A stretch of 64,000 nucleotides of DNA from Candidatus Cloacimonadales bacterium. Its GTDB lineage: Bacteria > Cloacimonadota > Cloacimonadia > Cloacimonadales > JAIOQZ01. Shown piece by piece: positions 1 through 64,000 of the stretch. How positions within the stretch are numbered: the stretch's first letter is position 1; each line of letters begins with the position of its first letter. The stretch lies in contig CAXXTU010000002.1 in NCBI GenBank assembly GCA_963662655.2, forward strand, positions 1,632,001 to 1,696,000, given 5' to 3'. The notes under the pieces are model-generated. The model was given only the letters and a program-made list of their open reading frames with translations. It was not told the origin of the DNA and did not search any database. The translations under genes were made by a program, and so were the position numbers.

Positions 1-123
1 GGAGATCAGCTCCTCGCGCGGTACAGCTTCGTCGTAGGGGTTTTCGATTATCTCAAAACGTTGCGCGATTCTCTCCATCGCGATTTCAGGCAATTTGCGT
101 GTGATGAAAATCACCGGTTTCAT
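1..123 (-). CDS. D-2-hydroxyacid dehydrogenase (glyoxylate reductase/D-glycerate dehydrogenase family), N-terminal fragment running off the window edge
   Basis: Manual translation of the minus strand from ATG at 123 gives MKPVIFITRKLPEIAMERIAQRFEIIENPYDEAVPREELIS, resembling GyaR-type N-termini; GGAG RBS just upstream. Not in the ORF track. Confidence 0.7.
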   Translation of the reverse strand, partial: MKPVIFITRKLPEIAMERIAQRFEIIENPYDEAVPREELIS

Positions 124-278
124 ATACATCTCCCAAGCAAAAGAGGTTCTCATGAGCGCTTCGCGCGAGCATCCATACTCTTTGGCGACGCGCCGCAAAT
201 TTCACGCACCTGACGGCTATTTAAATAACGAACGTGTCCCGAATGAATTCACCCCATTGACTTCAAACGGACGAGAAA

Positions 279-2351
279 TTACTTCTTCTTCTTTATCGCT
301 TTGTCCAGCAGATCCCCGAGGGTCTCGCCGAAATCTCCCGACTTCACGTTGTCGCTGTATTGCTGGATCATTCTCTTGTTCATGATATGCTCTTTCTTCG
401 AGCGTTTCCCCGATCGCATCGCTCCCGGATCACTCTGGTCCGACCGGTAGCCACATCTTCCGTCCGAGCAGATCAGATGTCCACCATTTTTTCCCTGAAC
501 CTTCATCAAGGGCTTTCCGCAGGTGGGGCACTTGTGGCCCGTGAGGTTGTCCGGCTTGTACTCGGCGGTGCTGTTCTTCACATCCCGGGTGAGTCGTATC
601 GCGTTGGCGCGGATGTCCTCGATGAAGTCCTTCGCCCGTTCTTCGCCTTTCGCGATGCGATTCAACCGCATCTCCCACTGCGCGGTTAGCTCCGGCGATT
701 TCAGCTCGTCCGGCACCAGATCGATGAGTTGGAATCCCTTCGGCGTGGGAACCATCGATTTACCCTGTCGCTCCACGTAGAACGTGGAAACCAGCTTCTC
801 GATGATCTCCGCGCGCGTTGCAGGCGTCCCCAGTCCGCCCTGGGCAATCGACGCCTTGAGCGTCTTGTCGTCGATGAATTTCCCCGCGTTTTCCATCGCG
901 GAGAGGAGAGTCGCTTCCGTGTACCTTGCCGGCGGCTTTGTACTGTGGCGAACCAGCCGAACTTGCGAAGCCTTGATCGCATCGCCCTTCTTCAGGCTGG
1001 TATTCGTGAACGCGGGAAGACTGTCGTCCTCATCCTCTTCATCGCCCTTTCCTTCAACGGATTTCCAGCCGCTATCGAGCGTGACCTTGCCCCGAGCGAT
1101 GAATTTCTCCTGCTCGATCTCCAGCACAACACTGGTAACTTTATACTGATAATCCCCATACAGCGCTACCAGGAAGCGGCGCACGATGAGGTCGTAAACT
1201 CTTTTTTCGTCAGTGGTTAGCTGCGTAAGATTCGCACGCTGCTCGGTGGGAATCAGCGCATGGTGATCGCTGACTTTGCTGTCGTTGACGATCCGCTTGG
1301 TAACGTGCAGATCGTTTTGCAGGATGGTAGACGCATAACCCGACCACGAGCCGGTTTGTACCGCCTTCAGGCGATCCTTGAGCGTCGAGACCATGTCGCC
1401 GGTGAGATAGCGTGAATCCGTGCGCGGATATGTCACTACTTTGTGACGTTCGTACAGACTCTGAACGATGGAAAGCGTGTGTTTCGCGGTGAAACCGAAA
1501 CGGTTGTTGGCAGCGCGCTGGAGCTCTGTGAGGTCGTAAAGTAGTGGCGGCTGCGTACGCTTCTTGCTGTCGCTGATCTCGACGATCTTCCCGCCCTTAC
1601 CGCTGACCTTGTTCACCAGGCTCTGGGCAAATTCGTGATCGAATATGCGGTCGTTGCCCTTGTCATTCTTCCAGACGCCTGTGAAACCGCCGAAATCGGC
1701 CTCGACCGTCCAGAACGGCTCCGGCTTGAAATTGCGAATCTCGTTCTCTCGATCGATGATCATCGCCAGCGTTGGCGATTGCACCCTTCCCGCCGAGAGC
1801 TGCGCATCGAACTTGCAGGTAAGCGCGCGGGTTACATTCAGGCCGATCAGCCAGTCGGCTTCCGCGCGACACTGCGCAGCGTGATAGAGGTTTTCGTATT
1901 CATTACCCGGCTTGAGCTTTGCAAATCCGTCTCGGATCGCCGCATCCGTCTGGGATGAAATCCAAAGACGCTTGATCGTCTTTTTCCAGCCGGAGAGCAC
2001 GAGAATCCAGCGAGCGACCAACTCGCCTTCGCGTCCGGCGTCCGTCGCAATGACAACCTGAGAAATATCGCCACGCTTCAGGAGTCCGCGCACTGTATTG
2101 AATTGCTTCCGCGAATTGGGAATCACCTTCAGCTTCATTTTGTCGGGAAGAATCGGGAGGTCCACCAGGTCCCAATGCTTGTATTTGCTGTCGTAGTCTC
2201 CCGGCTCCGCCAGGGTGACCAGATGCCCCAGCGCCCAGGTCACGATCGCCTGCTCGCCTTCAAAATATCCCTGATGTTTCGACCCGCACTTCAGCACTCG
2301 AGCCAGTTCTCTTCCCACGCTCGGTTTCTCGGCGATCACGATTGTTTTCAT
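279..2351 (-). CDS. topB: DNA topoisomerase III (type IA)
   Basis: IAEKPS, ATDAGREGE, SAGRVQSPTL, TYPRTDS and GLGTPATRA motifs; C-terminal CxxC zinc ribbon. Confidence 0.95.
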   Translation of the reverse strand: MKTIVIAEKPSVGRELARVLKCGSKHQGYFEGEQAIVTWALGHLVTLAEPGDYDSKYKHWDLVDLPILPDKMKLKVIPNSRKQFNTVRGLLKRGDISQVVIATDAGREGELVARWILVLSGWKKTIKRLWISSQTDAAIRDGFAKLKPGNEYENLYHAAQCRAEADWLIGLNVTRALTCKFDAQLSAGRVQSPTLAMIIDRENEIRNFKPEPFWTVEADFGGFTGVWKNDKGNDRIFDHEFAQSLVNKVSGKGGKIVEISDSKKRTQPPLLYDLTELQRAANNRFGFTAKHTLSIVQSLYERHKVVTYPRTDSRYLTGDMVSTLKDRLKAVQTGSWSGYASTILQNDLHVTKRIVNDSKVSDHHALIPTEQRANLTQLTTDEKRVYDLIVRRFLVALYGDYQYKVTSVVLEIEQEKFIARGKVTLDSGWKSVEGKGDEEDEDDSLPAFTNTSLKKGDAIKASQVRLVRHSTKPPARYTEATLLSAMENAGKFIDDKTLKASIAQGGLGTPATRAEIIEKLVSTFYVERQGKSMVPTPKGFQLIDLVPDELKSPELTAQWEMRLNRIAKGEERAKDFIEDIRANAIRLTRDVKNSTAEYKPDNLTGHKCPTCGKPLMKVQGKNGGHLICSDGRCGYRSDQSDPGAMRSGKRSKKEHIMNKRMIQQYSDNVKSGDFGETLGDLLDKAIKKKK

Positions 2352-3646
2352 TGGTCTCCTCCCAAATTACCGGGACCAACAACTTCGATCCCGTCCAGAT
2401 ACTTTCCTCGCGCAATGCCCGAGAAATTCTCTCCGGGTTGTATGATTCTGTTATTGTCTTGCTTTCGATAAATTCGTATAAATCGATCCGAAAGACCTTC
2501 CGCCAGGCCGTCGTTATCCTTCTCCGCTATCGCGGCAATCATCCGGCCGGATGCGATGAGATCATTGATATATTGTTCCTTCTTCGTGGCGGAAAGTTGT
2601 TCGAGTTCGCCGCACCGGGTTTTGACGATGTTGCCGTGAATCTGGTTCTTCATCCGCGCTGCGGGTGTCCCGCTTCTTTTGGAAAAAGCGAACCCGTGCA
2701 GGTAGGTTACCGGCAATGACTCGAGAAAATCAACCGTTTGCCGGTGATGCTCGTCCGTCTCTCCCGGAAAACCGGCAATGACATCGAAACCGAATGCCGG
2801 CTGATCGAATATACCTGATAAACGATCGATCAACCTGCGAAACGTCGCGGTGTCGTATCGACGCCCCATCGCCTTCAAGACGGTATCGCAACCGGATTGC
2901 AGCGGAATGTGGAAATGCGGGGCGAGATGCTCCATTTCTGCGAACGCGTCGAGTAACTCCTCGCCGAACAATTGCGGCTCGATGGAGCTGAGGCGAATTC
3001 GCTCCACGCCAGGGATCCGGTCCAGTTCAAGGAGCAGTTTGTGGAACGGGTAACCGTGATCGATGCCGTAAAGGCCCATATTGATTCCGCCAAGGACAAA
3101 CTCATGGAAGCCGTTATCGACTAACGCTCGGATCTGTCTCTTCACGTTCTCGTGATCACGGCTGCGAGGGTTTCCCCGAGCGTCGGGAACCGCGCAATAG
3201 GCGCACCGAAAATTGCAACCATCCTGAATCTTCACGAACGCGCGCGAACGCTCCGCCATCTGCGTGGTGAATGTCTCCACATATTCTTCCGAGCCGTCCA
3301 GTGAGCGGAATTGAAGATCAGCGGTATCCAGAAGATCGTAGATGCGATGCTTGGAGGCGTTATCGACCACCAGAACGTCATCGTCGTGAAAAGCGTGCGG
3401 CGAGCGCATCACGTAACAGCCGGTCAGAACGACTTTTGCCTGCGGGTTCTTCAGCGCTCTGCGAACCGCGTTGCGGCTTTTGAAATCGGCGCGATTGGTT
3501 ACCGTGCATGAATTGACGATGTAGACGTCTGCATGTTCGCTGAACTCGACCTGCCGCCATCCGGCTGCGAGAAACGGCTCCAGGATGCATGCCGATTCAT
3601 ATTGATTCACCTTGCAACCGAGCGTCGTAATCGCGACCGCCGGCAT
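2348..3646 (-). CDS. mtaB: tRNA t6A37 methylthiotransferase MtaB
   Basis: TLGCKVNQYES, NSCTVT, radical SAM motif CNFRCAYC, RIRLSSIEP, HFHIPLQSG. Confidence 0.93.
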   Translation of the reverse strand: MPAVAITTLGCKVNQYESACILEPFLAAGWRQVEFSEHADVYIVNSCTVTNRADFKSRNAVRRALKNPQAKVVLTGCYVMRSPHAFHDDDVLVVDNASKHRIYDLLDTADLQFRSLDGSEEYVETFTTQMAERSRAFVKIQDGCNFRCAYCAVPDARGNPRSRDHENVKRQIRALVDNGFHEFVLGGINMGLYGIDHGYPFHKLLLELDRIPGVERIRLSSIEPQLFGEELLDAFAEMEHLAPHFHIPLQSGCDTVLKAMGRRYDTATFRRLIDRLSGIFDQPAFGFDVIAGFPGETDEHHRQTVDFLESLPVTYLHGFAFSKRSGTPAARMKNQIHGNIVKTRCGELEQLSATKKEQYINDLIASGRMIAAIAEKDNDGLAEGLSDRFIRIYRKQDNNRIIQPGENFSGIARGKYLDGIEVVGPGNLGGDQ

Positions 3647-3648
3647 GG

Positions 3649-4731
3649 TTAGAAAGCCTCCCGCACTACAAAGATGATATCGTAGTCTTCCCGGGAGAAT
3701 CCGAAATCGAGCCGGAAATTGAGTCGTTCCTTCGCGAAGAACACATAGCGGAGTCCCATACCGTAGGTGTAATGCGTTTTATCCATGCGGAAATCGGAGA
3801 CCTCATGCGCGACCTGCCCGTACTCGGCAAATGCAACCGCGCCCCAGCGACGAAGCAAACCGCTTTCGAACGGGAAGGTCCTGTACTCCAGCCGCGAAGT
3901 GAGCATATGATTGTCGATGTAGCGCTGCGAGTCGAAACCGCGCATCTGCCCGCCCAAACGGGATATCTCCTGATACGGCGCGTCATTGACCGTGAAAAGG
4001 GCCACGCCCTGCCATGCGACAACGTGGCCTCTGGCTATTTTGAAAAAGTGTGTAAGATTCGCCTTGTACTTGGCAAACGAGTAATCCGAGCCGAATTGCT
4101 TCTCGAAGATGCGAATATTGAGATCGTAGAAAAGACCTTCTTCAGCGGTGAAGGTGTTATCGCGTGTGTCGATCTGTGCAATGATGTCGATGCCGGAAAG
4201 GTTGTACTCCTCGCTGCCGGAAATGGTTCCGGCCTGTAGGTATCCCTCCGAATCGAAGTCGGTGAGCTTGTTGGTAAGATATTCCCAACCGCCGCCGAAA
4301 AGGAAGTATTTCCGAAATCGCTTCTTGATATACAACTCGCCTTTGAAGTGATTCACCGTACAGGTTTCTTTGTCGTCGGCGTCGGAATCGTTCCCGAGTC
4401 CGTAAAATGGCGTTGGCCAGTACTTGTACTGGAATTTGGCTCCCGCGGCGTACTTGCCGCCCCAAATGTTGTAGTAGGGCATCAGAAGCACCTGAACCTG
4501 CTTCTTGAAGCTGGCCATAACGTTCAGGGTAAGTGAATTGGGAGACACATACATCGGCAATTCCGGGGGGCGTTGCGTGTACATTACAGCGCCACCCAGA
4601 ACTGCGCTTGTTTCTCTTGCATACATCCCGATCGGGATGAACAGGTAATCGCTCGAGGTTGAATCAGGCGGCGTCTGCGCATCCAGTACAAACGTAAGTG
4701 AGAACAGGATCAGGATCAGGTATTTCTTCAT
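3649..4731 (-). CDS. Omp85/BamA-TamA family outer-membrane beta-barrel protein (no obvious POTRA domains)
   Basis: Signal peptide; DTRDN, MRGF (VRGF-like), YGMGLRY, RLDFG; terminal EAF. Confidence 0.8.
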   Translation of the reverse strand: MKKYLILILFSLTFVLDAQTPPDSTSSDYLFIPIGMYARETSAVLGGAVMYTQRPPELPMYVSPNSLTLNVMASFKKQVQVLLMPYYNIWGGKYAAGAKFQYKYWPTPFYGLGNDSDADDKETCTVNHFKGELYIKKRFRKYFLFGGGWEYLTNKLTDFDSEGYLQAGTISGSEEYNLSGIDIIAQIDTRDNTFTAEEGLFYDLNIRIFEKQFGSDYSFAKYKANLTHFFKIARGHVVAWQGVALFTVNDAPYQEISRLGGQMRGFDSQRYIDNHMLTSRLEYRTFPFESGLLRRWGAVAFAEYGQVAHEVSDFRMDKTHYTYGMGLRYVFFAKERLNFRLDFGFSREDYDIIFVVREAF

Positions 4732-4734
4732 AAT

Positions 4735-5991
4735 TTACAGGATGATTGGCTGCTCCGGTTGCGACTCAGGCTGTTCGATTCCGAAAACGAGATCGTAGGC
4801 GTCGATAGCGATCTGAAGCTCCTCGTTGGTGGGAATCACCAGGATTGAGATTCTGGAGAAGTCCTTGGAGATGACCCCTTCCTTCGATCCGTTGGCGACG
4901 TTTTTCTGGTAATCGATCACGATACCGAGGTTTTCCAGGCGGTTACAGATCATCTTGCGTATATTGATGCCGTGCTGCCCGATACCGCCGGTGAAAACAA
5001 GGATATCAACGCGAACAAGGTTCGCGACATACGCTCCGATGTATTTACGGATACGATACGCGTACGCTTCCATCGCTTCCTGAGCGTTTTGGTTGCCCTG
5101 TGAAGCAGCATGATCGAGGTCGCGCATGTCGTTGGAAATGCCCGACAGTCCGAGGAGCCCGCTTTTCTTGTTGAGGATTTTATTAAGCTCCTGTGGCGTA
5201 TAGCCGCGCTCGAGGAGGTAGAAAACGATGGACGGATCGATATCGCCGGAGCGGGTACCCATCATGACGCCTTCAAGGGGGGTGAAGCCCATCGACGTAT
5301 CGACGGAGCGTCCGTTCTCGATGGCGGTGATCGATGCGCCGTTACCGAGATGGCAGGAGATGACGTTGGTGTTCTCCGGGGAGCGCTTCATCAATTTCAG
5401 CGCTTTGGCGGCGACGTAGCGGTGACTGGTTCCGTGGAATCCATACTTACGAATCTTGTATTTGTCGTACATCTCGCGCGGAAGTCCGTAAAGGTACGCC
5501 GGAGGCTCGAGTGTCTGGTGGAACGCGGTGTCGAATACCGCGACTTGCGGCACTTTCGGCAGTACTGCCGTTATTTCCTGAATACCCATGAGGTTTGCAG
5601 GATTGTGAAGTGGCGCGAGTTCGATATTCTCCTCGATCACCTTTTGCACGTCGTCATTGATGATCACGGATGACGAGTATTTCTCGCCGCCGTGTACGAC
5701 GCGGTGTCCGACCACCTCAATTTCCTTGATATCCGTGAGCATTCCCTTTTTATCATCTATCATTGCCCGAGTCATGAGCTCGATGGCCGCTCTGTGGTTG
5801 GGTACTTCCGTTTCTTGCTCGATCAATCCGCGCTTGGTGCGCTGTTCGAGGCGCCCGATCTGTTCCCCGATTCTCTCGATGACGCCCTTTCCGAGGCTCA
5901 CCTGAGACGGCATCTCGAATACTTCGTACTTCAGGGACGAGCTTCCGCAATTGATCGTAAGGACTTTCTTCGACTGTTCGCTGGTTTCCAT
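4735..5991 (-). CDS. ackA: acetate kinase
   Basis: INCGSSSLK, GHRVVHGG, APLHNP, VFDTAFH, YGFHGTSH, HLGNGAS, TNEE. Confidence 0.97.
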   Translation of the reverse strand: METSEQSKKVLTINCGSSSLKYEVFEMPSQVSLGKGVIERIGEQIGRLEQRTKRGLIEQETEVPNHRAAIELMTRAMIDDKKGMLTDIKEIEVVGHRVVHGGEKYSSSVIINDDVQKVIEENIELAPLHNPANLMGIQEITAVLPKVPQVAVFDTAFHQTLEPPAYLYGLPREMYDKYKIRKYGFHGTSHRYVAAKALKLMKRSPENTNVISCHLGNGASITAIENGRSVDTSMGFTPLEGVMMGTRSGDIDPSIVFYLLERGYTPQELNKILNKKSGLLGLSGISNDMRDLDHAASQGNQNAQEAMEAYAYRIRKYIGAYVANLVRVDILVFTGGIGQHGINIRKMICNRLENLGIVIDYQKNVANGSKEGVISKDFSRISILVIPTNEELQIAIDAYDLVFGIEQPESQPEQPIIL

Positions 5992-6180
5992 AATACCTCC
6001 AAAACTTATACGTTTATTGAATCATACATGAACCAAATCTATTGGGCTGATGTTTTTTCTTTTACCATATCTGTCAAACACTCTTTTGCGTAGAAGTTGC
6101 AATAATATTCATTCATTTTTTCGGTCATCATTTGTCATCGCCTGATTCGTCCCCGCAAGCACAGGAGAGCGCCAGCTCCC

Positions 6181-6286
6181 GCGGCGGGGCGGCGGCGGAA
6201 GTCTTTTAGACTTCCGGAATCTTCCCGGGGTTGCAAGCGCAGCCCCGGGGAGGTTCGTGCGCGAAGCGCACACGCCGCCCCGCCGC
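6181..6286 (+). repeat. Family 1 four-way-junction palindromic element, copy 1
   Basis: P1 6181-6194/6273-6286; P2 6196-6204/6208-6216; P3 6217-6234/6239-6256 (18 bp, three G-T pairs); P4 GTGCGC-GAA-GCGCAC 6257-6271. Confidence 0.85.
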
Positions 6287-6466
6287 TGATATGCGCGGAA
6301 AACTTCTGTGGTCATCGTGCATCGGCAAAGATATAGGATTGTGTGAATATCGTGTTCGGAAACAAAAAAATGACGTTTCAACGGGAATTATATCTTGACA
6401 ATTCACAATAGGGTTTCAGCATATTATTTAGTGAATAAAATGCGTAAAATCCAAGGAGGAATAACA

Positions 6467-7435
6467 ATGAAAAGAACTACATTATTCGTGGCTTTACTGG
6501 CAATCGTAGGATCGATGTTCGCATTGACCTGCTACGATGTACAGTACACAGAGGACGCAAACGGAACTTCACCTTATTTCGGTCAGACAGTTACCGTGCA
6601 AGGCATCGTTGTGGCAACCGAGTGGAGAGGTTATGTTGACTTCTATATTGCCGATCCGGAAGGCGGACCATGGCATGGCCTTTTCATCTACGACGACACC
6701 GAAGAATACGGCGACATGGTTTCCGTAGGCGACATGATTGAAATCACTGGTCTTATTGACGAGTATTACAACATGACCGAACTCAAGGAAATCGACGACA
6801 TGGAAATCCTCAGTTCCGGTAATGCTGTTCCTGAAGCCTATAGAGTAACATGCAGTGACCTTGCTTCCAACGAAGCGAACGAAGGTTGCCACGTTTACAT
6901 CACCGGCGAACTCACAGTGACCCAGGCTCAGAACAACTACGGTGAGTGGTACGTTTCCGACGGCGACGGCGAATGCCAGATCGACGATGGCTTCTTCTAC
7001 CTTGATAGCGTAGACCCTCCCATCGAAATCGAAGTAGACCAGGTTTGGGGAACGATCCGCGGTATGGTCGACTACTCGTACGACCTTTACGCAATCAATC
7101 CAATCACCCCGAGCGACATCAGCCCGAACGAAGGTTCAGACGATGAAACGGTCCCGGAAATGGGCATCACACTTGGCAACTACCCGAATCCCTTCAACCC
7201 TCAGACCACAATCGAATTCTCGATTCCTGAAGCTGCCAACACTACGCTCGATATCTACAACGTTCGCGGTCAGAAGATCAACACCCTGATCAACGATCGT
7301 CTTGACGCAGACACCCATCAGGTTGTCTGGAACGGCACAGACGCCAGCGGCAAGAACGTTACAAGCGGTATCTACTTCTACAAGCTCAATAGCGGTCGCT
7401 ACACATCGACCAAGAAAATGATTCTTCTGAAGTAA
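6467..7435 (+). CDS. secreted acidic OB-fold-like protein with C-terminal T9SS type-A/FlgD-Ig sorting domain
   Basis: AGGAGG RBS before ATG 6467; signal peptide; YDVQY..SPYFGQTVTVQGIV..VGDMIEITGLIDEYY resembles the OB-fold module of ExeM/NucH-type nucleases; C-terminus NYPNPFNP...TKKMILLK. Confidence 0.8.
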   Translation: MKRTTLFVALLAIVGSMFALTCYDVQYTEDANGTSPYFGQTVTVQGIVVATEWRGYVDFYIADPEGGPWHGLFIYDDTEEYGDMVSVGDMIEITGLIDEYYNMTELKEIDDMEILSSGNAVPEAYRVTCSDLASNEANEGCHVYITGELTVTQAQNNYGEWYVSDGDGECQIDDGFFYLDSVDPPIEIEVDQVWGTIRGMVDYSYDLYAINPITPSDISPNEGSDDETVPEMGITLGNYPNPFNPQTTIEFSIPEAANTTLDIYNVRGQKINTLINDRLDADTHQVVWNGTDASGKNVTSGIYFYKLNSGRYTSTKKMILLK

Positions 7436-7453
7436 TAATCCAAAGAAAGCTAT

Positions 7454-7486
7454 AAGGCATGGACGATTGTTCATGCCTTTTTCTTT
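7454..7486 (+). terminator. intrinsic terminator
   Basis: AAGGCATGGAC-GATT-GTTCATGCCTT followed by a T-rich tract, about 20 nt after the stop at 7435. Confidence 0.8.
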
Positions 7487-7554
7487 GTCTCCGGCCTGCA
7501 AAGCTCCATCAAAGCCCCCCATCCCACCTTCAATCACCTGCAATATTCCATCGA

Positions 7555-7673
7555 GTGAGCAGATTCGTTCGATCCTTTTACCGCGTGGTGTTTCACGGCG
7601 GAGCTTTCAATATCCACTTCCGCTCGGAGCCGTGGTATATCCACGGGGTAAAAGGATCGGGCGAAGATGCCAC
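7555..7673 (+). repeat. Family 2 rod-shaped structured element, copy A
   Basis: Conserved blocks GAGCAGATT, GTGGTGTTTCAC (7585-7596), GTGGTATATCCAC (7632-7644) and ATCGGGCGAAGATGC (7656-7670), separated by copy-specific complementary stems. Confidence 0.85.
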
Positions 7674-7754
7674 GAAACTGGAAAAGGGAACGAAGGCATC
7701 CTTGCCTGCATTCTCTCATCATCCCAGCCATTCTGAATATCCTGCTTCAGACAC

Positions 7755-7784
7755 AAAAAAAGGGCAATCTCGATGGATTGCCCT
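7755..7784 (-). terminator. intrinsic terminator of the C45 peptidase gene
   Basis: AGGGCAATC/GATTGCCCT stem with a T-run on the minus strand, about 20 nt after the stop at 7803. Confidence 0.8.
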
Positions 7785-7802
7785 AAAAGACTTCTCTTAG
7801 AA

Positions 7803-9317
7803 TTACTTGAGCAAAAGCATCTTCCCTGTTGATGCAACGCTCCCATTGCCATTCTTCTGCGAAACGCGACAGAGGTAGACGCCGGATGCCTGTGATTCAG
7901 CATTCCAGGTCACTTGATGCACGCCTTGCGTCATGTTGCCAAGCTCCCTGCGTTCCACACGTTGCCCCTTGACATTGTAAATCTCAAGCGTCACGTCGGC
8001 TTGTGCCGCCACGCTGAACCTGATCGTCGTTTGTGGATTAAATGGATTGGGATAAGCCGTAGGAGCTGAAACCATCAGATCGATGACCTCGTCATTAACT
8101 CCGGATGGGGTGATCACTTCATCGAGATTGAAAACGGTCGCCTCTTCTCCGTACGCAGGGTGACTCGCCTGTGCGGAAGCGAAACTCACTTCCCTGGTCA
8201 CGCTGTTGTAACGAATCGCATGGATGTTCGTGGAAATACCCGCCGCACCGGCCAGAAGATTCCAGCTCCTGGCATCGTTAATCACGGTCGATACTTCAAG
8301 AGAATCGACGATACCGTTGTAACGGTAGCATGTGATCGGATTGTAAAGCACGCGAAAATGGTTAGTCAACGCAAGGTTGTCGCCCTGAATAACCGTGTTG
8401 TCTTCCACGGACCGTGTCGCGACACCCATCTGATTGTTGTTTTCGATGATGATCGGAAGATCGTCGTTATCGTGCGTTACGTGAACCAGCGTTCCAACCG
8501 CGCGGTTGCGATCCTCTACGGCCTGAAGAATATCGTTGGTCGTCTGCTCGCCGTCGGCATCGTAATCGACCTTCTCGATTCCGTTGCGCAACGTGAGAAG
8601 TATCGGATAAAATCCACCGGTATCGGAACAGCTATGATTGTTGCCCATGTTAAGGAACGTGGTCAATCCGTTTTCGTTAATTGCGGAGAGTCCGCCAAAC
8701 AAACCCGGGAACGTGAAGGATATCCAGTTCTGTTCATCTTCTTCTTCCGGTTTCTGGATCAACACAACGGGATTTCTGAACAACGCCGCGTTCGTGCTCC
8801 AGTCCATGAAACGGGTGATCACGAGTCCGCCTTGCAGCGTCTCGTCGTCTTCCGTACTGGTTCCCCAGGATGAGATACTCGAACAGGCAAAGAGGTCCTC
8901 CGGTAAGCTTGCGAAATTGATGAGATCAATGAGCGCATTTGCCATCAGGACATCGTTCCCGTCGAGGTCTCTACCGAGTGCAGAGAAATAAACATCCGTT
9001 CCCGCGTCCGCAGCGCCGTCAATCATGGCCGAGGCTTCAGTGACATAGTCTTCTTCAATTACAAAAGCGTTCGTGAAGATCGAACGTGCCTGATTGTAAA
9101 CACTGGGATTTCCGTAACACGCATAATTGAACATGTAGTTCTCAAAAACGTCCATGAAAGCATCTCCAAGGAAATAACCCTGGGCATACCCACGGTCGTA
9201 GTGAGTTCCCCAAACGCGTAAGAAGGTTTTTCCATCCACTTCCCACATATCCCCATTCGCCTGAGCGAATAGTGAAAGCGTACCCACTAACAATGCTAAT
9301 AAAAGCACCTTTTTCAT
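7803..9317 (-). CDS. secreted C45-family (Ntn-hydrolase) peptidase/acyltransferase with C-terminal T9SS type-A domain
   Basis: Signal peptide; WGTHYDRGYAQG, ACSS nucleophile region, RFMDW, INENGL, TNHF; YPNPFNP...KMLLLK tail. Confidence 0.75.
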   Translation of the reverse strand: MKKVLLLALLVGTLSLFAQANGDMWEVDGKTFLRVWGTHYDRGYAQGYFLGDAFMDVFENYMFNYACYGNPSVYNQARSIFTNAFVIEEDYVTEASAMIDGAADAGTDVYFSALGRDLDGNDVLMANALIDLINFASLPEDLFACSSISSWGTSTEDDETLQGGLVITRFMDWSTNAALFRNPVVLIQKPEEEDEQNWISFTFPGLFGGLSAINENGLTTFLNMGNNHSCSDTGGFYPILLTLRNGIEKVDYDADGEQTTNDILQAVEDRNRAVGTLVHVTHDNDDLPIIIENNNQMGVATRSVEDNTVIQGDNLALTNHFRVLYNPITCYRYNGIVDSLEVSTVINDARSWNLLAGAAGISTNIHAIRYNSVTREVSFASAQASHPAYGEEATVFNLDEVITPSGVNDEVIDLMVSAPTAYPNPFNPQTTIRFSVAAQADVTLEIYNVKGQRVERRELGNMTQGVHQVTWNAESQASGVYLCRVSQKNGNGSVASTGKMLLLK

Positions 9318-9886
9318 GACAACTCCTTATGTACTTTATTTTTCCCCAGCTGTTGTTTGTCCATGACTCGATAATGAGGATGATAGAGGTCCCGATACCG
9401 CTGACTGTGATGAAACACAGGCTCTCCCAGCATGAAACCCTGCTCGATCTCACCCATCTGATCTTGATGGATTTCGAGTCCTTTATTGACTAATAATAAC
9501 AGGTCATAGATTTCTGTCCACATATTTCGCCATTGTGCAAGAGGAATCGTCACTTCCACTCTGGCGCTCGCAATGAACGCATCGAAAACATCGTCGAAGT
9601 TCAAGAGACCCTGATGAATCGCGTGAAGGTTTATCCTGCAATACGTTCCATGCCATCCGATGTCTTCGACAAAAGGAACTTCCCGCGTGCGTTCTTCTAA
9701 ACTCATATTATCCAGCTCTCTCTGCATATACTTTCGTGCAGAATCGATATCCTCGATGAGATGCGCCGGACCGTAGATTCCCTGGAAGAACATCTTGTAG
9801 TAGTCTATCAGCTCCGTATTGGGACGCAACGTCATCTCGTGCTGGATGAGTCGTAAAACTTTTTCTTCATCGAATAGCGTTATCAT
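9314..9886 (-). CDS. hypothetical protein
   Basis: 190 aa ORF coupled to both neighbours; motifs DYYKMFFQG..GPAH and HHSQRYRDLYHPHYRV. Confidence 0.75.
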   Translation of the reverse strand: MITLFDEEKVLRLIQHEMTLRPNTELIDYYKMFFQGIYGPAHLIEDIDSARKYMQRELDNMSLEERTREVPFVEDIGWHGTYCRINLHAIHQGLLNFDDVFDAFIASARVEVTIPLAQWRNMWTEIYDLLLLVNKGLEIHQDQMGEIEQGFMLGEPVFHHSQRYRDLYHPHYRVMDKQQLGKNKVHKELS

Positions 9887-11385
9887 CAGTCGTTATTGCT
9901 GTATACGATCTCGCTACGTTTGATAACCTGTAAGACATCGATCGAACTGATATCGATCGAGCCCTCGATCGCTTCGCCCAGGCACACCATGTCGACCTGC
10001 ATTCCGGCCTTCAGCATTCCCAACCGCTGATCCTCACCGATCATCTTCGCCGGATTGACGGTGAACAGCCGAACGGCCTCTTCAGCGCTCAAACGCTCAT
10101 CGGGATTGTTATGATGGATTGCGGAGTGGATTCCTCTGAGCATGTTCAGCTCGGTGATGTACCAGTCCGTAGAACCTGCCACAAGGATGCCGCGATCCAC
10201 CATCGATTTCAGCCGGTTGGTTCGCTTCGTCCGTACCTCACCAAGCACCTCTTCGTAGAGCTGATCCTTGCCGCCCCATAAGTGATCGAACACGGGCTGC
10301 ATGGCCGCGTGAATTCCGTACTCGGCCATGTCGTCCAGCATTCTGTCGCTGGTCAGCTCGCAGTGAATGATTGTGTGATGCAGCTCGTTCGCACGCGTCT
10401 TGCCCAGCATTTTCACCGCGTCCACAATCTGCTGAATGGCCGCGTCGCCAATCGCGTGGACGAACACCTGAAGATTGTTCTCGCTGGCTTCCCGATAGAA
10501 CGCCTGCCAGAATGTATCGGAGCGGTACAGCGTTCCGCGTTTCCCCGCTTGGTCAGCATACGGCTTCTTCAATCCCGCCGTATGAGAGCCGAAAGACCCG
10601 TCCACCAAGATGCAGCCTCCGATCCTCTTCGAACCCAATTCCACCGCCTTCTCGATATCGAACATCTGTGGGTACAGAATGAACTCGACCGGGAAGTCTT
10701 GCACATGAGAAGCGAGCAGGCTGTAATGAAGCGGATCCTGAAAACTGTCTCCGACCATCGTGTGAATCGATGTGCAGCCGGCCTTCAGAGCAATCTGCGA
10801 GGCTTGTTGATATGCGCGTAGAATGCCTTCCTCGTCCAAGTTTCGATGAAACCAGTGCGCCGCGAGGTCGTTCCAGTGCTTGCGAACGGGATTCTGCCAC
10901 TCTTCCGGCAGCTTTCCGCGCCATTCGATGCGCTCGAACGCGAGCGTATTGAGCGCACAGGAGTGCCCGTCGACACGCCGTAGCAAGATGGAATAATCCC
11001 TGGAAACGCGATCCAGCTCTTCAACCGCAGGGAATCGCTTCTCGGCGATCGAATTCTCGTCAAAGCCGGAGGCGAAGATCATACCGCTGACGGGCTTTGT
11101 CTCTGTAAGTAGCTGCAACACCTCATCCAGCGATGTCGCGTTGCTCAAATCAGCGCCGAGGCTATAAAGCCCGCCCTCGAACGAGTGCGTATGCGCATCC
11201 GTGAAACCGGGATAGACATGCGCTTTCGCGAGGTCAACCCATTGTGCGTCCTGGATGTCGGATTCCTGTGGAATTTCCTCGAGAATGTCGAGGATCGTGC
11301 CATTCTCCGTAAGGATGGCTTTCGCTACGGGCCTTGCCTCATCAAGCGTGTGGAAGGTAGCGTTATGGTATACTATTTTACTCAT
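9886..11385 (-). CDS. amidohydrolase family 3 (YtcJ-like)
   Basis: PGFTDAHTH, DGH, DGSFGSHT, HAIGDAA, IIHCE, GSTD motifs. Confidence 0.88.
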   Translation of the reverse strand: MSKIVYHNATFHTLDEARPVAKAILTENGTILDILEEIPQESDIQDAQWVDLAKAHVYPGFTDAHTHSFEGGLYSLGADLSNATSLDEVLQLLTETKPVSGMIFASGFDENSIAEKRFPAVEELDRVSRDYSILLRRVDGHSCALNTLAFERIEWRGKLPEEWQNPVRKHWNDLAAHWFHRNLDEEGILRAYQQASQIALKAGCTSIHTMVGDSFQDPLHYSLLASHVQDFPVEFILYPQMFDIEKAVELGSKRIGGCILVDGSFGSHTAGLKKPYADQAGKRGTLYRSDTFWQAFYREASENNLQVFVHAIGDAAIQQIVDAVKMLGKTRANELHHTIIHCELTSDRMLDDMAEYGIHAAMQPVFDHLWGGKDQLYEEVLGEVRTKRTNRLKSMVDRGILVAGSTDWYITELNMLRGIHSAIHHNNPDERLSAEEAVRLFTVNPAKMIGEDQRLGMLKAGMQVDMVCLGEAIEGSIDISSIDVLQVIKRSEIVYSNND

Positions 11386-11972
11386 TTGTGTGGCTCCAGC
11401 AATCGGTGCAGCATATCCTGAAACAGGCGTACGGGAAATCCCATCACGTTGAAATAGCAGCCATTCACCTTATCGATAAACTGGCTTCCATATCCCTGAA
11501 TGCCGTATGCTCCGGCTTTGTCGAACGGTTCTCCCGTTTTCAAATATTGATGTATTTCTTCTTCGCTCAATTCCTTGAACGTAACCTGCGTTTTCTCGCA
11601 ATCGTAGACTTCGCTCGCTCCGCGGATCACGCAAACGCCGGTGTATACCGAATGCGTCTTTCCCGAGAGTCGTTTCAGGTAATCGATCGCGTTTTTACTT
11701 GAACCAGGCTTCCCTAGTATCTCGCCGCCCAGATAGACGATGGTGTCCGATCCCACAACGATGCAATCGGGATCCATATTCTTCGCAACAACGGCAGCTT
11801 TCTCCCGTGCGTGGCCGATTGCCGACTTCCGGGGATGCTTGTAAACAATTGTCTCATCGATATGCGCCGGCTGGATCAGCGCTGTCACGCCGATCATTTC
11901 GAAGATCGACTTTCTGCGCGGAGACGCCGAGGCAAGCACGATCTTGTGATTTTCCAGTAGTTTGTGTATCAT
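11382..11972 (-). CDS. maf: Maf family nucleoside triphosphate pyrophosphatase
   Basis: LASASPRR, GSDTIV, ILGKP, DKAGAYGIQ, NVMGFP. Confidence 0.93.
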   Translation of the reverse strand: MIHKLLENHKIVLASASPRRKSIFEMIGVTALIQPAHIDETIVYKHPRKSAIGHAREKAAVVAKNMDPDCIVVGSDTIVYLGGEILGKPGSSKNAIDYLKRLSGKTHSVYTGVCVIRGASEVYDCEKTQVTFKELSEEEIHQYLKTGEPFDKAGAYGIQGYGSQFIDKVNGCYFNVMGFPVRLFQDMLHRLLEPHK

Positions 11973-11973
11973 A

Positions 11974-13272
11974 TTACAGTTTTAAGAGCTTGGCAAGCTT
12001 GTCCTTTACAATGTTGAGATTGATGAATTTTTGTTCGCGTACCGAAATGATGATCAGCACGATGCCGACGGCCCCGAGCACAACGTTGGCGATCCACATG
12101 GAGACCATCGGAGAAACGAAGCCGCGATCAGAAAGCTCCTCACCGCCAATGAGGGCAATGTAGTAGACCAGGAACACGAAGGAGCTGACGGAGAAAGACA
12201 TCCCCACGCCGCTCGTGCGGGTCATCATGCCAACCGGAGCTCCGACGAGCACGAAGATCAGACACGCGAACGCGATGGCGTATTTCTTGTGAATCTCCAC
12301 CTGATAGATGCGGATATCCTTCTTCATGTCCTCGATCTTGTTGAGCTTGATGTTGATCATGTTACGGGTTTTCTTCAGTTCTTTCTGGTTCGCACCTGTA
12401 CGTTCGGTGTCTTCGAGCGAGTTCGCACGGTCATTGAGGGATACAAGCTCTTCCTGGGTGTCGAAAATCTCCCGCTCCCACTGCACGATCAGCTTCTTCA
12501 TATCTTTCGTGCTGAGTTCGCGATCTCCCCGCATGTCGGTGCTGAGTTCCTCTTGGGAGAAGCCCAGATCGGGGATGTTGAGCACGAATCGTTTGAAGGT
12601 CCGAACCTCGTAGCGATCCGTATCGGTGGCGTCTATGACGTGCATCTCTCCGTTATACAGAGTGGCTTTCAGGCTATTGCCGCCATTGGTGAGGACGATC
12701 TGTCCGCGTTCTGCGGTGATGGTCTGCGGGAACTTCCTCTCTTCCTGATTGTATATGAGGATGCCGTGCATCTCTTCGCCAACATGCTCTTTGACGTATA
12801 TCGTGTAATTCTTCAGCTCGGTGAACACGCCGGGTTTAAGCTCGGATATGGGGCGTCTTGATCTCGCTTTGATGTACATCTTGCTGAGCTCGTGATTGGC
12901 CTCCGGTAGTACACGATCATTGAAGAATACCATGAAAATCGAGAGCAGCAACGCTGCGATAACCGTTGGCCTTAAAAGCGTATAGATATTGATCCCGCAT
13001 GACTTGAAGGCTACGAGTTCGTTATCCGTCGACAGCCGCCCGAACGACATGATCGACGCCGTCAACACCGACATCGGCACCGACAGCGCCATGATAAAGG
13101 GCAGACTCAGCGTGAATATCCATCCGACCGTAAGCAATCCCAAGTGCTTATCGATGATAAGATTGAGAAGATCGATCAGGTGATCGAGCAGCAACAGAAA
13201 TGTGATCACCAGAAGCGAAACCAGAAATGGTTTCAGATTTTCTTTTAAAATATATTTTTCCAGAATTTTCAT
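11974..13272 (-). CDS. LptF/LptG family LPS export permease
   Basis: MKILEKYILKE start; PMSVL..FGRLSTDNELVAFKSCG; HKKYAIAFAC; hydrophobic segments. Confidence 0.9.
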   Translation of the reverse strand: MKILEKYILKENLKPFLVSLLVITFLLLLDHLIDLLNLIIDKHLGLLTVGWIFTLSLPFIMALSVPMSVLTASIMSFGRLSTDNELVAFKSCGINIYTLLRPTVIAALLLSIFMVFFNDRVLPEANHELSKMYIKARSRRPISELKPGVFTELKNYTIYVKEHVGEEMHGILIYNQEERKFPQTITAERGQIVLTNGGNSLKATLYNGEMHVIDATDTDRYEVRTFKRFVLNIPDLGFSQEELSTDMRGDRELSTKDMKKLIVQWEREIFDTQEELVSLNDRANSLEDTERTGANQKELKKTRNMINIKLNKIEDMKKDIRIYQVEIHKKYAIAFACLIFVLVGAPVGMMTRTSGVGMSFSVSSFVFLVYYIALIGGEELSDRGFVSPMVSMWIANVVLGAVGIVLIIISVREQKFINLNIVKDKLAKLLKL

Positions 13273-13426
13273 TATTATCTTACGTTTCCTTCTTACAGCC
13301 TGTTTACTGCACACGGCAATCGGCGTCAATAAAAAATGCGATTCAACCGGATCATGAAAGACACCAATGAGATGAACACATCGGATTCAGACATACGATT
13401 GGATATTCCCGAATCTTTCAGATAAT

Positions 13427-13443
13427 TGGGAACATTTTATGCA
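13427..13443 (+). promoter_or_regulatory. possible sigma-54 (-24/-12) promoter
   Basis: GG(13429-30)-N10-GC(13441-42) in TGGGAACATTTTATGCA, about 60 nt upstream of ATG 13502. Confidence 0.3.
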
Positions 13444-13501
13444 TGACATTGTTATGTTAGTGGTTCACAGAGAGTGTTAATACTGGAATGGAATAGTACA
13501 T

Positions 13502-14470
13502 ATGAAGAAAACACACAAGGGTTCGAGCATCCATATCTGGATGCAATACAACCCCGAAATCACATTGGAAGAATGGGACGCGCGTTTTCATCGCTTGAAA
13601 AACCTGAGGATTCAACGCGTGTTTATGTCGGGAACTTTTGGTAAGGATATTTTAAATTTAGCAAATAATTATCACATAGAGTTACACGCCTGGATACATA
13701 TTGTAAAAAATAGCGACACACATCTGATTAATTATCATAAAGATTGGTTCATGGTCAACCGGAACAGGGCATCCTCTGCCGGGCACTCCAACTGGCTTTG
13801 CATGAACAACCCCGTCGCCCTCGACTTCGTTCTGAAGAATATCGAAATGCTTTGCATGAACAGGCAGATCGACGGGATCCACATGGATTCCATCCGCTAC
13901 CCGCAGGTCGTTCAGCTGGATCAGCCACTCCTGGAATCAGAGTACCCCAATCATGCCGATACCGATGAGACGGATCACTGCTACTGCTCCTTCTGTCGCG
14001 AAAAGTTCAAGAGGAAGCACGGCGTCGATCCAATCGATCTGGCGGACCCGGACACCAACGAGAAGTGGCGAAATTTTCGCATCGAGACTATCAACAAAGT
14101 GGTCAGGCAGATTACGAACATCGCTCGTAAGTACCGTAAGTTCATCTCGGCAATGGTTTACCCGACTCCTGAGATCGCGCACAACGTTGCTTTCCAGGAG
14201 TGGGAGAAGTGGGACATCGACGCTATCTATCCGGCGTTGTTCAACGACCTCTTTCTCGAGGGAAGCCAGTGGCTTTCCCGCTGCATCCACGAAGGCATCG
14301 AGGCGGCCAACATACCCCTTTACGCAGGACTGCACTTACCGTCTTTCTCGGCTGAAATGCTCGATATCGCCCTCGATGCAGTGTGGGAGGCATCAGGAAG
14401 CGCGCTCTTCGCGTTCGAGAACCTCCGCCACGAGCATGACGACGTCTTGAGAAGAAGAAGATTTATGTGA
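13502..14470 (+). CDS. putative glycoside hydrolase (GHL10/DUF187-like TIM barrel)
   Basis: ELHAW, WLC.NNP, DGIHMDSIRYP, CYCSFC, QEWEKW; no signal peptide. Confidence 0.7.
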   Translation: MKKTHKGSSIHIWMQYNPEITLEEWDARFHRLKNLRIQRVFMSGTFGKDILNLANNYHIELHAWIHIVKNSDTHLINYHKDWFMVNRNRASSAGHSNWLCMNNPVALDFVLKNIEMLCMNRQIDGIHMDSIRYPQVVQLDQPLLESEYPNHADTDETDHCYCSFCREKFKRKHGVDPIDLADPDTNEKWRNFRIETINKVVRQITNIARKYRKFISAMVYPTPEIAHNVAFQEWEKWDIDAIYPALFNDLFLEGSQWLSRCIHEGIEAANIPLYAGLHLPSFSAEMLDIALDAVWEASGSALFAFENLRHEHDDVLRRRRFM

Positions 14471-14480
14471 TTCTCCGACC

Positions 14481-14600
14481 GAAATGCGCTCGGGAGAGAA
14501 GCGGTCCCATCGAAGAATTGGCAGGGATTTTGCCCGGTTATTTAGCAAAATCCCTGCCATTTCTTCGATCGCCCACCCACCCATCAAACGAGCGCATTTC
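14481..14600. other. long hairpin with large central bubble
   Basis: GAAATGCGCTCG/CGAGCGCATTTC outer stem (12 bp); inner stem 14509-14533/14545-14569 (24 of 25 bp); 16 and 19 nt internal loop. Confidence 0.7.
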
Positions 14601-14612
14601 TCGTTAGCACTA

Positions 14613-14741
14613 GGCGGGAGCAGATTGGTTTGATGGCGCTATCCAATGTGGTGTTTCACAGTTCTGCCTCCTTACTTCTCTGATTTGCAGGACTGTGGTA
14701 TATCCACATTGGATGGCGCCATCGGGCGAAGATGCCCCGCC
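14613..14741 (+). repeat. Family 2 rod-shaped structured element, copy B
   Basis: Same conserved blocks as 7555-7673 (14648-14659, 14695-14707, 14721-14735) with different stems. Confidence 0.85.
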
Positions 14742-14831
14742 GGCAGCCCACGCGAAAAACTTTCTATTGACAGACATTCCCCCAAATCCTTAATGAGAAG
14801 AACATACCAATTGTAATCACAGGAGTAAGAT

Positions 14832-16268
14832 ATGTCGAACAAGGTACGGGTGAGATTCGCACCCAGTCCAACCGGAATGCTGCACCTGGGCGGCTTGCGA
14901 ACAGCGCTTTACGACTACGTATTCGCAGCCCATAATCAGGGTAACTTTATCCTCCGCATCGAGGACACGGATCGCACACGATTTGTCGAGGGAGCCTTTG
15001 AAAACCTCGTAGGCACCCTGGAAGACATGGGGTTGTTTTACGACGAAGGTCCCGGAAAAGGCGGTCCCTACGCGCCTTACATCCAGTCGGAGCGTCTCGA
15101 TAAATACAAACAGGTAGCCGACCAGTTGGTGGAACAGGGCGACGCGTATCCGTGCTTCTGTAGCAAGGAACGCCTGGATGAAATCCGCGCGGTTCAACAG
15201 CAGAACAAAGAGCCGATCAAATACGACGGCTTCTGCCGCAACATGTCGAAGGAAGAAGCCCAAAAGCGCATCGAAGCCGGTGAGCCGTATGTGATCCGCC
15301 TGAAAATGCCGGTAGAAGGCTCGTACAATTTCAGCGATCTGATTCGCGGCGACGTCTCCATCGAAGCATCGCAGATCGACGACCAGGTAATCATCAAGTC
15401 GGACGGATTCCCGACGTACCACCTTGCAGCCATCGTTGACGATCACCTCATGGAGATATCGCACGTACTGCGTGGCGAAGAGTGGCTCTCCAGTACTCCC
15501 AAGCATATCCAGATATACAAGGCGATGGGTTGGGAACAACCGATCTGGGTACACCTACCTCTCATACTCAACACGGACAAGAGTAAGCTTAGCAAGCGCC
15601 ACGGCGATTTCTCCGTTGGCGCGTTTATGAAGAAAGGCTTCCTGAAAGAAGCGTTGATCAACTTCGTCGCGCTCCTGGGCTGGCACCCATCCGAGGACAA
15701 GGAAATCTTCTCGTTGCAAGAGATGATCGAGGACTTCTCTTTCGAGAAAGTCAACAAGGCGGGTGCCGTGTTCGATATGACCAAGCTGGAGTGGATGAAC
15801 GGCATGTACATGCGTAGCATTCCGCTGGAAGAGCTCACGCAGCGCGCGAGAGAATGGTTCGAGGAAGCGGGTATCGATCCGGGAACGGACGAGAAGCTTG
15901 CCCGGGCGCTGGATACTGCTCGCGACTACGCAACGCTGATGCCCGAGCTTGTCGAACACTCGAAAATCTACTATGAACGGCCGGTGTTTGAGGACGAGCA
16001 GATTGAAATCCTGAGAAGCGACGCGTCTAAAACCGTCTGCCGCTATATCATCGAACAACTTTCGACAAAGACAGACTGGACGAAGGACGATGTCGGCGAG
16101 ATGGTCAAGCAGGGGATGAAGGCACTCGAGCTGAAGGGAAAACAGTACTACCCTCCTATCCGCCTCTCGCTTATCGGCAGGACGCAAGGACCGGATATTC
16201 CGCGGATCGTGTACAGCCTCGGAATCGAAGAGACCATCGAACGATTTACAAAAGCAATGGAATTATAA
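14832..16268 (+). CDS. gltX: glutamate--tRNA ligase
   Basis: RFAPSPTG, HLGG (HIGH), RIEDTD, PTYH, RGEEW, KLSKR; AGGAG RBS. Confidence 0.97.
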   Translation: MSNKVRVRFAPSPTGMLHLGGLRTALYDYVFAAHNQGNFILRIEDTDRTRFVEGAFENLVGTLEDMGLFYDEGPGKGGPYAPYIQSERLDKYKQVADQLVEQGDAYPCFCSKERLDEIRAVQQQNKEPIKYDGFCRNMSKEEAQKRIEAGEPYVIRLKMPVEGSYNFSDLIRGDVSIEASQIDDQVIIKSDGFPTYHLAAIVDDHLMEISHVLRGEEWLSSTPKHIQIYKAMGWEQPIWVHLPLILNTDKSKLSKRHGDFSVGAFMKKGFLKEALINFVALLGWHPSEDKEIFSLQEMIEDFSFEKVNKAGAVFDMTKLEWMNGMYMRSIPLEELTQRAREWFEEAGIDPGTDEKLARALDTARDYATLMPELVEHSKIYYERPVFEDEQIEILRSDASKTVCRYIIEQLSTKTDWTKDDVGEMVKQGMKALELKGKQYYPPIRLSLIGRTQGPDIPRIVYSLGIEETIERFTKAMEL

Positions 16269-16285
16269 ACAACAAAGGAGACATC

Positions 16286-16891
16286 ATGCATTTCAGAAGA
16301 CTCATCGGAAAAAAATGTTATCTCTCCCCACTCGATCCTGCGGATAGCGAAAAGTACACCGAATGGATCAACGATAGCGAGGTTCTTCAATACCTTGCAA
16401 TCAACCACAAGATTTACAACATGGGTGTTGAGCAAGACATTCTGGAAGAAAAGGCGATCAATCAGGAGCCGGCGTTCTCCATTGTCGACGCGCAAACCGA
16501 AAAGCTGATCGGAAGCTGCGATCTCCACAATATCGACTACATCAATGGCACCGGCGAAATGGGCATCATGATCGGCGACAAGAACTACTGGAATCGCGGT
16601 TTCGGCGTCGACGCCACCAGTCTCCTGCTCGACTATGCCTTCAACGTGCTGAATCTGAGCAACGTCATGCTGATGGTCGACAACTTCAACAAGCGCGCAA
16701 TCAAATGCTTCACCAAAGTTGGCTTCAAGGAAATCGGCTGCCGCCGTGCCGCGAAGAATCTCGCAGGCGAGAAACACGACGTGCTTTACATGGACCTGCT
16801 TTCCAGCGAGTTCGAGAGTCCTTTCATCGCCAACACGATCGCCAAGACCCTGAGCGAGCACACGAGCGAGAAGATTCAGATACTCAGCTAA
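16286..16891 (+). CDS. GNAT N-acetyltransferase, RimJ/RimL family
   Basis: EMGIMIGDKNYWNRGFG, NKRAIKCFTKVGF. Confidence 0.88.
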   Translation: MHFRRLIGKKCYLSPLDPADSEKYTEWINDSEVLQYLAINHKIYNMGVEQDILEEKAINQEPAFSIVDAQTEKLIGSCDLHNIDYINGTGEMGIMIGDKNYWNRGFGVDATSLLLDYAFNVLNLSNVMLMVDNFNKRAIKCFTKVGFKEIGCRRAAKNLAGEKHDVLYMDLLSSEFESPFIANTIAKTLSEHTSEKIQILS

Positions 16892-16908
16892 GACAACGAC
16901 AGTTTAAC

Positions 16909-18033
16909 ATGTCACTTTACGAACACATCCACGGACAGGATCGACCAATCTCGATCCTGAAGCACGCCGTGCAGGAGAATCGCTTTGCGCAAAGCTACCT
17001 CTTCCACGGCCCCAAGGGCGTAGGAAAATTCTCCAGCGCACTATATTTCGGAATGGCGCTCAATTGCCATTCTGCGCGGGGGAATCGGCCTTGCGGCACT
17101 TGTTCGTCGTGCAAAAAGTTCCTTTCCTTCTCGCATCCGGATTTCATCTACATCTTCCCCACGCCAAATCTCAACATTACACCCGAGGGCGAAATCAAGA
17201 ACACGAAGCTGTTGGGGGAATACCAGTCGTACATCGAAAACCGCAGGACGACCCCCTGGAAAGCCTTCTTTTTTTCCAGCAACGTGGAAATTCGCAGGGA
17301 CATGATTCTCATGCTGCAACACCGCATCAGCATGTCTCCCAACGAAGGAAGATACAAGGTTTACATCATCGAGAATGCCGAGTTGCTGAACATCTCGGCG
17401 GCAAACACATTCCTGAAAACACTGGAAGAACCGCCCTCGGACACGGTCATTATCCTGACAACGACCAAAGCCGATTCGATGCTGCCAACAATACGCTCGA
17501 GATGCCAGAAAATAGCCTTCCAGGCTGTTCCGCGAACGAGCATCGAGCAGTTGTTGAGAAGCGAACGCGCTTTGGATGGAATCGAAGCGAAAACCTATGC
17601 CCGAATCGCCAATGGAGATGTCGAGAAAGCCTTGCAGCTCATTGAAGAAGGCGGAATCGAATTACGGAAGGTCTCCCTGGACTTCATGGAGATTCTCGCC
17701 GCTAACGACGATCCTGCAATGATCGATTTCCTGAGGCATCACCGGGGGAATCTCACTCAGAGCGCGCTTTCCGATTTCATCTCCTACGTGAACCTCTGGC
17801 TTGGTGACATCGCCAATTACAAGAACAATCCCTCGGATGTCGCAAACATCGATAAAACGGAGCTCTTCGATTTCTTTTATCGACGAAAGCACGATATCGA
17901 CGAGAACATCAACGTAATGGTTCAGTATCTGGACAATCTGAAGCGCAAGGTGGACGGTCATGTCAATCCGATGCTGATCCTGATCGAACTCTATCAGTAT
18001 CTCAGTGAACAGTTCGGATTTCATCAGAGGTAG
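16909..18033 (+). CDS. holB: DNA polymerase III subunit delta-prime
   Basis: SYLFHGPKGVGK, zinc cysteines, HPD, ANTFLKTLEEPP, LPTIRSRC; start placed at MSLYEH. Confidence 0.92.
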   Translation: MSLYEHIHGQDRPISILKHAVQENRFAQSYLFHGPKGVGKFSSALYFGMALNCHSARGNRPCGTCSSCKKFLSFSHPDFIYIFPTPNLNITPEGEIKNTKLLGEYQSYIENRRTTPWKAFFFSSNVEIRRDMILMLQHRISMSPNEGRYKVYIIENAELLNISAANTFLKTLEEPPSDTVIILTTTKADSMLPTIRSRCQKIAFQAVPRTSIEQLLRSERALDGIEAKTYARIANGDVEKALQLIEEGGIELRKVSLDFMEILAANDDPAMIDFLRHHRGNLTQSALSDFISYVNLWLGDIANYKNNPSDVANIDKTELFDFFYRRKHDIDENINVMVQYLDNLKRKVDGHVNPMLILIELYQYLSEQFGFHQR

Positions 18034-18038
18034 TAATC

Positions 18039-18434
18039 ATGAGAGAAGTGCGACTTGTAAATATTAAGGACGGCATGATCCTGGCGAAAGACATCTACAC
18101 GCCGAAAGGCAAGATTCTTCTGCGTCATGGCTCCCGTCTGGAAGAGTACAAAGAGATGCTGTCTTCGATGAACATCAAGAAGGTAATGGTTTTCGAAGAT
18201 GGCGACGACGACATTGCTGAAACAATACCGGAGGAGGAGCGGCAGCTTCTCGCCCGATCCGTGATTCACGATGTCGAAGAAATTTTTAAATTCTGCAAGT
18301 ACGATACATACATGGATAAGCTGATGGATGTTGTCATCGATCACCTTATCCAGGAAAGATGGGAGCATGGAGAGACAAGATTTATTGATCCGGTTGAACC
18401 AGATCCAGGAGCAGCAACAGGATTATTTGGCTAA
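18039..18434 (+). CDS. small protein resembling the N-terminal module of HD-GYP/HDOD proteins
   Basis: IKDGMILAKDIYTPKGKILLRHG motif; GAGG RBS; overlaps the next gene by 68 nt. Confidence 0.7.
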   Translation: MREVRLVNIKDGMILAKDIYTPKGKILLRHGSRLEEYKEMLSSMNIKKVMVFEDGDDDIAETIPEEERQLLARSVIHDVEEIFKFCKYDTYMDKLMDVVIDHLIQERWEHGETRFIDPVEPDPGAATGLFG

Positions 18435-19230
18435 GACAGCCGCTCTGATCGAGTTCAAACATTTGATACGCAAACCGACGGTCAACGCTGTCGAAATCGT
18501 AGAGGTTCTCGAGAAAGACACGTCTCTAGTTGCCGAGCTGTTGCGAAAGTCCAACTCCCCAATTTATGGGTTGGTTAAAAAGGTCAAGACGATCCAGCAG
18601 GCAATCGCCGTGATCGGTTTGGACCAGGTGGCGCAGATATTCACTCTCGATACCGTGCAAAAAATGCTTTTGCCTGAAGTTCCCTCCGGACAGGCTCAGG
18701 AGCTTTGGAAGCATTCGGTGGCTGTCGCGGTGGCTACACGGCACCTTGCATCTCTAACTATAAAGAAGCGTTACTGGGAGGAATATTTCCTCGCCGGATT
18801 GCTGCACGATATCGGCAAATTCATCATCATCAAGCATCTTCCGGACGTCAACATGGCGATTGAGAGGGAGATGAGGATGAATCCCGGTATGCGTCAGCTT
18901 GTTGCGGAGCAGTCGGTCATGTCCATGACTCATCAAGAGATCGGTGCATTCTTCACGGAGATGTGGAACTTCCCGGATTATTTGGTCTCTTCCATACGAC
19001 ATCACCACTTCTTCGAGCTCGCGAAATCCGACAAGGCTATCGTCGCTGCGGTTACTGCCGGCAACAATATCGCGAAGGCAATGATGATCGGGGACTCGGG
19101 AAACAAGTACGTCGAACCGCTTCCCAGATGGGTCTGGCAGCTTCTTGGAATACAGCCAAAGGATTTCGACATGGTCGTGAGGATGGTTTACAGGCAGTAC
19201 AATGGCGTTATGAATATGTTCGATTTCTGA
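18367..19230 (+). CDS. HDOD domain protein
   Basis: D.SLVAELLRKSNSPIYG, IQQAIAVIG, WKHS, GLLHDIGK, HQEIG, W.FP, HHH. Confidence 0.9.
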   Translation: MERQDLLIRLNQIQEQQQDYLAKTAALIEFKHLIRKPTVNAVEIVEVLEKDTSLVAELLRKSNSPIYGLVKKVKTIQQAIAVIGLDQVAQIFTLDTVQKMLLPEVPSGQAQELWKHSVAVAVATRHLASLTIKKRYWEEYFLAGLLHDIGKFIIIKHLPDVNMAIEREMRMNPGMRQLVAEQSVMSMTHQEIGAFFTEMWNFPDYLVSSIRHHHFFELAKSDKAIVAAVTAGNNIAKAMMIGDSGNKYVEPLPRWVWQLLGIQPKDFDMVVRMVYRQYNGVMNMFDF

Positions 19231-19239
19231 CCACCACCC

Positions 19240-19412
19240 GCGCGCGGGACGGCGCGGAAGCCAATGAATCCCACAAGATATATCAGATGAGATCAAATCG
19301 AAGATGAAATATCTTGTGGGATTTTTTTTGGCTTCCTGGAAATGATTTATGCTGTTTGTTCTGACAGCATAAATCATTTCTGTGCGCGAAGCGCACGCGC
19401 CGTCCCCCGCGC
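19240..19412 (+). repeat. Family 1 four-way-junction palindromic element, copy 2
   Basis: P1 19240-19255/19397-19412; P2 19256-19336; P3 19339-19355/19364-19380; P4 GTGCGCGAAGCGCAC 19382-19396. Confidence 0.85.
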
Positions 19413-19459
19413 TGGCTTGCTGAGCGTATGCGAGTCGACAACGAGTGGAGCGAGCGGTT

Positions 19460-20755
19460 TTATTCTTCTCTGACGATGGGAATCATGGAGATGTCAACCG
19501 ATTCCCTCATCGGATTTCCGGCCGGATCGCAGGTCTTTTTACCAATGGTAAGGACGTAGGTATTGTAGTTGGTCAGTGTTGATTCCGGTCGGAGCACAAA
19601 CCGGCTCGAATTGCCCTCGACGATCTCGACCCCGATGCTTTCTCCGGTTTCCACGGATCGCATGGTGAGATCGATATTGTCGGATAGAATCATCTCGGAG
19701 AACTTGATCTCGATATCGGGCATGCGAGTTTCGATCGAGGTGCCGTTGCGGGGAACTGTGTACAGCACTCGCGGGGCAGTAGTATCCGCATGCGCAACGC
19801 CCTGATAGAAGATCGAGTCGATCTCGGAGTAGTTTTCTTTGAAATCTACCAGATTTCGGATATCGAGCTTGTATTTGAGCGTATCATGAACCGCGGTGAG
19901 TATGTGAAGCGTATCCTCGAAGACATTGTACTGGATAATCGGCAGCTCCGAATTCAGAGAATCCTGCGCCGTGATGCGAATCGATCCGATCGATTTCGGC
20001 ACTTCCGAGAAGAAGGCTATCAGTTGCGTACCGGAAAGCGTTTTCACATCTCGCAGTGAGGGAGCCAGGCTGTCCTCGTACGCCATTTGCCAAGTGAGTA
20101 CCTGATTCTTTTCAAGTTCGACCTCGCTGCGGAAATAGGGTTCCTCTCCGTAGTTGTAGGAGTTGTTACCGGTAAGGTCGATGTATGACTCGATGATGTA
20201 CTTGCCCGGATTCAGGTTATCGAGAATGTAGTTATCGCCGGTTATTACTTGCTTAAAAACGTTAACCGTATCGGCGTCGAAAAGCGAGAATTGAATATCT
20301 TTTCCCGCGTCGGCAGCAGATTCGTATTCGATGTCGCCGGAAAGTCGCATCCGCTGTAATTCACCGCTGGCAAAGGTGAACAGATAGTCCTTATCGAGTG
20401 TGTTACCGTGCATCCCCTTGATGTTCTGGCTGAACATTAAATAGTAGTTCGTGTTTTCTTCCAGGCGTTCGTAGATACGAATCTGGACGGTATTGTCGTC
20501 CGTCCACCTGTATTTCTTCTGAAGGATCGTAGGGTAGATATGGATTCCGGTCAGGATCGTTGCACGGTCGATGGGCTTGGAAAACGTCACTTCGATTCTG
20601 CCGCCGGAGATCGATTCGAACTCACCGGGATCAACGTTCACCAACTCCGGCTTCACGGTGTCCTTGGGGCCTCCGGAAGGCTCCTTCTCGCTCCCGCAAC
20701 AACACAGGAAAATCGCCATTGCAATAACAAGCAGCAGACTAAAAACCTTTCTCAA
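19460..20755 (-). CDS. Ig-like (Big_5-type) domain lipoprotein
   Basis: Probable TTG start overlapping the ribE end; lipoprotein-type signal peptide; PSGGPKDT..P motif and repeated DTxxP Ig modules. Confidence 0.78.
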   Translation of the reverse strand: MRKVFSLLLVIAMAIFLCCCGSEKEPSGGPKDTVKPELVNVDPGEFESISGGRIEVTFSKPIDRATILTGIHIYPTILQKKYRWTDDNTVQIRIYERLEENTNYYLMFSQNIKGMHGNTLDKDYLFTFASGELQRMRLSGDIEYESAADAGKDIQFSLFDADTVNVFKQVITGDNYILDNLNPGKYIIESYIDLTGNNSYNYGEEPYFRSEVELEKNQVLTWQMAYEDSLAPSLRDVKTLSGTQLIAFFSEVPKSIGSIRITAQDSLNSELPIIQYNVFEDTLHILTAVHDTLKYKLDIRNLVDFKENYSEIDSIFYQGVAHADTTAPRVLYTVPRNGTSIETRMPDIEIKFSEMILSDNIDLTMRSVETGESIGVEIVEGNSSRFVLRPESTLTNYNTYVLTIGKKTCDPAGNPMRESVDISMIPIVREE

Positions 20756-21371
20756 GCAACCACTCCTCTGTAATTCCCGTAGACTTCCTCTCGAAATATC
20801 TCGCGATGTATTTCCCCAGGACATCGTACTCGACGTTGATCGAATCTCCCGTCTTCAAGCTGCGCAGATTGGTCGATTGCAGGGTGTGCCCGATCAGAGC
20901 GACCGTCAACGAATGCGTCGAGAGACGCGCGACGGTCAGGCTGACGCCGTTCAGCGCGACCGATCCCTGTGGAACAATCAGCTTCTGCGAGTCCTGCGGA
21001 AGCTCGACCTCCAGATAGAGGGTGTCCCCCTCGGTTCGCGTCGCAAGGACTCTGGATACGCCATCGACATGTCCCTGAACGATGTGACCGTCGAACCGTC
21101 CGCCTGCCTGCATGGCACGTTCAAGGTTGATCGGAGCGCCCTGTTTCCAGCCAATCGCCGTTGTCTTGAGCAGGGTTTCCTGCATCGCTTCCAGCGTGAT
21201 GCTGCGGTCGTCGAACCGGATCACCGTAAGGCATGCGCCGTTGCAAGCAACGCTGTCGCCAATCTTCAACTGCCGATTGACGAGCTTGCAGTCGATCGTA
21301 AAAAAACGTTTCGCACCGCGATTCTCTATACGAGCAATCGCGCCGGTCTCCTCGATGATCCCTGTAAACAT
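20739..21371 (-). CDS. ribE: riboflavin synthase (alpha chain)
   Basis: MFTGII, GDSVACNGACLTV, NLERA, GHIVQGHVD, GSVALNGVSLTV. Confidence 0.96.
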   Translation of the reverse strand: MFTGIIEETGAIARIENRGAKRFFTIDCKLVNRQLKIGDSVACNGACLTVIRFDDRSITLEAMQETLLKTTAIGWKQGAPINLERAMQAGGRFDGHIVQGHVDGVSRVLATRTEGDTLYLEVELPQDSQKLIVPQGSVALNGVSLTVARLSTHSLTVALIGHTLQSTNLRSLKTGDSINVEYDVLGKYIARYFERKSTGITEEWLLEKGF

Positions 21372-21967
21372 CAATCCATCCTGAACCTGCGCTTGAACGC
21401 GTTGCTCAGCGTCACCGGACTGGTATACTCCAGATCGCCGCCGAACGGAATGCCGGTCGAAAGCCTCGTTATGCCGATGTCCCGGCTTTTGAGAATCGTC
21501 GCGATGTATTCCATGGTCGCCTCGCCCTCCGTGGAGGGATTCAGCGCGAGAATCACCTCATCCGGCTGCATCTGTTCAAGATAGCGCATCAGCCCGGGGA
21601 TATGAATCTCATCGGGCCCGATCCCCTCGATCGGCGAGAGAAGCTTGCCCAGGACGAAATACCTGCCCCGGAATTCATGCAATCGTTCGATCGCCAGCAC
21701 ATCCGCCGCTGTCTCGACAATGCACAAACGCGCGTCCTCCCGCGAGGGATCGGTGCAGTACGCGCACGGATCGCTCTGGGTGAGCATGTTACACCGGCTG
21801 CATGTGGTGATGGATTCAACCGCCTCGCGAATGCTTCCCGCTAGTTCCAACGCGTTTTCACGTGAACCGCTGACCAACTGCAACGCCATGCGCTGCGCGG
21901 TCCGGCTCCCGATTCCGGGTAATTTCTTGAGGTTGTCGACCAGTGATTTCAGGATGCTTTCGAGCAT
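21371..21967 (-). CDS. recR: recombination mediator RecR
   Basis: LPGIG.RTAQR, C4 zinc finger, CIVE, EVILALNP.TEGEAT, G.LEY. Confidence 0.96.
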   Translation of the reverse strand: MLESILKSLVDNLKKLPGIGSRTAQRMALQLVSGSRENALELAGSIREAVESITTCSRCNMLTQSDPCAYCTDPSREDARLCIVETAADVLAIERLHEFRGRYFVLGKLLSPIEGIGPDEIHIPGLMRYLEQMQPDEVILALNPSTEGEATMEYIATILKSRDIGITRLSTGIPFGGDLEYTSPVTLSNAFKRRFRMD

Positions 21968-21969
21968 GA

Positions 21970-22296
21970 TCAGAAGAGGCCAGGGATATTCATTCCGCCG
22001 GTGAGTTTTGACATCTCGCTTTCGCTGCTGCGGGAGATTTTTTCCACGCATTCGCGGAAAGCTGCGATAATAAGGTCCTCGAGCATCTCGACATCATCGG
22101 GATCAACGGCTTCCGGATCAATTTTCAGCGTCTTCAATTCGTATTTACCGTTCATCACGACGGTCACCATGCCGCCGCCGGATGTCGCCTCAACCTCGCG
22201 ATTCGCCAACTCTTCCTGCGCCTTCATGAGGTCTTGCTGCATCTTCTTCGCCTGCTTCATCAGGTCGTTCATACCTTTTTTTCCACCAGGAAACAT
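21970..22296 (-). CDS. ybaB: YbaB/EbfC nucleoid-associated protein
   Basis: MKQAKKMQ, SGGGMVTV, DVEMLEDLI, IPGLF; upstream of recR. Confidence 0.95.
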   Translation of the reverse strand: MFPGGKKGMNDLMKQAKKMQQDLMKAQEELANREVEATSGGGMVTVVMNGKYELKTLKIDPEAVDPDDVEMLEDLIIAAFRECVEKISRSSESEMSKLTGGMNIPGLF

Positions 22297-22359
22297 GATT
22301 TTCTCCTTGTATAATGATGAGTTTAGATTGATTTATATAGAAATTCTGTCAACCGTTAT

Positions 22360-23013
22360 TCAATCCGACAAGTTCAGTATCTCGATAGCCCGATCTACGA
22401 TGATTTCGGCACCGGCCTGCCTCAGGGCGTCTTTCGTACAAAATCCCCATGACACGCCAACCGGCAGAATCCCAGCGTTCAGCGCCGTTTGGATATCCAC
22501 ATGCATATCACCCACATACGCCGCCTTCTCCCGTGATATCCCCATCTGCTCGATCATGTGAAGCGTGCTGGCGGGATCCGGCTTGGCAGGAAATCCCTTG
22601 TGGTGCCCCATCACGAATGTGAAGGGGTGCTCCGGGAAGAAATGTCGCACCATCTCACGGGTAAAATCGTCCGGCTTATTGGACAATACACAGGTCTTTA
22701 CGCCCCTTTCGCGGAGCTTTGCGAGAAGCTCTTCGATTCCGGGATAGATAACCGTCTCACCAGCCCAGCCTTTGGCGTAGTTCACGCGGAATTTCTCGAC
22801 GATCCGCGCCACATTCTCATCGTCTCGATTCGCCTGTGGCAGCGCGGCCCTCACCAATTCAAAAACACCATTTCCAACAAATCCGCGGAAGGCCTCCACC
22901 GAGTGGGTCTGTAAGCCTTCCTCGATAAACGCAAGGTTAAGGCTGTTCGCGATATCCGCAAGCGTGTCCAGCAGCGTCCCGTCCAGATCGAATAGCATTG
23001 CCTCGATGCTCAT
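22360..23013 (-). CDS. HAD family hydrolase (phosphoglycolate phosphatase-like)
   Basis: FDLDGTLLDT, SNK, KPDP, YVGD..VD, WGF. Confidence 0.9.
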   Translation of the reverse strand: MSIEAMLFDLDGTLLDTLADIANSLNLAFIEEGLQTHSVEAFRGFVGNGVFELVRAALPQANRDDENVARIVEKFRVNYAKGWAGETVIYPGIEELLAKLRERGVKTCVLSNKPDDFTREMVRHFFPEHPFTFVMGHHKGFPAKPDPASTLHMIEQMGISREKAAYVGDMHVDIQTALNAGILPVGVSWGFCTKDALRQAGAEIIVDRAIEILNLSD

Positions 23014-23015
23014 CG

Positions 23016-24311
23016 TCAAACCTCTTCTTTCGAGAACATCCCGGAAGCGAGTACCTCGGAAATAGTGTAAAGCGACCCGGTAATGATCACGATATCGTCG
23101 TCGCTTGCCTCGGTCAAAGCCATTTTCACGGCATTGAGAACCCCGTCGGCAACATCGAACGACGTCGCCTTTTCACGGGCAACGGCTGCCTGCTCCTCGA
23201 CATCCGCCGCGCGTTCCGACTGATTCTTCGTAATGATCAACCGGTCCGCAATAGTACATATATCCTCGATCATCCTGTCCAATTTCTTGTCGCGCAAGAT
23301 CGCCGTCACGAAGAGCAGTCGCTTGCCGGGGAACATCACTTTCACGTTCTCGACCAGGGCCTTCACGCCCTCTTCGTTATGTGCGCCGTCGATGATCACG
23401 GTGGGATCCCGGTGAAGAATCTGCATGCGCCCCATCCAGTTGACCTGCATCAGCGCCTGACGAATCTTCTCCGTATCAAACGCGAGCTCCCGCCGATTCA
23501 TGTACGTGATGAACGCTGTAATCGCCGTTGCCGCGTTATTCGCCTGATGCTGCCCCAAAAGATTCACGCAAACGTCCCGCAGCTCGATGCCAAGCTTGTC
23601 GCAACGATAGTCGAACCACGTTCCCGCAGAATCCATGCGGACGTTCCCGACCGTGAAATCCTCGCCAAATCGCAGAACAAGCGACTTCTTTTCTTCGGCA
23701 ACATCCAGGATGACCTTCGCCGCCTGCTCGGGCATGCGTCCCATTACGAGCGGGGTTCCTTCCTTCAGGATGCCGGCCTTCTCGTAGGCGATCTTCTCGA
23801 TGGAATCGCCCAGGCTCTTGGGATGATCAATCGATATACCGGTGATCACACTCACCGTACTCTGGAAAGGATTGGTTCCGTCCAGCCTGCCGCCCAGTCC
23901 GACTTCTATGACGGCGGTATCGAGGCTCAGTTGGTCGAACAGATTGAAGGCCATGGCAGTGCTGATCTCGAAGAACGAGGCTTCGGTCTCATCGAAATCC
24001 TTTTGCCATTTGAAATAGGTTTCCAATAACTGCTGATAGGGGATGTTCTCACCGTTAATGCGGAAGCGCTCACAGAAATCCACCAAATGCGGGGAGGTGT
24101 TCATGCCCGTTGTCTGGCCGTGCGCAAGGGCCATCGCCTCGCACATGGCGGAAACGGAGCCTTTGCCGTTCGTGCCGGCGACGTGGATGCCCTTGAGCCT
24201 CCCTTCCGGCGACCCCATCCTCTCCAGAATGGCATACATGCGGTCTAGCCCCAGCTTTACATTGCTGGAGTGCCGCTGGTATATGGTCTCGAGAAATGTT
24301 TTATAGTCCAT
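23016..24311 (-). CDS. folC: folylpolyglutamate synthase/dihydrofolate synthase
   Basis: HVAGTNGKGS, TSPHL, EVGLGGRLD.TN, DGAHN, TGSLY. Confidence 0.96.
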   Translation of the reverse strand: MDYKTFLETIYQRHSSNVKLGLDRMYAILERMGSPEGRLKGIHVAGTNGKGSVSAMCEAMALAHGQTTGMNTSPHLVDFCERFRINGENIPYQQLLETYFKWQKDFDETEASFFEISTAMAFNLFDQLSLDTAVIEVGLGGRLDGTNPFQSTVSVITGISIDHPKSLGDSIEKIAYEKAGILKEGTPLVMGRMPEQAAKVILDVAEEKKSLVLRFGEDFTVGNVRMDSAGTWFDYRCDKLGIELRDVCVNLLGQHQANNAATAITAFITYMNRRELAFDTEKIRQALMQVNWMGRMQILHRDPTVIIDGAHNEEGVKALVENVKVMFPGKRLLFVTAILRDKKLDRMIEDICTIADRLIITKNQSERAADVEEQAAVAREKATSFDVADGVLNAVKMALTEASDDDIVIITGSLYTISEVLASGMFSKEEV

Positions 24312-24387
24312 CTTTCCTCTATGCTGTATGATAATAAAAAACCTCCAAGCAACGCCTGAAGGTTTTCAAAGATTTTTCCGGGACAAT

Positions 24388-24837
24388 TTATTTGAACTGC
24401 GGAGGAAGCTTGTGATCGGGAAATTCTTTTTCCCAGGGGCAAGTTACGGTGATCTCGATCAGGTTCTTCTTCTCTTCTTCCGGAAGGTATTTCCTTCTTT
24501 CCGGGTCCATGTTCCTGCCTTCTTCCGTCCAGAGTCCCTTAATGATGTATTTGTCGCCTGCTGCTTTTTCAGGGCATTCGAGAACTGCTTCAAGGTATCC
24601 CATACGCTTCAGGTCGGATGTGTCTTCGCTGCCGTCCGCGTTGAATTCGAGGTTGCGTTCGATCATATAACGTTGAACAGCAAAATAGATTTGTTCCATG
24701 TTCTTCACGCATTGTTCGGATTTCTCTTTCGCTTCGAGATCGTAAAACTGTGGTAGAGCAAGTACGAAGATCATTGCCAGGAACGAGACGATGCTGATCA
24801 CTTTATAGATGCTGAACCCATGGTTGTTATGTAACAT
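24388..24837 (-). CDS. type IV pilin/pseudopilin-like protein
   Basis: Short leader, G|FSIYK then a hydrophobic helix ending ALPQF; C..N, CP and C-terminal CP..H. Confidence 0.6.
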   Translation of the reverse strand: MLHNNHGFSIYKVISIVSFLAMIFVLALPQFYDLEAKEKSEQCVKNMEQIYFAVQRYMIERNLEFNADGSEDTSDLKRMGYLEAVLECPEKAAGDKYIIKGLWTEEGRNMDPERRKYLPEEEKKNLIEITVTCPWEKEFPDHKLPPQFK

Positions 24838-24988
24838 GTTTTCTCCCGCATGATTTTTTCAAAAGTTTTGCCTGTGTGTGTTTCCCGTCAAGTTTTTTAT
24901 CGGGCGTTTTGGTCACAGTCACCATCTCCATTCGCGAACGTTACCGATTCGAGATTATTCTCTATTGGGATCACATTTATGAATCTCC

Positions 24989-25984
24989 CTATCGCAGATG
25001 CAGGATTCGTTTTACGGTTGTGTGATTACTGGTGCTAATTCTTACGAAATAAACACCGCTGGGATGATTCTGAAATTGGATGGTCTGCTGTTGCGTTCCG
25101 ATGTTGGATACATTCCGGCATATTTCTGCGACTTTTCTGCCCCTGACGTTGTAAATGCTGATTTCGACGGTTTGTGGTTTCGCGATTTGGTATTGTATTG
25201 TAGCCGTGTCGTGGGCCGGTTGTGGGAAAATGGCGATAGAAGGATGTTCCGGTTCTGTCTCATCGTCTATCGAGACCCCGTCCCAATAAGTGATTAACAA
25301 CTTAGGCTTGTCCCAATCTACTGCGCTATCAGACGTGATAAACGATACCATATCGGTCAATTCATCATAATCTGTATCGATCTCGAACGCGATCCGGTAC
25401 TGGCTGTTAGTGCGTCCTGATTCGTAATCCTGCAGTACGCAATCCGTAACATTGAGGTAACGATACCCGACTTCTCCATGACTATTGGGTTCACTCATGC
25501 CGGCAGCAGTGATCGTTCCCACATTGTGGGTGAAGGTGTGTTCGTTACCGATATCACCCTTCTCCCAGTCGTCGAACCAAAGTGTATCTCCGTAATCGAT
25601 ATGGCTTAGGATGCAACTGACCGTGTCACCATTTTCAACATTCCATTCGGGAAAAGTGAGTAACCCCGTTCCAGGGCCATAGCCCCAACTCAGCATTTGA
25701 TAAAATCTGATTTGAACATTCGTGATTCCATATCCGGTAGGAACATCAGGCAAAGGAAAGGATACAAAGGAGCGTTGTGCACTATTGGCTGGTAAAGATA
25801 TTGTCTCCTGAATATCTCCAATATGCATTTCGTACGTCCAATCGTTCATGGAGTAAGGATAGCCTTCAGAAGTGTATGCAATAGCACCATCCAGTTCAGG
25901 GTCTGCGTACACGCTATCGACGTAGGTGTGAGCGGAGAGTACTGAGAGGGCAAATATCAGGCTCAGCAGAATCGCGTATTTCAT
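24989..25984 (-). CDS. secreted protein (DNRLRE/CBM96-like module) with T9SS type-A C-terminal domain
   Basis: GGAG RBS, signal peptide MKYAILL; RSFVSF.L, NVT, PKLLITY; tail FPQP...IYNVRGR...SGVYF...KRILHLR. Confidence 0.65.
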   Translation of the reverse strand: MKYAILLSLIFALSVLSAHTYVDSVYADPELDGAIAYTSEGYPYSMNDWTYEMHIGDIQETISLPANSAQRSFVSFPLPDVPTGYGITNVQIRFYQMLSWGYGPGTGLLTFPEWNVENGDTVSCILSHIDYGDTLWFDDWEKGDIGNEHTFTHNVGTITAAGMSEPNSHGEVGYRYLNVTDCVLQDYESGRTNSQYRIAFEIDTDYDELTDMVSFITSDSAVDWDKPKLLITYWDGVSIDDETEPEHPSIAIFPQPAHDTATIQYQIAKPQTVEISIYNVRGRKVAEICRNVSNIGTQQQTIQFQNHPSGVYFVRISTSNHTTVKRILHLR

Positions 25985-26065
25985 TTTCATCTCCATTTCG
26001 CAAGCGCCACTCTTGGGGTTTGTTTTGATTCTGTGACCAATCGAATGGGTAGAGACGGTCCTCAA

Positions 26066-26161
26066 ATGTCGTGCTGAGTGATCGCAAAGCGATCGTATCG
26101 ATGTATTGACATCGTCCGATCCTTCGATACACCCCGATCAATCGGGCTCTCAGGGTGACAT
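26066..26161 (+). repeat. TGTC...GACA-bounded cloverleaf palindrome (REP-like)
   Basis: ATGTCGTGCTGAG/CTCAGGGTGACAT outer stem enclosing GATCGC-AAA-GCGATC, GTATCGA..TCGATAC and CCCGAT-CA-ATCGGG. Confidence 0.7.
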
Positions 26162-26188
26162 AAACATTCGCAATAAACCTGCATCTCA

Positions 26189-29100
26189 CTATTTCAGCAA
26201 CAGCGCTTTTCGCACCGTGTCGATCTGGCCTGTTTGCAACCGGATGAAGTAAACTCCGCTCGATACGGGCTTTTTCTCTTCATTCAATCCTTCCCAGGTA
26301 ATCTTGTGGGCTCCGGCCGGCAGCTTGTCATCCAGAAGTCTTGTCACCTTCTGCCCTTTGATGTTGTAGATATCGATTTTAACATGTCTTACGCCGCTGA
26401 GGGAGAACATGATGTTCGTCTCCGGGTTGAAGGGATTGGGGTAATTCCCGGTAAAGCGGTCCACCTTGGGCGCATCCTGCTCCGCAATACCCTCATCGAT
26501 TCCGGTAATATAATCGCCGGTGCCGAACGCTGGCGCCGACTGATATTCAACCGCGTTTCCCACATCGTCCACCGCGACAATCCTGATATCGACCATGCTG
26601 GAATCGGCCTCGACCATCTCGCTGATATCCGCCTCGAAGGCCTTGCCGAAGACGAAGCTCAGCTCGCTTATCTCCTGCAGGAACGTAATCGGGAATTCCG
26701 TCCAGTCCCCCGTCCCGTGTTCGCGAGCATAGAAGTGAACGTTCTCGTCCGGTACGGATTGGTATTCGTATGTATCGCCGTTTGGTTCGACATCGCATAC
26801 GTCAAACCGGGCGAGCAAGCGCTGCCCACTTTCCAGAATACCCTGCGGGGTGCCGTTTTCGTCCACGAGCGTTATCATGGGAATATATGGAGGCGTCGTG
26901 TCCTCGAGTCTGTTGTCGAACTGGAAGAACACATCGATGTTTCCGGGAACATCGCCGAGGCTGTAATCGCCGTATCTCATTTCCGCCTTGTAGTATCCTG
27001 AAGAGGGCAATTCAAGCTCCATGCCGCCATTGACGCCCGAATACAGAATCTCCCCCGTCTCGTTCGTGACGGTTATTTGAAGATGATTCGCTCCCCCATT
27101 GTATTGCATTCCGCTGCCGCACAATGGCGTACCGGTCAAAGTCATTTCGTTGTTTTTAATTCTGCACAGTGAAACTAGCGTTAAGGGGAAATGTCCAAAG
27201 TAAACGTGCTCGCCAACCGGGTAGCTGGGCTCCAGAGCGGAAATATAACCGTTATCGGCCAGCGACAACCGGTCGTCCAGCAGCTTGAACACAGGAGCCA
27301 GCGCGTAAAAAAAATGATCATTTTCGCTGTTTAAGCTAAAGGAGATCGATGCTCCGTGCTCGCCCGTATAGTCGCCCGTCATCATCACGCGTCCGTTGAA
27401 AACCCCGTTTACGCTGTGGTGGCCGTGATTCTGGCTCACTCCCATATAAAATCCATCGCCCAGGCCATGCCACGAAAACACGGCAGGTGAAACGGGGAAA
27501 TCGCCCCAACCGAAATCAGCGATTGTGAAGTCCCATGTCCGGAAATCCGCCGGATCGTTTACCAGCACCATGTCTCCCATTATCCCATACAGATTATCGA
27601 ATTTTACCATGTGGAAATCGTTTTGAGCATTCCAGTTGCATACACCCGTGTAGATCATGTCAGAAGCAGGGATATCATGCGTGTAAAAGGTTTGGACGTT
27701 GAATCCCGACATGGAATACGTGAAACGGCTGTTTCGCATATTGAATCCCAGGAGATACGATGTATCGCTTCCATATTCGATTGCATCCCCGTTGATATCT
27801 CTGCCATTCAAAACGATTTCATTCATGCCATCCGATTCGGATAACACGTAATGGTTGTATCCCGGATCAGCCTCGATGCCATCCCTGTAGTAAACTCTTG
27901 TGGGACTCCCCGCGATCCGGGCAAAGCTCGAATATTCTCCAGCCGGGACATCGAATTTAATACGGTAATTATCGATTTGAGTGGATTGAAACATGTCGAA
28001 AAGGAAATCGTCATTGAACAGATATAACGAGCCAGGGATTCTATCGAACTCCAGCACAAGCTCCGAAACCTTGGTAATCGTCCAGGGGATTTTCCAGCTT
28101 CGATCCTGGCCATCAACGTTGACCCACCCGGTGAAAAACTCCAGATCATCAACGCTCAACTGCGTGTTGTCGACGGTCAGCACGACCTCGATGTCCTGCG
28201 TTTCTCCCGCCAGAAGCGTCGCAGACGATGGGTCCAGCGATATCTGCAAGGCCGGATGCGGCGATTGAGTCGTGAAACTCACCGCAGCCGTTTCATCCGA
28301 GACATTCTCCACCTGGAGGTTTATCGAAAACTCCGCCTCGACTACAAATTCTCCGCCATAACTCGTCGTATCCGGCTCGAAATTCAGGCAGTCAGGGTTG
28401 AAAAGAATACCGGGATCGACGGCTGCCATAGCATCGACTCTGCCCCCGCCCTGCTGCATGATATCGAGACCGATATCCACCGCGTTGTTGATAAACGCCG
28501 AACGCATCTGATCCGGATTCCAATCCGGATGAAGTTGTTTGATCAACGCCGCGACACCCGCCACGTGCGGAGCAGCCATCGAGGTCCCGCTCATTTCCGC
28601 TACGGTATTTCCGGGATAGGATGAAATAATCCTGTATCCCGGGGCGCATATTTCCGGCTTGATTGCGAAGTCCACCAGATTGGGGCCTTCCGAACTGAAG
28701 TTTGCCAGACTGTCTTCCAGCGTGGTTGCACCTACGGCAACTGCGCTTCGGGCCGAAGCCGGGGATCCAATCGACAATGGATTCCATTGATTGCCTGCCG
28801 CCACGCAGAAAACAATACCCACCACGGAGCCGTGATTCACCGCTTCCGATGCCGGATCGTCAGGAGTACCCCCAGTCGATCCCAGACTCATGTTGACGAC
28901 ATCCACGTGATCAGAAGAGTCGTCATCTCCATCTGGATCCGAGCAGAATTCGATTCCGGCAATCACATCACTTTGATCACCGGAGCCATACTCATCCAAC
29001 ACTCTGACTGCAAGAATCGAAGCATCCGGGGCGACGCCGCGCAGGGTGTCCGAATTCGCGGCGATGATACCGGCCACGTGCGTCCCATGACCATTTTCGT

Positions 29101-29737
29101 CCATGGGATCGTCATTGAAATGATCGAAATTATACCCGCCGATGACTTTGTATGCTGGCCCGATGCCTCCGCCCAAAGCGGGGTGAGTGTAATCGACGCC
29201 CGAATCGATCACGCCCACAACGACGCCCTCGCCGGTTGCGCCGTAATCATCCCAAACCTGATCTGCTCCGATGAACGGAACGCTTTGGTCGAGGCTTGCT
29301 CGGACGGGTTTGTTGCGATGCACCTTCTTCACATAAGGCAAATCGTTGATTTGATTGATGGCCAGACGGGGCACTGTCAGCGACATACCGCAATAGAGCT
29401 TGTAGAAGCTTCTCCCGATCTCGATCGGGGGAACATTGCGGTACTGGCCCTGAATTTCCGATTCGATGATTCGCAGGTCGCTCTCGAACTGGCTGAAGAG
29501 GCTTTGGTAGTGTGCTCGCGAATGTCCTTTCTCACTTACGAACATCGGTTCTTCGGAAAACTCGATGATGATCGAATCGATCCGGGTGAAATCCTCGTAA
29601 TTCGTAAAAGTTGTTCCATTGAATTGCACGACTTCCACGCCGTGATTTTCAGGAAGTTGCAAAAAGTCTTTATCGCCAGTAAAACCGTTGAGCATGATAA
29701 TCGTCAGAATGAAAAGAATTGTAAGAATGCGCCTCAT
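26189..29737 (-). CDS. secreted S8 subtilisin-like (Vpr-type) serine protease with T9SS type-A/FlgD C-terminal domain
   Basis: Triad motifs VIDSG, HGTHVAG, GTSMAAPHVAG; GGAGG RBS before MRRIL; NYPNPFNP...RKALLLK. Confidence 0.92.
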   Translation of the reverse strand: MRRILTILFILTIIMLNGFTGDKDFLQLPENHGVEVVQFNGTTFTNYEDFTRIDSIIIEFSEEPMFVSEKGHSRAHYQSLFSQFESDLRIIESEIQGQYRNVPPIEIGRSFYKLYCGMSLTVPRLAINQINDLPYVKKVHRNKPVRASLDQSVPFIGADQVWDDYGATGEGVVVGVIDSGVDYTHPALGGGIGPAYKVIGGYNFDHFNDDPMDENGHGTHVAGIIAANSDTLRGVAPDASILAVRVLDEYGSGDQSDVIAGIEFCSDPDGDDDSSDHVDVVNMSLGSTGGTPDDPASEAVNHGSVVGIVFCVAAGNQWNPLSIGSPASARSAVAVGATTLEDSLANFSSEGPNLVDFAIKPEICAPGYRIISSYPGNTVAEMSGTSMAAPHVAGVAALIKQLHPDWNPDQMRSAFINNAVDIGLDIMQQGGGRVDAMAAVDPGILFNPDCLNFEPDTTSYGGEFVVEAEFSINLQVENVSDETAAVSFTTQSPHPALQISLDPSSATLLAGETQDIEVVLTVDNTQLSVDDLEFFTGWVNVDGQDRSWKIPWTITKVSELVLEFDRIPGSLYLFNDDFLFDMFQSTQIDNYRIKFDVPAGEYSSFARIAGSPTRVYYRDGIEADPGYNHYVLSESDGMNEIVLNGRDINGDAIEYGSDTSYLLGFNMRNSRFTYSMSGFNVQTFYTHDIPASDMIYTGVCNWNAQNDFHMVKFDNLYGIMGDMVLVNDPADFRTWDFTIADFGWGDFPVSPAVFSWHGLGDGFYMGVSQNHGHHSVNGVFNGRVMMTGDYTGEHGASISFSLNSENDHFFYALAPVFKLLDDRLSLADNGYISALEPSYPVGEHVYFGHFPLTLVSLCRIKNNEMTLTGTPLCGSGMQYNGGANHLQITVTNETGEILYSGVNGGMELELPSSGYYKAEMRYGDYSLGDVPGNIDVFFQFDNRLEDTTPPYIPMITLVDENGTPQGILESGQRLLARFDVCDVEPNGDTYEYQSVPDENVHFYAREHGTGDWTEFPITFLQEISELSFVFGKAFEADISEMVEADSSMVDIRIVAVDDVGNAVEYQSAPAFGTGDYITGIDEGIAEQDAPKVDRFTGNYPNPFNPETNIMFSLSGVRHVKIDIYNIKGQKVTRLLDDKLPAGAHKITWEGLNEEKKPVSSGVYFIRLQTGQIDTVRKALLLK

Positions 29738-29772
29738 AGAATACCTCCCTGCAAAGCCCCGGGGCAAGTCAA

Positions 29773-30210
29773 TCATTCAAGAATTTCAACAAGAAACTCC
29801 TTCACTCCCGCTCCGATCAAGCCAATCTGTTTAGCCGCGGCGTATGAAAGGTCCAGATCCCTTCCTTCCACATGCGGCCCGCGGTCATTCACCTTCACTT
29901 CTACCGATTTTCCTGTCGCTTCGTCGGTTACACGCAGCATGGTTCCAAAAGGCAAAGACAGGTGGGCGCAGGTCATTTTGTGCATATCGAAAACTTCCCC
30001 GCTGGCAGTAGGCCTGCCGTGGAATTTCGAACCATAGTACGAGCAGACCATGTGCATCGTCTTTCCGGGCGTTGCCTCCAGCTTGACTTTCGGCTTGAGA
30101 ATCTTCACCTTTTTCTGCGTTACAAACGTAGGATTCGCCGTACAGCCTGCCATCAGTAAAACGTACGCGACCGCCAACAGGATTGGCCGTAAGATAGCTC
30201 TTTTATTCAT
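29773..30210 (-). CDS. rlpA: septal ring lytic transglycosylase RlpA family lipoprotein
   Basis: Lipobox MAGC; SYYG.KFHGR.TASGE, AH.SLPFGT, VNDRGP, DLS.AAA. Confidence 0.92.
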   Translation of the reverse strand: MNKRAILRPILLAVAYVLLMAGCTANPTFVTQKKVKILKPKVKLEATPGKTMHMVCSYYGSKFHGRPTASGEVFDMHKMTCAHLSLPFGTMLRVTDEATGKSVEVKVNDRGPHVEGRDLDLSYAAAKQIGLIGAGVKEFLVEILE

Positions 30211-30916
30211 CAAAGTCATCGTGAAACACCAGCATTTGCGTGAAATCCGTGTAGTCCCTGAATGTCATGGAAGTTGCCTGTTTGAAGCGGTCGAGGATAT
30301 CGACCATCCTCTGCGTCGCGTCTTCAATCTTCTTCATATAATGCTCAACCTTCGGATCGTTCTCGTTGCACTGCTTCTGAACGTGGAGCTTGAACAGCTC
30401 GAGATTCCCTTTAACGATCATGAGCGGCTGGTTGATCTCGTGATTGGCCGTGACCGCCATCGCCAGGGCAGTGTTCTTCTTCTCGTTCATTATGTTACGA
30501 TCGTGTAATTCCTTCAAGCGGAGGTAGGAACGAACGCGCATCTTTACGATGTAGTCCTCGACGGGCTTGGTCAGGATGTCGTCCGCACCTGCATTGAGCA
30601 TCCGTTCCCGCTCCTCGTCGTTACTTCGATCGATTGCCGTAATGAAAATCACCGGACAGAAGCCTTCGCGAGCCTTGATTGACTTGCATGCTTCGTATCC
30701 GTCCATTACAGGCATTCTTACGTCCAATAATACGATATCGGGATTAAAAATGTCAAATTTTTTAACACCCTCTTCGCCATTGGCCGCCGTCTCGATCTCG
30801 TACTTCTCCTCTTCCTCCAGAATCGCCTGCATATACTGGCGATTGATCTTATCGTTCTCAACGATCAGTATCTTGTTCGGCTGATGGTTGTCTTCATTGT
30901 CAAATCTAATCTGCAC
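30203..30916 (-). CDS. response regulator (REC) with C-terminal HisKA-like helix pair and no ATPase domain
   Basis: ILIVE, LLDVRMP, FITA, KP; NHEINQPL H-box; protein ends about 60 aa later. Confidence 0.85.
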   Translation of the reverse strand: MQIRFDNEDNHQPNKILIVENDKINRQYMQAILEEEEKYEIETAANGEEGVKKFDIFNPDIVLLDVRMPVMDGYEACKSIKAREGFCPVIFITAIDRSNDEERERMLNAGADDILTKPVEDYIVKMRVRSYLRLKELHDRNIMNEKKNTALAMAVTANHEINQPLMIVKGNLELFKLHVQKQCNENDPKVEHYMKKIEDATQRMVDILDRFKQATSMTFRDYTDFTQMLVFHDDFDE

Positions 30917-30944
30917 GATATCCTCTCAATCAGCTTTCGTGAGT

Positions 30945-33185
30945 TTATTCCGTATTGCTCTCCATCAATTGCTGGCAAATGATCGCTGCGCTTATCATGG
31001 AAAAGCGCTTCGCATAACTCCCGACATTCACATAGCACACGATGGGGAAAGTCCACTCGAGCACCGCCAGCCGATAGGGCATCATATCTTCTTCGAAAAT
31101 CGTTACTTGCTTCGCGTAATTTCTCAAGCTGTAGATCACTTCCCACGCCTTCTTCAAACCGGGATCCTCGTCGTCGTTGCAGTACGGAAGCGGATCCCCC
31201 ATCCTTTGCTGTTTTTGCAGCTTGTATTCCAACCGCACAAGTCGCTCGAGATCCTCCTGTGATTCGAGATGCGTGAACTCCGTCTTCACAATGGGCTCCA
31301 GACGGGCGAAATCGGCAACAGCGTTTCGTATCCGGGTTTCTGAGAAATCGATAACGTAGATGTTCTCTTTTTCATCCAGCAGGATGTTCTGCATGTTCAG
31401 GTCGCCGTGGATCGGGCAGGTGTACCACTGGATCGTCTTAGCATGATCATATCGGTTCTTCAAATACCAGTATGGATTCACCAGCTTCTTCTGCAGTTCA
31501 GGAATAAAAATCTCCTTCTCGTCCGCGCTGATCCCAAATTGCTTTTCCGCCTCTTCGAAGATCGCCGTAAACATGCGTCGCGGATCGTGATCGCGATAGG
31601 GCTGAATCTCCTCCCAGCGCGGCTGACCGTACCAGGGTTTGAGTATTTTCGTAAACACCCTGTGCAAAATCTTGAGGCTCCTAACGATGTCGTCGTGACG
31701 GTAGATGTCGGTGAACATGCGCAACTGGCTTTCCGGCCCGTTGATCCCCAAAAAGTTGTATCGTAAGCCTGCCCAGTCTTCTTCGTAGTGTTCGCCCATA
31801 ATGGTGGTACTGTTGTTGTGGATGAACGGCTTCACAAACTTCGTGCAGCCAACCACCTCCGAGCGAGTGACTTCGGGAGAGCCCATCTTCAACACGGACG
31901 GCAGCAGCTTGCGGCCTTGTCTGTCGTAGCCCTCTACGCGATAGGTCTTCGAGGTGAAGCCTCCGGTGAGTCGCTTGAGCGAAACGCGGCTGCAACCCCG
32001 GTAGATTCTCCGGATGATCACCTCGTTACGTTGCTGCTGCTCCTCTTCCGATTCGTAAACGATTTGCAGACGCTTCTCGTCTGCGTTGCGGGTCTTCTTC
32101 GGGATAAAAACCCAGATACTCGCTTTGTTGACAGGCATTGACCGCGGCAAGGCGATCATATCGACGATGTTATCGAGCGTCAGGTTCCGTCGCAAACAGG
32201 ATGAAACCTCTTCCGATCCGTTGGTCGTGACTTCCCGCAGGAGAATTCCGTAGATTTGACTCGCCTGCAAACCGTTCTCAGCGTCAAATCTTGTCGCGAG
32301 AGGCGCATTCTTCGCTTTGATATCGATGAAGAAAACGCCGCCTGCCTGCAAGACCTTCTCTCTCGCAGCAAGCGACAACTCGGGCAATGCATTCTGATCA
32401 ATCGTGAAGACACCGGCGCATGCTATTCCTTCCTGCGCATCCGGTTCCATCTGCCCGATGTCGTTAAATATAGCTTCGATATTCCCGTGAAAATCCGGCG
32501 AGGTCTCGACGAAAAACGCGGGGGAGCCGCTTGCCTCGATCGCGCCATCGACCCACACATCCGTGTGTTCGGGATCGTTGGTCAGGATGTAATCGGCCGG
32601 GAGGCCTACCTGCTTCACACTGAACAACCCCGGGGCGGCGAGGAAAAAGCCGAGATTCAGATTCGCCTGTTGCTGGCTGTTCGCCAGCGAGCCAAGGCCC
32701 ATCGCGAACTTCAGCTCATTGAGCGTTATCTTCTCCGGCTGCCCCATGCTCTCTTCGTTCCACACGTCAAACCAGGATTCAGAGCTTGCGTCACGCACAA
32801 GGCGGTAGCTTCTGCCTTCCTTGTCGAAAAGTTCTTCTTTGCCGCACGTTCGGCAAAGCGCGTCCATTGCTTCGTCCAGTGTCACGTAAACCGGAAACTG
32901 GCTGGCGAATCCCGAGATTTCAAGAATCTTCATACAGGAGGCATCGACACCACACAAGGTTATTCCGCCTCCATTTTCCTTCATCGCACGTTCCGAAGTG
33001 AGAAGCGAGCGCAGTCCAGCGCTCGAAAGGAATTTCACCTGTGAGAAATCGAGTAACAGTGCGTTGTTCACAGACGCGAGCGGCAATATCTCTTCATCGA
33101 AAATCCCTGCGCCCAGGCTGTCGAAACGCCCCATCAAGCTTGCGACCAGTGTATCGCCAATTCGGTTGATAGCAATATTCAGCAT
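30945..33185 (-). CDS. STAS (anti-anti-sigma) domain fused to an APH/protein-kinase-like phosphotransferase domain
   Basis: N-terminal GRFD...LDFSQVKFLSSAGLR; C-terminal LTGGFTS, VLK, HGDLN..NIL, VIDF. Confidence 0.8.
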   Translation of the reverse strand: MLNIAINRIGDTLVASLMGRFDSLGAGIFDEEILPLASVNNALLLDFSQVKFLSSAGLRSLLTSERAMKENGGGITLCGVDASCMKILEISGFASQFPVYVTLDEAMDALCRTCGKEELFDKEGRSYRLVRDASSESWFDVWNEESMGQPEKITLNELKFAMGLGSLANSQQQANLNLGFFLAAPGLFSVKQVGLPADYILTNDPEHTDVWVDGAIEASGSPAFFVETSPDFHGNIEAIFNDIGQMEPDAQEGIACAGVFTIDQNALPELSLAAREKVLQAGGVFFIDIKAKNAPLATRFDAENGLQASQIYGILLREVTTNGSEEVSSCLRRNLTLDNIVDMIALPRSMPVNKASIWVFIPKKTRNADEKRLQIVYESEEEQQQRNEVIIRRIYRGCSRVSLKRLTGGFTSKTYRVEGYDRQGRKLLPSVLKMGSPEVTRSEVVGCTKFVKPFIHNNSTTIMGEHYEEDWAGLRYNFLGINGPESQLRMFTDIYRHDDIVRSLKILHRVFTKILKPWYGQPRWEEIQPYRDHDPRRMFTAIFEEAEKQFGISADEKEIFIPELQKKLVNPYWYLKNRYDHAKTIQWYTCPIHGDLNMQNILLDEKENIYVIDFSETRIRNAVADFARLEPIVKTEFTHLESQEDLERLVRLEYKLQKQQRMGDPLPYCNDDEDPGLKKAWEVIYSLRNYAKQVTIFEEDMMPYRLAVLEWTFPIVCYVNVGSYAKRFSMISAAIICQQLMESNTE

Positions 33186-33482
33186 GAGAAACCACCTTTA
33201 TCAATATTAGACTTTTCGGAATGCGGCACGCAAGTCCTACGTGAAATCAGAACAGATTCTGTATAAACATTATAATGCAAAATCAATGATATGAAAGCAC
33301 AAATGCACATATTGTCAAGCGTAGAACTCATGAGAAGATAACGATTTCCCGAATCGTTCAACAAATGAGTGTTCGAGCGGACAAAAAACGATCCAGTAGC
33401 TTCATTTTGTTGACAAAGTTAGAGAGCTTTTAAAGAGTGAGCGCATCGAACGTCTAATGTCGATGCTATGTAGGATGAAACT

Positions 33483-33869
33483 ATGAATACGCAAGTCAAG
33501 CTGTTTATGCTGATTGTTTTAGGGCTGATAAGCCTTTGGGACGCGTTTACATCGCTTTGGGTATGTCACATGATGGTGGAAGGGAATCCCGGGTACGCCC
33601 TGGGAGCAATTGTCGCCATCGTCTCGATGTTCATTCTCATGAGAACAAGCTCCATCGTTTTCGTCGGCATGGAGGATGTCCAGGGCTGTATGATGCTGCT
33701 CCTTTGGGCTGGAGCATTCCTGTTCGATATGTACTCGGCGTTTGTGGTCAACGAGATATACCTCATCAAACCACACGGCGAGACACATCTCTTCGTGGCA
33801 TTGGTTGCCGTAACCATTATCACCTCAATCGCTCCGGCAACCTTCTCCTTCATCAAAAAAGCGATCTGA
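33483..33869 (+). CDS. small integral membrane protein (about 4 TM)
   Basis: Four hydrophobic stretches; AGGA RBS. Confidence 0.7.
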   Translation: MNTQVKLFMLIVLGLISLWDAFTSLWVCHMMVEGNPGYALGAIVAIVSMFILMRTSSIVFVGMEDVQGCMMLLLWAGAFLFDMYSAFVVNEIYLIKPHGETHLFVALVAVTIITSIAPATFSFIKKAI

Positions 33870-33875
33870 TATCGC

Positions 33876-34913
33876 TCACGATTTTATCATCCGCTTAACG
33901 GCGTCCAGTTCCAGGATTTCGTCAAAGCGTTCGATTTTAGCATCGGCCTTTTCGAGCTCTCCATCGAGCCCGAAGCCATAGCTACATCCGACGGTATAAC
34001 AATCGCATTCATTTCCCGAGTCCACATCGATGTAGCGGTCGCCCACCATAATCTTCGCGCGGGGTGCGAAGCGATCTTGCATCTCGCGGATCATATCCGA
34101 TTTCGTTTTCCCCGCTCGCTCGCCCAGGCATAGGATCGCCTTGAAAAATCTTCCCAATTGGAAGCGCTTCACAACGGAGTAGAAATACTCCGCCGGGCTG
34201 TTACTTACCAGCGCGAGCGTTATCCCGTGGTTCATCAAACGAAACAGCGTCGTCTCCACCTCGGGGAACAGCTCTCCGGCTCCCTGAGAAAGCAAACCCC
34301 GTATGTTCTTCCGCACGAGATTTCGCAGATCGTTTTCCCTGTTCTTCGATCCTTCCGGAAGAAAATGGTTGTAGACCGATCCCATCCCAAGCCCAAGGCG
34401 AGGAATGAGCTCTTCGTAGGCCGGGACGTCCCGCTCGATGTTTTCCTCTCTGTAAATCTGTTCGAATCCCATTCGCATCGCGTCGTAGGTGAAGCCGTCC
34501 GAGCGCACCACCGTTCCGTCCATGTCGAACAGCATCAAGAGCGGAACATTTTTACGGCAAGCTGATTGCACGAGGTATTTCTCCGCTGCAAGGATATCGG
34601 ACCGGGCATCGGGGATATGGACTCTGCGGATGATCTGCCTGCGAATGTATTCCTCGATCCTGTCCTGCGGAATGCAGTCCATGATCTCGGAGCCGTCGTC
34701 TTCCAAACCGACGACGGCAATTGCTGTCTGAGGAAAACGCAGCTTGGTCATCACGAAGTAGATGCGGTTCTCGAAATACCTGCCAGGATGAAGCAGGATA
34801 ATGCTTCGATCCGTCAGGTAATCTTCTATGGTCTTGCGCGATTCGCATACAACCACGCTCCACGGGGGCTCCAGTGGAGAGTACTCGACATCCCAGGTAA
34901 GTATCTGTGCCAT
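33876..34913 (-). CDS. HAD family hydrolase with an N-terminal extension of about 125 aa
   Basis: FDMDGT, VSN, K, MVGDR..D, YGFG in the C-terminal two thirds. Confidence 0.82.
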   Translation of the reverse strand: MAQILTWDVEYSPLEPPWSVVVCESRKTIEDYLTDRSIILLHPGRYFENRIYFVMTKLRFPQTAIAVVGLEDDGSEIMDCIPQDRIEEYIRRQIIRRVHIPDARSDILAAEKYLVQSACRKNVPLLMLFDMDGTVVRSDGFTYDAMRMGFEQIYREENIERDVPAYEELIPRLGLGMGSVYNHFLPEGSKNRENDLRNLVRKNIRGLLSQGAGELFPEVETTLFRLMNHGITLALVSNSPAEYFYSVVKRFQLGRFFKAILCLGERAGKTKSDMIREMQDRFAPRAKIMVGDRYIDVDSGNECDCYTVGCSYGFGLDGELEKADAKIERFDEILELDAVKRMIKS

Positions 34914-34914
34914 A

Positions 34915-36576
34915 TCAGTACTTGAACACGCTGCCGAAAGTGAATTCTCTAAGGATCGAATTGGTGGGAACCTGGTTATCGGGAATATCCGCGAAGTGCT
35001 CCAGTATCCGCACCAGCCTTCTCGATTCGAGATAAACCGGAGAGTATTTTCCGACTCTCTTGAGCTGCGGTATGGCGTGTTTCTTGAGCACGCCCAGCTC
35101 GTACGTCAGAGAGCTGTTGAACATGACATCGGCGTTCTCCTGGAACGGGAAGATGTTCTGTTCTTCTCCCTCGCGGATCGAGAGCCAGCGCTTCAGCGTG
35201 TCTTCCGCGGAGTATCCACGGTACTTGCTGTCCCGCGTGATGCGCCGGATCTTGCGGCAGTCCGTTGTCGGGATTCGGTTGTGCTTGTCGATGTTCAACT
35301 GGTTCAGCGCGCTGATGTAGATTTTGAACTTGTTCTTCGCGTCGATGTGCGGAGTCAGTTCGTCGTTCAATCCGTGGATGCCTTCCAGCAGGAGAAGATC
35401 GTTCTTCCCGAGGGTTATTTTATGGTGGCTTCCGACGCGCTCACCCGTCTGGAAATCGTACTTGGGCAGCTCGACCTCTTCCCCGTCGAGAAGCTGCTTG
35501 AGATGCTGGTTCAGGAGTTCCACATCGATCGCCCGTACCGTCTCAAAATCGTACTCGCCATTCTCCTTGCGCGGGGTTTCGCTACGCGGAAGGAAGTAGT
35601 CGTCCATGCCAACCACGATGGGATTCAGCCCCACGACCCTCAACTGAACGGAAAGCCGCTTGGCAAAGGTTGTTTTCCCCGACGAGGAAGGCCCGGCGAT
35701 GAGGATGATCCGCGCGTCCGGTTTCTCACGGATCATATCCGCGATACGAACAATCTTCCGCTCGTGGAGCGCTTCTTCGACCTGGATCACATCCGTTATC
35801 TCGTATTTCCGTACATACCTGTTCAGGTCGTAAACGTTGTGCATGCGCAGTATGTTCAGCCATTTGTCGTGCTCCTGGTGAGCCGAGTAAAGCTGCCGCG
35901 GTATTTTGATCTGCGGCTTGATTTCCAGCTTGCCGCGATCCGGCAGGCGAAGGATCATCCCTGGGGAGTAGTAATCGATATCGAATACTCCAATCAAGCC
36001 GGTGCGATCGGCCAACTGGCGTATATAATAGTCGTGGTAACTTCCGCAGCGGAAAATGGAAATCGAGCTGTGCGGCCATGTTTTCAGGTTCTCCACGATG
36101 TCCTTGCGTCCCATCTTCGTGAAGATTTCGAGCGCTTTGGCAAGCTCGAACTTAGTCTTCTCGATCGTCAGATCGCGGTTGACGATGCGCTGCATCTCTT
36201 TCTTGAGCTTTTGCGCATCCTCTTCGCTGCATTCATGATCCCCGAAAACCTCGCAGTAGATGCCGTCCGATATCGAGTGCTCGACCACGAGCTCCGCCTT
36301 CTCACTGTAGAGGTTATGAAAAGCCTTCATCAGGATGAAGATGGCTGTGTCCTGGTAAAGCCGCATTCCGTCGAGCGAATCGTAGGTAATGCAATCCAAT
36401 TCCGTTGTCTTGTCGATCACGAAATCCTGGTTGACGTGCGTATTGTCCACCCTGTAAGCGAGGACATAACGTTCTTCGAGATCGCAGGACGCGATGATGT
36501 CGCGCACCTGAACGGGACCCTCGAACTCGACATTCTTGCAAAATTCACCATTTACTTTCAATCTTATTCTCAGCAA
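34915..36576 (-). CDS. uridine kinase-like nucleoside kinase with N-terminal ThrRS-like domains
   Basis: AGPSSSGKTT, DDYF, EGIHGLN, RRITRD..YRG, FNSSL.YEL; probable TTG start. Confidence 0.88.
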   Translation of the reverse strand: MLRIRLKVNGEFCKNVEFEGPVQVRDIIASCDLEERYVLAYRVDNTHVNQDFVIDKTTELDCITYDSLDGMRLYQDTAIFILMKAFHNLYSEKAELVVEHSISDGIYCEVFGDHECSEEDAQKLKKEMQRIVNRDLTIEKTKFELAKALEIFTKMGRKDIVENLKTWPHSSISIFRCGSYHDYYIRQLADRTGLIGVFDIDYYSPGMILRLPDRGKLEIKPQIKIPRQLYSAHQEHDKWLNILRMHNVYDLNRYVRKYEITDVIQVEEALHERKIVRIADMIREKPDARIILIAGPSSSGKTTFAKRLSVQLRVVGLNPIVVGMDDYFLPRSETPRKENGEYDFETVRAIDVELLNQHLKQLLDGEEVELPKYDFQTGERVGSHHKITLGKNDLLLLEGIHGLNDELTPHIDAKNKFKIYISALNQLNIDKHNRIPTTDCRKIRRITRDSKYRGYSAEDTLKRWLSIREGEEQNIFPFQENADVMFNSSLTYELGVLKKHAIPQLKRVGKYSPVYLESRRLVRILEHFADIPDNQVPTNSILREFTFGSVFKY

Positions 36577-36631
36577 AATTCCTCCATTCTATTCAATGCC
36601 CGTCCGTGACGTATCAATAATCATTCCACGT

Positions 36632-37030
36632 TTAAAGGTGGTAGTTCTCTTTCAGATGCTCCTTGCAGCACTTCTTGTATGCCTCGAGTTCATCCTGAAC
36701 CAACTCCAGACCCAGAACGAGTACCGCGAAATCGTCGAGGAATCCGAGTCCCGGTACCGTGTCCGCAATTCCATCCCTCGGATCGAGAAGGTACAAGAGA
36801 GAGTATGTGAGACCCGCGACCTTCTCCCAGGTGATTTCCTTGAAGATGCCCTCATGGTAGTCGCGCACCATGGAAATCGCAATTTTTATGTCCGGTTTCA
36901 GTTCATGCAGCTCTTCCACTTCTCCAACTTCATCGATGATGCCTTCCATATTATCCAGCATCCTCGCCACATTTTCCTTGCTAACTCCTTGCGATTGCTC
37001 GAGTAACCAAGCTTGATCGATCTGCTCCAT
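36632..37030 (-). CDS. YkvA/DUF1232 family protein
   Basis: LLYLLDP.D.I.D.VPGLGFLDD motif; GGAGG RBS. Confidence 0.85.
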   Translation of the reverse strand: MEQIDQAWLLEQSQGVSKENVARMLDNMEGIIDEVGEVEELHELKPDIKIAISMVRDYHEGIFKEITWEKVAGLTYSLLYLLDPRDGIADTVPGLGFLDDFAVLVLGLELVQDELEAYKKCCKEHLKENYHL

Positions 37031-37183
37031 AATACCTCCCTTGATTTGTGCTTACATCATGAATATAAAAAAAAGCACGCGGCTGTCAATTAATTTTGCT
37101 GGTTTGGGCCGGTTTGTGCATTATAGAGCGCTTGGATAAACTGAGGTCAATAACACTGAAACGAATGTAGAATTGGAGCTGAA

Positions 37184-37825
37184 ATGACCAAGACTGGAAA
37201 TGAACGGAACCTGAAGGCTGGAATGGAATATCTTTTCGCCGGTTTACTTGCTGCAAAAGCTGAAGTTGATGCTCTCACTGACGCACCTGTGAACGTTGAT
37301 GTTGTTTGTTGTTCTGCCACCCACTGCAGCGGCAAAAAAACTGAGCGAAACCTCAGTTTATCCTTTGACATTAGAGATTTTGATGCTATATTGTATCCAG
37401 AGAGTTTGAATGCATCATTTGTTTACAGTGACGCAATCAAGCGCTTTAGCACCTTGATAAGCGTAGATAATAGAGTGAATGCAACCATCGGTTACGATGT
37501 GTACCCTTTATTTACACATCGTTCCGTGTTGACGATATCACCTGCTTCCATCATTGCTGAGAACGAGCCCGGAATATTCAACTCAAACTCATCCTGTATT
37601 AATGAAAATTCAATTGATTGGAAGCAAGTCATTTCCCGGAAGCAACACACCGGTTATACCCTTGATTCCGACCAGATTCTCATTCGGGTTGAAAACGGTA
37701 ATTCTTTTACAAACGTGGATCACGATAGCCGCACGCACTTCATGCTTAGGAAGGTTGAAATAGAAACGGTACGTGTGTCCGCTTCCGGGGATTTTTATCC
37801 CGATTGTTTGAGAAAGGTTGGATAG
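37184..37825 (+). CDS. hypothetical protein in an AT-richer patch
   Basis: 213 aa ORF with GGAG RBS; no recognisable motif. Confidence 0.5.
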   Translation: MTKTGNERNLKAGMEYLFAGLLAAKAEVDALTDAPVNVDVVCCSATHCSGKKTERNLSLSFDIRDFDAILYPESLNASFVYSDAIKRFSTLISVDNRVNATIGYDVYPLFTHRSVLTISPASIIAENEPGIFNSNSSCINENSIDWKQVISRKQHTGYTLDSDQILIRVENGNSFTNVDHDSRTHFMLRKVEIETVRVSASGDFYPDCLRKVG

Positions 37826-38137
37826 CCATGATGAACTCGGCACGGAATCGAATGAGTCAATTGAAGTTGCAGAACGCTCGCTGCACCTTGCTCTGCATGG
37901 CCGTGCATCATTCTCCAGCGGAATTTTACCATGCAGTTGATGAAACATTAACTTGGAATTTTTCAAATCTGAAATACATTTTCACAAGCGCAGTGTCCCG
38001 GAGACATAATCTTAATTCTTTATATCAGAATGAACAACGACATCATGTTGTGAATGAGAATCTTTGCGAGAAAAATAACTCCTTACGTATGCCAAACGAA
38101 ACGCAATAAGATAACTGATTGATATAAAAGAACAAAA

Positions 38138-38166
38138 TTGACATGTCTCCGGGATTTTTCTATTGT
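38138..38166 (+). promoter_or_regulatory. sigma-70-type promoter
   Basis: TTGACA-17 nt-TATTGT ending 7 nt before ATG 38174. Confidence 0.55.
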
Positions 38167-38173
38167 TGATCCC

Positions 38174-38863
38174 ATGAAGAAGCTCTATATACTCTTGATG
38201 ATCATCATTTTCGCGATGTTAATCGCAGGATGCTCCGAGGACAGCACGAATCCGTCTGGCCAGCAAAGTTTCCAGGATGAGATCATCCCGCTTGCGGTCG
38301 GCAATCAATGGATATACTTGTATACCGATGAAACGACCGGCTTGCAGGACACGCTTTGCAAAGGCGTTTCAGGATCCGAGATGTTTGAATGCGAAGACCA
38401 TGAACTGCGTGAAGTTTTCCACTGGAACTGGTACAATCTGGATGAAGGCCACTACGAAGACCACAAATCGCTTTGCTACAACACGGAAGAGGGATTTCAC
38501 AAGGCCGGCGGGATCAGTTCAAGCGACTCGCTGTTTGCGGACTATCTAACGGTTAAGTACCCTGTCTCCGAAGGTGACAGCTGGATTTACACGGATATCG
38601 AGTACGATCCCGAGAACAGTCAATGGGTTTACACGGACACCCTGGAAGCCTTCTGCACGGCTGTCGATACGATGATTACCACCCCGGCAGGTTTCTTCAC
38701 GTGCATCGAGGTTACCCTGTGCCGGCTGGGAACAGAACCGGGAGGGCTCTTTGTCCAGAGATTCTACTATTCCCCTAACATCGGGTACATCGGATTCATC
38801 TTGTACAACAACGGAGTCATTCGATCGAAGCGGCTGTTGATGGACTATTCGATCAATGAATAA
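38174..38863 (+). CDS. lipoprotein
   Basis: MKKLYI..IAGC lipobox; PLAVGNQWIY, TPAGFF.C, YSPNIG. Confidence 0.8.
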   Translation: MKKLYILLMIIIFAMLIAGCSEDSTNPSGQQSFQDEIIPLAVGNQWIYLYTDETTGLQDTLCKGVSGSEMFECEDHELREVFHWNWYNLDEGHYEDHKSLCYNTEEGFHKAGGISSSDSLFADYLTVKYPVSEGDSWIYTDIEYDPENSQWVYTDTLEAFCTAVDTMITTPAGFFTCIEVTLCRLGTEPGGLFVQRFYYSPNIGYIGFILYNNGVIRSKRLLMDYSINE

Positions 38864-39143
38864 TCCTCAAACTGTAAAGCATGGGATCGATTGTAAAAAA
38901 AGGTTACACTCACGATCCATGATATCTATAATAGATTTCATCCCTTGATTCCCCATACCTCGGACAATGTCATGAGCCTCTCGTCGCCAAAGAATTAATG
39001 CTTTCTTCATTATGTAAAAAAAAAATCTTGATTTGCAAATCGCGGTAAATATTTTGTGTTCGATGTGCTTGAATCAGCGTCCAGACGAACCCCGTTCCAA
39101 GTCCGCCTGAGTCAAGCTGATGTAAGACAGGAGATTGAGAAAT

Positions 39144-39539
39144 ATGGCTGCCAAGACATTAAGCGATGAGAGATTGCAATATTACAAGTCCCTTCTCGAG
39201 CAGGAGAAATCGGACACCCTCGAAGTGATACGGGATATCGAGAGTTTTCAGAGGCGCGGAGCCAAGGAGAACTCGGGGAATCTCTCTTCTTATTCTCTGC
39301 ATCAGGCTGATTTAGGCTCGGATACCGAAAGCTCGGAGAAGGAAGTCTACCTTCTCGAAGAGGAGCAAACGAAGCTGCGTAAAATCAACGTTGCCTTGAA
39401 GCGCATCTATGAAAAGACATACGGAATTTGCGAAATGTGCGGAGAAGAGATCGGCGACAAACGCCTGAAAATCGTTCCCTACGCCTATCTCTGTATCGAT
39501 TGTCGCTCGCAGGAAGAAAAATCACGAAAAAGACGTTGA
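39144..39539 (+). CDS. TraR/DksA C4-type zinc finger protein
   Basis: H.AD.G.D coiled-coil tip, AL.RI...YG.CE.CG.EI...RL..VP....CI.C; AGGAG RBS. Confidence 0.92.
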   Translation: MAAKTLSDERLQYYKSLLEQEKSDTLEVIRDIESFQRRGAKENSGNLSSYSLHQADLGSDTESSEKEVYLLEEEQTKLRKINVALKRIYEKTYGICEMCGEEIGDKRLKIVPYAYLCIDCRSQEEKSRKRR

Positions 39540-39660
39540 CGATTTGACAGAATAGAATTACTTTTATAGTGGAAGAGTTTTTTTACGATTTCGAATAGCA
39601 TACTTGCCCGGATTGAACCGAATATCTCACTGGAAATTTAATTTACAAGGAGCCTGGCGG

Positions 39661-39969
39661 ATGAAGCCATTGAAGAATTACCACAAGAGCAGGCCACTGT
39701 GTAGTGTGACCTTCCATCTTCCCTGGCAGGCTGCTAAAGATGCGAAGCGAGTGCATATTGTCGGTGAATTCAACAACTGGGAAGAGAATTCACTGCCCAT
39801 GAATCGCGACTCGAACGGCGACTGGAGCATCACGCTGGATTTGGAGACAGGGAAAGAGTATCAGTATCGTTTTCTGATCAATGATAAAACATGGGAAAAC
39901 GATTGGGATGCAGATGGATATGTTCCTTCCCCGATCGGAGGATGCTACAACTCCGTTGTCGTAATCTGA
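39661..39969 (+). CDS. isoamylase early-set/CBM48-like glycogen-binding protein
   Basis: VTF.LP, IVGEFNNW, EYQYRFLI, WENDW.AD.Y, NSV; AAGGAG RBS. Confidence 0.87.
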   Translation: MKPLKNYHKSRPLCSVTFHLPWQAAKDAKRVHIVGEFNNWEENSLPMNRDSNGDWSITLDLETGKEYQYRFLINDKTWENDWDADGYVPSPIGGCYNSVVVI

Positions 39970-39993
39970 TTTATTGCTTGCCGGATAGATTTT

Positions 39994-40020
39994 AAGCGGA
40001 CGTCAAAGTCCGCTTTCTTT
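39994..40020 (+). terminator. intrinsic terminator
   Basis: AAGCGGAC/GTCCGCTT stem plus T-rich tail between convergent genes. Confidence 0.7.
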
Positions 40021-40028
40021 ATTACCTT

Positions 40029-40784
40029 CTATACCTCGAACAAGACAACCGTGCTGTTATCTTTTCCGCCGGCTTCATTGGCCGATTGAATCAGCGTGGA
40101 CGCCGACATCTCGAGGTCGGACGAATGCTTCAGTATTGTCTTGATTTCTCTGTCGCTCAGGAGATCGGTAAGGCCATCGCTGCAAAGGAGATAGATCGCG
40201 TTCTTCCGCACGGATGTCGTCTGGCTGAATATCGAGATATCCGAATCGATCCCTATGGCGCTTGTAACAAGGTGATTCAGCGGGTGCGAGCGCATCTCGT
40301 CTTTCGTGATAACGCCCTCCTCGTACAGTTCCCATACCTCCGAGTGATCCTTGCTGAGCTGGAATATCTGATCGTCGCAGAATTCATAGACACGGCTGTC
40401 TCCAACGGATACGATGTGCAGGGTGTCCTTCAAGACAAGCGTGCAGATAAACGTGGTTCCCATGCCGTGATACTCGGGGAATTTATGCGCGAAATCGCGT
40501 ATACGGTGGTTGATGTTCTCCAGAGTAATCCGCATGATTTCCAGGGGCGTCTTCGGAAGCTTCGGCATCGAGTACCATTCCGTGGCGAACCACTGCGTGG
40601 AAAACTTGCTGGCCACTTCTCCGGCCCGGTATCCGCCCAGGCCGTCCGCAACGATGAACAGATGCCCGAGTTTTTCTACGTTGTGGGATGGAAGCCCCGT
40701 CAGAAATGTGTGATCGGGAAGAAACAGGAAATCCTCGTTGTGTCCCCTGTACAGCCCTTTATCCGTTAAACCGTAGTATTGCAC
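40029..40784 (-). CDS. PP2C-family Ser/Thr phosphatase (Stp1/PrpC)
   Basis: NED, VADGLGG, MGTT, VGDSR.Y, LCSDGL, GGKDN. Confidence 0.93.
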   Translation of the reverse strand: MQYYGLTDKGLYRGHNEDFLFLPDHTFLTGLPSHNVEKLGHLFIVADGLGGYRAGEVASKFSTQWFATEWYSMPKLPKTPLEIMRITLENINHRIRDFAHKFPEYHGMGTTFICTLVLKDTLHIVSVGDSRVYEFCDDQIFQLSKDHSEVWELYEEGVITKDEMRSHPLNHLVTSAIGIDSDISIFSQTTSVRKNAIYLLCSDGLTDLLSDREIKTILKHSSDLEMSASTLIQSANEAGGKDNSTVVLFEV

Positions 40785-40796
40785 CGATTCTCCTGC

Positions 40797-42251
40797 TCAG
40801 CTTGCAGCATCTTTCCGCTTTATTAGTAGTTTGATTTCGCCGAGTATCTCACCCTTCGAAAGCTTCAACACGATCCCAAAATACAAAACAACGCTCAGTG
40901 TGGCAACAAGTAATCCCGCCAGCGTGCCCAGGCGCAATGAAATCAACAACGCCGCCGCGAGTAAAGCCACACACACCAGTATCATACCGGATCGCTTCCA
41001 AAAGGATATATAATCGAATCGCACCATATTGAAAACAATGCCGAGGAAAACGACGTGCGTGAGAAATTTCGCCACCACGAATCCCAGTATCGCGTGATAG
41101 AATCCGAACTGCGCACCGATGAAGAGCCCGGCGGAGGTCGATACGAGCGACGCTACTCGCCAGATGAACTCGATATGGGGCTTCCTAAACACGATCGGGA
41201 TAGAACTGAGCGGATTCATGATGAGCGTTGATAGAGCACTCAGCCCCATGATCACCATGATCACGGTCGTCTTGAGCCACTCGCCGCCCAGGAACAGCGG
41301 TATCAGCTTCGACGCAAGGATGATATAGAACATCAGCAGCGCCCACAGGGTGGATATCGTGAAATACAGGAAGCGCTGAATCTTGCCCTGAATTTCGTCC
41401 GGTCTCATCCGTGCGAAAGACGGAAAGAACACCTGAAGCGCTGAGTCTGTCAACAAAGTTACGGGGAGTGAAACAACGTTCCATGCCAGGAAGTATAAAC
41501 CGGTGTATTCAATTCCCCTCTCTGGGAAAGCAATCCCCAGCAGGAAAATGGGACCCGCTCCTACGAACGCACCCATCAGGTGCATCGCGGTGGTGGTCAG
41601 CAGGAACCCTTTGTTAGCCTTCAGCTGGGCGACCTTCTCACGGACGGGGACTTGAAACAGACTGTCCAAAACTCTGCTCGGGAAGCGGCTCTTCCTGCTG
41701 AAAAGAACCAGGAGCATCTCGATGATATCGCCACAGAAAAAGGCGATCAGCACGACCCACAGGCTCCTCCAGAAGAACAGGAACACGATGGCCGCAACCG
41801 AGTACGCAAGCACATTGACCGTCTCGAAAAGAGAGGTTTCCTTAAAGCGGAACTCCTTTTTCAAACTGACTTTCAGCACCTGCCGCAGAACGTAGACGAG
41901 CAAGATTGGGAACGTGTATAAAACGATGCGCTTCAGCTCGGGCGTTTCGTAGAGAGCAGCGATGAGTCCCGAGGTAAACGGCAGGGCGATGGTTGCGATC
42001 AGGCCGAGAAGGAGCGGCAGCGAGACAAACAGCGGGAACATGCGCTCGCTGTCTTTCTCAACGATGTAAAGGGCATCCATGCTGAAGACCGCGAAGGTCG
42101 TCAGGAGCGTGATGAATCGTGTGTAGGTACCGAAGAGGCCCAGCGCTTCGCTATCGATGACGCGAGCGATGTAGAGGAACAACAGAATGACCAGGGCACG
42201 CTTGAAAACCGTAGCGGACAGGGTCCAGCGAATGCTCCCCAGTGTGTTCAT
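40797..42251 (-). CDS. oligosaccharide flippase (Wzx/MOP family)
   Basis: Many TM segments; V.FPSFAR and FLGGEW patterns. Confidence 0.82.
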   Translation of the reverse strand: MNTLGSIRWTLSATVFKRALVILLFLYIARVIDSEALGLFGTYTRFITLLTTFAVFSMDALYIVEKDSERMFPLFVSLPLLLGLIATIALPFTSGLIAALYETPELKRIVLYTFPILLVYVLRQVLKVSLKKEFRFKETSLFETVNVLAYSVAAIVFLFFWRSLWVVLIAFFCGDIIEMLLVLFSRKSRFPSRVLDSLFQVPVREKVAQLKANKGFLLTTTAMHLMGAFVGAGPIFLLGIAFPERGIEYTGLYFLAWNVVSLPVTLLTDSALQVFFPSFARMRPDEIQGKIQRFLYFTISTLWALLMFYIILASKLIPLFLGGEWLKTTVIMVIMGLSALSTLIMNPLSSIPIVFRKPHIEFIWRVASLVSTSAGLFIGAQFGFYHAILGFVVAKFLTHVVFLGIVFNMVRFDYISFWKRSGMILVCVALLAAALLISLRLGTLAGLLVATLSVVLYFGIVLKLSKGEILGEIKLLIKRKDAAS

Positions 42252-42252
42252 A

Positions 42253-43899
42253 TCACTCGATCCCCAGCATGGCTGGAAGGAAGGCGCAGCACATGATGCC
42301 GTTGGGCGACATCTGCGAAACCCGTTGTTTCCTCACCCAGCCAAGGTGGTCGGCGGACATTTTACATCGCTGATCCCGCAGAAAATCCTCCGCCGCAGCG
42401 AGATCGGGGAACAGCTCGTCGACTCTCGACTTCATGAAGCGCGTGAAGCCTCCCGTTCCGAAGTAGCTGTACGGCTCCCTCCAGGCAAACTCAGAAGGTA
42501 TCAACATCTTGCGGAACATGTTGTGCGGATCCGTTTTCCTGCGAGCGATCATCTTACCGGCTTTCACATGCTTCTGAATCTTCTCCTCATCGCTTCCCAG
42601 CAACTTTCCGTTTACCGGTATCTGCGCCAGCCCTTGTGGCGTGGTCTGTAAAAACTCGAGCGAAGCTCTGGTGTATGCGCGCTGCTTGTAGCGTTCCGCT
42701 ACTTTCAGGCACAGGAACGGCTCCACAACTTTCGACTGATAGAACGGGAAGAACACGGGAAATCCATTTCCCGCGTAGTTCGGGCCAGTATGGAACTTCC
42801 GTTTGGGGTTCTCCAGCGACCACCGTTCCGCGACGGCAGGGACGCTTTCGCCCCTCGTCTCGAGCAGGCTCTTACGCACCAGTTCCTCGATCAGCGCGGT
42901 GAAGTCCTTCGATGAATGCGCAGTGTTGTAAAACAGCTTCCAGGTGAAGTAGTCAGAGAGCTTTTCGGGGCTGTTGTGCTCCAGAACCTCGTTGGTGATG
43001 GCATTCCCGGCAATCCAGTTACCGCCATGCCCGGTGACGACGACCCGGTTCCCCTTCTCGAGATGATTGCTTGCGATCCAGCCGGATTCCTGGGGCACGT
43101 TGCGTCCCTGGAATCCACACTCGACAAGACGCTTGATGCGCGATTTGGAGAATCCGGTTTTCGCGGAGACCGAATCGAAGCTGTAGTTTCTGTGCAGGAT
43201 TCCCGCTTTCGAGCTCAAGCTCTGAGCGGTAAGCATGTCCGGCTCATCTTTGAGGCCGTACGTGAAAGTCTCCAAACCAAGACCCTTCCGCAACGCGTCC
43301 GCGAGCACGAGCCTCGAATCGAGACCGGCCGTAAGAGCGAGCTGATACACAGCCTCATGGTCTGCCAGTTGCGGCAGCAGATGCGTGAAAGGGGATGTGA
43401 CGGGCAGGGCGTCCTCGCTGTATTGGATATCGTTCGCCGACCACACGTGCGAAGTCAACTCGCGCTTCAGGCGATCGAAGCAATAGAGCGTTCCCGGGAG
43501 GCACTCGAAAACGCCGCGGTAAGCCGTGCTCTCGCCCAGTGTAATGCTTCCGGCAAGCAGTGTGCACATTGAGAACTCGTTCAGCTTGAGCTGATCGCGC
43601 TGCTTCCAGGGATCGATGAATATTTCGAGACGGTCGTCGAACCGATAGAACAGAGGCTTCAAGCCGTAACGATCCGAGCCGAAGAAAATCCGGTCGCCCT
43701 CGTCTTTCCAGATATAGTGGAACATGCCTTCGATGTTGGGTAACCACTTCAGAGGTTGTTCGTGCTTGAACTTCCAGTCGAACAGTTCCGAGGCCTTGTT
43801 TCCGTGATACAGCTTATTCTTCTCTACCAGCGTTCCGTCAAAAAAGCAAAAAGGTTCCGGCACATAGAGAGGAACTGCCTTTTCACTGGAATATATCAT
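42253..43899 (-). CDS. asparagine synthase-related protein (polysaccharide amidotransferase-like)
   Basis: SDRYGLKPLFY, LTAGLDSR, TYG, TGHGG; GGAG RBS before MIYS. Confidence 0.72.
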   Translation of the reverse strand: MIYSSEKAVPLYVPEPFCFFDGTLVEKNKLYHGNKASELFDWKFKHEQPLKWLPNIEGMFHYIWKDEGDRIFFGSDRYGLKPLFYRFDDRLEIFIDPWKQRDQLKLNEFSMCTLLAGSITLGESTAYRGVFECLPGTLYCFDRLKRELTSHVWSANDIQYSEDALPVTSPFTHLLPQLADHEAVYQLALTAGLDSRLVLADALRKGLGLETFTYGLKDEPDMLTAQSLSSKAGILHRNYSFDSVSAKTGFSKSRIKRLVECGFQGRNVPQESGWIASNHLEKGNRVVVTGHGGNWIAGNAITNEVLEHNSPEKLSDYFTWKLFYNTAHSSKDFTALIEELVRKSLLETRGESVPAVAERWSLENPKRKFHTGPNYAGNGFPVFFPFYQSKVVEPFLCLKVAERYKQRAYTRASLEFLQTTPQGLAQIPVNGKLLGSDEEKIQKHVKAGKMIARRKTDPHNMFRKMLIPSEFAWREPYSYFGTGGFTRFMKSRVDELFPDLAAAEDFLRDQRCKMSADHLGWVRKQRVSQMSPNGIMCCAFLPAMLGIE

Positions 43900-43913
43900 A
43901 TTTTCTCCATTAT

Positions 43914-43942
43914 AAAAAAGGGTGAGTATCCCCACCCTTTTT
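43914..43942 (-). terminator. intrinsic terminator after metK
   Basis: AAAAAGGGTG/CACCCTTTTT inverted repeat ending in T6 on the minus strand. Confidence 0.75.
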
Positions 43943-43959
43943 CGAAACCTATATCATTC

Positions 43960-45135
43960 TTAGAACTTGCTTTGCAGCGCTTTGACTTTGTCCGTATTTT
44001 CCCATGCGAACTGCTTGATCTCGCGTCCGAAATGGCCATACGCAGCGGTAAGGCGATAGATGGGACGGCGCAGCTTGAGGTGCTCGATGATTCCTTCCGG
44101 GTTGAGCGGGAAGATTTCTCGAACCACTTTCACCAGTTGTTCGTCCGGCACTTTACCGGTATTGAAGGTGTTGATCATCACCGAGACGGGATCGGCGACA
44201 CCGATCGCGTAGGCGAGCTGCACTTCGCACTCTTCGGCGAGTTCGGCTGCCACGATGTTCTTGGCGATGTAACGTCCCATGTAAGACGCACTGCGATCCA
44301 CCTTGGTCGGATCCTTACCCGAGAACGCGCCGCCGCCGTGGCTTCCCTTGCCACCGTAAGTATCGACGATGATCTTGCGTCCGGTAAGTCCGGTATCGGC
44401 ATGAGGGCCGCCAAGCACAAAGCGCCCGGTAGGGTTGATGAAGAACTTCGTGTTCGCGTCGATCATCTCTGCCGGAATAATCGGCTTGATCACATGCTTG
44501 ATCATGTCTTCACGAATCTGTTCGTGCGTCGCTTCGGGATTGTGTTGTGTCGAGATGACAACTGCTTCCACGCGATGCGGCTTGTTGTTCATGTACTCGA
44601 TACTGACCTGGGATTTGCCGTCGGGACGAAGGTACTTCAATTCCGGTGGGCAATCCTTGCAGCCTTTGCGTACAAGAGCGAGCTGCTTGACGAGTTTGTG
44701 GGCAAGCATGATCGGCATGGGCATGAGTTCCGGCGTCTCACGGCAGGCATATCCGAACATCATACCCTGATCGCCTGCGCCCACCATGTTGTGTAATTCG
44801 GTTTTGTCCACGCCCATCGCGATGTCTGTCGACTGCTTATCGATGGTCGTAATCACCGCGCAAGTTTTATGATCGATCCCGTAATCGGCGTTATTGTAGC
44901 CAATCTCTTCGATGGTTTGACGAACGATATCCGGGATATGCACGTAACAATCGGTCGATATTTCACCGCCAACAAGTGCCATGCCTGTTGTCAGGAATGT
45001 TTCACAAGCGACCCTCGCGTAAGGGTCTTGCGAGAAAATCGCATCGAGGACGGCATCGGAAATCTGATCCGCCATCTTGTCCGGGTGCCCTTCGGTTACG
45101 GATTCCGAGGTGAAAAGGTGTTTTTCGTCCTTCAT
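43960..45135 (-). CDS. metK: S-adenosylmethionine synthetase
   Basis: [42 protein letters not shown]. Confidence 0.98.
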
Positions 45136-45145
45136 GGGTTTCTCC

Positions 45146-46192
45146 TTATATGTTGCTCTTCAGATAGTTGATGTAATTGATTCCGGTCGGATCCGTTCCG
45201 TCCAGAATTGCCAGATAAAAACTTATCATGTCGCCGAGGTAGATCAGCGAAAACATTTGCTCCAGCAAACTCTCCCCCTCGGTGTAGAAGACTTGCGAAG
45301 GTACGTTGTCCCTCGTAAATAGCGCTTGCATTGCTCTTATGCGCTTGAGGTAGTTTTCGTCCTCCTGCAGGTTCTGCAGGAAGATCGGGAACAGTTGCTT
45401 CCGAAGCTCCGGGTGCTCCCATCCCTCGATTTCATTATGATTCATCTCGGGAAGGGTGTGACTGAACGCGGGATACTTCGCGTTCTCGTTCAATTGGCAT
45501 TTCCAGCGATAGGCCACCGGCAGCAGTTCCGGCCGCGACGCATACACCACGGGGATTTTACCCTGAAGCTCTTTCGCCGAAAGCTTGGCGATGTTACGAT
45601 CTTCGGGGACGCTGTCGGCAATCGCTCCGGCTTTCTTGATCAGCATCGCGACGATTGCCTTCACGACATCCTGCTGAGATTCGATCATCTCGTATGTCTC
45701 CAGCAAACGTAGCGCGGAGAAGAACAGGTATCCGATGGCCGAGCGTGGCGGGAATCCTGCCGGGACTTCCACCCATACTTCGTTCGGCAACAGAGAATCC
45801 TTGAGCTTTCCGCCGGACGTGATGGCGGCGATGAACGCGCCTCTTCTTCGAGCCTCTTCCACGCAGGAGAGCGTCTCTTCCGTGTTTCCCGAATAACTGA
45901 TCGCGATGAGCAGGGTCTCGTTATCGACGTAGGGCGGTAAATAGTTTTTTACCACTTCGACGGGAAATTTTGCGCCAAATGCGGAAGCGGCGAGATCGCC
46001 GGAAATCGCCGATCCCCCCATGCCGCTGAACATGACTTTCTTTATCGTACCCGGAATCAGGAAATCCGCGGGAACATGGACAATCGCTTCGTTGTAGGCT
46101 TTCAATACCTGCTCGGGAAGATGGATGATCCTCTCGTACATTCCATCCACATCGAGCCTTTGAATTTCTTTGACGTTATCGAGAACTGTCAT
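45146..46192 (-). CDS. bifunctional phosphoglucose/phosphomannose isomerase (SIS family)
   Basis: [41 protein letters not shown]. Confidence 0.92.
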
Positions 46193-47556
46193 AAAATCTT
46201 TCCTTTCTTCGATTTATCTTTGAGAAACGCGTCGATTTCGCGCTTCCGATCTTCGAATCCCTTTTTCCCCATCATCGCGTAGGTTGCTATCTTCCCTGTT
46301 TCTACACCGGGCTGATCCAGCGGATTGATGTTCAGGAGCTTGCCTGCAAACACCGTCTGGACTTCATACAGGAAGATGAACTCGCCCAGATGGAAGGCGT
46401 CGAGCTTGGGGAACAAAATGGTGCAATTGGGACGTCCGGCGTCGGTGAGGGCGATCTCGGTAGCCTGGCGCTCCACATTGAGAAGCGTGCTGAGATTCTG
46501 CCCGTCGAGGTAGTTGACCTCGTCCCGCTCCGGATAAATCCCGGGAATCTCGTAGTCGCATCCGAACCGCTCCAGACCGAGGAAGGTGACCACCTTGTCA
46601 TTGGGGCCTTCCGCGTAGAGCTGTACCTGCGAATGCTGGTCCGTGGTTCCGAGCGCCTTCACGGGCGTCTGCCCCACGAAAATCTCTTTTCCATCGACAT
46701 CATACCGCTTGCCGAGGCTCTCCGCCCAAAGTTGGCGATACCAGTCCGCCATGTCGTAGAGCGGATTGGAGTAAGGCATCATCACGGAGATGTTCATCCC
46801 CTTTTCCATGAACAGCACGTGCAGAAGCGCGTTCAGGTAGGCGGGATTCTTCATGACATCGCCTTGCTCGCAGCGATCTCGCATTGAGGCAGCGCCCCGG
46901 AGCAACTCATCGATGTCAATCCCCACAAACGCCGAAGAAACCAGTCCAACGTCCGTCAGCACGGAAAATCGCCCGCCGACATTCCCCGGAACCTCGAAGT
47001 CCCGGTAGCCGTTCTGGTTGATCAACTGGCGCAGGAAACCTTTCTCGGCATCGGTGGTGACGACCACGTTCTTCTTGTAGTCCTCGCCGAGGGCTTCGCG
47101 AAGCATTTCGAGCGCGATCAAGTACGTGCTCATTGTTTCGGCCGTCGTGCCCGACTTGGTGATCACGTTGAACAGCGTGCGCGGGATGTCCACCTGATCC
47201 ATGATTTCCTTCATCAGGTAAGGATCGACGTTATCCGCGATGAACAGCTTTTTTTCGAGGCCCAGCTCCGTCTTGAGCGCGGAGTAGAGCGCGCGGTTTC
47301 CCAGGGCCGATCCTCCGATCCCGAGTACGACCATGCTATCGAAATCGTTCTTCACCTCTTCGACGAACGCCTTGATCTTCGTCGTATCGAAGTCGGGCAG
47401 TTCGAAGAAACCCAGGACGTCGTTCTTGCGATCGTCCAGGATCGCTCGATGGGCCTTCTCGCAGCGGATGATGCTTTTATCCAACTCTTCGGCTTTGATG
47501 CCGGAGGGAATTTTATCGGAATATAAAAGATTGGTGTAATCAAACTTTAATGCCAT
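46189..47556 (-). CDS. pgi: glucose-6-phosphate isomerase
   Basis: LGIGGSALG, KSGTTAET, VGGRFSV, QLWAESLGK, DQHS..Q, DQPGVE.GK. Confidence 0.96.
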   Translation of the reverse strand: MALKFDYTNLLYSDKIPSGIKAEELDKSIIRCEKAHRAILDDRKNDVLGFFELPDFDTTKIKAFVEEVKNDFDSMVVLGIGGSALGNRALYSALKTELGLEKKLFIADNVDPYLMKEIMDQVDIPRTLFNVITKSGTTAETMSTYLIALEMLREALGEDYKKNVVVTTDAEKGFLRQLINQNGYRDFEVPGNVGGRFSVLTDVGLVSSAFVGIDIDELLRGAASMRDRCEQGDVMKNPAYLNALLHVLFMEKGMNISVMMPYSNPLYDMADWYRQLWAESLGKRYDVDGKEIFVGQTPVKALGTTDQHSQVQLYAEGPNDKVVTFLGLERFGCDYEIPGIYPERDEVNYLDGQNLSTLLNVERQATEIALTDAGRPNCTILFPKLDAFHLGEFIFLYEVQTVFAGKLLNINPLDQPGVETGKIATYAMMGKKGFEDRKREIDAFLKDKSKKGKIL

Positions 47557-49270
47557 ATTTATCTCTCCATCTGACAATGGTTTTCTGTACGTTTTTCGAG
47601 GTTATCTGATCGAGTATATCGAGCACCAGATCCACCAGGATGCTGGAATCGATTTTACTGATGAATTCCTTGATGATGAGGAGCGATCCCGGATTGACGC
47701 TGAGCTCCGTAATCCCGAGTCCCAGAAGGATCGGCACGAAATCCCGATCCGAGGCCATCTCTCCGCAAACGGACACGGGCAGATTGTACTTCCTCGCGTT
47801 CTGGACAATCAGCGTAATCAGGTGCATGATCGCCGGATGATAGGGATTGTAATAATCGGTTACGTTCTCGCTGGTACGGTCAACCGCCAGCGTGTATTGG
47901 ATCAGGTCGTTGGTCCCGATGCTGAAGAAATCGCAGTGCTGCGCCAGCGTATCGGAGATCATCGCTGCGGATGGTACTTCGATCATCACGCCCAGCTTGA
48001 TCTCTTCGTCGAAGGGAATCTCGTTCTTGCGCAGCTCGTTCATGCATTCGTTCATGTGCTGCTTGGCGCGCAGAAGCTCGTCCAGACTGGAAACCATCGG
48101 GAACATCACTTTGATGTTGCCGTAGTGGCTGGCTCGTAAAATCGCCTTCAATTGAGCATGAAACATCTCGGGATTTCTGAGCGAAAGCCGTATTCCCCGA
48201 CAACCCAGGTTCGGGTTTTCCTCGTGGCGCAGATTGATGGAAGCGTGCAGCTTGTCACCGCCGATATCGACCGTGCGGATGATCACCGGATTGGGCTTGA
48301 GCGCTTCCGCGATCATTTTATATTGTTCGAACTGCTCGTTCTCGCTCGGTAATTCCATATCGCCAATGTAGATGAATTCCGTGCGGAACAGCCCGATACC
48401 ATCCGCATTGATTCTCTTGACATGCGCCAGTTCGTCGGGAAGCTCGATGTTACAGCGAAGGTTTATCCGCACACCGTCCTTGGTTTTGGCAGGAAGATCG
48501 ACTAGCTTGAGAAGTTGCTCCGAGCGGTATCTTTCCTGCTCGATCATGTGCTTGTAAAGGGTAATGTTCTGTTGACTCGGTGAAAGGATGACCTCTCCGG
48601 CATAGCCATCGAGAATGAGCTCCTGATCGTTGCTGACACTTTTCAACAGGTTCTCCACCCCAACGACGGCCGGGATTCCCAGTGCACGCGCGACAATGGA
48701 ACTGTGCGATGTCCTGCTACCGATCTCGGCAACGACACCGGCTATCCCCTTCTTGGACACCTTTGTCAGGAGCGACACGGGAATCTCTTCGAGAACGAGA
48801 ATCGAATCGTTGTGGAGCTTGCTGAGGATATCGTCCTCGTAGCCCATCATGTGGCCCAACAGGCGATTGGCAACTTCACGGTAATCGGAGACACGCTCAG
48901 CGTAGTAGGCGTTGTCCATCTTCTCGAAAAGGTCGATGGCATAAGAGAAATGACGATGCACCGCATTCTCCAGCCCCACCATGTTCTCGTCGAGGATTCT
49001 GGATACATTTTTCCTGAGCTCGGGATCCTGAAGGATCAGCTTGTGAGAATGAAGTATCTCGCGGTCGACATCGGAGAACGCATACTCATCGATAAGATGA
49101 TCGATATCGGAAACAACCTTCTCAATCGCAGAATCAAGTCGCTCAAGCTCTCTGAGAATGCATTCCTTTTCAATACGCCGCTCGGGGATCGTCATCGGAT
49201 GGATTTCTTTCAAGACCGCCTTTCCGATGGAAATCCCATGAGAAACTCCAAGCCCCTTCAGTTTTTGCAT
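47540..49270 (-). CDS. ptsI: PTS enzyme I (phosphoenolpyruvate-protein phosphotransferase)
   Basis: TSHSSIVAR, GLFRTEF, DIGGDK, MIEVP, SIGTNDL.QY, CGEMA. Confidence 0.95.
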   Translation of the reverse strand: MQKLKGLGVSHGISIGKAVLKEIHPMTIPERRIEKECILRELERLDSAIEKVVSDIDHLIDEYAFSDVDREILHSHKLILQDPELRKNVSRILDENMVGLENAVHRHFSYAIDLFEKMDNAYYAERVSDYREVANRLLGHMMGYEDDILSKLHNDSILVLEEIPVSLLTKVSKKGIAGVVAEIGSRTSHSSIVARALGIPAVVGVENLLKSVSNDQELILDGYAGEVILSPSQQNITLYKHMIEQERYRSEQLLKLVDLPAKTKDGVRINLRCNIELPDELAHVKRINADGIGLFRTEFIYIGDMELPSENEQFEQYKMIAEALKPNPVIIRTVDIGGDKLHASINLRHEENPNLGCRGIRLSLRNPEMFHAQLKAILRASHYGNIKVMFPMVSSLDELLRAKQHMNECMNELRKNEIPFDEEIKLGVMIEVPSAAMISDTLAQHCDFFSIGTNDLIQYTLAVDRTSENVTDYYNPYHPAIMHLITLIVQNARKYNLPVSVCGEMASDRDFVPILLGLGITELSVNPGSLLIIKEFISKIDSSILVDLVLDILDQITSKNVQKTIVRWRDKYGIKV

Positions 49271-49536
49271 CAGTCCTCGTCAAATTTGGTTACAAAAAGC
49301 TGTTCGATCTCCTGCATCAGGAACTCTTCATCGGGGCCATGAGCCCATAGCCTCAATTCCGTTCCCTGTGTCGCAGCGAGGGTCATAACCCCCATGATGC
49401 TTTTGCCGTTCACCTCGGTGTCGTCTTTGATTATTTTAAAATCCGAGCGAAACTTGTTCGCCGTTCTCACAATAAGCGTGCATGGTCTGGCATGCAAACC
49501 CAGTGTATTCTGAACAACCGTTGTTTTTTCAATCAT
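49270..49536 (-). CDS. ptsH: phosphocarrier protein HPr
   Basis: GLHARP (His15) and KSIMGVM (Ser46). Confidence 0.95.
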   Translation of the reverse strand: MIEKTTVVQNTLGLHARPCTLIVRTANKFRSDFKIIKDDTEVNGKSIMGVMTLAATQGTELRLWAHGPDEEFLMQEIEQLFVTKFDED

Positions 49537-49574
49537 TTTCTAATCTACTTTCGATCTTACAATAAGGTCAATAA

Positions 49575-50522
49575 TTATTTCCGGCTGGATAGCGTTTTTT
49601 GCCGGATTTCTTCCTGGAGGCGTCTCGTGTACGCTTCGGCGGCGTCGTATCCAAACGTTTTAAGGATGTGGTTCATTGCGATAACTTCAATAATAACAGA
49701 CACATTCTTCCCCGGTGAAACAGGGAGGTAGATCACGGGGATATTGATACCGTGATATCCCACGAAATTATTCTTCAGGCCGAGGCGCTCGTAGTCCATG
49801 CTGTCCCGCCAGGGCATGAGCTCGACCTGAATCTCGATCTGCTTGTTCTGGCGGACGACCTGAATCCCGAACATCCTTTCGATGTCGATGATTCCGACGC
49901 CGCGCACTTCCATGAACCAGCCTGCATCCTTGGCCGGCATTCCGATCAAGATGTCGTTTGAGAGGGCGATTTTGACAAGATCATCCGCGATCAGGCGGTG
50001 ACCGCGCTCCACGAGGTCAAGCGCGCACTCGCTCTTTCCGATACCGCTTGCGCCGGTGAGCATCACGCCCACGCCGAAGACATCGACCAACGTCGCGTGG
50101 ATCGCCTTCTTCGGTGCGAAGTGCTCGTTCAGATAGCGATTGAGATTGTTGAACAGCTTCTCGGTGGTCAGACGGCTGGACAGCAGCGCGATGTTCATCT
50201 CGTTGGCCAGATACTCCAGATGATGCGGAACGGTGAGTCCCTTGGTGACGATGATACAGGGAATGCTGTACTCGAAAACCGATTTGAGCCGCTCATACAG
50301 GGCGTCTTCGTTCAGCGTCTGCAAAAAACTGATTTCCGTCTCGCCCAGCACCTGAACCCGTTTGTACGCAAAGCGGTCGAGATAGCCGGCCAGGGCGAGT
50401 CCCGGGCGATTCAACTGGGAATCGGTAATGAGATTGTTCAACGATTTCTTACGACTGATCAGCGAAAGCGCGAGGTCTTTCTTTTTCTTTTCGAAAAGCT
50501 CTTTTACGGATAGATCTACCAT
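49575..50522 (-). CDS. hprK: HPr(Ser) kinase/phosphorylase
   Basis: RPGLALAG, G.SGIGKSE.AL.L, GHRLIADD, EVRG.GII. Confidence 0.96.
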   Translation of the reverse strand: MVDLSVKELFEKKKKDLALSLISRKKSLNNLITDSQLNRPGLALAGYLDRFAYKRVQVLGETEISFLQTLNEDALYERLKSVFEYSIPCIIVTKGLTVPHHLEYLANEMNIALLSSRLTTEKLFNNLNRYLNEHFAPKKAIHATLVDVFGVGVMLTGASGIGKSECALDLVERGHRLIADDLVKIALSNDILIGMPAKDAGWFMEVRGVGIIDIERMFGIQVVRQNKQIEIQVELMPWRDSMDYERLGLKNNFVGYHGINIPVIYLPVSPGKNVSVIIEVIAMNHILKTFGYDAAEAYTRRLQEEIRQKTLSSRK

Positions 50523-50596
50523 GATACCTCTCAAGGTGAACGGGTAGCCGTCCACAAGGAACGGCCACCCATGTATTTACTGTTGGAAACGATACA

Positions 50597-51130
50597 TCAA
50601 GGCATGAGAAGCTTGAAGTGCTCATCGTCCTTCTTGACCAGGACGTTGATGCGATCCGTCTCCACGTTTTTGAAGATTAAATAAGAATCCTTGGTCTTCT
50701 CGATCTGATTCATCGCCTCGTCGATGCTGTACGTCTCGGCGATAATTCGTTTCGTTTTCAGGCGTTTTCTCGGCTCATCACCTCCGTGACGTTCGAAGAG
50801 ATCAGCATAAACGAAATGCAAATCTTCCTTCAATCTTTTTTTCTGATGATCGGTAACTTTGTCTTTCAGCTTCTTGATCTGAGACTCCATTTTGTCGATC
50901 ACCGTGTCTACCGCCAAATACATATCATGGTCTTCGGCTTCGCTCTGAAGACTGAAATGAGATGCGTGAAGCGACATTTCAACGTGATTCCGGCTGCCCT
51001 CGAGAGATAAGGTCAAGTGAACATTGATAATGTGATCAAAGTACTTTTCCAGCTTTTCGCAAGCTTCTTCAACGTGGTCACGGATCGCGTTGGTTAGATC
51101 AAAGTGGCGTGCAGTGATTGTGATTTGCAT
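50597..51130 (-). CDS. hpf: ribosome hibernation factor (long HPF/RaiA)
   Basis: MQITITARH, KLEKYF, DMY.AVD....K; C-terminal extension typical of long HPF. Confidence 0.92.
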   Translation of the reverse strand: MQITITARHFDLTNAIRDHVEEACEKLEKYFDHIINVHLTLSLEGSRNHVEMSLHASHFSLQSEAEDHDMYLAVDTVIDKMESQIKKLKDKVTDHQKKRLKEDLHFVYADLFERHGGDEPRKRLKTKRIIAETYSIDEAMNQIEKTKDSYLIFKNVETDRINVLVKKDDEHFKLLMP

Positions 51131-51150
51131 AGTGTTCCCCTTTCTTTGGT

Positions 51151-52092
51151 TTATTTCAAATTCACCACTAACGAATTACTCTTTTCATACCTCCTTTCTT
51201 CTACAGTATTAACGTTGTCTTTTTGCGATGTTTCAATATCTTCAAAGGCTTTTTCGGCCAGGTAGCTGCTGCGAACCAGCGGCGCGGAGCAGACCAGTCG
51301 GAAGCCCATGGCTTCGCCTTCTTCCTGATAAAATGCGAAATTTTCAGGCGTTACGTACTCTCTTACAGCGTAATGCCCGGGAGTGGGCTGCATGTACTGC
51401 CCGATGGTTACGATATCCACCTCATGCTCGCGCAGCTTCCCCATGAGTTCGACGACTTCCTCGCGCCTCTCTCCCAAACCGACCATGAAACCGCTCTTGG
51501 TCAGCATGGACGGCTGGATGGATTTGACGCGTTTCAGGAGGTCGAGGCTCCGCTGGAAGTCCGCCATGGGGCGCACCTGCGGGTATAGCCGCTGGATGGT
51601 TTCAACATTGTGGTTGAGGATGTCCGGCCCGGAAGCAACGACCTTTGCGAGCGCGTCCCGATCGCCTTGCAGATCGGAGATCAGCATTTCGATGGTCAAT
51701 CCCTCGATTTCGCGCAGGGCTCGCACAACTCTCGCGATGTGCTCCGCGCCGCCGTCGGGAAGGTCGTCCCGCGTTACCATGGTAACAACCACGTGTTTCA
51801 GCTTGAGAAGCCGCGCTGTCTCGGCCACCTTTTCCGGTTCCTGCGGATCGGGGGGCAGCAGATCGCTTCTCCCCTTCTCCACCGCGCAGAAGGTGCAGTT
51901 GCGCGTGCAGTGATCCCCCAGGATCATCAGCGTCGCGGTTCCGCGCTCGAAGCACTCGCCGCGATTGGGGCATTTCGCGCTTTCGCACACGGTATTCAGA
52001 TGCAGCCTGCGCAGCATCCGGGTAATCTCGCGCGTCTTGCGAGATCCCAGCGAATCGGCCTTCAGCCATTTTGGTTTTCGAAGTTTTTCCAT
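51151..52092 (-). CDS. lipA: lipoyl synthase
   Basis: CESAKCPNRGEC, CTRNCTFC, RDDL.DGGA, NHNVET, RSSY. Confidence 0.97.
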   Translation of the reverse strand: MEKLRKPKWLKADSLGSRKTREITRMLRRLHLNTVCESAKCPNRGECFERGTATLMILGDHCTRNCTFCAVEKGRSDLLPPDPQEPEKVAETARLLKLKHVVVTMVTRDDLPDGGAEHIARVVRALREIEGLTIEMLISDLQGDRDALAKVVASGPDILNHNVETIQRLYPQVRPMADFQRSLDLLKRVKSIQPSMLTKSGFMVGLGERREEVVELMGKLREHEVDIVTIGQYMQPTPGHYAVREYVTPENFAFYQEEGEAMGFRLVCSAPLVRSSYLAEKAFEDIETSQKDNVNTVEERRYEKSNSLVVNLK

Positions 52093-52115
52093 TTACATCA
52101 ACTCTGTCAAAAAAA

Positions 52116-53507
52116 CTAAGCCTTGTGCAGCGCCATTCCTTCAAGGTCTTCTACAGCCTCGGCGACGGCCTCCGAGAGTGTCGGATGCGCGTATACGATT
52201 TCCGAAGCCTGCTCGATGGTGAGTCCGGCCTGAATCAGGATTCCGCCCTCCGCGATCAGCTCCGTCGCGCCCGGCCCGATGATGTGCATCCCCACGATCT
52301 TGTGGCTCTCAGCGTCAGCGATCGTTTTCACGAAGCCGAACGACTGCCCCATGCTGAGCGCTTTTCCGTTCGCACTGAAGGGAAATTTGCCCACGAGGAT
52401 TTCGCCGAAGGTCTCCTTCGCCTGCTCCTCCGTGAGGCCGGCGGATCCCAATTCGGGATTGGTGAACGTACAGCGCGGGATGTCCATGTACCGGATCGGG
52501 GCACGCTCGATGTCGCTTCCTTCAATCCGGTCGCGCATATCGTCAACCGCCCGTAACCCTTGCTTGCTGGCCACGTGCGCAAGCTGCATCTTGCCGGTCA
52601 CGTCGCCGATTGCATAGAGGTTTGGCAGATTCGCCCGCATGTTCTCGTCGATAACGATCGCGTTCTTATCCATCTCCGGCTCGCAATCGATCATCTCGAT
52701 GCCCAGACGCGGTTTTCTCCCGACGCTCACGAGCACCTTGTCGGCGGAAATCTCCTTATTGCCGGTGAGTGTGAGGATCGCCTTTCCATCCTCGATGCGG
52801 CAAGCTTCCACCGCCTTCTTGAGATGAACCTTGATACCCTCTTTCTTGAACGCCATGGCAAGGCGTTTGGAGACCTCTTCGTCTTCCGTGCTCACGAGGC
52901 GCGGCAGAAATTCCACAATCTCAACCTCGACGCCGAACTGGTGCATCACCGACGCGAATTCGCAGCCGATCACACCACCGCCCACGACGATCAACCGCGC
53001 GGGGAGCTCTCGCATGGAGAGGATATCGTTCGAGGAACATACCACCTCGCCATCGAACTTCATGAAGGGAAGCTCGACCGGGACGGATCCTGTCGCGAGA
53101 ATGACGTATTCCGCCATGTATTCCTGGTCCGCGGCGATCACGTAGCCTTCCCCGGTCTTGCGGACGGAGGTCACTTCGTGATTCACCACCGGAATCTTTT
53201 TCTTTTTGTATATGAATTCGATACCGCCGACCAATTGATCGACGATCTGCTGCTTTCTCTCGAAGACTCTATCGAATCGAACCGTCGCGTTCTCAGCGTA
53301 CAGTCCGAAATCATCGGCATTTTGCATCTCATGCAGCAACTCGGCCGGCTTGACCATCGCCTTGGTGGGGATACAACCCCAGTTCAGGCAAACGCCGCCC
53401 AGACGTTCCTTCTCGAAAAGGACAACGTCGATCCCGTATCGCTCCAGCTTGAGCGCGGCCACATATCCACCCGGTCCACCACCTATAACAGCTACCGTAT
53501 GTTTCAT
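52116..53507 (-). CDS. lpdA: dihydrolipoyl dehydrogenase
   Basis: GGGPGGY, GGVCLNWGCIPTK, GGGVIG.E, AHPTLSE. Confidence 0.96.
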   Translation of the reverse strand: MKHTVAVIGGGPGGYVAALKLERYGIDVVLFEKERLGGVCLNWGCIPTKAMVKPAELLHEMQNADDFGLYAENATVRFDRVFERKQQIVDQLVGGIEFIYKKKKIPVVNHEVTSVRKTGEGYVIAADQEYMAEYVILATGSVPVELPFMKFDGEVVCSSNDILSMRELPARLIVVGGGVIGCEFASVMHQFGVEVEIVEFLPRLVSTEDEEVSKRLAMAFKKEGIKVHLKKAVEACRIEDGKAILTLTGNKEISADKVLVSVGRKPRLGIEMIDCEPEMDKNAIVIDENMRANLPNLYAIGDVTGKMQLAHVASKQGLRAVDDMRDRIEGSDIERAPIRYMDIPRCTFTNPELGSAGLTEEQAKETFGEILVGKFPFSANGKALSMGQSFGFVKTIADAESHKIVGMHIIGPGATELIAEGGILIQAGLTIEQASEIVYAHPTLSEAVAEAVEDLEGMALHKA

Positions 53508-54988
53508 TATCCTTCCTTCCTCCTCAAACGACTATTCAGAATTCCCAATCCCTCGCGATACTTCGCGATCACGCGCCGCGAAACGCTGATGCCCTTTTCC
53601 TTGAGGATGTTGGCGATATCCTGATCGCTGATCGGTCTTCGCTTATCCTCTTCCTCGATCATCTCGCGGATGTTCCGCTCGACAAGCTGACGCGAAACGG
53701 CATCGTAGTTCTTGTCCTTGCCGGCTGTCGATGTGAAGAAGTCTTTCAGGCACATCACGCCGAAAGGCGTATCGGCATATTTGGATCGCACAACGCGGGA
53801 AATGGTTGATTCGTTCACCTGAAGCTCCGCCGCGATGGTGGAGTAGGTTAGCGGTTCGAGGATTCCGGTCTCGTTATAGAAAAATTGCCGCTGATGCTGA
53901 ATGATGGAGCGCATCACCCTCTCCAGGGTGCGGTTGCGCATGTACATCGATTTGATGAGAAACTTGGCCGAATTGATCTTGCTGCGCACGTAGTTGAGCG
54001 CGTCCCGATCCTTCCCCATGTTCTTGATGATGTCGCGATAGCGACGGCTGATGATGATATTGGGCATGAAGGAATCGTTCACGATCAATTCGTATTCGTT
54101 ATCGATCTTCTTGATGATGACGTCCGGAACCATGTAGTTCGTTTCGTTGGTAACGAGTCGCAGGCCGGGTTTGGGGTCCAGCAGCGCGATTTCGTCTTTG
54201 ATCTCCAGCACGGAATCTACGGAAATCCTGTATTTCGTGGCGATATTCTGATATCGCCGGTGGATCAGATCACAGAAATCCTCGCGGATAACACCCGCGA
54301 GAACTTCGTTTTCCAGCTGCTCGGGCGTCAACTGCGCGAGCAGGCACTCGGGGATATCCCGAGCCGTAATGCCGGATGGAATCAGGTGCAAAACAATCTG
54401 ATGGATTTCTTTGGCCCGATCGTGGTCTATACCATATTCAATCGCCAGATCGTCGATATCGAAATCGTCGGGTAAAAAGCCATGCGCGTTGCTGCTGTCG
54501 ATCAGCTCGGTTGCAAACTCGAACTCGTCTTCCGTAAGGTTGTGGCGGTCGAGTTGATCGTAAAACTCCTGCTTCTTGTCTTCCTGGAGTCGAAGCGTGT
54601 TCTCGTGGTCGATCTCCTCGGCGGATTCCCAGGTCGAGGATCGCTCGTCGGAGTGGTAATCGTTCCAGGTATCGAGGATTTCGCTGAGCTCTTTCGCTTC
54701 GTCGATGGTCTCTTTCAGGTCTTCCGTATTTCTCTCGGGTTCAATATCTATATCAATTTCGACTTCAGGTGATTCATGTTCATGTTCGTCTTTCTTGTCT
54801 GTTTCCGGTTCGCGCGAGTCGTCTTCCTCTTGCAGTTCCAGCATCGGATTCGTAATCAGCTCGTGTTTCATGTGCATTTCGAGCTCGAGAATCGGTAGTG
54901 ACAGCAAATGAAGTGATTGAAGCATCTTGGGCCTGAGTTCAAGCCTCTGCTCTTGCTTCTGCGATAGGATTTGTTGTATTCTTGCCAT
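53507..54988 (-). CDS. rpoN: RNA polymerase sigma-54 factor
   Basis: Q/L-rich region I, NPMLE, ESTISR, RpoN box SRRVIAKYR. Confidence 0.96.
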   Translation of the reverse strand: MARIQQILSQKQEQRLELRPKMLQSLHLLSLPILELEMHMKHELITNPMLELQEEDDSREPETDKKDEHEHESPEVEIDIDIEPERNTEDLKETIDEAKELSEILDTWNDYHSDERSSTWESAEEIDHENTLRLQEDKKQEFYDQLDRHNLTEDEFEFATELIDSSNAHGFLPDDFDIDDLAIEYGIDHDRAKEIHQIVLHLIPSGITARDIPECLLAQLTPEQLENEVLAGVIREDFCDLIHRRYQNIATKYRISVDSVLEIKDEIALLDPKPGLRLVTNETNYMVPDVIIKKIDNEYELIVNDSFMPNIIISRRYRDIIKNMGKDRDALNYVRSKINSAKFLIKSMYMRNRTLERVMRSIIQHQRQFFYNETGILEPLTYSTIAAELQVNESTISRVVRSKYADTPFGVMCLKDFFTSTAGKDKNYDAVSRQLVERNIREMIEEEDKRRPISDQDIANILKEKGISVSRRVIAKYREGLGILNSRLRRKEG

Positions 54989-54995
54989 AATTACA

Positions 54996-55736
54996 TCATT
55001 CGAATATCGGGTTTAAAAAACGATCTCCAAGATAAACTTCTCTTGCTTTTTCGCTGTTGACCAGCTCTTTCGACGTTCCGGACAGTAAAATTTCGCCATT
55101 GAAGATAATATAAGCTCTCTGAGTGATTTTCAAAGTGTCAAGTACGTTGTGATCCGTGATTAATATGCCTATGCCCCGATCCTGCAACTTGATGATGATA
55201 TCCTGGATATCGGCAACGGCAAGCGGATCGACTCCGGCAAAGGGTTCATCCATAAGAATGAAGGACGGATTGGTTACCAGTGAGCGGGTTATTTCCAGCT
55301 TCCGGCGTTCGCCGCCGGATAGGGTGTAGGCCTTCTGCTTCGCGAGCTTCGTAAGGCCGAGTTCCGCCAGGTACTCCTCGCATTTGGAGCGGCGTTCCTT
55401 GCGGGGCATCTTCATCGTCTCGAGGATCGCCATGATGTTCTCTTCCACCGTAAGCTTGTGGAAGATCGACGGAGCCTGCGCAAGATAGCCGATCCCGAGC
55501 TGGGCCCGTTTGTACATAGGCTTGCGTGTGATGTCGATATCGTTAAAAAATATGGTTCCCGCATTGGCCTTCGCCAGGCCGAGGATGATGTAGAAAGTCG
55601 TGGACTTTCCCGCCCCGTTCGGCCCGAGGATACCGACGACCTCACCCTGTTCGATTTCCAGGGTGATCTCCTTCAGTACTCTGCGCTTCCCGTAGTATTT
55701 CTCCAGTTTATCGGCACGAATTCTATTTTTTTCCAT
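54996..55736 (-). CDS. lptB: LPS export ABC transporter ATPase
   Basis: GPNGAGKST, LSGGERR, DEPFAGVDP, ITDHNV. Confidence 0.96.
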   Translation of the reverse strand: MEKNRIRADKLEKYYGKRRVLKEITLEIEQGEVVGILGPNGAGKSTTFYIILGLAKANAGTIFFNDIDITRKPMYKRAQLGIGYLAQAPSIFHKLTVEENIMAILETMKMPRKERRSKCEEYLAELGLTKLAKQKAYTLSGGERRKLEITRSLVTNPSFILMDEPFAGVDPLAVADIQDIIIKLQDRGIGILITDHNVLDTLKITQRAYIIFNGEILLSGTSKELVNSEKAREVYLGDRFLNPIFE

Positions 55737-55826
55737 TTACATTCCGCTCAATTCTTCTTTCTAACGATTACGTTCTTTTACTTTGACTGTCAACCGATAT
55801 TTCGGAAAAGTACAAGATCGATCCTT

Positions 55827-56918
55827 TTAGATATCGCCATCGAACTTGTATGTCCCGAAAACTCCGTTCTTCATGACAATCGATTCTATTTTGTTCTCGT
55901 CGTCGATCGTGACCTTCATGATCTCCCCGACGGCCGAGTTCTCGAAAAAATCCTTTCCGTCTTCCTTCGTCTGCGAGACGTGGGAATGGATGTCGCCTTC
56001 CGCCTCGAAGCTTTCGATGCGGCTCTTGTCGTCGAACTTGAATCGCATGATATCGCTGGTGATGCGATTGCTCTTCTCCAGCCCCTCGCCCGAGCTGAAG
56101 AGGATTTTGCTCGAATCGATGAAAGAGGCCGATTTCAGTTCGTTCTCCTCGAAATACATATGGAACTCACGAGCGAAGCCGTCCGCTGATTCCGTGTGGA
56201 ATTCCGGTTCACCGGTGAATATCGCCTCTTCCTTCTCGGCATAGTATACAAGGAAATCGCTGTTGGCAACGTAATCCTTCGATTCCGTCACCACATCGAA
56301 CATCGCCACCAGCTTCTGCTGCTCCTGGTAGTATTCCATCTTCTGAGAGCTGATCCGCAGGGAATCCTTGCCCTCGCGATAGACAACCGGGTTCATGATC
56401 ATGTAACCGTAACCCGTATTGAGGTCGTACTCGATGCGCCCGGCTTCCGCGTGGAGGCTGTCACGAGTGTCCCATGCCTTCACGAACCCACTCGCATTCA
56501 CCTTGCCAATCTCGCGAAGCCAGTCGACGCGATCCGCGCGCACGACCTGACGGGTTTTATCCGAGCGATTTACCGTTAGTCGTACCCCGCCCTGCAATTC
56601 CAGCTTGTCGCTGGTACGATAGTACGTCACATAATCCGCCGTGAGCGTTAGGGTGTCCTCGACCACCGTGACGTCTTCCAGGAGGTACACGATCTTCTGT
56701 TCATCCAGGAAACGTGCGTTGGAAGAGTAGAATTCTGTGGTGCCGTAGAAGAAATGCACGTTGCCCTGAAGGTTCGTTACGTACTCTGTACCCTGCTTCA
56801 GCGCCAAGAGCGAATCGGCGTGTTCGAGTCTGTAGGGACGCGCCTCCGTAGTATCTTCGGCGACGAGCCATGAAATCGTCGAGAGTACCGCGACAAAAAG
56901 AACAAATGTCTTATTCAT
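55827..56918 (-). CDS. LptA/OstA family periplasmic LPS transport protein (multi-repeat)
   Basis: Signal peptide, repeated beta-jellyroll-like segments (GNV, LTAD, GEP); lies between lptC and lptB. Confidence 0.78.
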   Translation of the reverse strand: MNKTFVLFVAVLSTISWLVAEDTTEARPYRLEHADSLLALKQGTEYVTNLQGNVHFFYGTTEFYSSNARFLDEQKIVYLLEDVTVVEDTLTLTADYVTYYRTSDKLELQGGVRLTVNRSDKTRQVVRADRVDWLREIGKVNASGFVKAWDTRDSLHAEAGRIEYDLNTGYGYMIMNPVVYREGKDSLRISSQKMEYYQEQQKLVAMFDVVTESKDYVANSDFLVYYAEKEEAIFTGEPEFHTESADGFAREFHMYFEENELKSASFIDSSKILFSSGEGLEKSNRITSDIMRFKFDDKSRIESFEAEGDIHSHVSQTKEDGKDFFENSAVGEIMKVTIDDENKIESIVMKNGVFGTYKFDGDI

Positions 56919-57480
56919 CGTTCATGTCCTCTTTACCAATCCGTCCCGATCCCTGCACATCCGCCGAGCGGAGCTCTTTGAAGCTGGTATCCGTCCACAG
57001 GTTTCTGCCGTGGAAGATGTTCTCTCCCCGGATGATGGTTACCTGATCCTTCGCGTAAATCTCGTCGGTGTTGCGGTCCCACACCAGGTGCTCGGTTTTC
57101 AGGCTGTCGTTGGCGTCGTTCACGATCACCACGTTCTGCTCGGCGGTAAGCTGGTTCTTGATCTCGTCCATGATCGCCACATCACTGGTGAGAACCGACC
57201 GCAGCAGGCCGTTTTCATCGTATGATTCAACGCGAACGGTATCCGCGTGCAGTATTTTGCTTTTGTAGTAGCGCTGGATGTGCTTCGCGTTGAGGATATA
57301 CTCGAGGGTGTTGTTCTTCATGGAGACGATTCTCACCGAATCGCTCTGTTCGTCCGCGAGGCCGGCTTCCGGTTTGGTGTTATCCATCTCCTGCGCCTCA
57401 TGGCTGCAACCCGCAACGGCAATCAGCAGTACGCTACTGAGCCATAAAGCGATCAAGCAGCTTTTGAACAGCTTCTTCAT
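56911..57480 (-). CDS. lptC: LPS export periplasmic protein LptC
   Basis: Lipobox VAGC; NVVI....LKTEHLVWD, V.I.RG; position in kdsC-lptC-lptA-lptB. Confidence 0.82.
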   Translation of the reverse strand: MKKLFKSCLIALWLSSVLLIAVAGCSHEAQEMDNTKPEAGLADEQSDSVRIVSMKNNTLEYILNAKHIQRYYKSKILHADTVRVESYDENGLLRSVLTSDVAIMDEIKNQLTAEQNVVIVNDANDSLKTEHLVWDRNTDEIYAKDQVTIIRGENIFHGRNLWTDTSFKELRSADVQGSGRIGKEDMNDE

Positions 57481-57961
57481 AGCAACCCTGTTCTTTGAGT
57501 ATCCATTCGATTAGTTCGCGAACTGCGCCTTTGCCGCCTTCACGCTCCATCACCAGATCGACGCGGGACTTTATATCGGGGAAGGCGTCCGAGGGAGTGG
57601 AGGAGATACCGGCCTTCTCGAGCATGGGCATGTCGTTCCAGTCGTCGCCCATAATCGCGGTGTTTTCCCACGTGAGGCCCAGCTTCTCCAGCAGCTCTTC
57701 CGTAGCCTTGAATTTATGCCTGATACTCTGGTAAAGGTGCGTAATACGGAGGTCGCTGCACCTTTGGGCAAGGAGCTCGGAGCTTCTGCCGGTGATAATG
57801 GCAACTTCGATGCCCCACTCCATCGCCATTCGGATACCCAGGCCGTCTTTGGCGTTAAAATGTTTCGATTCAACGCGTTGTTCGTTGTATATAATCGCGC
57901 CGTCGGTCAGGACGCCGTCGCAATCCAGGATGATCAGTTTAATATCTTTTGCATCTACCAT
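57434..57961 (-). CDS. kdsC: KDO 8-phosphate phosphatase
   Basis: DCDGVLTDG, FNAKDG, ITGR, GDDWND, GGKGAVRE. Confidence 0.93.
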   Translation of the reverse strand: MVDAKDIKLIILDCDGVLTDGAIIYNEQRVESKHFNAKDGLGIRMAMEWGIEVAIITGRSSELLAQRCSDLRITHLYQSIRHKFKATEELLEKLGLTWENTAIMGDDWNDMPMLEKAGISSTPSDAFPDIKSRVDLVMEREGGKGAVRELIEWILKEQGCYEEAVQKLLDRFMAQ

Positions 57962-57973
57962 TACATAATTCCT

Positions 57974-57990
57974 TTGGCACCGATAATGCA
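57974..57990 (+). promoter_or_regulatory. sigma-54-like site
   Basis: TTGGCACCGATAATGCA: GG-N10-GC with TGGCAC. Confidence 0.4.
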
Positions 57991-58111
57991 TCGTTTAAAA
58001 TTAGCGTCAATCTTTTTCCTGCACAATATTCACCACATACCGCTACATCTGTGGCATTTGATTTAAACGCCGACAAATCCACCGCAAATTATAAATCTTT
58101 TTTTCTCTTTC

Positions 58112-58128
58112 AGGGAATGAAACTTGCT
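58112..58128 (+). promoter_or_regulatory. possible sigma-54 promoter of the Omp28-domain gene
   Basis: GG(58114-15)-AATGAAACTT-GC(58126-27), about 60 nt upstream of ATG 58186. Confidence 0.35.
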
Positions 58129-58185
58129 TCATGCTATCGATAGTTCATGATATTAAATATCTAGAAATAAGTCTCGGAGGTTGAC

Positions 58186-60261
58186 ATGAGAAAATTATCC
58201 TTTTTGCTTTTGTTCATTGGCATCGTTTATTTTGCCCGGGCTCAGGAATACTTGAGAACGGACTTCAGCGACGACTGTCCGCCCAATGGCTGGACGATCA
58301 GCGCCAACTCTGCTAACTGGTCTGCGCAAGGCACCTCAAACGCGGGTGGCGTAGCTCCTGAAGCGCGCTTCAACTGGAGCCCCGAATTCAGCGGCAGCAG
58401 CTACCTGATCTCGCCTGAGCTGGATCTTTCGGGTGTCACCTACCTGATGTTCGAGATGAAGCACATGGTCGATCACTACAGCGGCGCTTACACGCTTGGC
58501 GTTGCAACACGCTCGGGGGGCGGAACCTGGAACCCGGTATGGACGCTTTCGCCCAGCGCGAGCATCGAAGGTACAACCGTCATCGAGCCGATCAGCACGA
58601 CGGACGTCGGAGCATCCGACTTCCAGATCGCGATATATTTCAGCGGAAATTCCTACAACATCAACTACTGGTACATTGACGATTTCAGGGTATTCACCCC
58701 CTTCCAGTACGACCCGATAGTTCGTAGTGTTGTGACGGGCGACCAATACACAGCGGGGCAATCATACACTCCCACGGCCGTTGTCATGAACTTCGGTCTC
58801 GACAACGTCACCTTCGACGCTTTGTGTGAAATCCAGACTTCGGATGGAACTTCGATTTATGGCGACAACGTTGATGGTATCAATCTCGATTTCGGTGAAA
58901 CGGAGACCATAACCTTTGGTTCTTTTATAATTGAAGAAGCAAATGAACTATACAAGGTTACTGTAATCGTCGAGTACGAACAGGATATGGACGAGAGCAA
59001 CAACACCGGCATCGGCTATTTCGACACCAACACAGCTCCCCGCATTGTTCTTTGGGAGCAATTCACGAACACGAGTTGCGATCCCTGCGCCAATGCGAAT
59101 CCGACAATCGAGGAAGTTCTGAACGATTTCGGCGACACGCAGGTACTGCCGATCTGGTACCATGTATGGTGGCCGGGAAACAATGATCCGTTCTATCAGG
59201 CAAACACGGCTGACAATACGACACGTACTCAGTACTATGGCTGTTCCGCAGTTCCGGATTCTTACACCGATGGTGTCCTGGAGCCTTCCCCCGGCAACGA
59301 ATCGTCCATGACTTCTGCGATTAACGCGCGTCTGAACAAATATAGCGCTTTCGAACTGACTGCTTACCACAATGAGTACGGTCAGAACATGACAATGGAC
59401 GTGAACATCAATACGGTTGGCGGAGTTATCCCCGGGGACTTGCGGTTGTTCGTCGTTGCCACAGAAAGCAACCTCGAATATAACGCAGCCAACGGCGAAG
59501 ACCTTTTCCATTGGGTCATGCGCGACATGTATCCGGATGCTGAGGGAACCGTTCTCGATCTCGAAGGAGGCGACCGCGAAGTCGTATCCGTTGACATGAC
59601 AATCGACACGGATTGGGTCGAAGCCAACGTGGATTTCATCGTGTTTATCCAGAACTACGGAACCGGCGAGATTCTTCAGGCGACGCGAGGAACGATCGTT
59701 CCCATGCTCCCACCAATCAATCTCACCGGCCAGCAAGTCGATAGCGACGTACAACTGAGTTGGGAAACGCAGGCGAGCACACAGACCGGCTTCAAGGTTT
59801 ACAGAGACTATATGGAAATCGCCAACATCGAGGACGCAATGACCACAGGATACACCGATGAGGAAGTCTCTGGCGGAAGTCACCTGTACTACGTCACCGC
59901 AATCTATGAGACCGGTGAGTCCAATCCTTCGAACCAACTATTGATAAACGTTGTCAGCAACGATCAGGGAGCCGATATTCCTGCCGTGACGAAACTGATT
60001 GGCAACCATCCAAACCCATTCAATCCATCGACCCGGATATCGTTCTCGCTTCGCGAAGCGGGTATGGTTCAGCTCGAGATATTCAACCTTCTCGGTCAGA
60101 AAGTTAAAACACTCGTGAATGAGCCTTATCAGGCTGGAAACCACGATGTTACCTGGAATGGTCAGGACGATATGGGGCGCGACGTCGGTAGCGGACTGTA
60201 CCTATATAAGCTTAAAACCGGCAGATACACATCTACGAAGAAAATGCTTCTGCTGAAATAA
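58186..60261 (+). CDS. secreted multidomain protein with Omp28-like thioredoxin-fold domain, FN3-like domain and T9SS type-A/FlgD C-terminal domain
   Basis: Signal peptide; EQFTNTSCDPC, YHVWWP..DPF, YY...VP...DG, VMRDM, FIQN...EILQ; NHPNPFNP...TKKMLLLK. Confidence 0.82.
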   Translation: MRKLSFLLLFIGIVYFARAQEYLRTDFSDDCPPNGWTISANSANWSAQGTSNAGGVAPEARFNWSPEFSGSSYLISPELDLSGVTYLMFEMKHMVDHYSGAYTLGVATRSGGGTWNPVWTLSPSASIEGTTVIEPISTTDVGASDFQIAIYFSGNSYNINYWYIDDFRVFTPFQYDPIVRSVVTGDQYTAGQSYTPTAVVMNFGLDNVTFDALCEIQTSDGTSIYGDNVDGINLDFGETETITFGSFIIEEANELYKVTVIVEYEQDMDESNNTGIGYFDTNTAPRIVLWEQFTNTSCDPCANANPTIEEVLNDFGDTQVLPIWYHVWWPGNNDPFYQANTADNTTRTQYYGCSAVPDSYTDGVLEPSPGNESSMTSAINARLNKYSAFELTAYHNEYGQNMTMDVNINTVGGVIPGDLRLFVVATESNLEYNAANGEDLFHWVMRDMYPDAEGTVLDLEGGDREVVSVDMTIDTDWVEANVDFIVFIQNYGTGEILQATRGTIVPMLPPINLTGQQVDSDVQLSWETQASTQTGFKVYRDYMEIANIEDAMTTGYTDEEVSGGSHLYYVTAIYETGESNPSNQLLINVVSNDQGADIPAVTKLIGNHPNPFNPSTRISFSLREAGMVQLEIFNLLGQKVKTLVNEPYQAGNHDVTWNGQDDMGRDVGSGLYLYKLKTGRYTSTKKMLLLK

Positions 60262-60279
60262 CTCTCTCATTGGCTTTTT

Positions 60280-60313
60280 AAAGGCTGAAAGCGTGTACCG
60301 CTTTCAGCCTTTT
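60280..60313 (+). terminator. intrinsic terminator
   Basis: AAAGGCTGAAAGCG/CGCTTTCAGCCTTT stem about 20 nt after the stop at 60261. Confidence 0.8.
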
Positions 60314-60357
60314 CATTTCCTCGAACCAACTGATTGCCCGAAGTTGCTCACCAACCA

Positions 60358-60543
60358 GCGCGGCGGGGCGGCGCGTGCGCTTCGCGCACAAAAGCATGGG
60401 GAAGCTGTTAGCGAAAAACAGCTTACCCATGCTTTTACCGAAACCTTTATGAAATCCGGCGCACATTCACGTTCATCGGCTAATCCGTGTTGTTCCCGGG
60501 AATGTGGGTCGGATGAATGGTTTCGGGCGCCGCCCCACCGTGC
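60358..60543 (-). repeat. Family 1 four-way-junction palindromic element, copy 3 (inverted)
   Basis: P1 60358-60374/60527-60543; P4 GTGCGCTTCGCGCAC 60375-60389 (reverse complement of the invariant arm); P3 60390-60436; P2 60438-60526. Confidence 0.85.
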
Positions 60544-60567
60544 GGTCGGTTCGCAAATCCAGAATTG

Positions 60568-61311
60568 TTATTTACTCAAAATGGGTAGATGAGAAAGCAG
60601 GACATTCGTTTGAGCCGCCATGAGACTCCCTTTGATCTCGGGGTAACACTGCGTCAGTTCTTCGATGAGTTCCTTCATCTTCGTTCGCTCTCCCCGGTCA
60701 GAGAATCTGCACGAGCTGTGAATGATGGGCAAATCCGTTTGCTTGACGAAGACCGATATCTCTTCTTCCGCACAGAAAGCGAGCGGTCGAATCACCTCAA
60801 CCGGCTGCCCTTCGATCTGGTACGACACGGGCATACTCGAAAGCGTCCCCGAGAAGAACAGATTCATCAGGAGGGTCTCGTTGAAGTCCTCGCGGTGGTG
60901 CCCGAGAGCGATCTTGTTGAAGCCGTTTTTCGTTGCGTAAGTAGTGAGGAATCCCCTGCGAAGTCGAGCGCAGAAAGCGCAGTGCGATTTGTTGCGATTG
61001 AGGTTGTCAGCTATTATTTCCCCAATATCCGTTTCGAGCAAGACAAACTCCGGAAGAATATCCCGGCACGCCTCCTCGATGATGCGGTTTTCTACGCGCC
61101 CATGAGGGTAATCCACTTTCACGGCGCAAAGCTCGAAAAGAACCGGCGCTTTCTTCTGAAGCTCAACCAGGGCATGCAGCAGCGTCCAGGAATCTTTGCC
61201 ACCCGAAACTCCCACCACGATCCGGTCGTTATCCTTGATCAACCCGTAATCGATAATGGTTTTACCCGCTTTGCGGAGTATTGGTTTGAGGGCGTGAGAG
61301 ACATCCTTCAT
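60568..61311 (-). CDS. ttcA: tRNA 2-thiocytidine biosynthesis protein TtcA family
   Basis: VSGGKDS PP-loop, CAFCARLRRG, LGHHRED, IRPL. Confidence 0.9.
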   Translation of the reverse strand: MKDVSHALKPILRKAGKTIIDYGLIKDNDRIVVGVSGGKDSWTLLHALVELQKKAPVLFELCAVKVDYPHGRVENRIIEEACRDILPEFVLLETDIGEIIADNLNRNKSHCAFCARLRRGFLTTYATKNGFNKIALGHHREDFNETLLMNLFFSGTLSSMPVSYQIEGQPVEVIRPLAFCAEEEISVFVKQTDLPIIHSSCRFSDRGERTKMKELIEELTQCYPEIKGSLMAAQTNVLLSHLPILSK

Positions 61312-61315
61312 CTGC

Positions 61316-62380
61316 TTACTTGGCCAGGCTTTCTTTAATCTCGATTATACTGCTCTTCACATCGAAAAAGAGCTCGACCAGGGACGGATCGAAATGGTAT
61401 CCGGAACTTCCCCTGAAGTAACTGTCGATATCCGGCTCATTGAACGCTTCCTTGTAAACTCGCCTGAACGAGAGCGCATCATACACATCCGCCATCGCCA
61501 CAATCCGGGCTTCGAGTGGTATCTCTTTACCCTTCAGTCGCTTGACATAGCCCTTGCCGTCCCAGCGCTCATGATGGTACAAGACAATATTCTTCGCCAT
61601 TTCGTCAACAGCAGGCGTGTTCAACATCTCGAATCCATACACGACATGCTGCTCGATTACCTTGAATTCCTCTCTCGTGAGGGGACCGGGCTTCTTCAGT
61701 ACCTGATCGGGGATACCGATCTTCCCAACATCGTGCAGGGATGCGTAATGCTCGATGCGGTTCACGAAATCGTGCTCGCAACCAAACTCTCGAGCCAGTA
61801 GCGACGAATACAAACTCACCCTCCGAATATGGTTCCCCGTATCGATGTCGTTGTAGTGATTGGCGTTCTCCAGCGCTGAAACCATTGCCATGGTTATCTG
61901 CTGGTTCTTACGGGTCTTCTCCTCCACGAGCGCGGCGAGGTGCAACTCGCGATCATGCAGAAGTGTGTTCTTGTACTTGAGTTCGTCCTGCGTTCGTTTC
62001 AGGGTTAGCTGCGCCCTCACTCGCTCCAGCATGACCTTGATGTTCATCGGCTTGGTGACATAATCGATACCGCCAAGAGAGAAAGCCTTCACCATGAACT
62101 GCTCGTCGGCGATTCCGGTCATGAATATGATGGGAATGTGCTTGAATTTGTCATCGCCTTTGATGATTTCGGCGACTTCGAATCCATCCATGATCGGCAT
62201 CATGATATCGAGCAGGATAAGGTCGACATCGTTGTTTCTGATTCGATCGAGCGCTTCTTCGCCGTTTGTTGCGATGATTATCTCGTAGTTGGTTCTAATG
62301 TGGAAAATTTCGCTCAATAGCTCGACAATGTCTTCATTGTCCTCTGCGATCAAGACCTTGCAGTTCGTCAAATCTACCAT
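61316..62380 (-). CDS. REC-HD-GYP response regulator (RpfG-like c-di-GMP phosphodiesterase)
   Basis: LLDIMMP REC; TGNHIRRV, LHDVGK, HHERWDGKGY, ADVYDAL. Confidence 0.92.
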   Translation of the reverse strand: MVDLTNCKVLIAEDNEDIVELLSEIFHIRTNYEIIIATNGEEALDRIRNNDVDLILLDIMMPIMDGFEVAEIIKGDDKFKHIPIIFMTGIADEQFMVKAFSLGGIDYVTKPMNIKVMLERVRAQLTLKRTQDELKYKNTLLHDRELHLAALVEEKTRKNQQITMAMVSALENANHYNDIDTGNHIRRVSLYSSLLAREFGCEHDFVNRIEHYASLHDVGKIGIPDQVLKKPGPLTREEFKVIEQHVVYGFEMLNTPAVDEMAKNIVLYHHERWDGKGYVKRLKGKEIPLEARIVAMADVYDALSFRRVYKEAFNEPDIDSYFRGSSGYHFDPSLVELFFDVKSSIIEIKESLAK

Positions 62381-62440
62381 CTGTTCTCCATTCCCGTACA
62401 CCACAATCCCGGAAAACAATTCAAATCTCAATTACCGATA

Positions 62441-63400
62441 TCAATAAACCTCGTCGTATCTCAGTTTGGTAATCCCATTGCTTTGAGCAAGGTATATATA
62501 ATTATAATCTACATCCAGCGACCATGCGTAGCCGGACGTATAATAGGAATCGATCAGAGAGGGAGAAGCCGGATCCGAAACATCGATCGCCTGCACACCA
62601 TAATCTCCAGCCGCAACAAACAAATGTCTGCTTCTCACGCAAATGTCCATAACTTCGGAGAATGTGTTATAATACCCGACTTCCTGAGGATTCTCGATAT
62701 CCGTCACATCGAGAATCGTAATCCCTGTTTCACCAGCCACATAGACGTAGTGATCCTCCACGGCTATCGCATTGGAAGCAAGTAGAGAATGATCGGTTAC
62801 AAGCCACGGAAAGCTGGGATCCGAAACATCCATGATCCATATACCACTTGAATATACCCCAAACAGATAAGGCCACTTTAACGCGATTTGGTAGGTCTCG
62901 TCGCTCCAGAACTGGCTGCCTGTTTGTTGAATTCTGTTTGGATTACTCACGTCGAGAACCCGCAGACCGAAGTACTTATCCATCACAAACGCATAATTGC
63001 TTTGCACAATAACATCGTTGAAATAAGTTCCGCTAAACTCGTCAACGGAATGGATATCGTCGTAAATGCTCATGTCCGCAACATCGATCCCATCTCCGGC
63101 GAGAAAAACGTAATCTCCGGAGATATCGAAATCGGATGCGACGTTTGTATAATAACCTAAAAGCTCTAAATCATCCGTCAATAGTTGATCGAATACCATA
63201 AATCCATATTCGCTGTTCAGGGTATAGATGTTTCCAGAATCCTCGTTGATTCGATAGGTATAACCTTCGACCTGATAATCGGCGATCAGCTCCAGAAAAC
63301 CGGCCATTCCTGTTCCTGTACCCGTGGTAGAATCACAAGATGCAAGGAGAATCAGTAGCGGTAACGTGGCCAAGTAAAGGAGCGATCGTTTTTGTTTCAT
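62441..63400 (-). CDS. LVIVD-repeat beta-propeller lipoprotein
   Basis: Lipobox LASC; repeated Y.YVA...G...(I/L)DVS(D/N)P..P units. Confidence 0.85.
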   Translation of the reverse strand: MKQKRSLLYLATLPLLILLASCDSTTGTGTGMAGFLELIADYQVEGYTYRINEDSGNIYTLNSEYGFMVFDQLLTDDLELLGYYTNVASDFDISGDYVFLAGDGIDVADMSIYDDIHSVDEFSGTYFNDVIVQSNYAFVMDKYFGLRVLDVSNPNRIQQTGSQFWSDETYQIALKWPYLFGVYSSGIWIMDVSDPSFPWLVTDHSLLASNAIAVEDHYVYVAGETGITILDVTDIENPQEVGYYNTFSEVMDICVRSRHLFVAAGDYGVQAIDVSDPASPSLIDSYYTSGYAWSLDVDYNYIYLAQSNGITKLRYDEVY

Positions 63401-63404
63401 CTCG

Positions 63405-63872
63405 TTACTCGGATGGATAGAAGAACGTTAATCCCGAGTAGTTCTCAACGATGAACAACCGGATGAAGTTTGCTGCATTGTCGTCATTGACCACTTCGAA
63501 GTTTTCAGGATCGAATTTCCTGTACTTCTTTCCCTGCTCGATGTCAGCATCCGTGATCCTCTTGAAGGCGTAGTATCCATCCTTTTTCAGCTCAACAAGA
63601 TCGCCGGACTTCAATTCGAGGTAATCGTCTCCCAGCTCGTCCGTCGCATCGATGAGCTTAAGATATCCGCCTTTCTCGGTCTCCCCTATCAACGTTTGAT
63701 TGTAAAACACTTCGATCTGATCCAGGTTGGAATCGTAAGTATTACCGGTTTGACCACTGGAAACCTGTATGTGAAATTGTGGTTTGGGCGAGTTGTACAT
63801 CCAGTTGGCACACCCCAACATAAGCACGAGAATGGCCGTAATGGTGAAGAATATCGAAATTCGTTTTGTCAT
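63405..63872 (-). CDS. hypothetical lipoprotein
   Basis: Lipobox MLGC; AGGAG RBS. Confidence 0.75.
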   Translation of the reverse strand: MTKRISIFFTITAILVLMLGCANWMYNSPKPQFHIQVSSGQTGNTYDSNLDQIEVFYNQTLIGETEKGGYLKLIDATDELGDDYLELKSGDLVELKKDGYYAFKRITDADIEQGKKYRKFDPENFEVVNDDNAANFIRLFIVENYSGLTFFYPSE

Positions 63873-64000
63873 TCATTGATCTCCTGAAACAGTTTGGAAA
63901 ACAAACGCAGATAACATGTTTGCTGTCAACGTTTATTTCTTTTCCTAGTTCATACATTATAGCGGATTCTCACCCGTTTCGTTACACCTTCTTACCAACA

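Follow-up and report, generated by a model that had tools for sequence, protein, structure and literature searches.

What are the three GC-rich structured segments that recur in the window (the whole 64,000 nt stretch of DNA analysed, its coordinates being those of contig C2 minus 1632000), and how did they come to be dispersed? The 15-mer GTGCGCGAAGCGCAC had three exact matches in the window, at 6257-6271 (+), 19382-19396 (+) and 60375-60389 (-), compared to 0.30 expected, and none of 100 shuffles reached three. The cores were delimited with a covariance model (R1) and with anchors in arm P4 and the closing stem P1, giving 6181-6288 (+), 19241-19413 (+) and 60358-60542 (-). R1 matched copy 1 at C2:1638181-1638288 with 84.7 bits. 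The match to copy 2 covered the 3′ part only (C2:1651316-1651398, 34.2 bits), the full extent being set from the P4/P1 anchors, and the match to copy 3 was also partial (40.3 bits). The features of the three copies are as follows:

6159-6180, + strand: copy 1, semi-conserved 5′ tail from family-wide flank alignments (boundary uncertain)
6181-6288, + strand: copy 1 core, with P1, short P2 (21 nt), P3 (40 nt) and P4 at 6257-6271, from R1 and the fold
6289-6311, + strand: copy 1, semi-conserved 3′ tail starting GCTGA (boundary uncertain)
19241-19413, + strand: copy 2 core, with P1, long P2 (81 nt), P3 (44 nt) and P4 at 19382-19396, from P4/P1 anchors and folds
19414-19439, + strand: copy 2, 3′ tail of the type GCTGG..TGAGC....CGAGTCG
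60335-60357, - strand: copy 3, 3′ tail TGGTTGGTGAGCAACTTCGGG
60358-60542, - strand: copy 3 core, with P1, long P2 (89 nt), P3 (47 nt) and P4 at 60375-60389, from P4/P1 anchors and the fold

Each copy folded as P1 around three arms with 0-1 unpaired nt per joint. This is the architecture proposed in the initial annotation, and its coordinates agreed to within 1-2 nt. The P2 lengths it gave (21, 81 and 89 nt) and the compensated G-C to A-T change in P1 of copy 2 (GGGACGGCG/CGCCGTCCC) were also recovered. It had noted that all three copies end in GCTG; this sequence was found directly after each core and after 50 of the 71 cores identified genome-wide. For copy 2, the DNA fold was -69 kcal/mol compared to -26.6 in shuffles (z -12.0) and the RNA fold -116.3 compared to -52.6 (z -14.2), with 0/200 shuffles as good in either case. 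The gene context was as first described: the stop of ORF 18328..19230 lies 10 nt ahead of copy 2 and that of ORF 60568..61311 (-) 25 nt ahead of copy 3, and copy 1 is flanked by the divergent ORFs 4735..5991 (-) and 6395..7435 (+). The 5′ tail of copy 2 can be no longer than 9 nt (19231-19239), because the stop codon of the upstream ORF (19228-19230) is conserved in congeners. In copy 3, the 3′ tail pairs in part with the 5′ tail GCGAACCGACC (60545-60554). No promoter or terminator was called at the three window copies, and no adjoining terminator was accepted by the scan tool.

When the 3.8-Mb genome of this uncultured member of the Cloacimonadota was searched with R1, 71 distinct full loci were found, all GC-rich and intergenic, together with at least two truncated and about three degenerate copies. 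The combined P4 and P1 signature was present in 44 copies. All 71 consisted of a stem with exactly three arms and 0-4 unpaired junction nt, and 25 had no unpaired junction bases at all. Core length ranged from 97 to 205 nt; the closing stem had 15 bp, all of them GC, P2 reached 95 nt, and P3 was hypervariable at ~19 bp. The lengths of P1 and P4 were nearly invariant. The strands of P1 were conserved and paired, P2 and P3 variable yet paired. P1 stayed Watson-Crick through T-A/C-G/G-C swaps at pair 1 and GC/CG swaps at pairs 11-15, and compensatory changes were present in all four helices. In an alignment of 19 copies, 89.3% of cells were paired compared to 73.2% in shuffles, and the covariation score was 0.400 compared to 0.135 (slid controls 0.09-0.22); neither value was reached by any of 500 shuffles. 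The initial proposal that structure is kept while sequence changes was thus upheld. The further claim that P2 and P3 are largely unrelated between copies was not, since across the family these arms form diverged subfamilies with stem bases in common. Outside P1, family-wide flank alignments showed ~10-40 nt of weaker conservation, and in these tails divergence exceeded that of the cores, also when related pairs were compared. An Rfam scan of the window gave no match at the gathering threshold; at E<=1 only two junk miRNA models were returned, scoring 26 bits (threshold 100) and 24 bits (threshold 94). The family is therefore real and apparently undescribed.

The GCGAAGC arm (P4) had been thought invariant. 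It is identical in the three window copies; family-wide, however, its stem shows covariation, and its loop is variable and can be flipped. Nine versions of the stem were found (GTGCGC, GTGTGC, GTTTGC and others), nearly all perfectly paired. GNA accounted for 53 of the 71 loops (26 of them GAA), the reverse complement of GNA for five and other sequences for 13. Flipping was also seen in P3, where the loop sequence of C2:22646 recurs, exactly reverse-complemented, within the loop of its relative C2:2402094.

The two strands of the elements were equivalent. The mean fold was -98.9 kcal/mol for the sense and -99.9 kcal/mol for the antisense strand, the sense strand being the lower in 27/71 copies, and G-U pairs numbered 115 and 136, respectively. 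Orientation showed no replication-strand bias, one replichore having 15+/14- and the other 19+/20- by hand count, and was weakly biased relative to genes. The copies were scattered singly and unevenly over both contigs, between transcription units or at operon boundaries and near gene 3′ ends; 17 of 71 lay between convergent genes, the gene-context statistics being based on our own crude ORF calls.

With R1, one copy each was found in the congeners G001 and G002 and none in G003, and the two sites are not shared with this genome. The model detected none in 27 further relatives, nor in another 148 genomes from the phylum. Pattern searches of genome and metagenome collections returned 34 matches, of which the true members represented one locus only. 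The family is nearly restricted to one species. With at most one copy per congener, the spread must have happened within this lineage, although 'recent' is a relative term as the congeners are only ~75% identical in coding DNA. At the site of copy 1, ~255 nt were absent between conserved blocks in all three congeners, the extra DNA here spanning about 6097-6351. Such an orthologous empty site could be aligned at this locus only; four more loci were examined, and none of them had retained synteny. Conversely, the intergenic region matching the G001 copy is 188 nt long here and element-free. The closest counterpart of the G002 copy in this genome was C1:115435, but the genes flanking the former are not found in the vicinity of the latter. 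No copy had a conserved counterpart at the orthologous position in the congeners. Within the genome, related cores of ~88-93% identity sit at unrelated loci; copy 3, for example, is ~88% identical to C2:1754466. The mobile-looking spread that had been suspected from the window alone is consistent with these data, although the likeness of the cores could come from gene conversion and not from recent movement. Direct repeats of at least 8 nt flanking the copies were not enriched (own pairs 9/71, cross pairs 43/284), and so a classical insertion footprint is lacking for repeats of that length around the approximate element ends.

The flanks revealed a link to intrinsic terminators. In 23/71 copies, a run of at least five T ended 25-49 nt upstream of the core, and in 12/71 a run of at least five A started 25-49 nt downstream, so that 31/71 copies had either type at this distance, compared to 3 and 3 in the mirror controls. 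The runs were tied to the sides facing a gene 3′ end (15/30 compared to 8/41, p=0.01, and 12/46 compared to 0/25, p=0.006 for T and A runs, respectively). At random gene ends, such a run was present in no more than 7.3% for any 25-nt bin. A hairpin followed by a T-run lay between the gene end and the element on 25 of 76 sides, compared to 34 of 400 random gene ends, and in 23 of these 25 the spacing to the element was 28-42 nt. At C2:1404291, G001 and G003 share the terminator of the left gene, with the sequences diverging immediately past its T-run.

The initial annotation had placed the responsible enzyme outside the window; among the families searched, none was found in the genome or was specific to it. 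For Y1_Tnp (PF01797, RAYT/TnpA), seven candidates from the genome were scored with no match, the control search being positive in 6/14 known genomes. The IS110 DEDD transposase (PF01548) gave no match in the genome, and TnpB-type PF07282 was absent from all four genomes of the genus. Tyrosine recombinases are present and are not specific to this genome. The sole reverse-transcriptase gene is split, and RVT_1 was the one family that it matched at E<=0.001. No larger element or IS with the same termini was found in the genome. The repeats detected by self-BLAST were ISL3-type IS and Mu-type units, with ends unrelated to the family, and when the 71 elements and their tails were compared to the masked genome by BLAST, truncated copies and the ends of neighbouring IS were all that was returned. 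With no Y1 transposase, no replication-strand bias and equal folding of both strands, the single-stranded IS200/REP-type mechanism first suggested was not supported. Overall, the original observation was confirmed and its interpretation partly supported; nothing favoured its alternative of a new RNA motif.

Taken together, the family is likely, on balance, to be a lineage-specific, non-autonomous small mobile DNA that would be moved by an enzyme and recognised by its folded shape rather than its sequence. Transposition, or a similar copy-and-insert process, would generate the copies, with new ones inserted, in either orientation, immediately past the T-tract of an intrinsic terminator; the tails could reflect such a target preference. 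Only copies that retain the four-way fold would be copied again. This fold-dependent recopying, with template switching in palindromes, may keep the arms perfectly paired while the sequence drifts and the tips flip. The catalyst would probably fall outside the Y1/HUH, IS110 and TnpB-linked enzymes.

The RNA fold is extremely stable (z -14.2 for copy 2; mean -98.9 kcal/mol over 71 copies), and a cis-acting structured RNA at operon ends could halt 3′ exonucleases or insulate adjacent transcription units, two roles proposed for E. coli REP sequences. Such an RNA would work in either orientation, as it would require no more than a very stable fold, and both orientations do fold. Its structure would be kept while the sequence changes, as observed, and the copies do lie at operon boundaries near gene 3′ ends; REPs are described as 3′ UTR regulators in 10.64898/2026.03.23.713779. 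We nevertheless consider this explanation unlikely. In copies with a visible terminator, the element is located past the T-run and therefore outside the transcription unit. G-U use shows no strand asymmetry, the hairpin loops flip, no copy occupies an orthologous locus in congeners, no Rfam family was matched and no promoter or terminator was called at the window copies.

The flipped loops, the equality of the two strands, the strong divergence of the P2 and P3 subfamilies and cores that are more alike than the tails would also suit old, immobile palindromic relics, kept by template switching, tip flipping and gene conversion, with a fold that nothing now reads; no enzyme or parent element was found in the genome. 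This origin is improbable, since retention of the four-way plan in 71/71 copies with nearly invariant P1 and P4 lengths is hard to achieve by local palindrome repair alone. Having at most one copy per congener implies spread within this lineage, and related pairs at unrelated loci require at least past movement. A third possibility is that the copies are cruciform or four-way-junction sites between operons to which a nucleoid, topoisomerase or recombination protein binds, and which serve the host by managing supercoiling. Gyrase and IHF bind to BIMEs in this manner, the copies lie between transcription units (17/71 between convergent genes), their folds are symmetric on the two strands and 25/71 have no unpaired junction bases, as in a Holliday junction. 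However, three congeners with similar genomes have 0-1 copies, which shows the sites to be dispensable, the copies are not evenly spaced and no binding protein was indicated by any analysis run, which makes a host role very unlikely.

As mobile DNA, the family is best read as resembling REPIN/REP/MITE elements without their defining enzyme and tag. Like REPIN/REP sequences, the copies are short intergenic repeats in lineage-specific populations of tens to hundreds. The REPINs treated in PMC3116915 have two conserved inverted ends and a less conserved foldable middle in which compensatory changes are common, comparable to the inverted P1 ends, variable foldable spacer and compensatory changes found here; an alternative 'clover' fold is discussed there in the legend of Figure S11. 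In contrast to REP/REPIN-RAYT systems, this genome has no RAYT/Y1 gene. The GTAG tag, needed for cleavage in the systems whose tests are reported in PMC8266576, did not occur at a conserved position in the flank and core consensus of 42 copies. A single REPIN/REP hairpin is 20-50 nt, whereas the core here is 97-205 nt with three arms and a hypervariable P3. Abundant palindromic repeats without a known transposase are known from the CGTC-tagged REPs, but these, as characterised in PMC3733652, are simple palindromes of 20-40 bp with a CGTC end tag and not four-way junctions. CGTCGGG or AGTCGGG was seen a few nt after P1 in a subset of copies only. The size (100-260 bp), inverted ends, intergenic location, non-coding nature and copy number are those of MITEs; unlike in MITEs, no autonomous IS sharing these ends was found in the genome and the interior is conserved in fold, not sequence; flanking target duplications of >=8 nt were not enriched.

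Further systems were compared. IS200/IS605-type single-strand transposition was set aside given the absence of PF01797 and PF07282 and the balanced orientation across replichores, and the hairpin- or REP-targeting IS110/IS1111 given the absence of PF01548. Integron attC sites are single imperfect hairpins with R''/R' core sites, arrayed in cassettes by intI; judged by fold and arrangement, the copies here differ, being branched and scattered singly over both contigs. Tentatively, the family may belong to an uncharacterised class of mobile DNA that is recognised by a Holliday-junction-like four-way fold (one stem, three hairpins) and homes to the 3′ edge of terminators, served by an enzyme outside the Y1/HUH, IS110 and TnpB-linked groups, possibly of the host junction-processing or recombination machinery. 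Compared to class C group II introns, the elements are a tenth of the size, lack ribozyme domains and have no Rfam intron match; the likeness is in target choice only, with 31/71 copies at a fixed spacing behind terminator-type T-runs, a spacing that is a new observation.

Three copies of the 15-mer GTGCGCGAAGCGCAC (0.30 expected) were present in the window at the sites listed in the initial annotation, each within one element:

6181..6288, + strand, copy 1
19241..19413, + strand, copy 2
60358..60542, − strand, copy 3

Folding reproduced the architecture proposed for them, namely a closing stem (P1) made only of G-C pairs around three arms (P2, P3 and P4), with no more than one unpaired base per joint. 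P2 measured 21, 81 and 89 nt in the three copies. Relative to shuffled sequence, copy 2 gave a z-score of −12.0 when folded as DNA and −14.2 as RNA. The gene context was also as first described, with copies 2 and 3 placed after stop codons and copy 1 between divergent genes, and the comparison with Rfam returned no match for the element.

The source genome (Candidatus Cloacimonadales bacterium, GCA_963662655.2) comprises 3.81 Mb in two contigs, C1 and C2, with 51% G+C. The P4 hairpin followed by CGCCG occurred 44 times, and a matching P1 5' strand lay within 400 nt at 42 of these sites. A covariance model (R1) built on an alignment of the 19 shortest copies (A1) identified 71 distinct loci in the genome, only three of them inside the window; at about 30 of the 71, P4 was present in other versions. 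Beyond these loci, two copies consisted of 3' halves only and a few were degenerate.

All 71 folds exhibited the closing stem and exactly three arms, with 0−4 unpaired bases in the junction. P1 was about 15 bp long and consisted almost entirely of G-C pairs. P2 was a short hairpin of 16−32 nt in 33 copies and a long hairpin of 64−95 nt in 38; the long form had the same GAAGCC/GGCTTC base as the short one, extended by another helix of variable sequence, and its tip was CCGAATTTCATCCGG-like in several copies. P3 had a median of 19 bp, with zero internal unpaired bases in 40/71 copies and two or fewer in 62/71. Within subfamilies, only its first 5−7 bp were common (e.g. GACTCCC...GGGAGTC), and the distal part was wholly different between copies yet paired. 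The possibility that P3 acts as a guide or antisense sequence was rejected, with 15-mers from 6 arms matching elsewhere in the genome compared to 1−8 in five shuffles.

P4, whose stem is 6 bp and whose loop is 3 nt, had been described as invariant. Nine stem versions were found instead: GTGCGC/GCGCAC in 43 copies, GTGTGC/GCACAC in 14, GTTTGC/GCAAAC in 8 and six versions once each. The loop was GNA in 53 copies, its reverse complement in 5 and another sequence in 13. Since the stem covaries and the loop varies, the GCGAAGC motif represents a frequent form of a hairpin that covaries, and the special role suggested for this mini-hairpin found no support. The GCTG reported at the end of every copy was seen in all three window copies; across the family, it followed P1 in 50/71.

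Outside the core (P1 to P1), the tails were weakly conserved over about 10−40 nt on the 5' side and 25−30 nt on the 3' side, where the sequence was GCTGAGTCGGGCAGACATCTCGAG or GCTGGTTGGTGAGCAACTCGAG. An outer stem formed by the flanks was rejected as a general feature, the duplex energy being −19.3 kcal/mol between a copy's own flanks, as against −19.1 in cross pairs and −16.1 in random DNA; the longest inverted match between own flanks was likewise no better than in cross pairs. The single copy of one congener, G001, was an exception, with an outer inverted repeat of 13 bp.

A covariation signal was present in every helix. Standard pairs occupied 89.3% of the cells of A1 compared to 73.2% after shuffling, and the covariation score was 0.400 compared to 0.135, neither value being reached in any of 500 shuffles, although these controls overstate the independence of the copies because the copies are related. 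Sliding the partner by 1−3 columns lowered the score to 0.09−0.22. Among the 71 copies, the P1 junction pair exchanged between T-A, C-G and G-C and pairs 11−15 exchanged between GC and CG, with very few non-pairs.

The family was sparse outside the source genome. The exact signature was present in one of 40 relatives. With R1, one copy each was found in the congeners G001 and G002 and none in the third, G003; none was found in 27 further relatives or, when filters were tightened and 24 candidates per genome were scored, in 148 more genomes from the phylum. Pattern scans of public collections yielded 14 genome and 20 metagenome loci, of which one was a true member, in a MAG titled Candidatus Cloacimonadales bacterium and with a score equal to that of the G002 copy; the rest were chance matches. 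No blastn match was obtained in the plasmid and phage collections, and a narrow literature check found no account in print of such four-way repeats.

Several loci bore signs of movement. The intergenic region holding copy 1 was about 255 nt longer than in the three congeners, with bounding blocks conserved in all four genomes. The genes flanking the G001 copy have orthologues 188 nt apart in the source genome, with an element-free gap. The G002 copy resembled C1:115435 in P2 and P3, and its neighbours differed. Pairs of cores about 88−93% identical were located at unrelated loci, and one more pair lay inside a larger duplication. No flanking direct repeats of at least 8 nt stood out. Synteny was lost in the congeners at copies 2 and 3 and at two further loci, with no empty-site alignment there; the genes flanking copies 2 and 3, C2:1966946 and C2:1404291 were, in each of the three congeners, either widely separated or split between contigs, and elements often coincided with breaks of synteny. 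The divergent intergenic region beside copy 1 also contained a 23-nt block, CCATATCTGTCAAACACTCTTTT (about 6064−6087), which was 100% identical in two congeners and matched at 24/25 positions in the third, compared with only about 75% identity in coding DNA. The block is likely to be an operator or promoter element.

The positions of the copies were related to transcription terminators. A run of at least five T ended 25−49 nt ahead of the core in 23/71 copies and an A run started 25−49 nt past it in 12/71; either run was present in 31/71 and both in 4, with 3 and 3 in mirror-image controls. The runs favoured sides facing a gene 3' end (15/30 versus 8/41 on the 5' side, 12/46 versus 0/25 on the 3' side), and at random gene ends such a run occurred in no more than 7.3% for any given 25-nt bin. 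A simple test for a hairpin plus T-run was positive at 25 of 76 gene-3'-end sides compared to 34 of 400 random gene ends, and 23 of the 25 positive sides had a spacing of 28−42 nt. The terminator hairpins differed in sequence between loci and are thus host-gene features. G001 and G003 keep the terminator of the gene to the left of C2:1404291, with divergence directly past the T-run. The fixed spacing probably reflects insertion right behind the T-tract, with the tails belonging to the element; the tails were more diverged than the cores. A terminator and promoter scan beside the three window copies called nothing. No ‘empty’ simple hairpins representing a pre-existing target family were found, and a loose motif search gave only noise.

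The family is most likely non-autonomous mobile DNA that is read by its shape. One rival reading is a cis-acting RNA. With their extreme z-scores and strong covariation, elements of this kind resemble RNA genes and will be wrongly annotated as novel non-coding RNAs. Restriction of G-U pairs to one strand is expected for an RNA read from that strand. G-U pairs were as frequent in the antisense fold (136) as in the sense fold (115), with 27 and 23 respectively in the 33 short copies. Folding was equally good on both strands, the mean energies being −98.9 kcal/mol for sense and −99.9 for antisense, with sense lower in 27/71 copies (p 0.16). The P4 loop was exactly flipped in five copies, and C2:22646 has the loop TCATGGG in P3, the reverse complement of which lies within the P3 loop of a related copy, C2:2402094 (CCCCATGAC). 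Flipping of a hairpin tip is a DNA event.

The other two rivals are host DNA sites and dead relics whose pairing is maintained by palindrome repair. By GC skew, the origin lies near 2.76 Mb, with the terminus near 0.80 Mb; counted by hand, orientations were 15+/14− in one replichore and 19+/20− in the other, showing no link to replication. In tandem gene contexts, 12 copies were co-oriented with the genes and 24 opposite (p 0.065); 17 lay in convergent and 9 in divergent contexts, and nine were inside short or over-extended ORFs from crude ORF-based gene calls.

The search for an enzyme covered the Y1/RAYT, IS110, TnpB, tyrosine recombinase and reverse transcriptase families. No Y1/RAYT, IS110 or TnpB-type domain was found genome-wide. 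Tyrosine recombinases gave six matches, the best of which were common to all four genomes of the genus. At C2:1848001-1848712, one element followed immediately on a XerC/D-like gene that is conserved in 4/4 of these genomes, a proximity that is probably due to chance (1/71). The sole reverse-transcriptase gene was split, and RVT_1 was its only match, other families giving none at E≤0.001; it (C2:981049-982608; L123:1550-3109) comprises frames of 148 and 358 aa separated by an in-frame TGA. Genes between close element pairs were rejected as candidates, being ordinary operons.

The family is regarded here as a new variety of structured intergenic repeat. Small structured repeats rank with the most poorly understood components of bacterial genomes, and most of those outside REP-RAYT pairs have no known means of spreading. 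The present case is unusually clean, with 71 copies in a two-contig genome and sister species almost free of them, a strict and easily scored fold, one arm that varies freely yet stays paired and a measurable relation to terminators. It raises the questions of how a repeat is copied without any tested hairpin-reading transposase family, whether folded four-way DNA junctions can be transposition substrates and whether terminators serve as landing marks for elements besides class C introns. The family behaves like REPINs (PMC3116915): its inverted ends are conserved, its middle is variable but can fold, changes are compensatory and populations are bound to a lineage. However, the traits given as defining a REP system in the relevant part of PMC8266576, a RAYT and a GTAG tag, are both missing here, and the family was therefore not classed with REPINs; some REP families are themselves described as having no known transposase (PMC3733652, in part). 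Class C group II introns pick terminators as targets according to the passages cited from PMC4424553, and within that description the likeness is confined to the target, nothing further matching.

Repeated DNA of at least 500 bp consisted of an ISL3-type IS and Mu-type units, the ends of which were unrelated to the element. The IS (1.35 kb) was rejected as a parent element, as it inserts in A/T runs and adjoins three elements by chance. It occupies C2:365544-366892 and has another 11 full copies, all outside the window; its ends are GGCACTGTTGCAAAC, and it shows 8-bp A/T-rich duplications that often lie in terminator T-runs. The idea that the element arrived on C1 as a plasmid was rejected, since this 136 kb contig carries mutS, rho, valS, glyS (glyS-beta) and mnmG and is chromosomal; it also carries pfk. 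A Mu-type transposase and AAA_22 ATPase pair was located at C1:16722-19475 and repeated at C2:1615404-1619437 and elsewhere, in multi-copy units of 4−9 kb that are probably transposable prophages or transposons.

Follow-up and report, generated by a model that had tools for sequence, protein, structure and literature searches.

Two rod-shaped elements lie on the + strand of the window, the 64,000-nucleotide stretch of DNA analyzed here (Table 1). The initial annotation had reported both, and both were found at the positions and with the sequence it described. When the + strand was folded as RNA, the rods scored z = -8.5 (copy 1) and -11.3 (copy 2) against shuffles, and when it was folded as DNA they scored -7.3 and -8.9; no shuffle (0/200) was equally stable for the window copies, and the + strand was more stable than the - strand in copies 1 and 2 alike. 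No tRNA or tmRNA was found in the window.

Table 1. The two rods of the window, their parts and the neighboring features
Feature	Position	Strand	Remarks
FlgD Ig-like / secretion C-terminal domain protein	6395..7435	+	Neighbor, outside element
Intrinsic-terminator-like site of upstream + gene	7454..7479	+	Before copy 1
Copy 1, whole rod	7555..7673	+	Pyrimidine-loop subfamily
Copy 1, basal stem 5' side (GTG) and bulged A	7555..7558	+	Bulged A at 7558; partner 7671-7673
Copy 1, box A	7559..7573	+	Partner box D 7656-7670; tandem G.A/A.G and tandem T.G mismatches
Copy 1, variable stem X	7574..7584	+	Partner 7645-7655
Copy 1, box B	7585..7596	+	Partner box C 7632-7644, around near-invariant 4x5 loop TGTT/TATAT
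Copy 1, variable tip Y	7597..7631	+	35 nt
Copy 1, right arm	7632..7673	+	Box C, X', box D, basal stem 3' side
Intrinsic-terminator-like site of convergent - gene	7761..7784	-	Far side of copy 1
Protein with same C-terminal domain as 6395..7435 product	7803..9317	-	Neighbor, outside element
GHL10 glycosyl-hydrolase-like protein	13502..14470	+	Neighbor, outside element
Copy 2, whole rod	14613..14741	+	
Copy 2, basal stem	14613-14618/14736-14741	+	Bulged A at 14619
Copy 2, box A and box D	14620-14634, 14721-14735	+	
Copy 2, stem X and X'	14635-14647, 14708-14720	+	
Copy 2, box B and box C	14648-14659, 14695-14707	+	
Copy 2, tip Y	14660-14694	+	
Class I tRNA synthetase, Glu/Gln family (putative gltX)	14832..16268	+	Neighbor, outside element

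The genome-wide search that the initial annotation had proposed recovered 111 full copies in this genome (G000), and a looser scan added 19 diverged ones, giving at least 130 altogether; reversed-genome controls gave no rod matches. The earlier count of two copies thus stands within the window only, a dispersed repeat having been missed. No called gene overlapped a full copy (0/111), the family being intergenic. The rods measured 90-260 nt from box A to box D (median 115), and their basal stems took 73 different forms among the 111 copies. All 111 copies differed from each other, with the closest pair 96% alike, and thus do not demonstrate current movement. The family was present in 4/4 genomes of the Cloacimonadales genus, namely this genome and three relatives (G001, G002 and G003), with copy numbers from a few dozen up to >130, and was not found when searched for outside the genus. 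No published description of the hairpin family was found in the literature searched, which covered few subscription journals. The ~120-base repeat is an uncatalogued one, dispersed over the intergenic DNA of an uncultured bacterium. Half-element matches considered as an autonomous copy with an ORF in its tip proved to be diverged, tipless or long-tip copies, two G000 sites initially judged empty were occupied by diverged copies, a seeming wrong-way match in G001 was half a rod, and one other G001 match was spurious.

Comparison of the genome copies showed that two mismatch boxes (A:D and B:C) were conserved and that the stems covaried strongly, so that the earlier claim of conserved loops with covarying helices was upheld across the additional copies. 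The mismatches in the rods were of the U.G, U.U and tandem G.A types, and boxes B and C were each near-palindromic as double-stranded DNA. In two copies box A was substituted by the complement of box D, and the rods' own basal stems paired at 5.4 of 6, versus 4.0. The bulged A, also claimed to be conserved, was present in 99/111 copies of this genome, whereas among 38 copies taken from the relatives just 63% had it. A weak GG(A)T motif at the 3' foot of the rods was not linked to any junction, no empty palindromic target fitting the basal consensus occurred in the genome, and covariation between the tip-loop heptamer and a copy's own box D was sought and not detected. Folded as RNA, the written strand was better in 110/111 copies, and conserved T.G pairs outnumbered C.A pairs by 30 to 3; both fold stability and this excess favor the + strand as the folding strand, as had been suggested for the window. 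These results support a selected single-strand structure in which the + strand folds.

We examined the genes beside the rods. The initial annotation had placed both rods 120-145 nt past a + strand accessory gene. The upstream stops in the window indeed lie 120 and 143 nt away, but this arrangement was not general, a neighboring gene pointing at the rod on the 5' side in 66/111 copies and on the 3' side in 82/111. Both upstream genes of the window were matched in all three relatives. The rods showed no preference for secretion-tail or foreign genes: secretion-tail genes were not enriched near rods (17/148 versus 94/926), and the GC3 of rod neighbors was like the background and not low. A low-GC gene family beside rods in G002 and G003 was rejected as a mobilizer, since it encodes a pentapeptide/ion-channel protein.

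Rod orientation followed the replication fork in 82/107 copies (p = 3e-8), with the folding strand on the leading-strand template; the replication origin and dif agreed with the skew. Of the 25/107 copies against the polarity just 9 had reversed local skew, and the oldest subfamily followed it in only 25/42. Genes are mostly on the - strand from 150 to 809 kb, where rods were - in 15/16, and likewise mostly - from 809 to 2768 kb, where rods were nonetheless + in 50/67. Among the intact copies found in G001, 24/24 followed the polarity. At rod-bearing gene ends shared by G000 and G001, the rods were opposite in 5/6 blocks that are flipped relative to the fork, window copy 2 included, and alike in 3/4 unflipped blocks. 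These shared ends amount to a natural experiment, with the direction of the rods going with that of the fork in both species. Leading and lagging copies did not differ in age as judged by best-match identity (p = 0.88). A different repeat of the same genome was also orientation-biased (30/44, p = 0.02). These results show that rod orientation is fork-linked and independent of genes.

Structured RNA is quite an unlikely explanation of the rods, whether as a mobile RNA whose copying back into DNA is primed by the nascent leading strand or as a 3'-end element (an RNase III site or stabilizer). The RNA fold preference, the strong covariation and mismatch types that suit RNA agree with it, as do the 47/111 rods between convergent genes (versus 141/904 long gaps) and the transcription and compensatory changes of bcr1 (PMC3184786). 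However, orientation tracks the fork and not the genes, and in tandem gaps the rods were antisense in 33 cases versus sense in 19. In 64/111 copies the folding strand was beyond read-through from the upstream gene, and 49 of these also had no sense gene downstream. Copy 1 sits between two terminators, which makes an mRNA role unlikely, and no promoter-like site feeding either window copy was found on the + strand. G001 had no reverse transcriptase match, the G000 reverse transcriptase was interrupted by a stop, and Rfam gave no ribozyme match. Among the options raised initially (a protein-binding ncRNA, a ribozyme or an attC-like ssDNA site), the single-stranded DNA option fits best, though not as attC proper, and the two RNA options are weakened because orientation tracks the fork and most folding strands are beyond read-through.

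Comparison of the four genomes showed sites that were occupied in some genomes and empty in relatives; at the 72-92% flank identity of the empty sites compared, no insertion junction or target motif was resolved. Several copies were retained at orthologous sites, in some cases ever since G000 and G001 diverged. This retention, together with fork polarity and the near-palindromic boxes B and C, would suit a domesticated polar chromosomal site serving replication restart, segregation or nucleoid protein binding. Such a role is improbable, given that the family is confined to one genus, varies widely in copy number and gains and loses sites, and that arm-to-arm covariation would be superfluous for a double-stranded site. 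In 4/9 orthologous G002/G003 pairs the core identity was 0.26-0.72 with a shell identity of 0.85-1.0, showing that the core was replaced in place in these copies. The basal stem, middle stem X and tip are inherited separately; among pairs of copies that share at least 90% identity in X, basal-stem identity was 0.57 versus a background of 0.58. The best-matching copy lay <20 kb away for 11/111 copies (1.3 expected), in all cases on the same strand.

A few direct-repeat rod pairs enclosed foreign or moved DNA, so that the rods may also serve in cassette capture. In G001, a 313-aa ORF of 37% GC, encoded on the strand complementary to the folding one, lies between two rods that are 92% identical, and at its site G002 and G003 have a rod and lack the ORF. 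The three relatives had no match to a 5-kb segment flanked by 91% identical rods, and a block of two genes enclosed by 95% identical rods has a different location in the relatives. The interval of a fourth direct-repeat pair was syntenic in G002 and G003. Synteny with G001 was broken at 17/21 rod-bearing versus 56/115 rod-free gene ends (p = 0.008).

The three enclosed segments and the synteny breaks would be expected if the rods were attC-like sites on folded single-stranded DNA, at which a recombinase binds two boxes, swaps tips between copies and captures or relocates DNA lying between rods in direct repeat. The two boxes with a variable tip agree with this explanation, and so does the polarity, which equals that of the attC bottom strand of sedentary integrons (25/30, PMC5371416). 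Nevertheless, it is unlikely. The attC boxes (R'' RYYYAAC and R' GTTRRRY) were found in 0/111 copies on either strand, there are no arrays, the neighbors are not foreign, and dif is unrelated in sequence. Recombination overlaps are usually 6-8 bp, which the spacer X (11-14 bp) exceeds. Moreover, the fourth interval is syntenic, and RecA-type recombination between similar repeats accounts for the same cases. It is likewise quite doubtful that the rods represent dispersed folded-strand recombination without an integron, combining tip exchange at the two mismatch boxes with the flanks left in place, nascent-lagging-strand entry and the capture or moving of genes by direct-repeat pairs through an enzyme of no known class; if true, such recombination would drive rearrangement of the genus.

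Candidate families were searched for a cognate enzyme, and none was found. Y1, IS110 and DUF559 had no match in G000. In the relatives, a rod was found at none of the 12 Y1 loci checked (out of 15), several of which carried other repeats, at none of the 10 IS110 loci checked (out of 17), and at none of the reverse transcriptase (8/8), GIY-YIG (11/11) and DUF559 (8/8) loci checked. RAYT, IS110, reverse transcriptase, GIY-YIG and DUF559 were rejected as the cognate enzyme, as the checked loci carried other repeats or none. A repeat flanking Y1 genes in the relatives occurred 5' of the rod on the same strand in 7/18 G002 and 5/15 G003 copies; the association was absent from G001 (0/11), and the motif had 3 matches in G000. 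IS91-type Y2 gave 0/8, with the control likewise lacking any match. PF00589 gave 6 matches, of which four were scanned and scored as XerC, XerD or phage-type (the other two were one short fragment and one split phage-region gene); among these four, the best integron-integrase score was 128 bits, far below the cut-off of 265. A XerD gene adjoining one copy was taken as chance, and the rods showed no likeness to dif.

We lean towards regarding the rods as a genus-restricted repeat, probably spread in the form of a non-autonomous hairpin of single-stranded DNA that is copied in by a trans-acting factor at replication forks. The mostly one-way orientation and the swapping of inner parts point to likely mobile single-stranded DNA. 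We infer that an HUH (Y1) enzyme, since lost from the genome, is the leading candidate for the factor. On the folded strand, a protein would read boxes A:D and B:C, which are spaced by about one helical turn, and the mismatches may be kept because spreading needs them. The sequence in which new copies enter may be that of the nascent lagging strand, which equals the leading-strand template; alternatively, copies in the other orientation may be lost faster. Cores could be overwritten from other copies through gene conversion anchored in the boxes, and arm-to-arm template switching could keep the stems paired. How REP/MITE-like hairpins spread without a dedicated enzyme is an open question, stated for CGTC repeats (PMC3733652). 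The family offers >130 natural variants in one near-complete genome, with two small mismatch boxes as the sole fixed features. Given the replacement of cores in place and the excess of rods at synteny breaks, the rods are candidate rearrangement agents in an uncultured lineage.

The rods fell outside the attC, REP, MITE and Rfam families. The initial annotation had recognized no known family, and this was borne out: Rfam had no match at gathering score in the window, and 20 copies gave generic hairpin matches only, below the cut-off. The idea that boxes C and D might resemble hairpin-ribozyme loops received no support from the Rfam comparison. REP, BIME and REPIN elements with RAYT (TnpA-REP) are intergenic, multicopy, lineage-specific imperfect palindromes of 21-65 nt (PMC6006769, PMC3733652). 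The rods resemble them in being intergenic, numerous, near gene 3' ends, lineage-specific and without target duplication, and in forming composites with other repeats in the relatives. They differ in length (90-260 nt versus 21-65 nt with a short stem), in stems that vary between copies while mismatch boxes are kept, and in strong fork polarity, nested core exchange and the lack of a flanked transposase gene. REP tetranucleotides 5' of the rod foot were scarce (GTRG in 6 and 5/111, CGTC-type in 9 and 13/111 on the two strands), so that tag, length and flanked Y1 all separate the rods from REP/REPIN. Nor was there a MITE-like target-site duplication: flanking repeats of 2-8 nt were not in excess over shuffled partners, the sole excess (k=2) falling inside the basal stem. 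No terminal inverted repeats were shared with an IS, the multicopy IS end examined being unrelated and the basal stems too varied.

The bcr1 repeats of the Bacillus cereus group are flanked by direct repeats of 5 bp and fold into a cruciform with two loops (PMC3184786). They are like the rods in size (~120-155 nt), lineage restriction, variable positions and compensatory base changes, and they differ from the rods, which lack the duplication and form one rod. As in attC sites of sedentary chromosomal integrons (PMC5371416), one strand folds better and sits on the leading-strand template, structure outweighs sequence, and the terminal structure is variable; unlike them, the rods are dispersed among native genes without arrays or, among the recombinases scanned, an integron integrase, with one cassette-like case in G001. 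With IS200/IS605 ends and their non-autonomous derivatives, the rods share a single-stranded, fork-coupled orientation and the lack of target duplication, whereas the hairpins there measure 20-25 nt and form pairs of a left and a right end, unlike the rods. In IS608-type insertion the active strand enters the lagging-strand template (PMC5027513), whereas the folding strand of the rods lies on the opposite template. This polarity, opposite to the IS608 rule and the same as that of sedentary attC sites, suggests another route of entry or orientation-dependent loss.

Both rods claimed in the initial annotation were present in the sequence as written, each containing, in order, a basal stem, a bulged A, box A, stem X, box B, tip Y, box C, X' and box D. 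Its choice of the + strand as the folding strand was borne out by RNA and DNA folding, in which that strand formed one rod (z-scores -7 to -11) and outperformed the - strand. The initial annotation had recognised no known family; the window gave zero Rfam matches at gathering score, and 20 rod copies gave generic hairpin matches only. The literature search returned no published account of the family.

A genome-wide search, which the initial annotation had proposed, extended the two copies of the window to at least 130 in the source genome (G000; 3.8 Mb, 99% complete), where the window occupies C2:1632001-1696000. A four-motif scan detected 111 full rods and 18 half matches, a looser scan detected 19 further rods, which include most of the half matches, and a few additional rods were seen; reversed-genome controls gave 0 matches. 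None of the 111 full rods overlapped a gene called by our own ORF model, no two were identical, and the X stems were distinct in 108. The family was present in all four genomes of the genus (G000 to G003), undetected in 57 other relatives by exact pattern, and likewise undetected when a covariance model was run on the phylum sample (148 further genomes, 20 candidates scored in each). The right-arm pattern matched 42 loci over 185,579 species genomes, 34 of them in three records titled Cloacimonadales; the remaining 8, elsewhere, showed no left arm. Metagenome contigs yielded five chance matches to the rod pattern, and viral contigs, plasmids and phages yielded none.

The most conserved feature was the loop TGTT/TATAT in B:C, in which seven of nine positions were invariant across the 111 copies and the other two varied once; tandem G.A/A.G and tandem T.G pairs were kept in A:D of these copies. 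Diverged rods carried TCTT, TCAT or TCGT instead, and about a dozen had the box reversed, with TGTT on the 3' arm. The covarying helices described from the window held across 45 aligned copies of the four genomes, in which 95% of the cells paired versus 80% in shuffles, and two-sided changes numbered 227 versus 64 in shuffles that do not control relatedness. On the written strand T.G exceeded C.A in conserved pairs (30 versus 3) and in variable stems (71 versus 23), and this strand gave the better fold in 110 of 111 rods when treated as RNA and in 105 of 111 when treated as DNA; the written strand is therefore the selected strand. In 42 G000 copies with short tips, a tip-loop heptamer resembled the second half of box A and could pair with box D; it did not covary with the D of its own copy among these 42 and was missing from both window copies. 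It is possibly an alternative fold or a copy-to-copy contact. Nineteen G000 copies with tips of 84-93 nt contained a long branched module common to different X types; this module could be an element of its own lodged inside the rod.

The three nested stems were passed on independently of one another: in 34 pairs of rods whose X stems were nearly identical, basal-stem identity was at background level, and 18 of these pairs had unrelated tips, yet the stems within each copy still paired. The changeover from X to tip was mostly located at B:C or slightly past it, by a few bases. Among nine orthologous G002/G003 sites, five cores were 88-100% alike and four were 26-72% alike inside shells 85-100% alike, each replaced core being closer to some other rod copy. 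Box B and the tip were lost in three rods, the whole core was lost in one, and box A was overwritten by the complement of D in two, as template switching would be expected to produce. Four of the sites followed were filled in G002 and empty in G001, with junctions that were unreadable because the flanks were too diverged, and target duplication was not found at the rods. At two G003 loci (L029 and L242), segments of 307 and 432 bp, each with a rod inside, were duplicated exactly in tandem.

Rod orientation followed the replication fork, with the leading-strand template carrying the folding strand in 82 of 107 G000 copies. The positions of dif and of dnaA with its DnaA boxes agreed with the skew extremes, and in two stretches whose genes lean alike the rods ran in opposite directions, tracking skew. 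This polarity was followed by 30 of 33 rods in the subfamily of the window copies and by only 25 of 42 in the loop-CGRTAG subfamily, which is common to the relatives. Local skew was reversed at 9 of 25 exceptions versus 1 of 82 other rods, suggesting that some exceptions, not all, arose as decay by inversion. In G001, all 24 intact rods found in a non-exhaustive count followed the rule, and one half rod broke it. Among gene ends at which G000 and G001 both had a rod, six blocks were flipped relative to the fork, and in five of them, including that of window copy 2, the two rods were opposite; of four unflipped blocks, three had rods in the same direction. The sixth flipped block held a same-type rod, which the inversion had apparently taken with it. 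Controls with other repeats were mixed: the second GC-rich repeat of the window ran one way in 27 of 46 cases (p 0.30), without clear fork polarity, and a GIY-YIG-linked repeat in 30 of 44 (p 0.02). Polar entry, in which the rod would enter through the nascent lagging strand, and a faster loss of rods from the lagging-strand template would both fit the polarity data.

Copy 1 lay between the predicted terminators of a + gene and of a convergent - gene. The upstream gene was antisense in 45 of the 111 rods, a predicted terminator lay between gene and rod in 19, and read-through from the upstream gene was possible for 47.

For 11 of 111 rods, versus 1.3 in shuffles, the best match lay within 20 kb, and each of these matches was on the same strand. 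A pair of 92% identical rods in G001 enclosed a 313-aa ORF (37% GC) that had no Pfam match and was absent from G000 and from the same site in G002 and G003. One G000 pair enclosed 5 kb without a match in the relatives, another a block located elsewhere in the relatives, and a third a syntenic interval. Synteny with G001 was broken at 17 of 21 rod-bearing versus 56 of 115 other gene ends, a count from 400 kb of G001 in which gene ends are not independent and cause and consequence are not separable. Rod neighbours were not foreign on average. The names gltX, lepB, hemN and umuDC and the labels PIN-like and DUF2971-like are our assumptions from sequence features, and the 1.35-kb multicopy IS is presumably ISL3-like.

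Positions of rods and neighbouring features (C2, contig CAXXTU010000002.1 of G000; L numbers, loci)
Feature	Location	Coordinates	Remark
Copy 1	window	7555-7673	+ strand
Copy 2	window	14613-14741	+ strand
25-bp nearly perfect inverted repeat	window	14509-14569	directly 5' of copy 2; outside the rod family
Second GC-rich repeat	window	6150-6290, 19378-19425, 60346-60393	46 core matches on C2; first copy a branched composite of perfect hairpins
Tandemly repeated long tip module	C2	1736705-1737085	one copy
Rods without tip or whole core	C2	203865, 1733421, 3426291, 836434	3/4 in minority orientation
Rods flanking umuC-like gene	C2	834897, 836434	one between this gene and umuD
1.35-kb multicopy IS	C2	1506270, 1950524, 3484913	three copies, directly beside rods
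Low-GC gene, ~287 aa	G001, C1 (L269)	2971050-2972480	inserted, with a direct copy of another repeat on either side; adjoins rod at site of copy 2
44% GC pentapeptide/ion-channel gene	G003 (L241)	7637-9127	adjoins rod similar to that at L245, as if moved together
Related gene, different locus	G002 (L245)	5943-7283	adjoins rod similar to that at L241
Skew extremes	G000	809 and 2768 kb	
dif	G000	797 kb	
dnaA with DnaA boxes	G000	2766-2768 kb	
Genes mostly head-on to fork	C2	150000-809000	305 - versus 190 + despite positive skew; a sign of old large rearrangements

The search for candidate enzyme families in G000 gave no Y1, IS110 or DUF559 match and detected one RT, with a stop, one small GIY-YIG gene, broken and with other repeats beside it, and XerC, XerD and phage-type integrases. 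Genes of the Y1, IS110, DUF559, RT and GIY-YIG types occur in the relatives, flanked by repeats of their own, and at the loci checked these genes had no rod nearby. A repeat flanking short Y1 genes of the relatives lay just 5' of a rod, on the same strand, in 12 of 33 copies from G002/G003 and 0 of 11 from G001, and was almost lacking in G000; this repeat is the one lead to the enzyme of the rod. Within the genus, small genes of the GIY-YIG and DUF559 types were flanked by palindromic repeats of their own (L279, L280, L286, L290, L291 and L295), a REPtron-like arrangement, and the GIY-type repeat had 44 matches in G000, where the GIY-YIG gene has a stop.

We favour the reading that the rod is single-stranded DNA copied in at replication forks, because its orientation tracks the fork rather than transcription, near-identical rods lie in clusters a few kb across on one strand, and an RT common to the genus is lacking. 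Known systems were compared through PMC3184786, PMC5371416, PMC6006769, PMC5027513, PMC3733652 and PMC3110155; the repeat of the last is reported not to be co-oriented with replication. By membership tests the rod belongs to none of the REP/REPIN, bcr1-type and attC families. It works like REP/REPIN-type and bcr1-type elements as a non-autonomous hairpin, and it has the same strand choice and polarity as sedentary attC sites.
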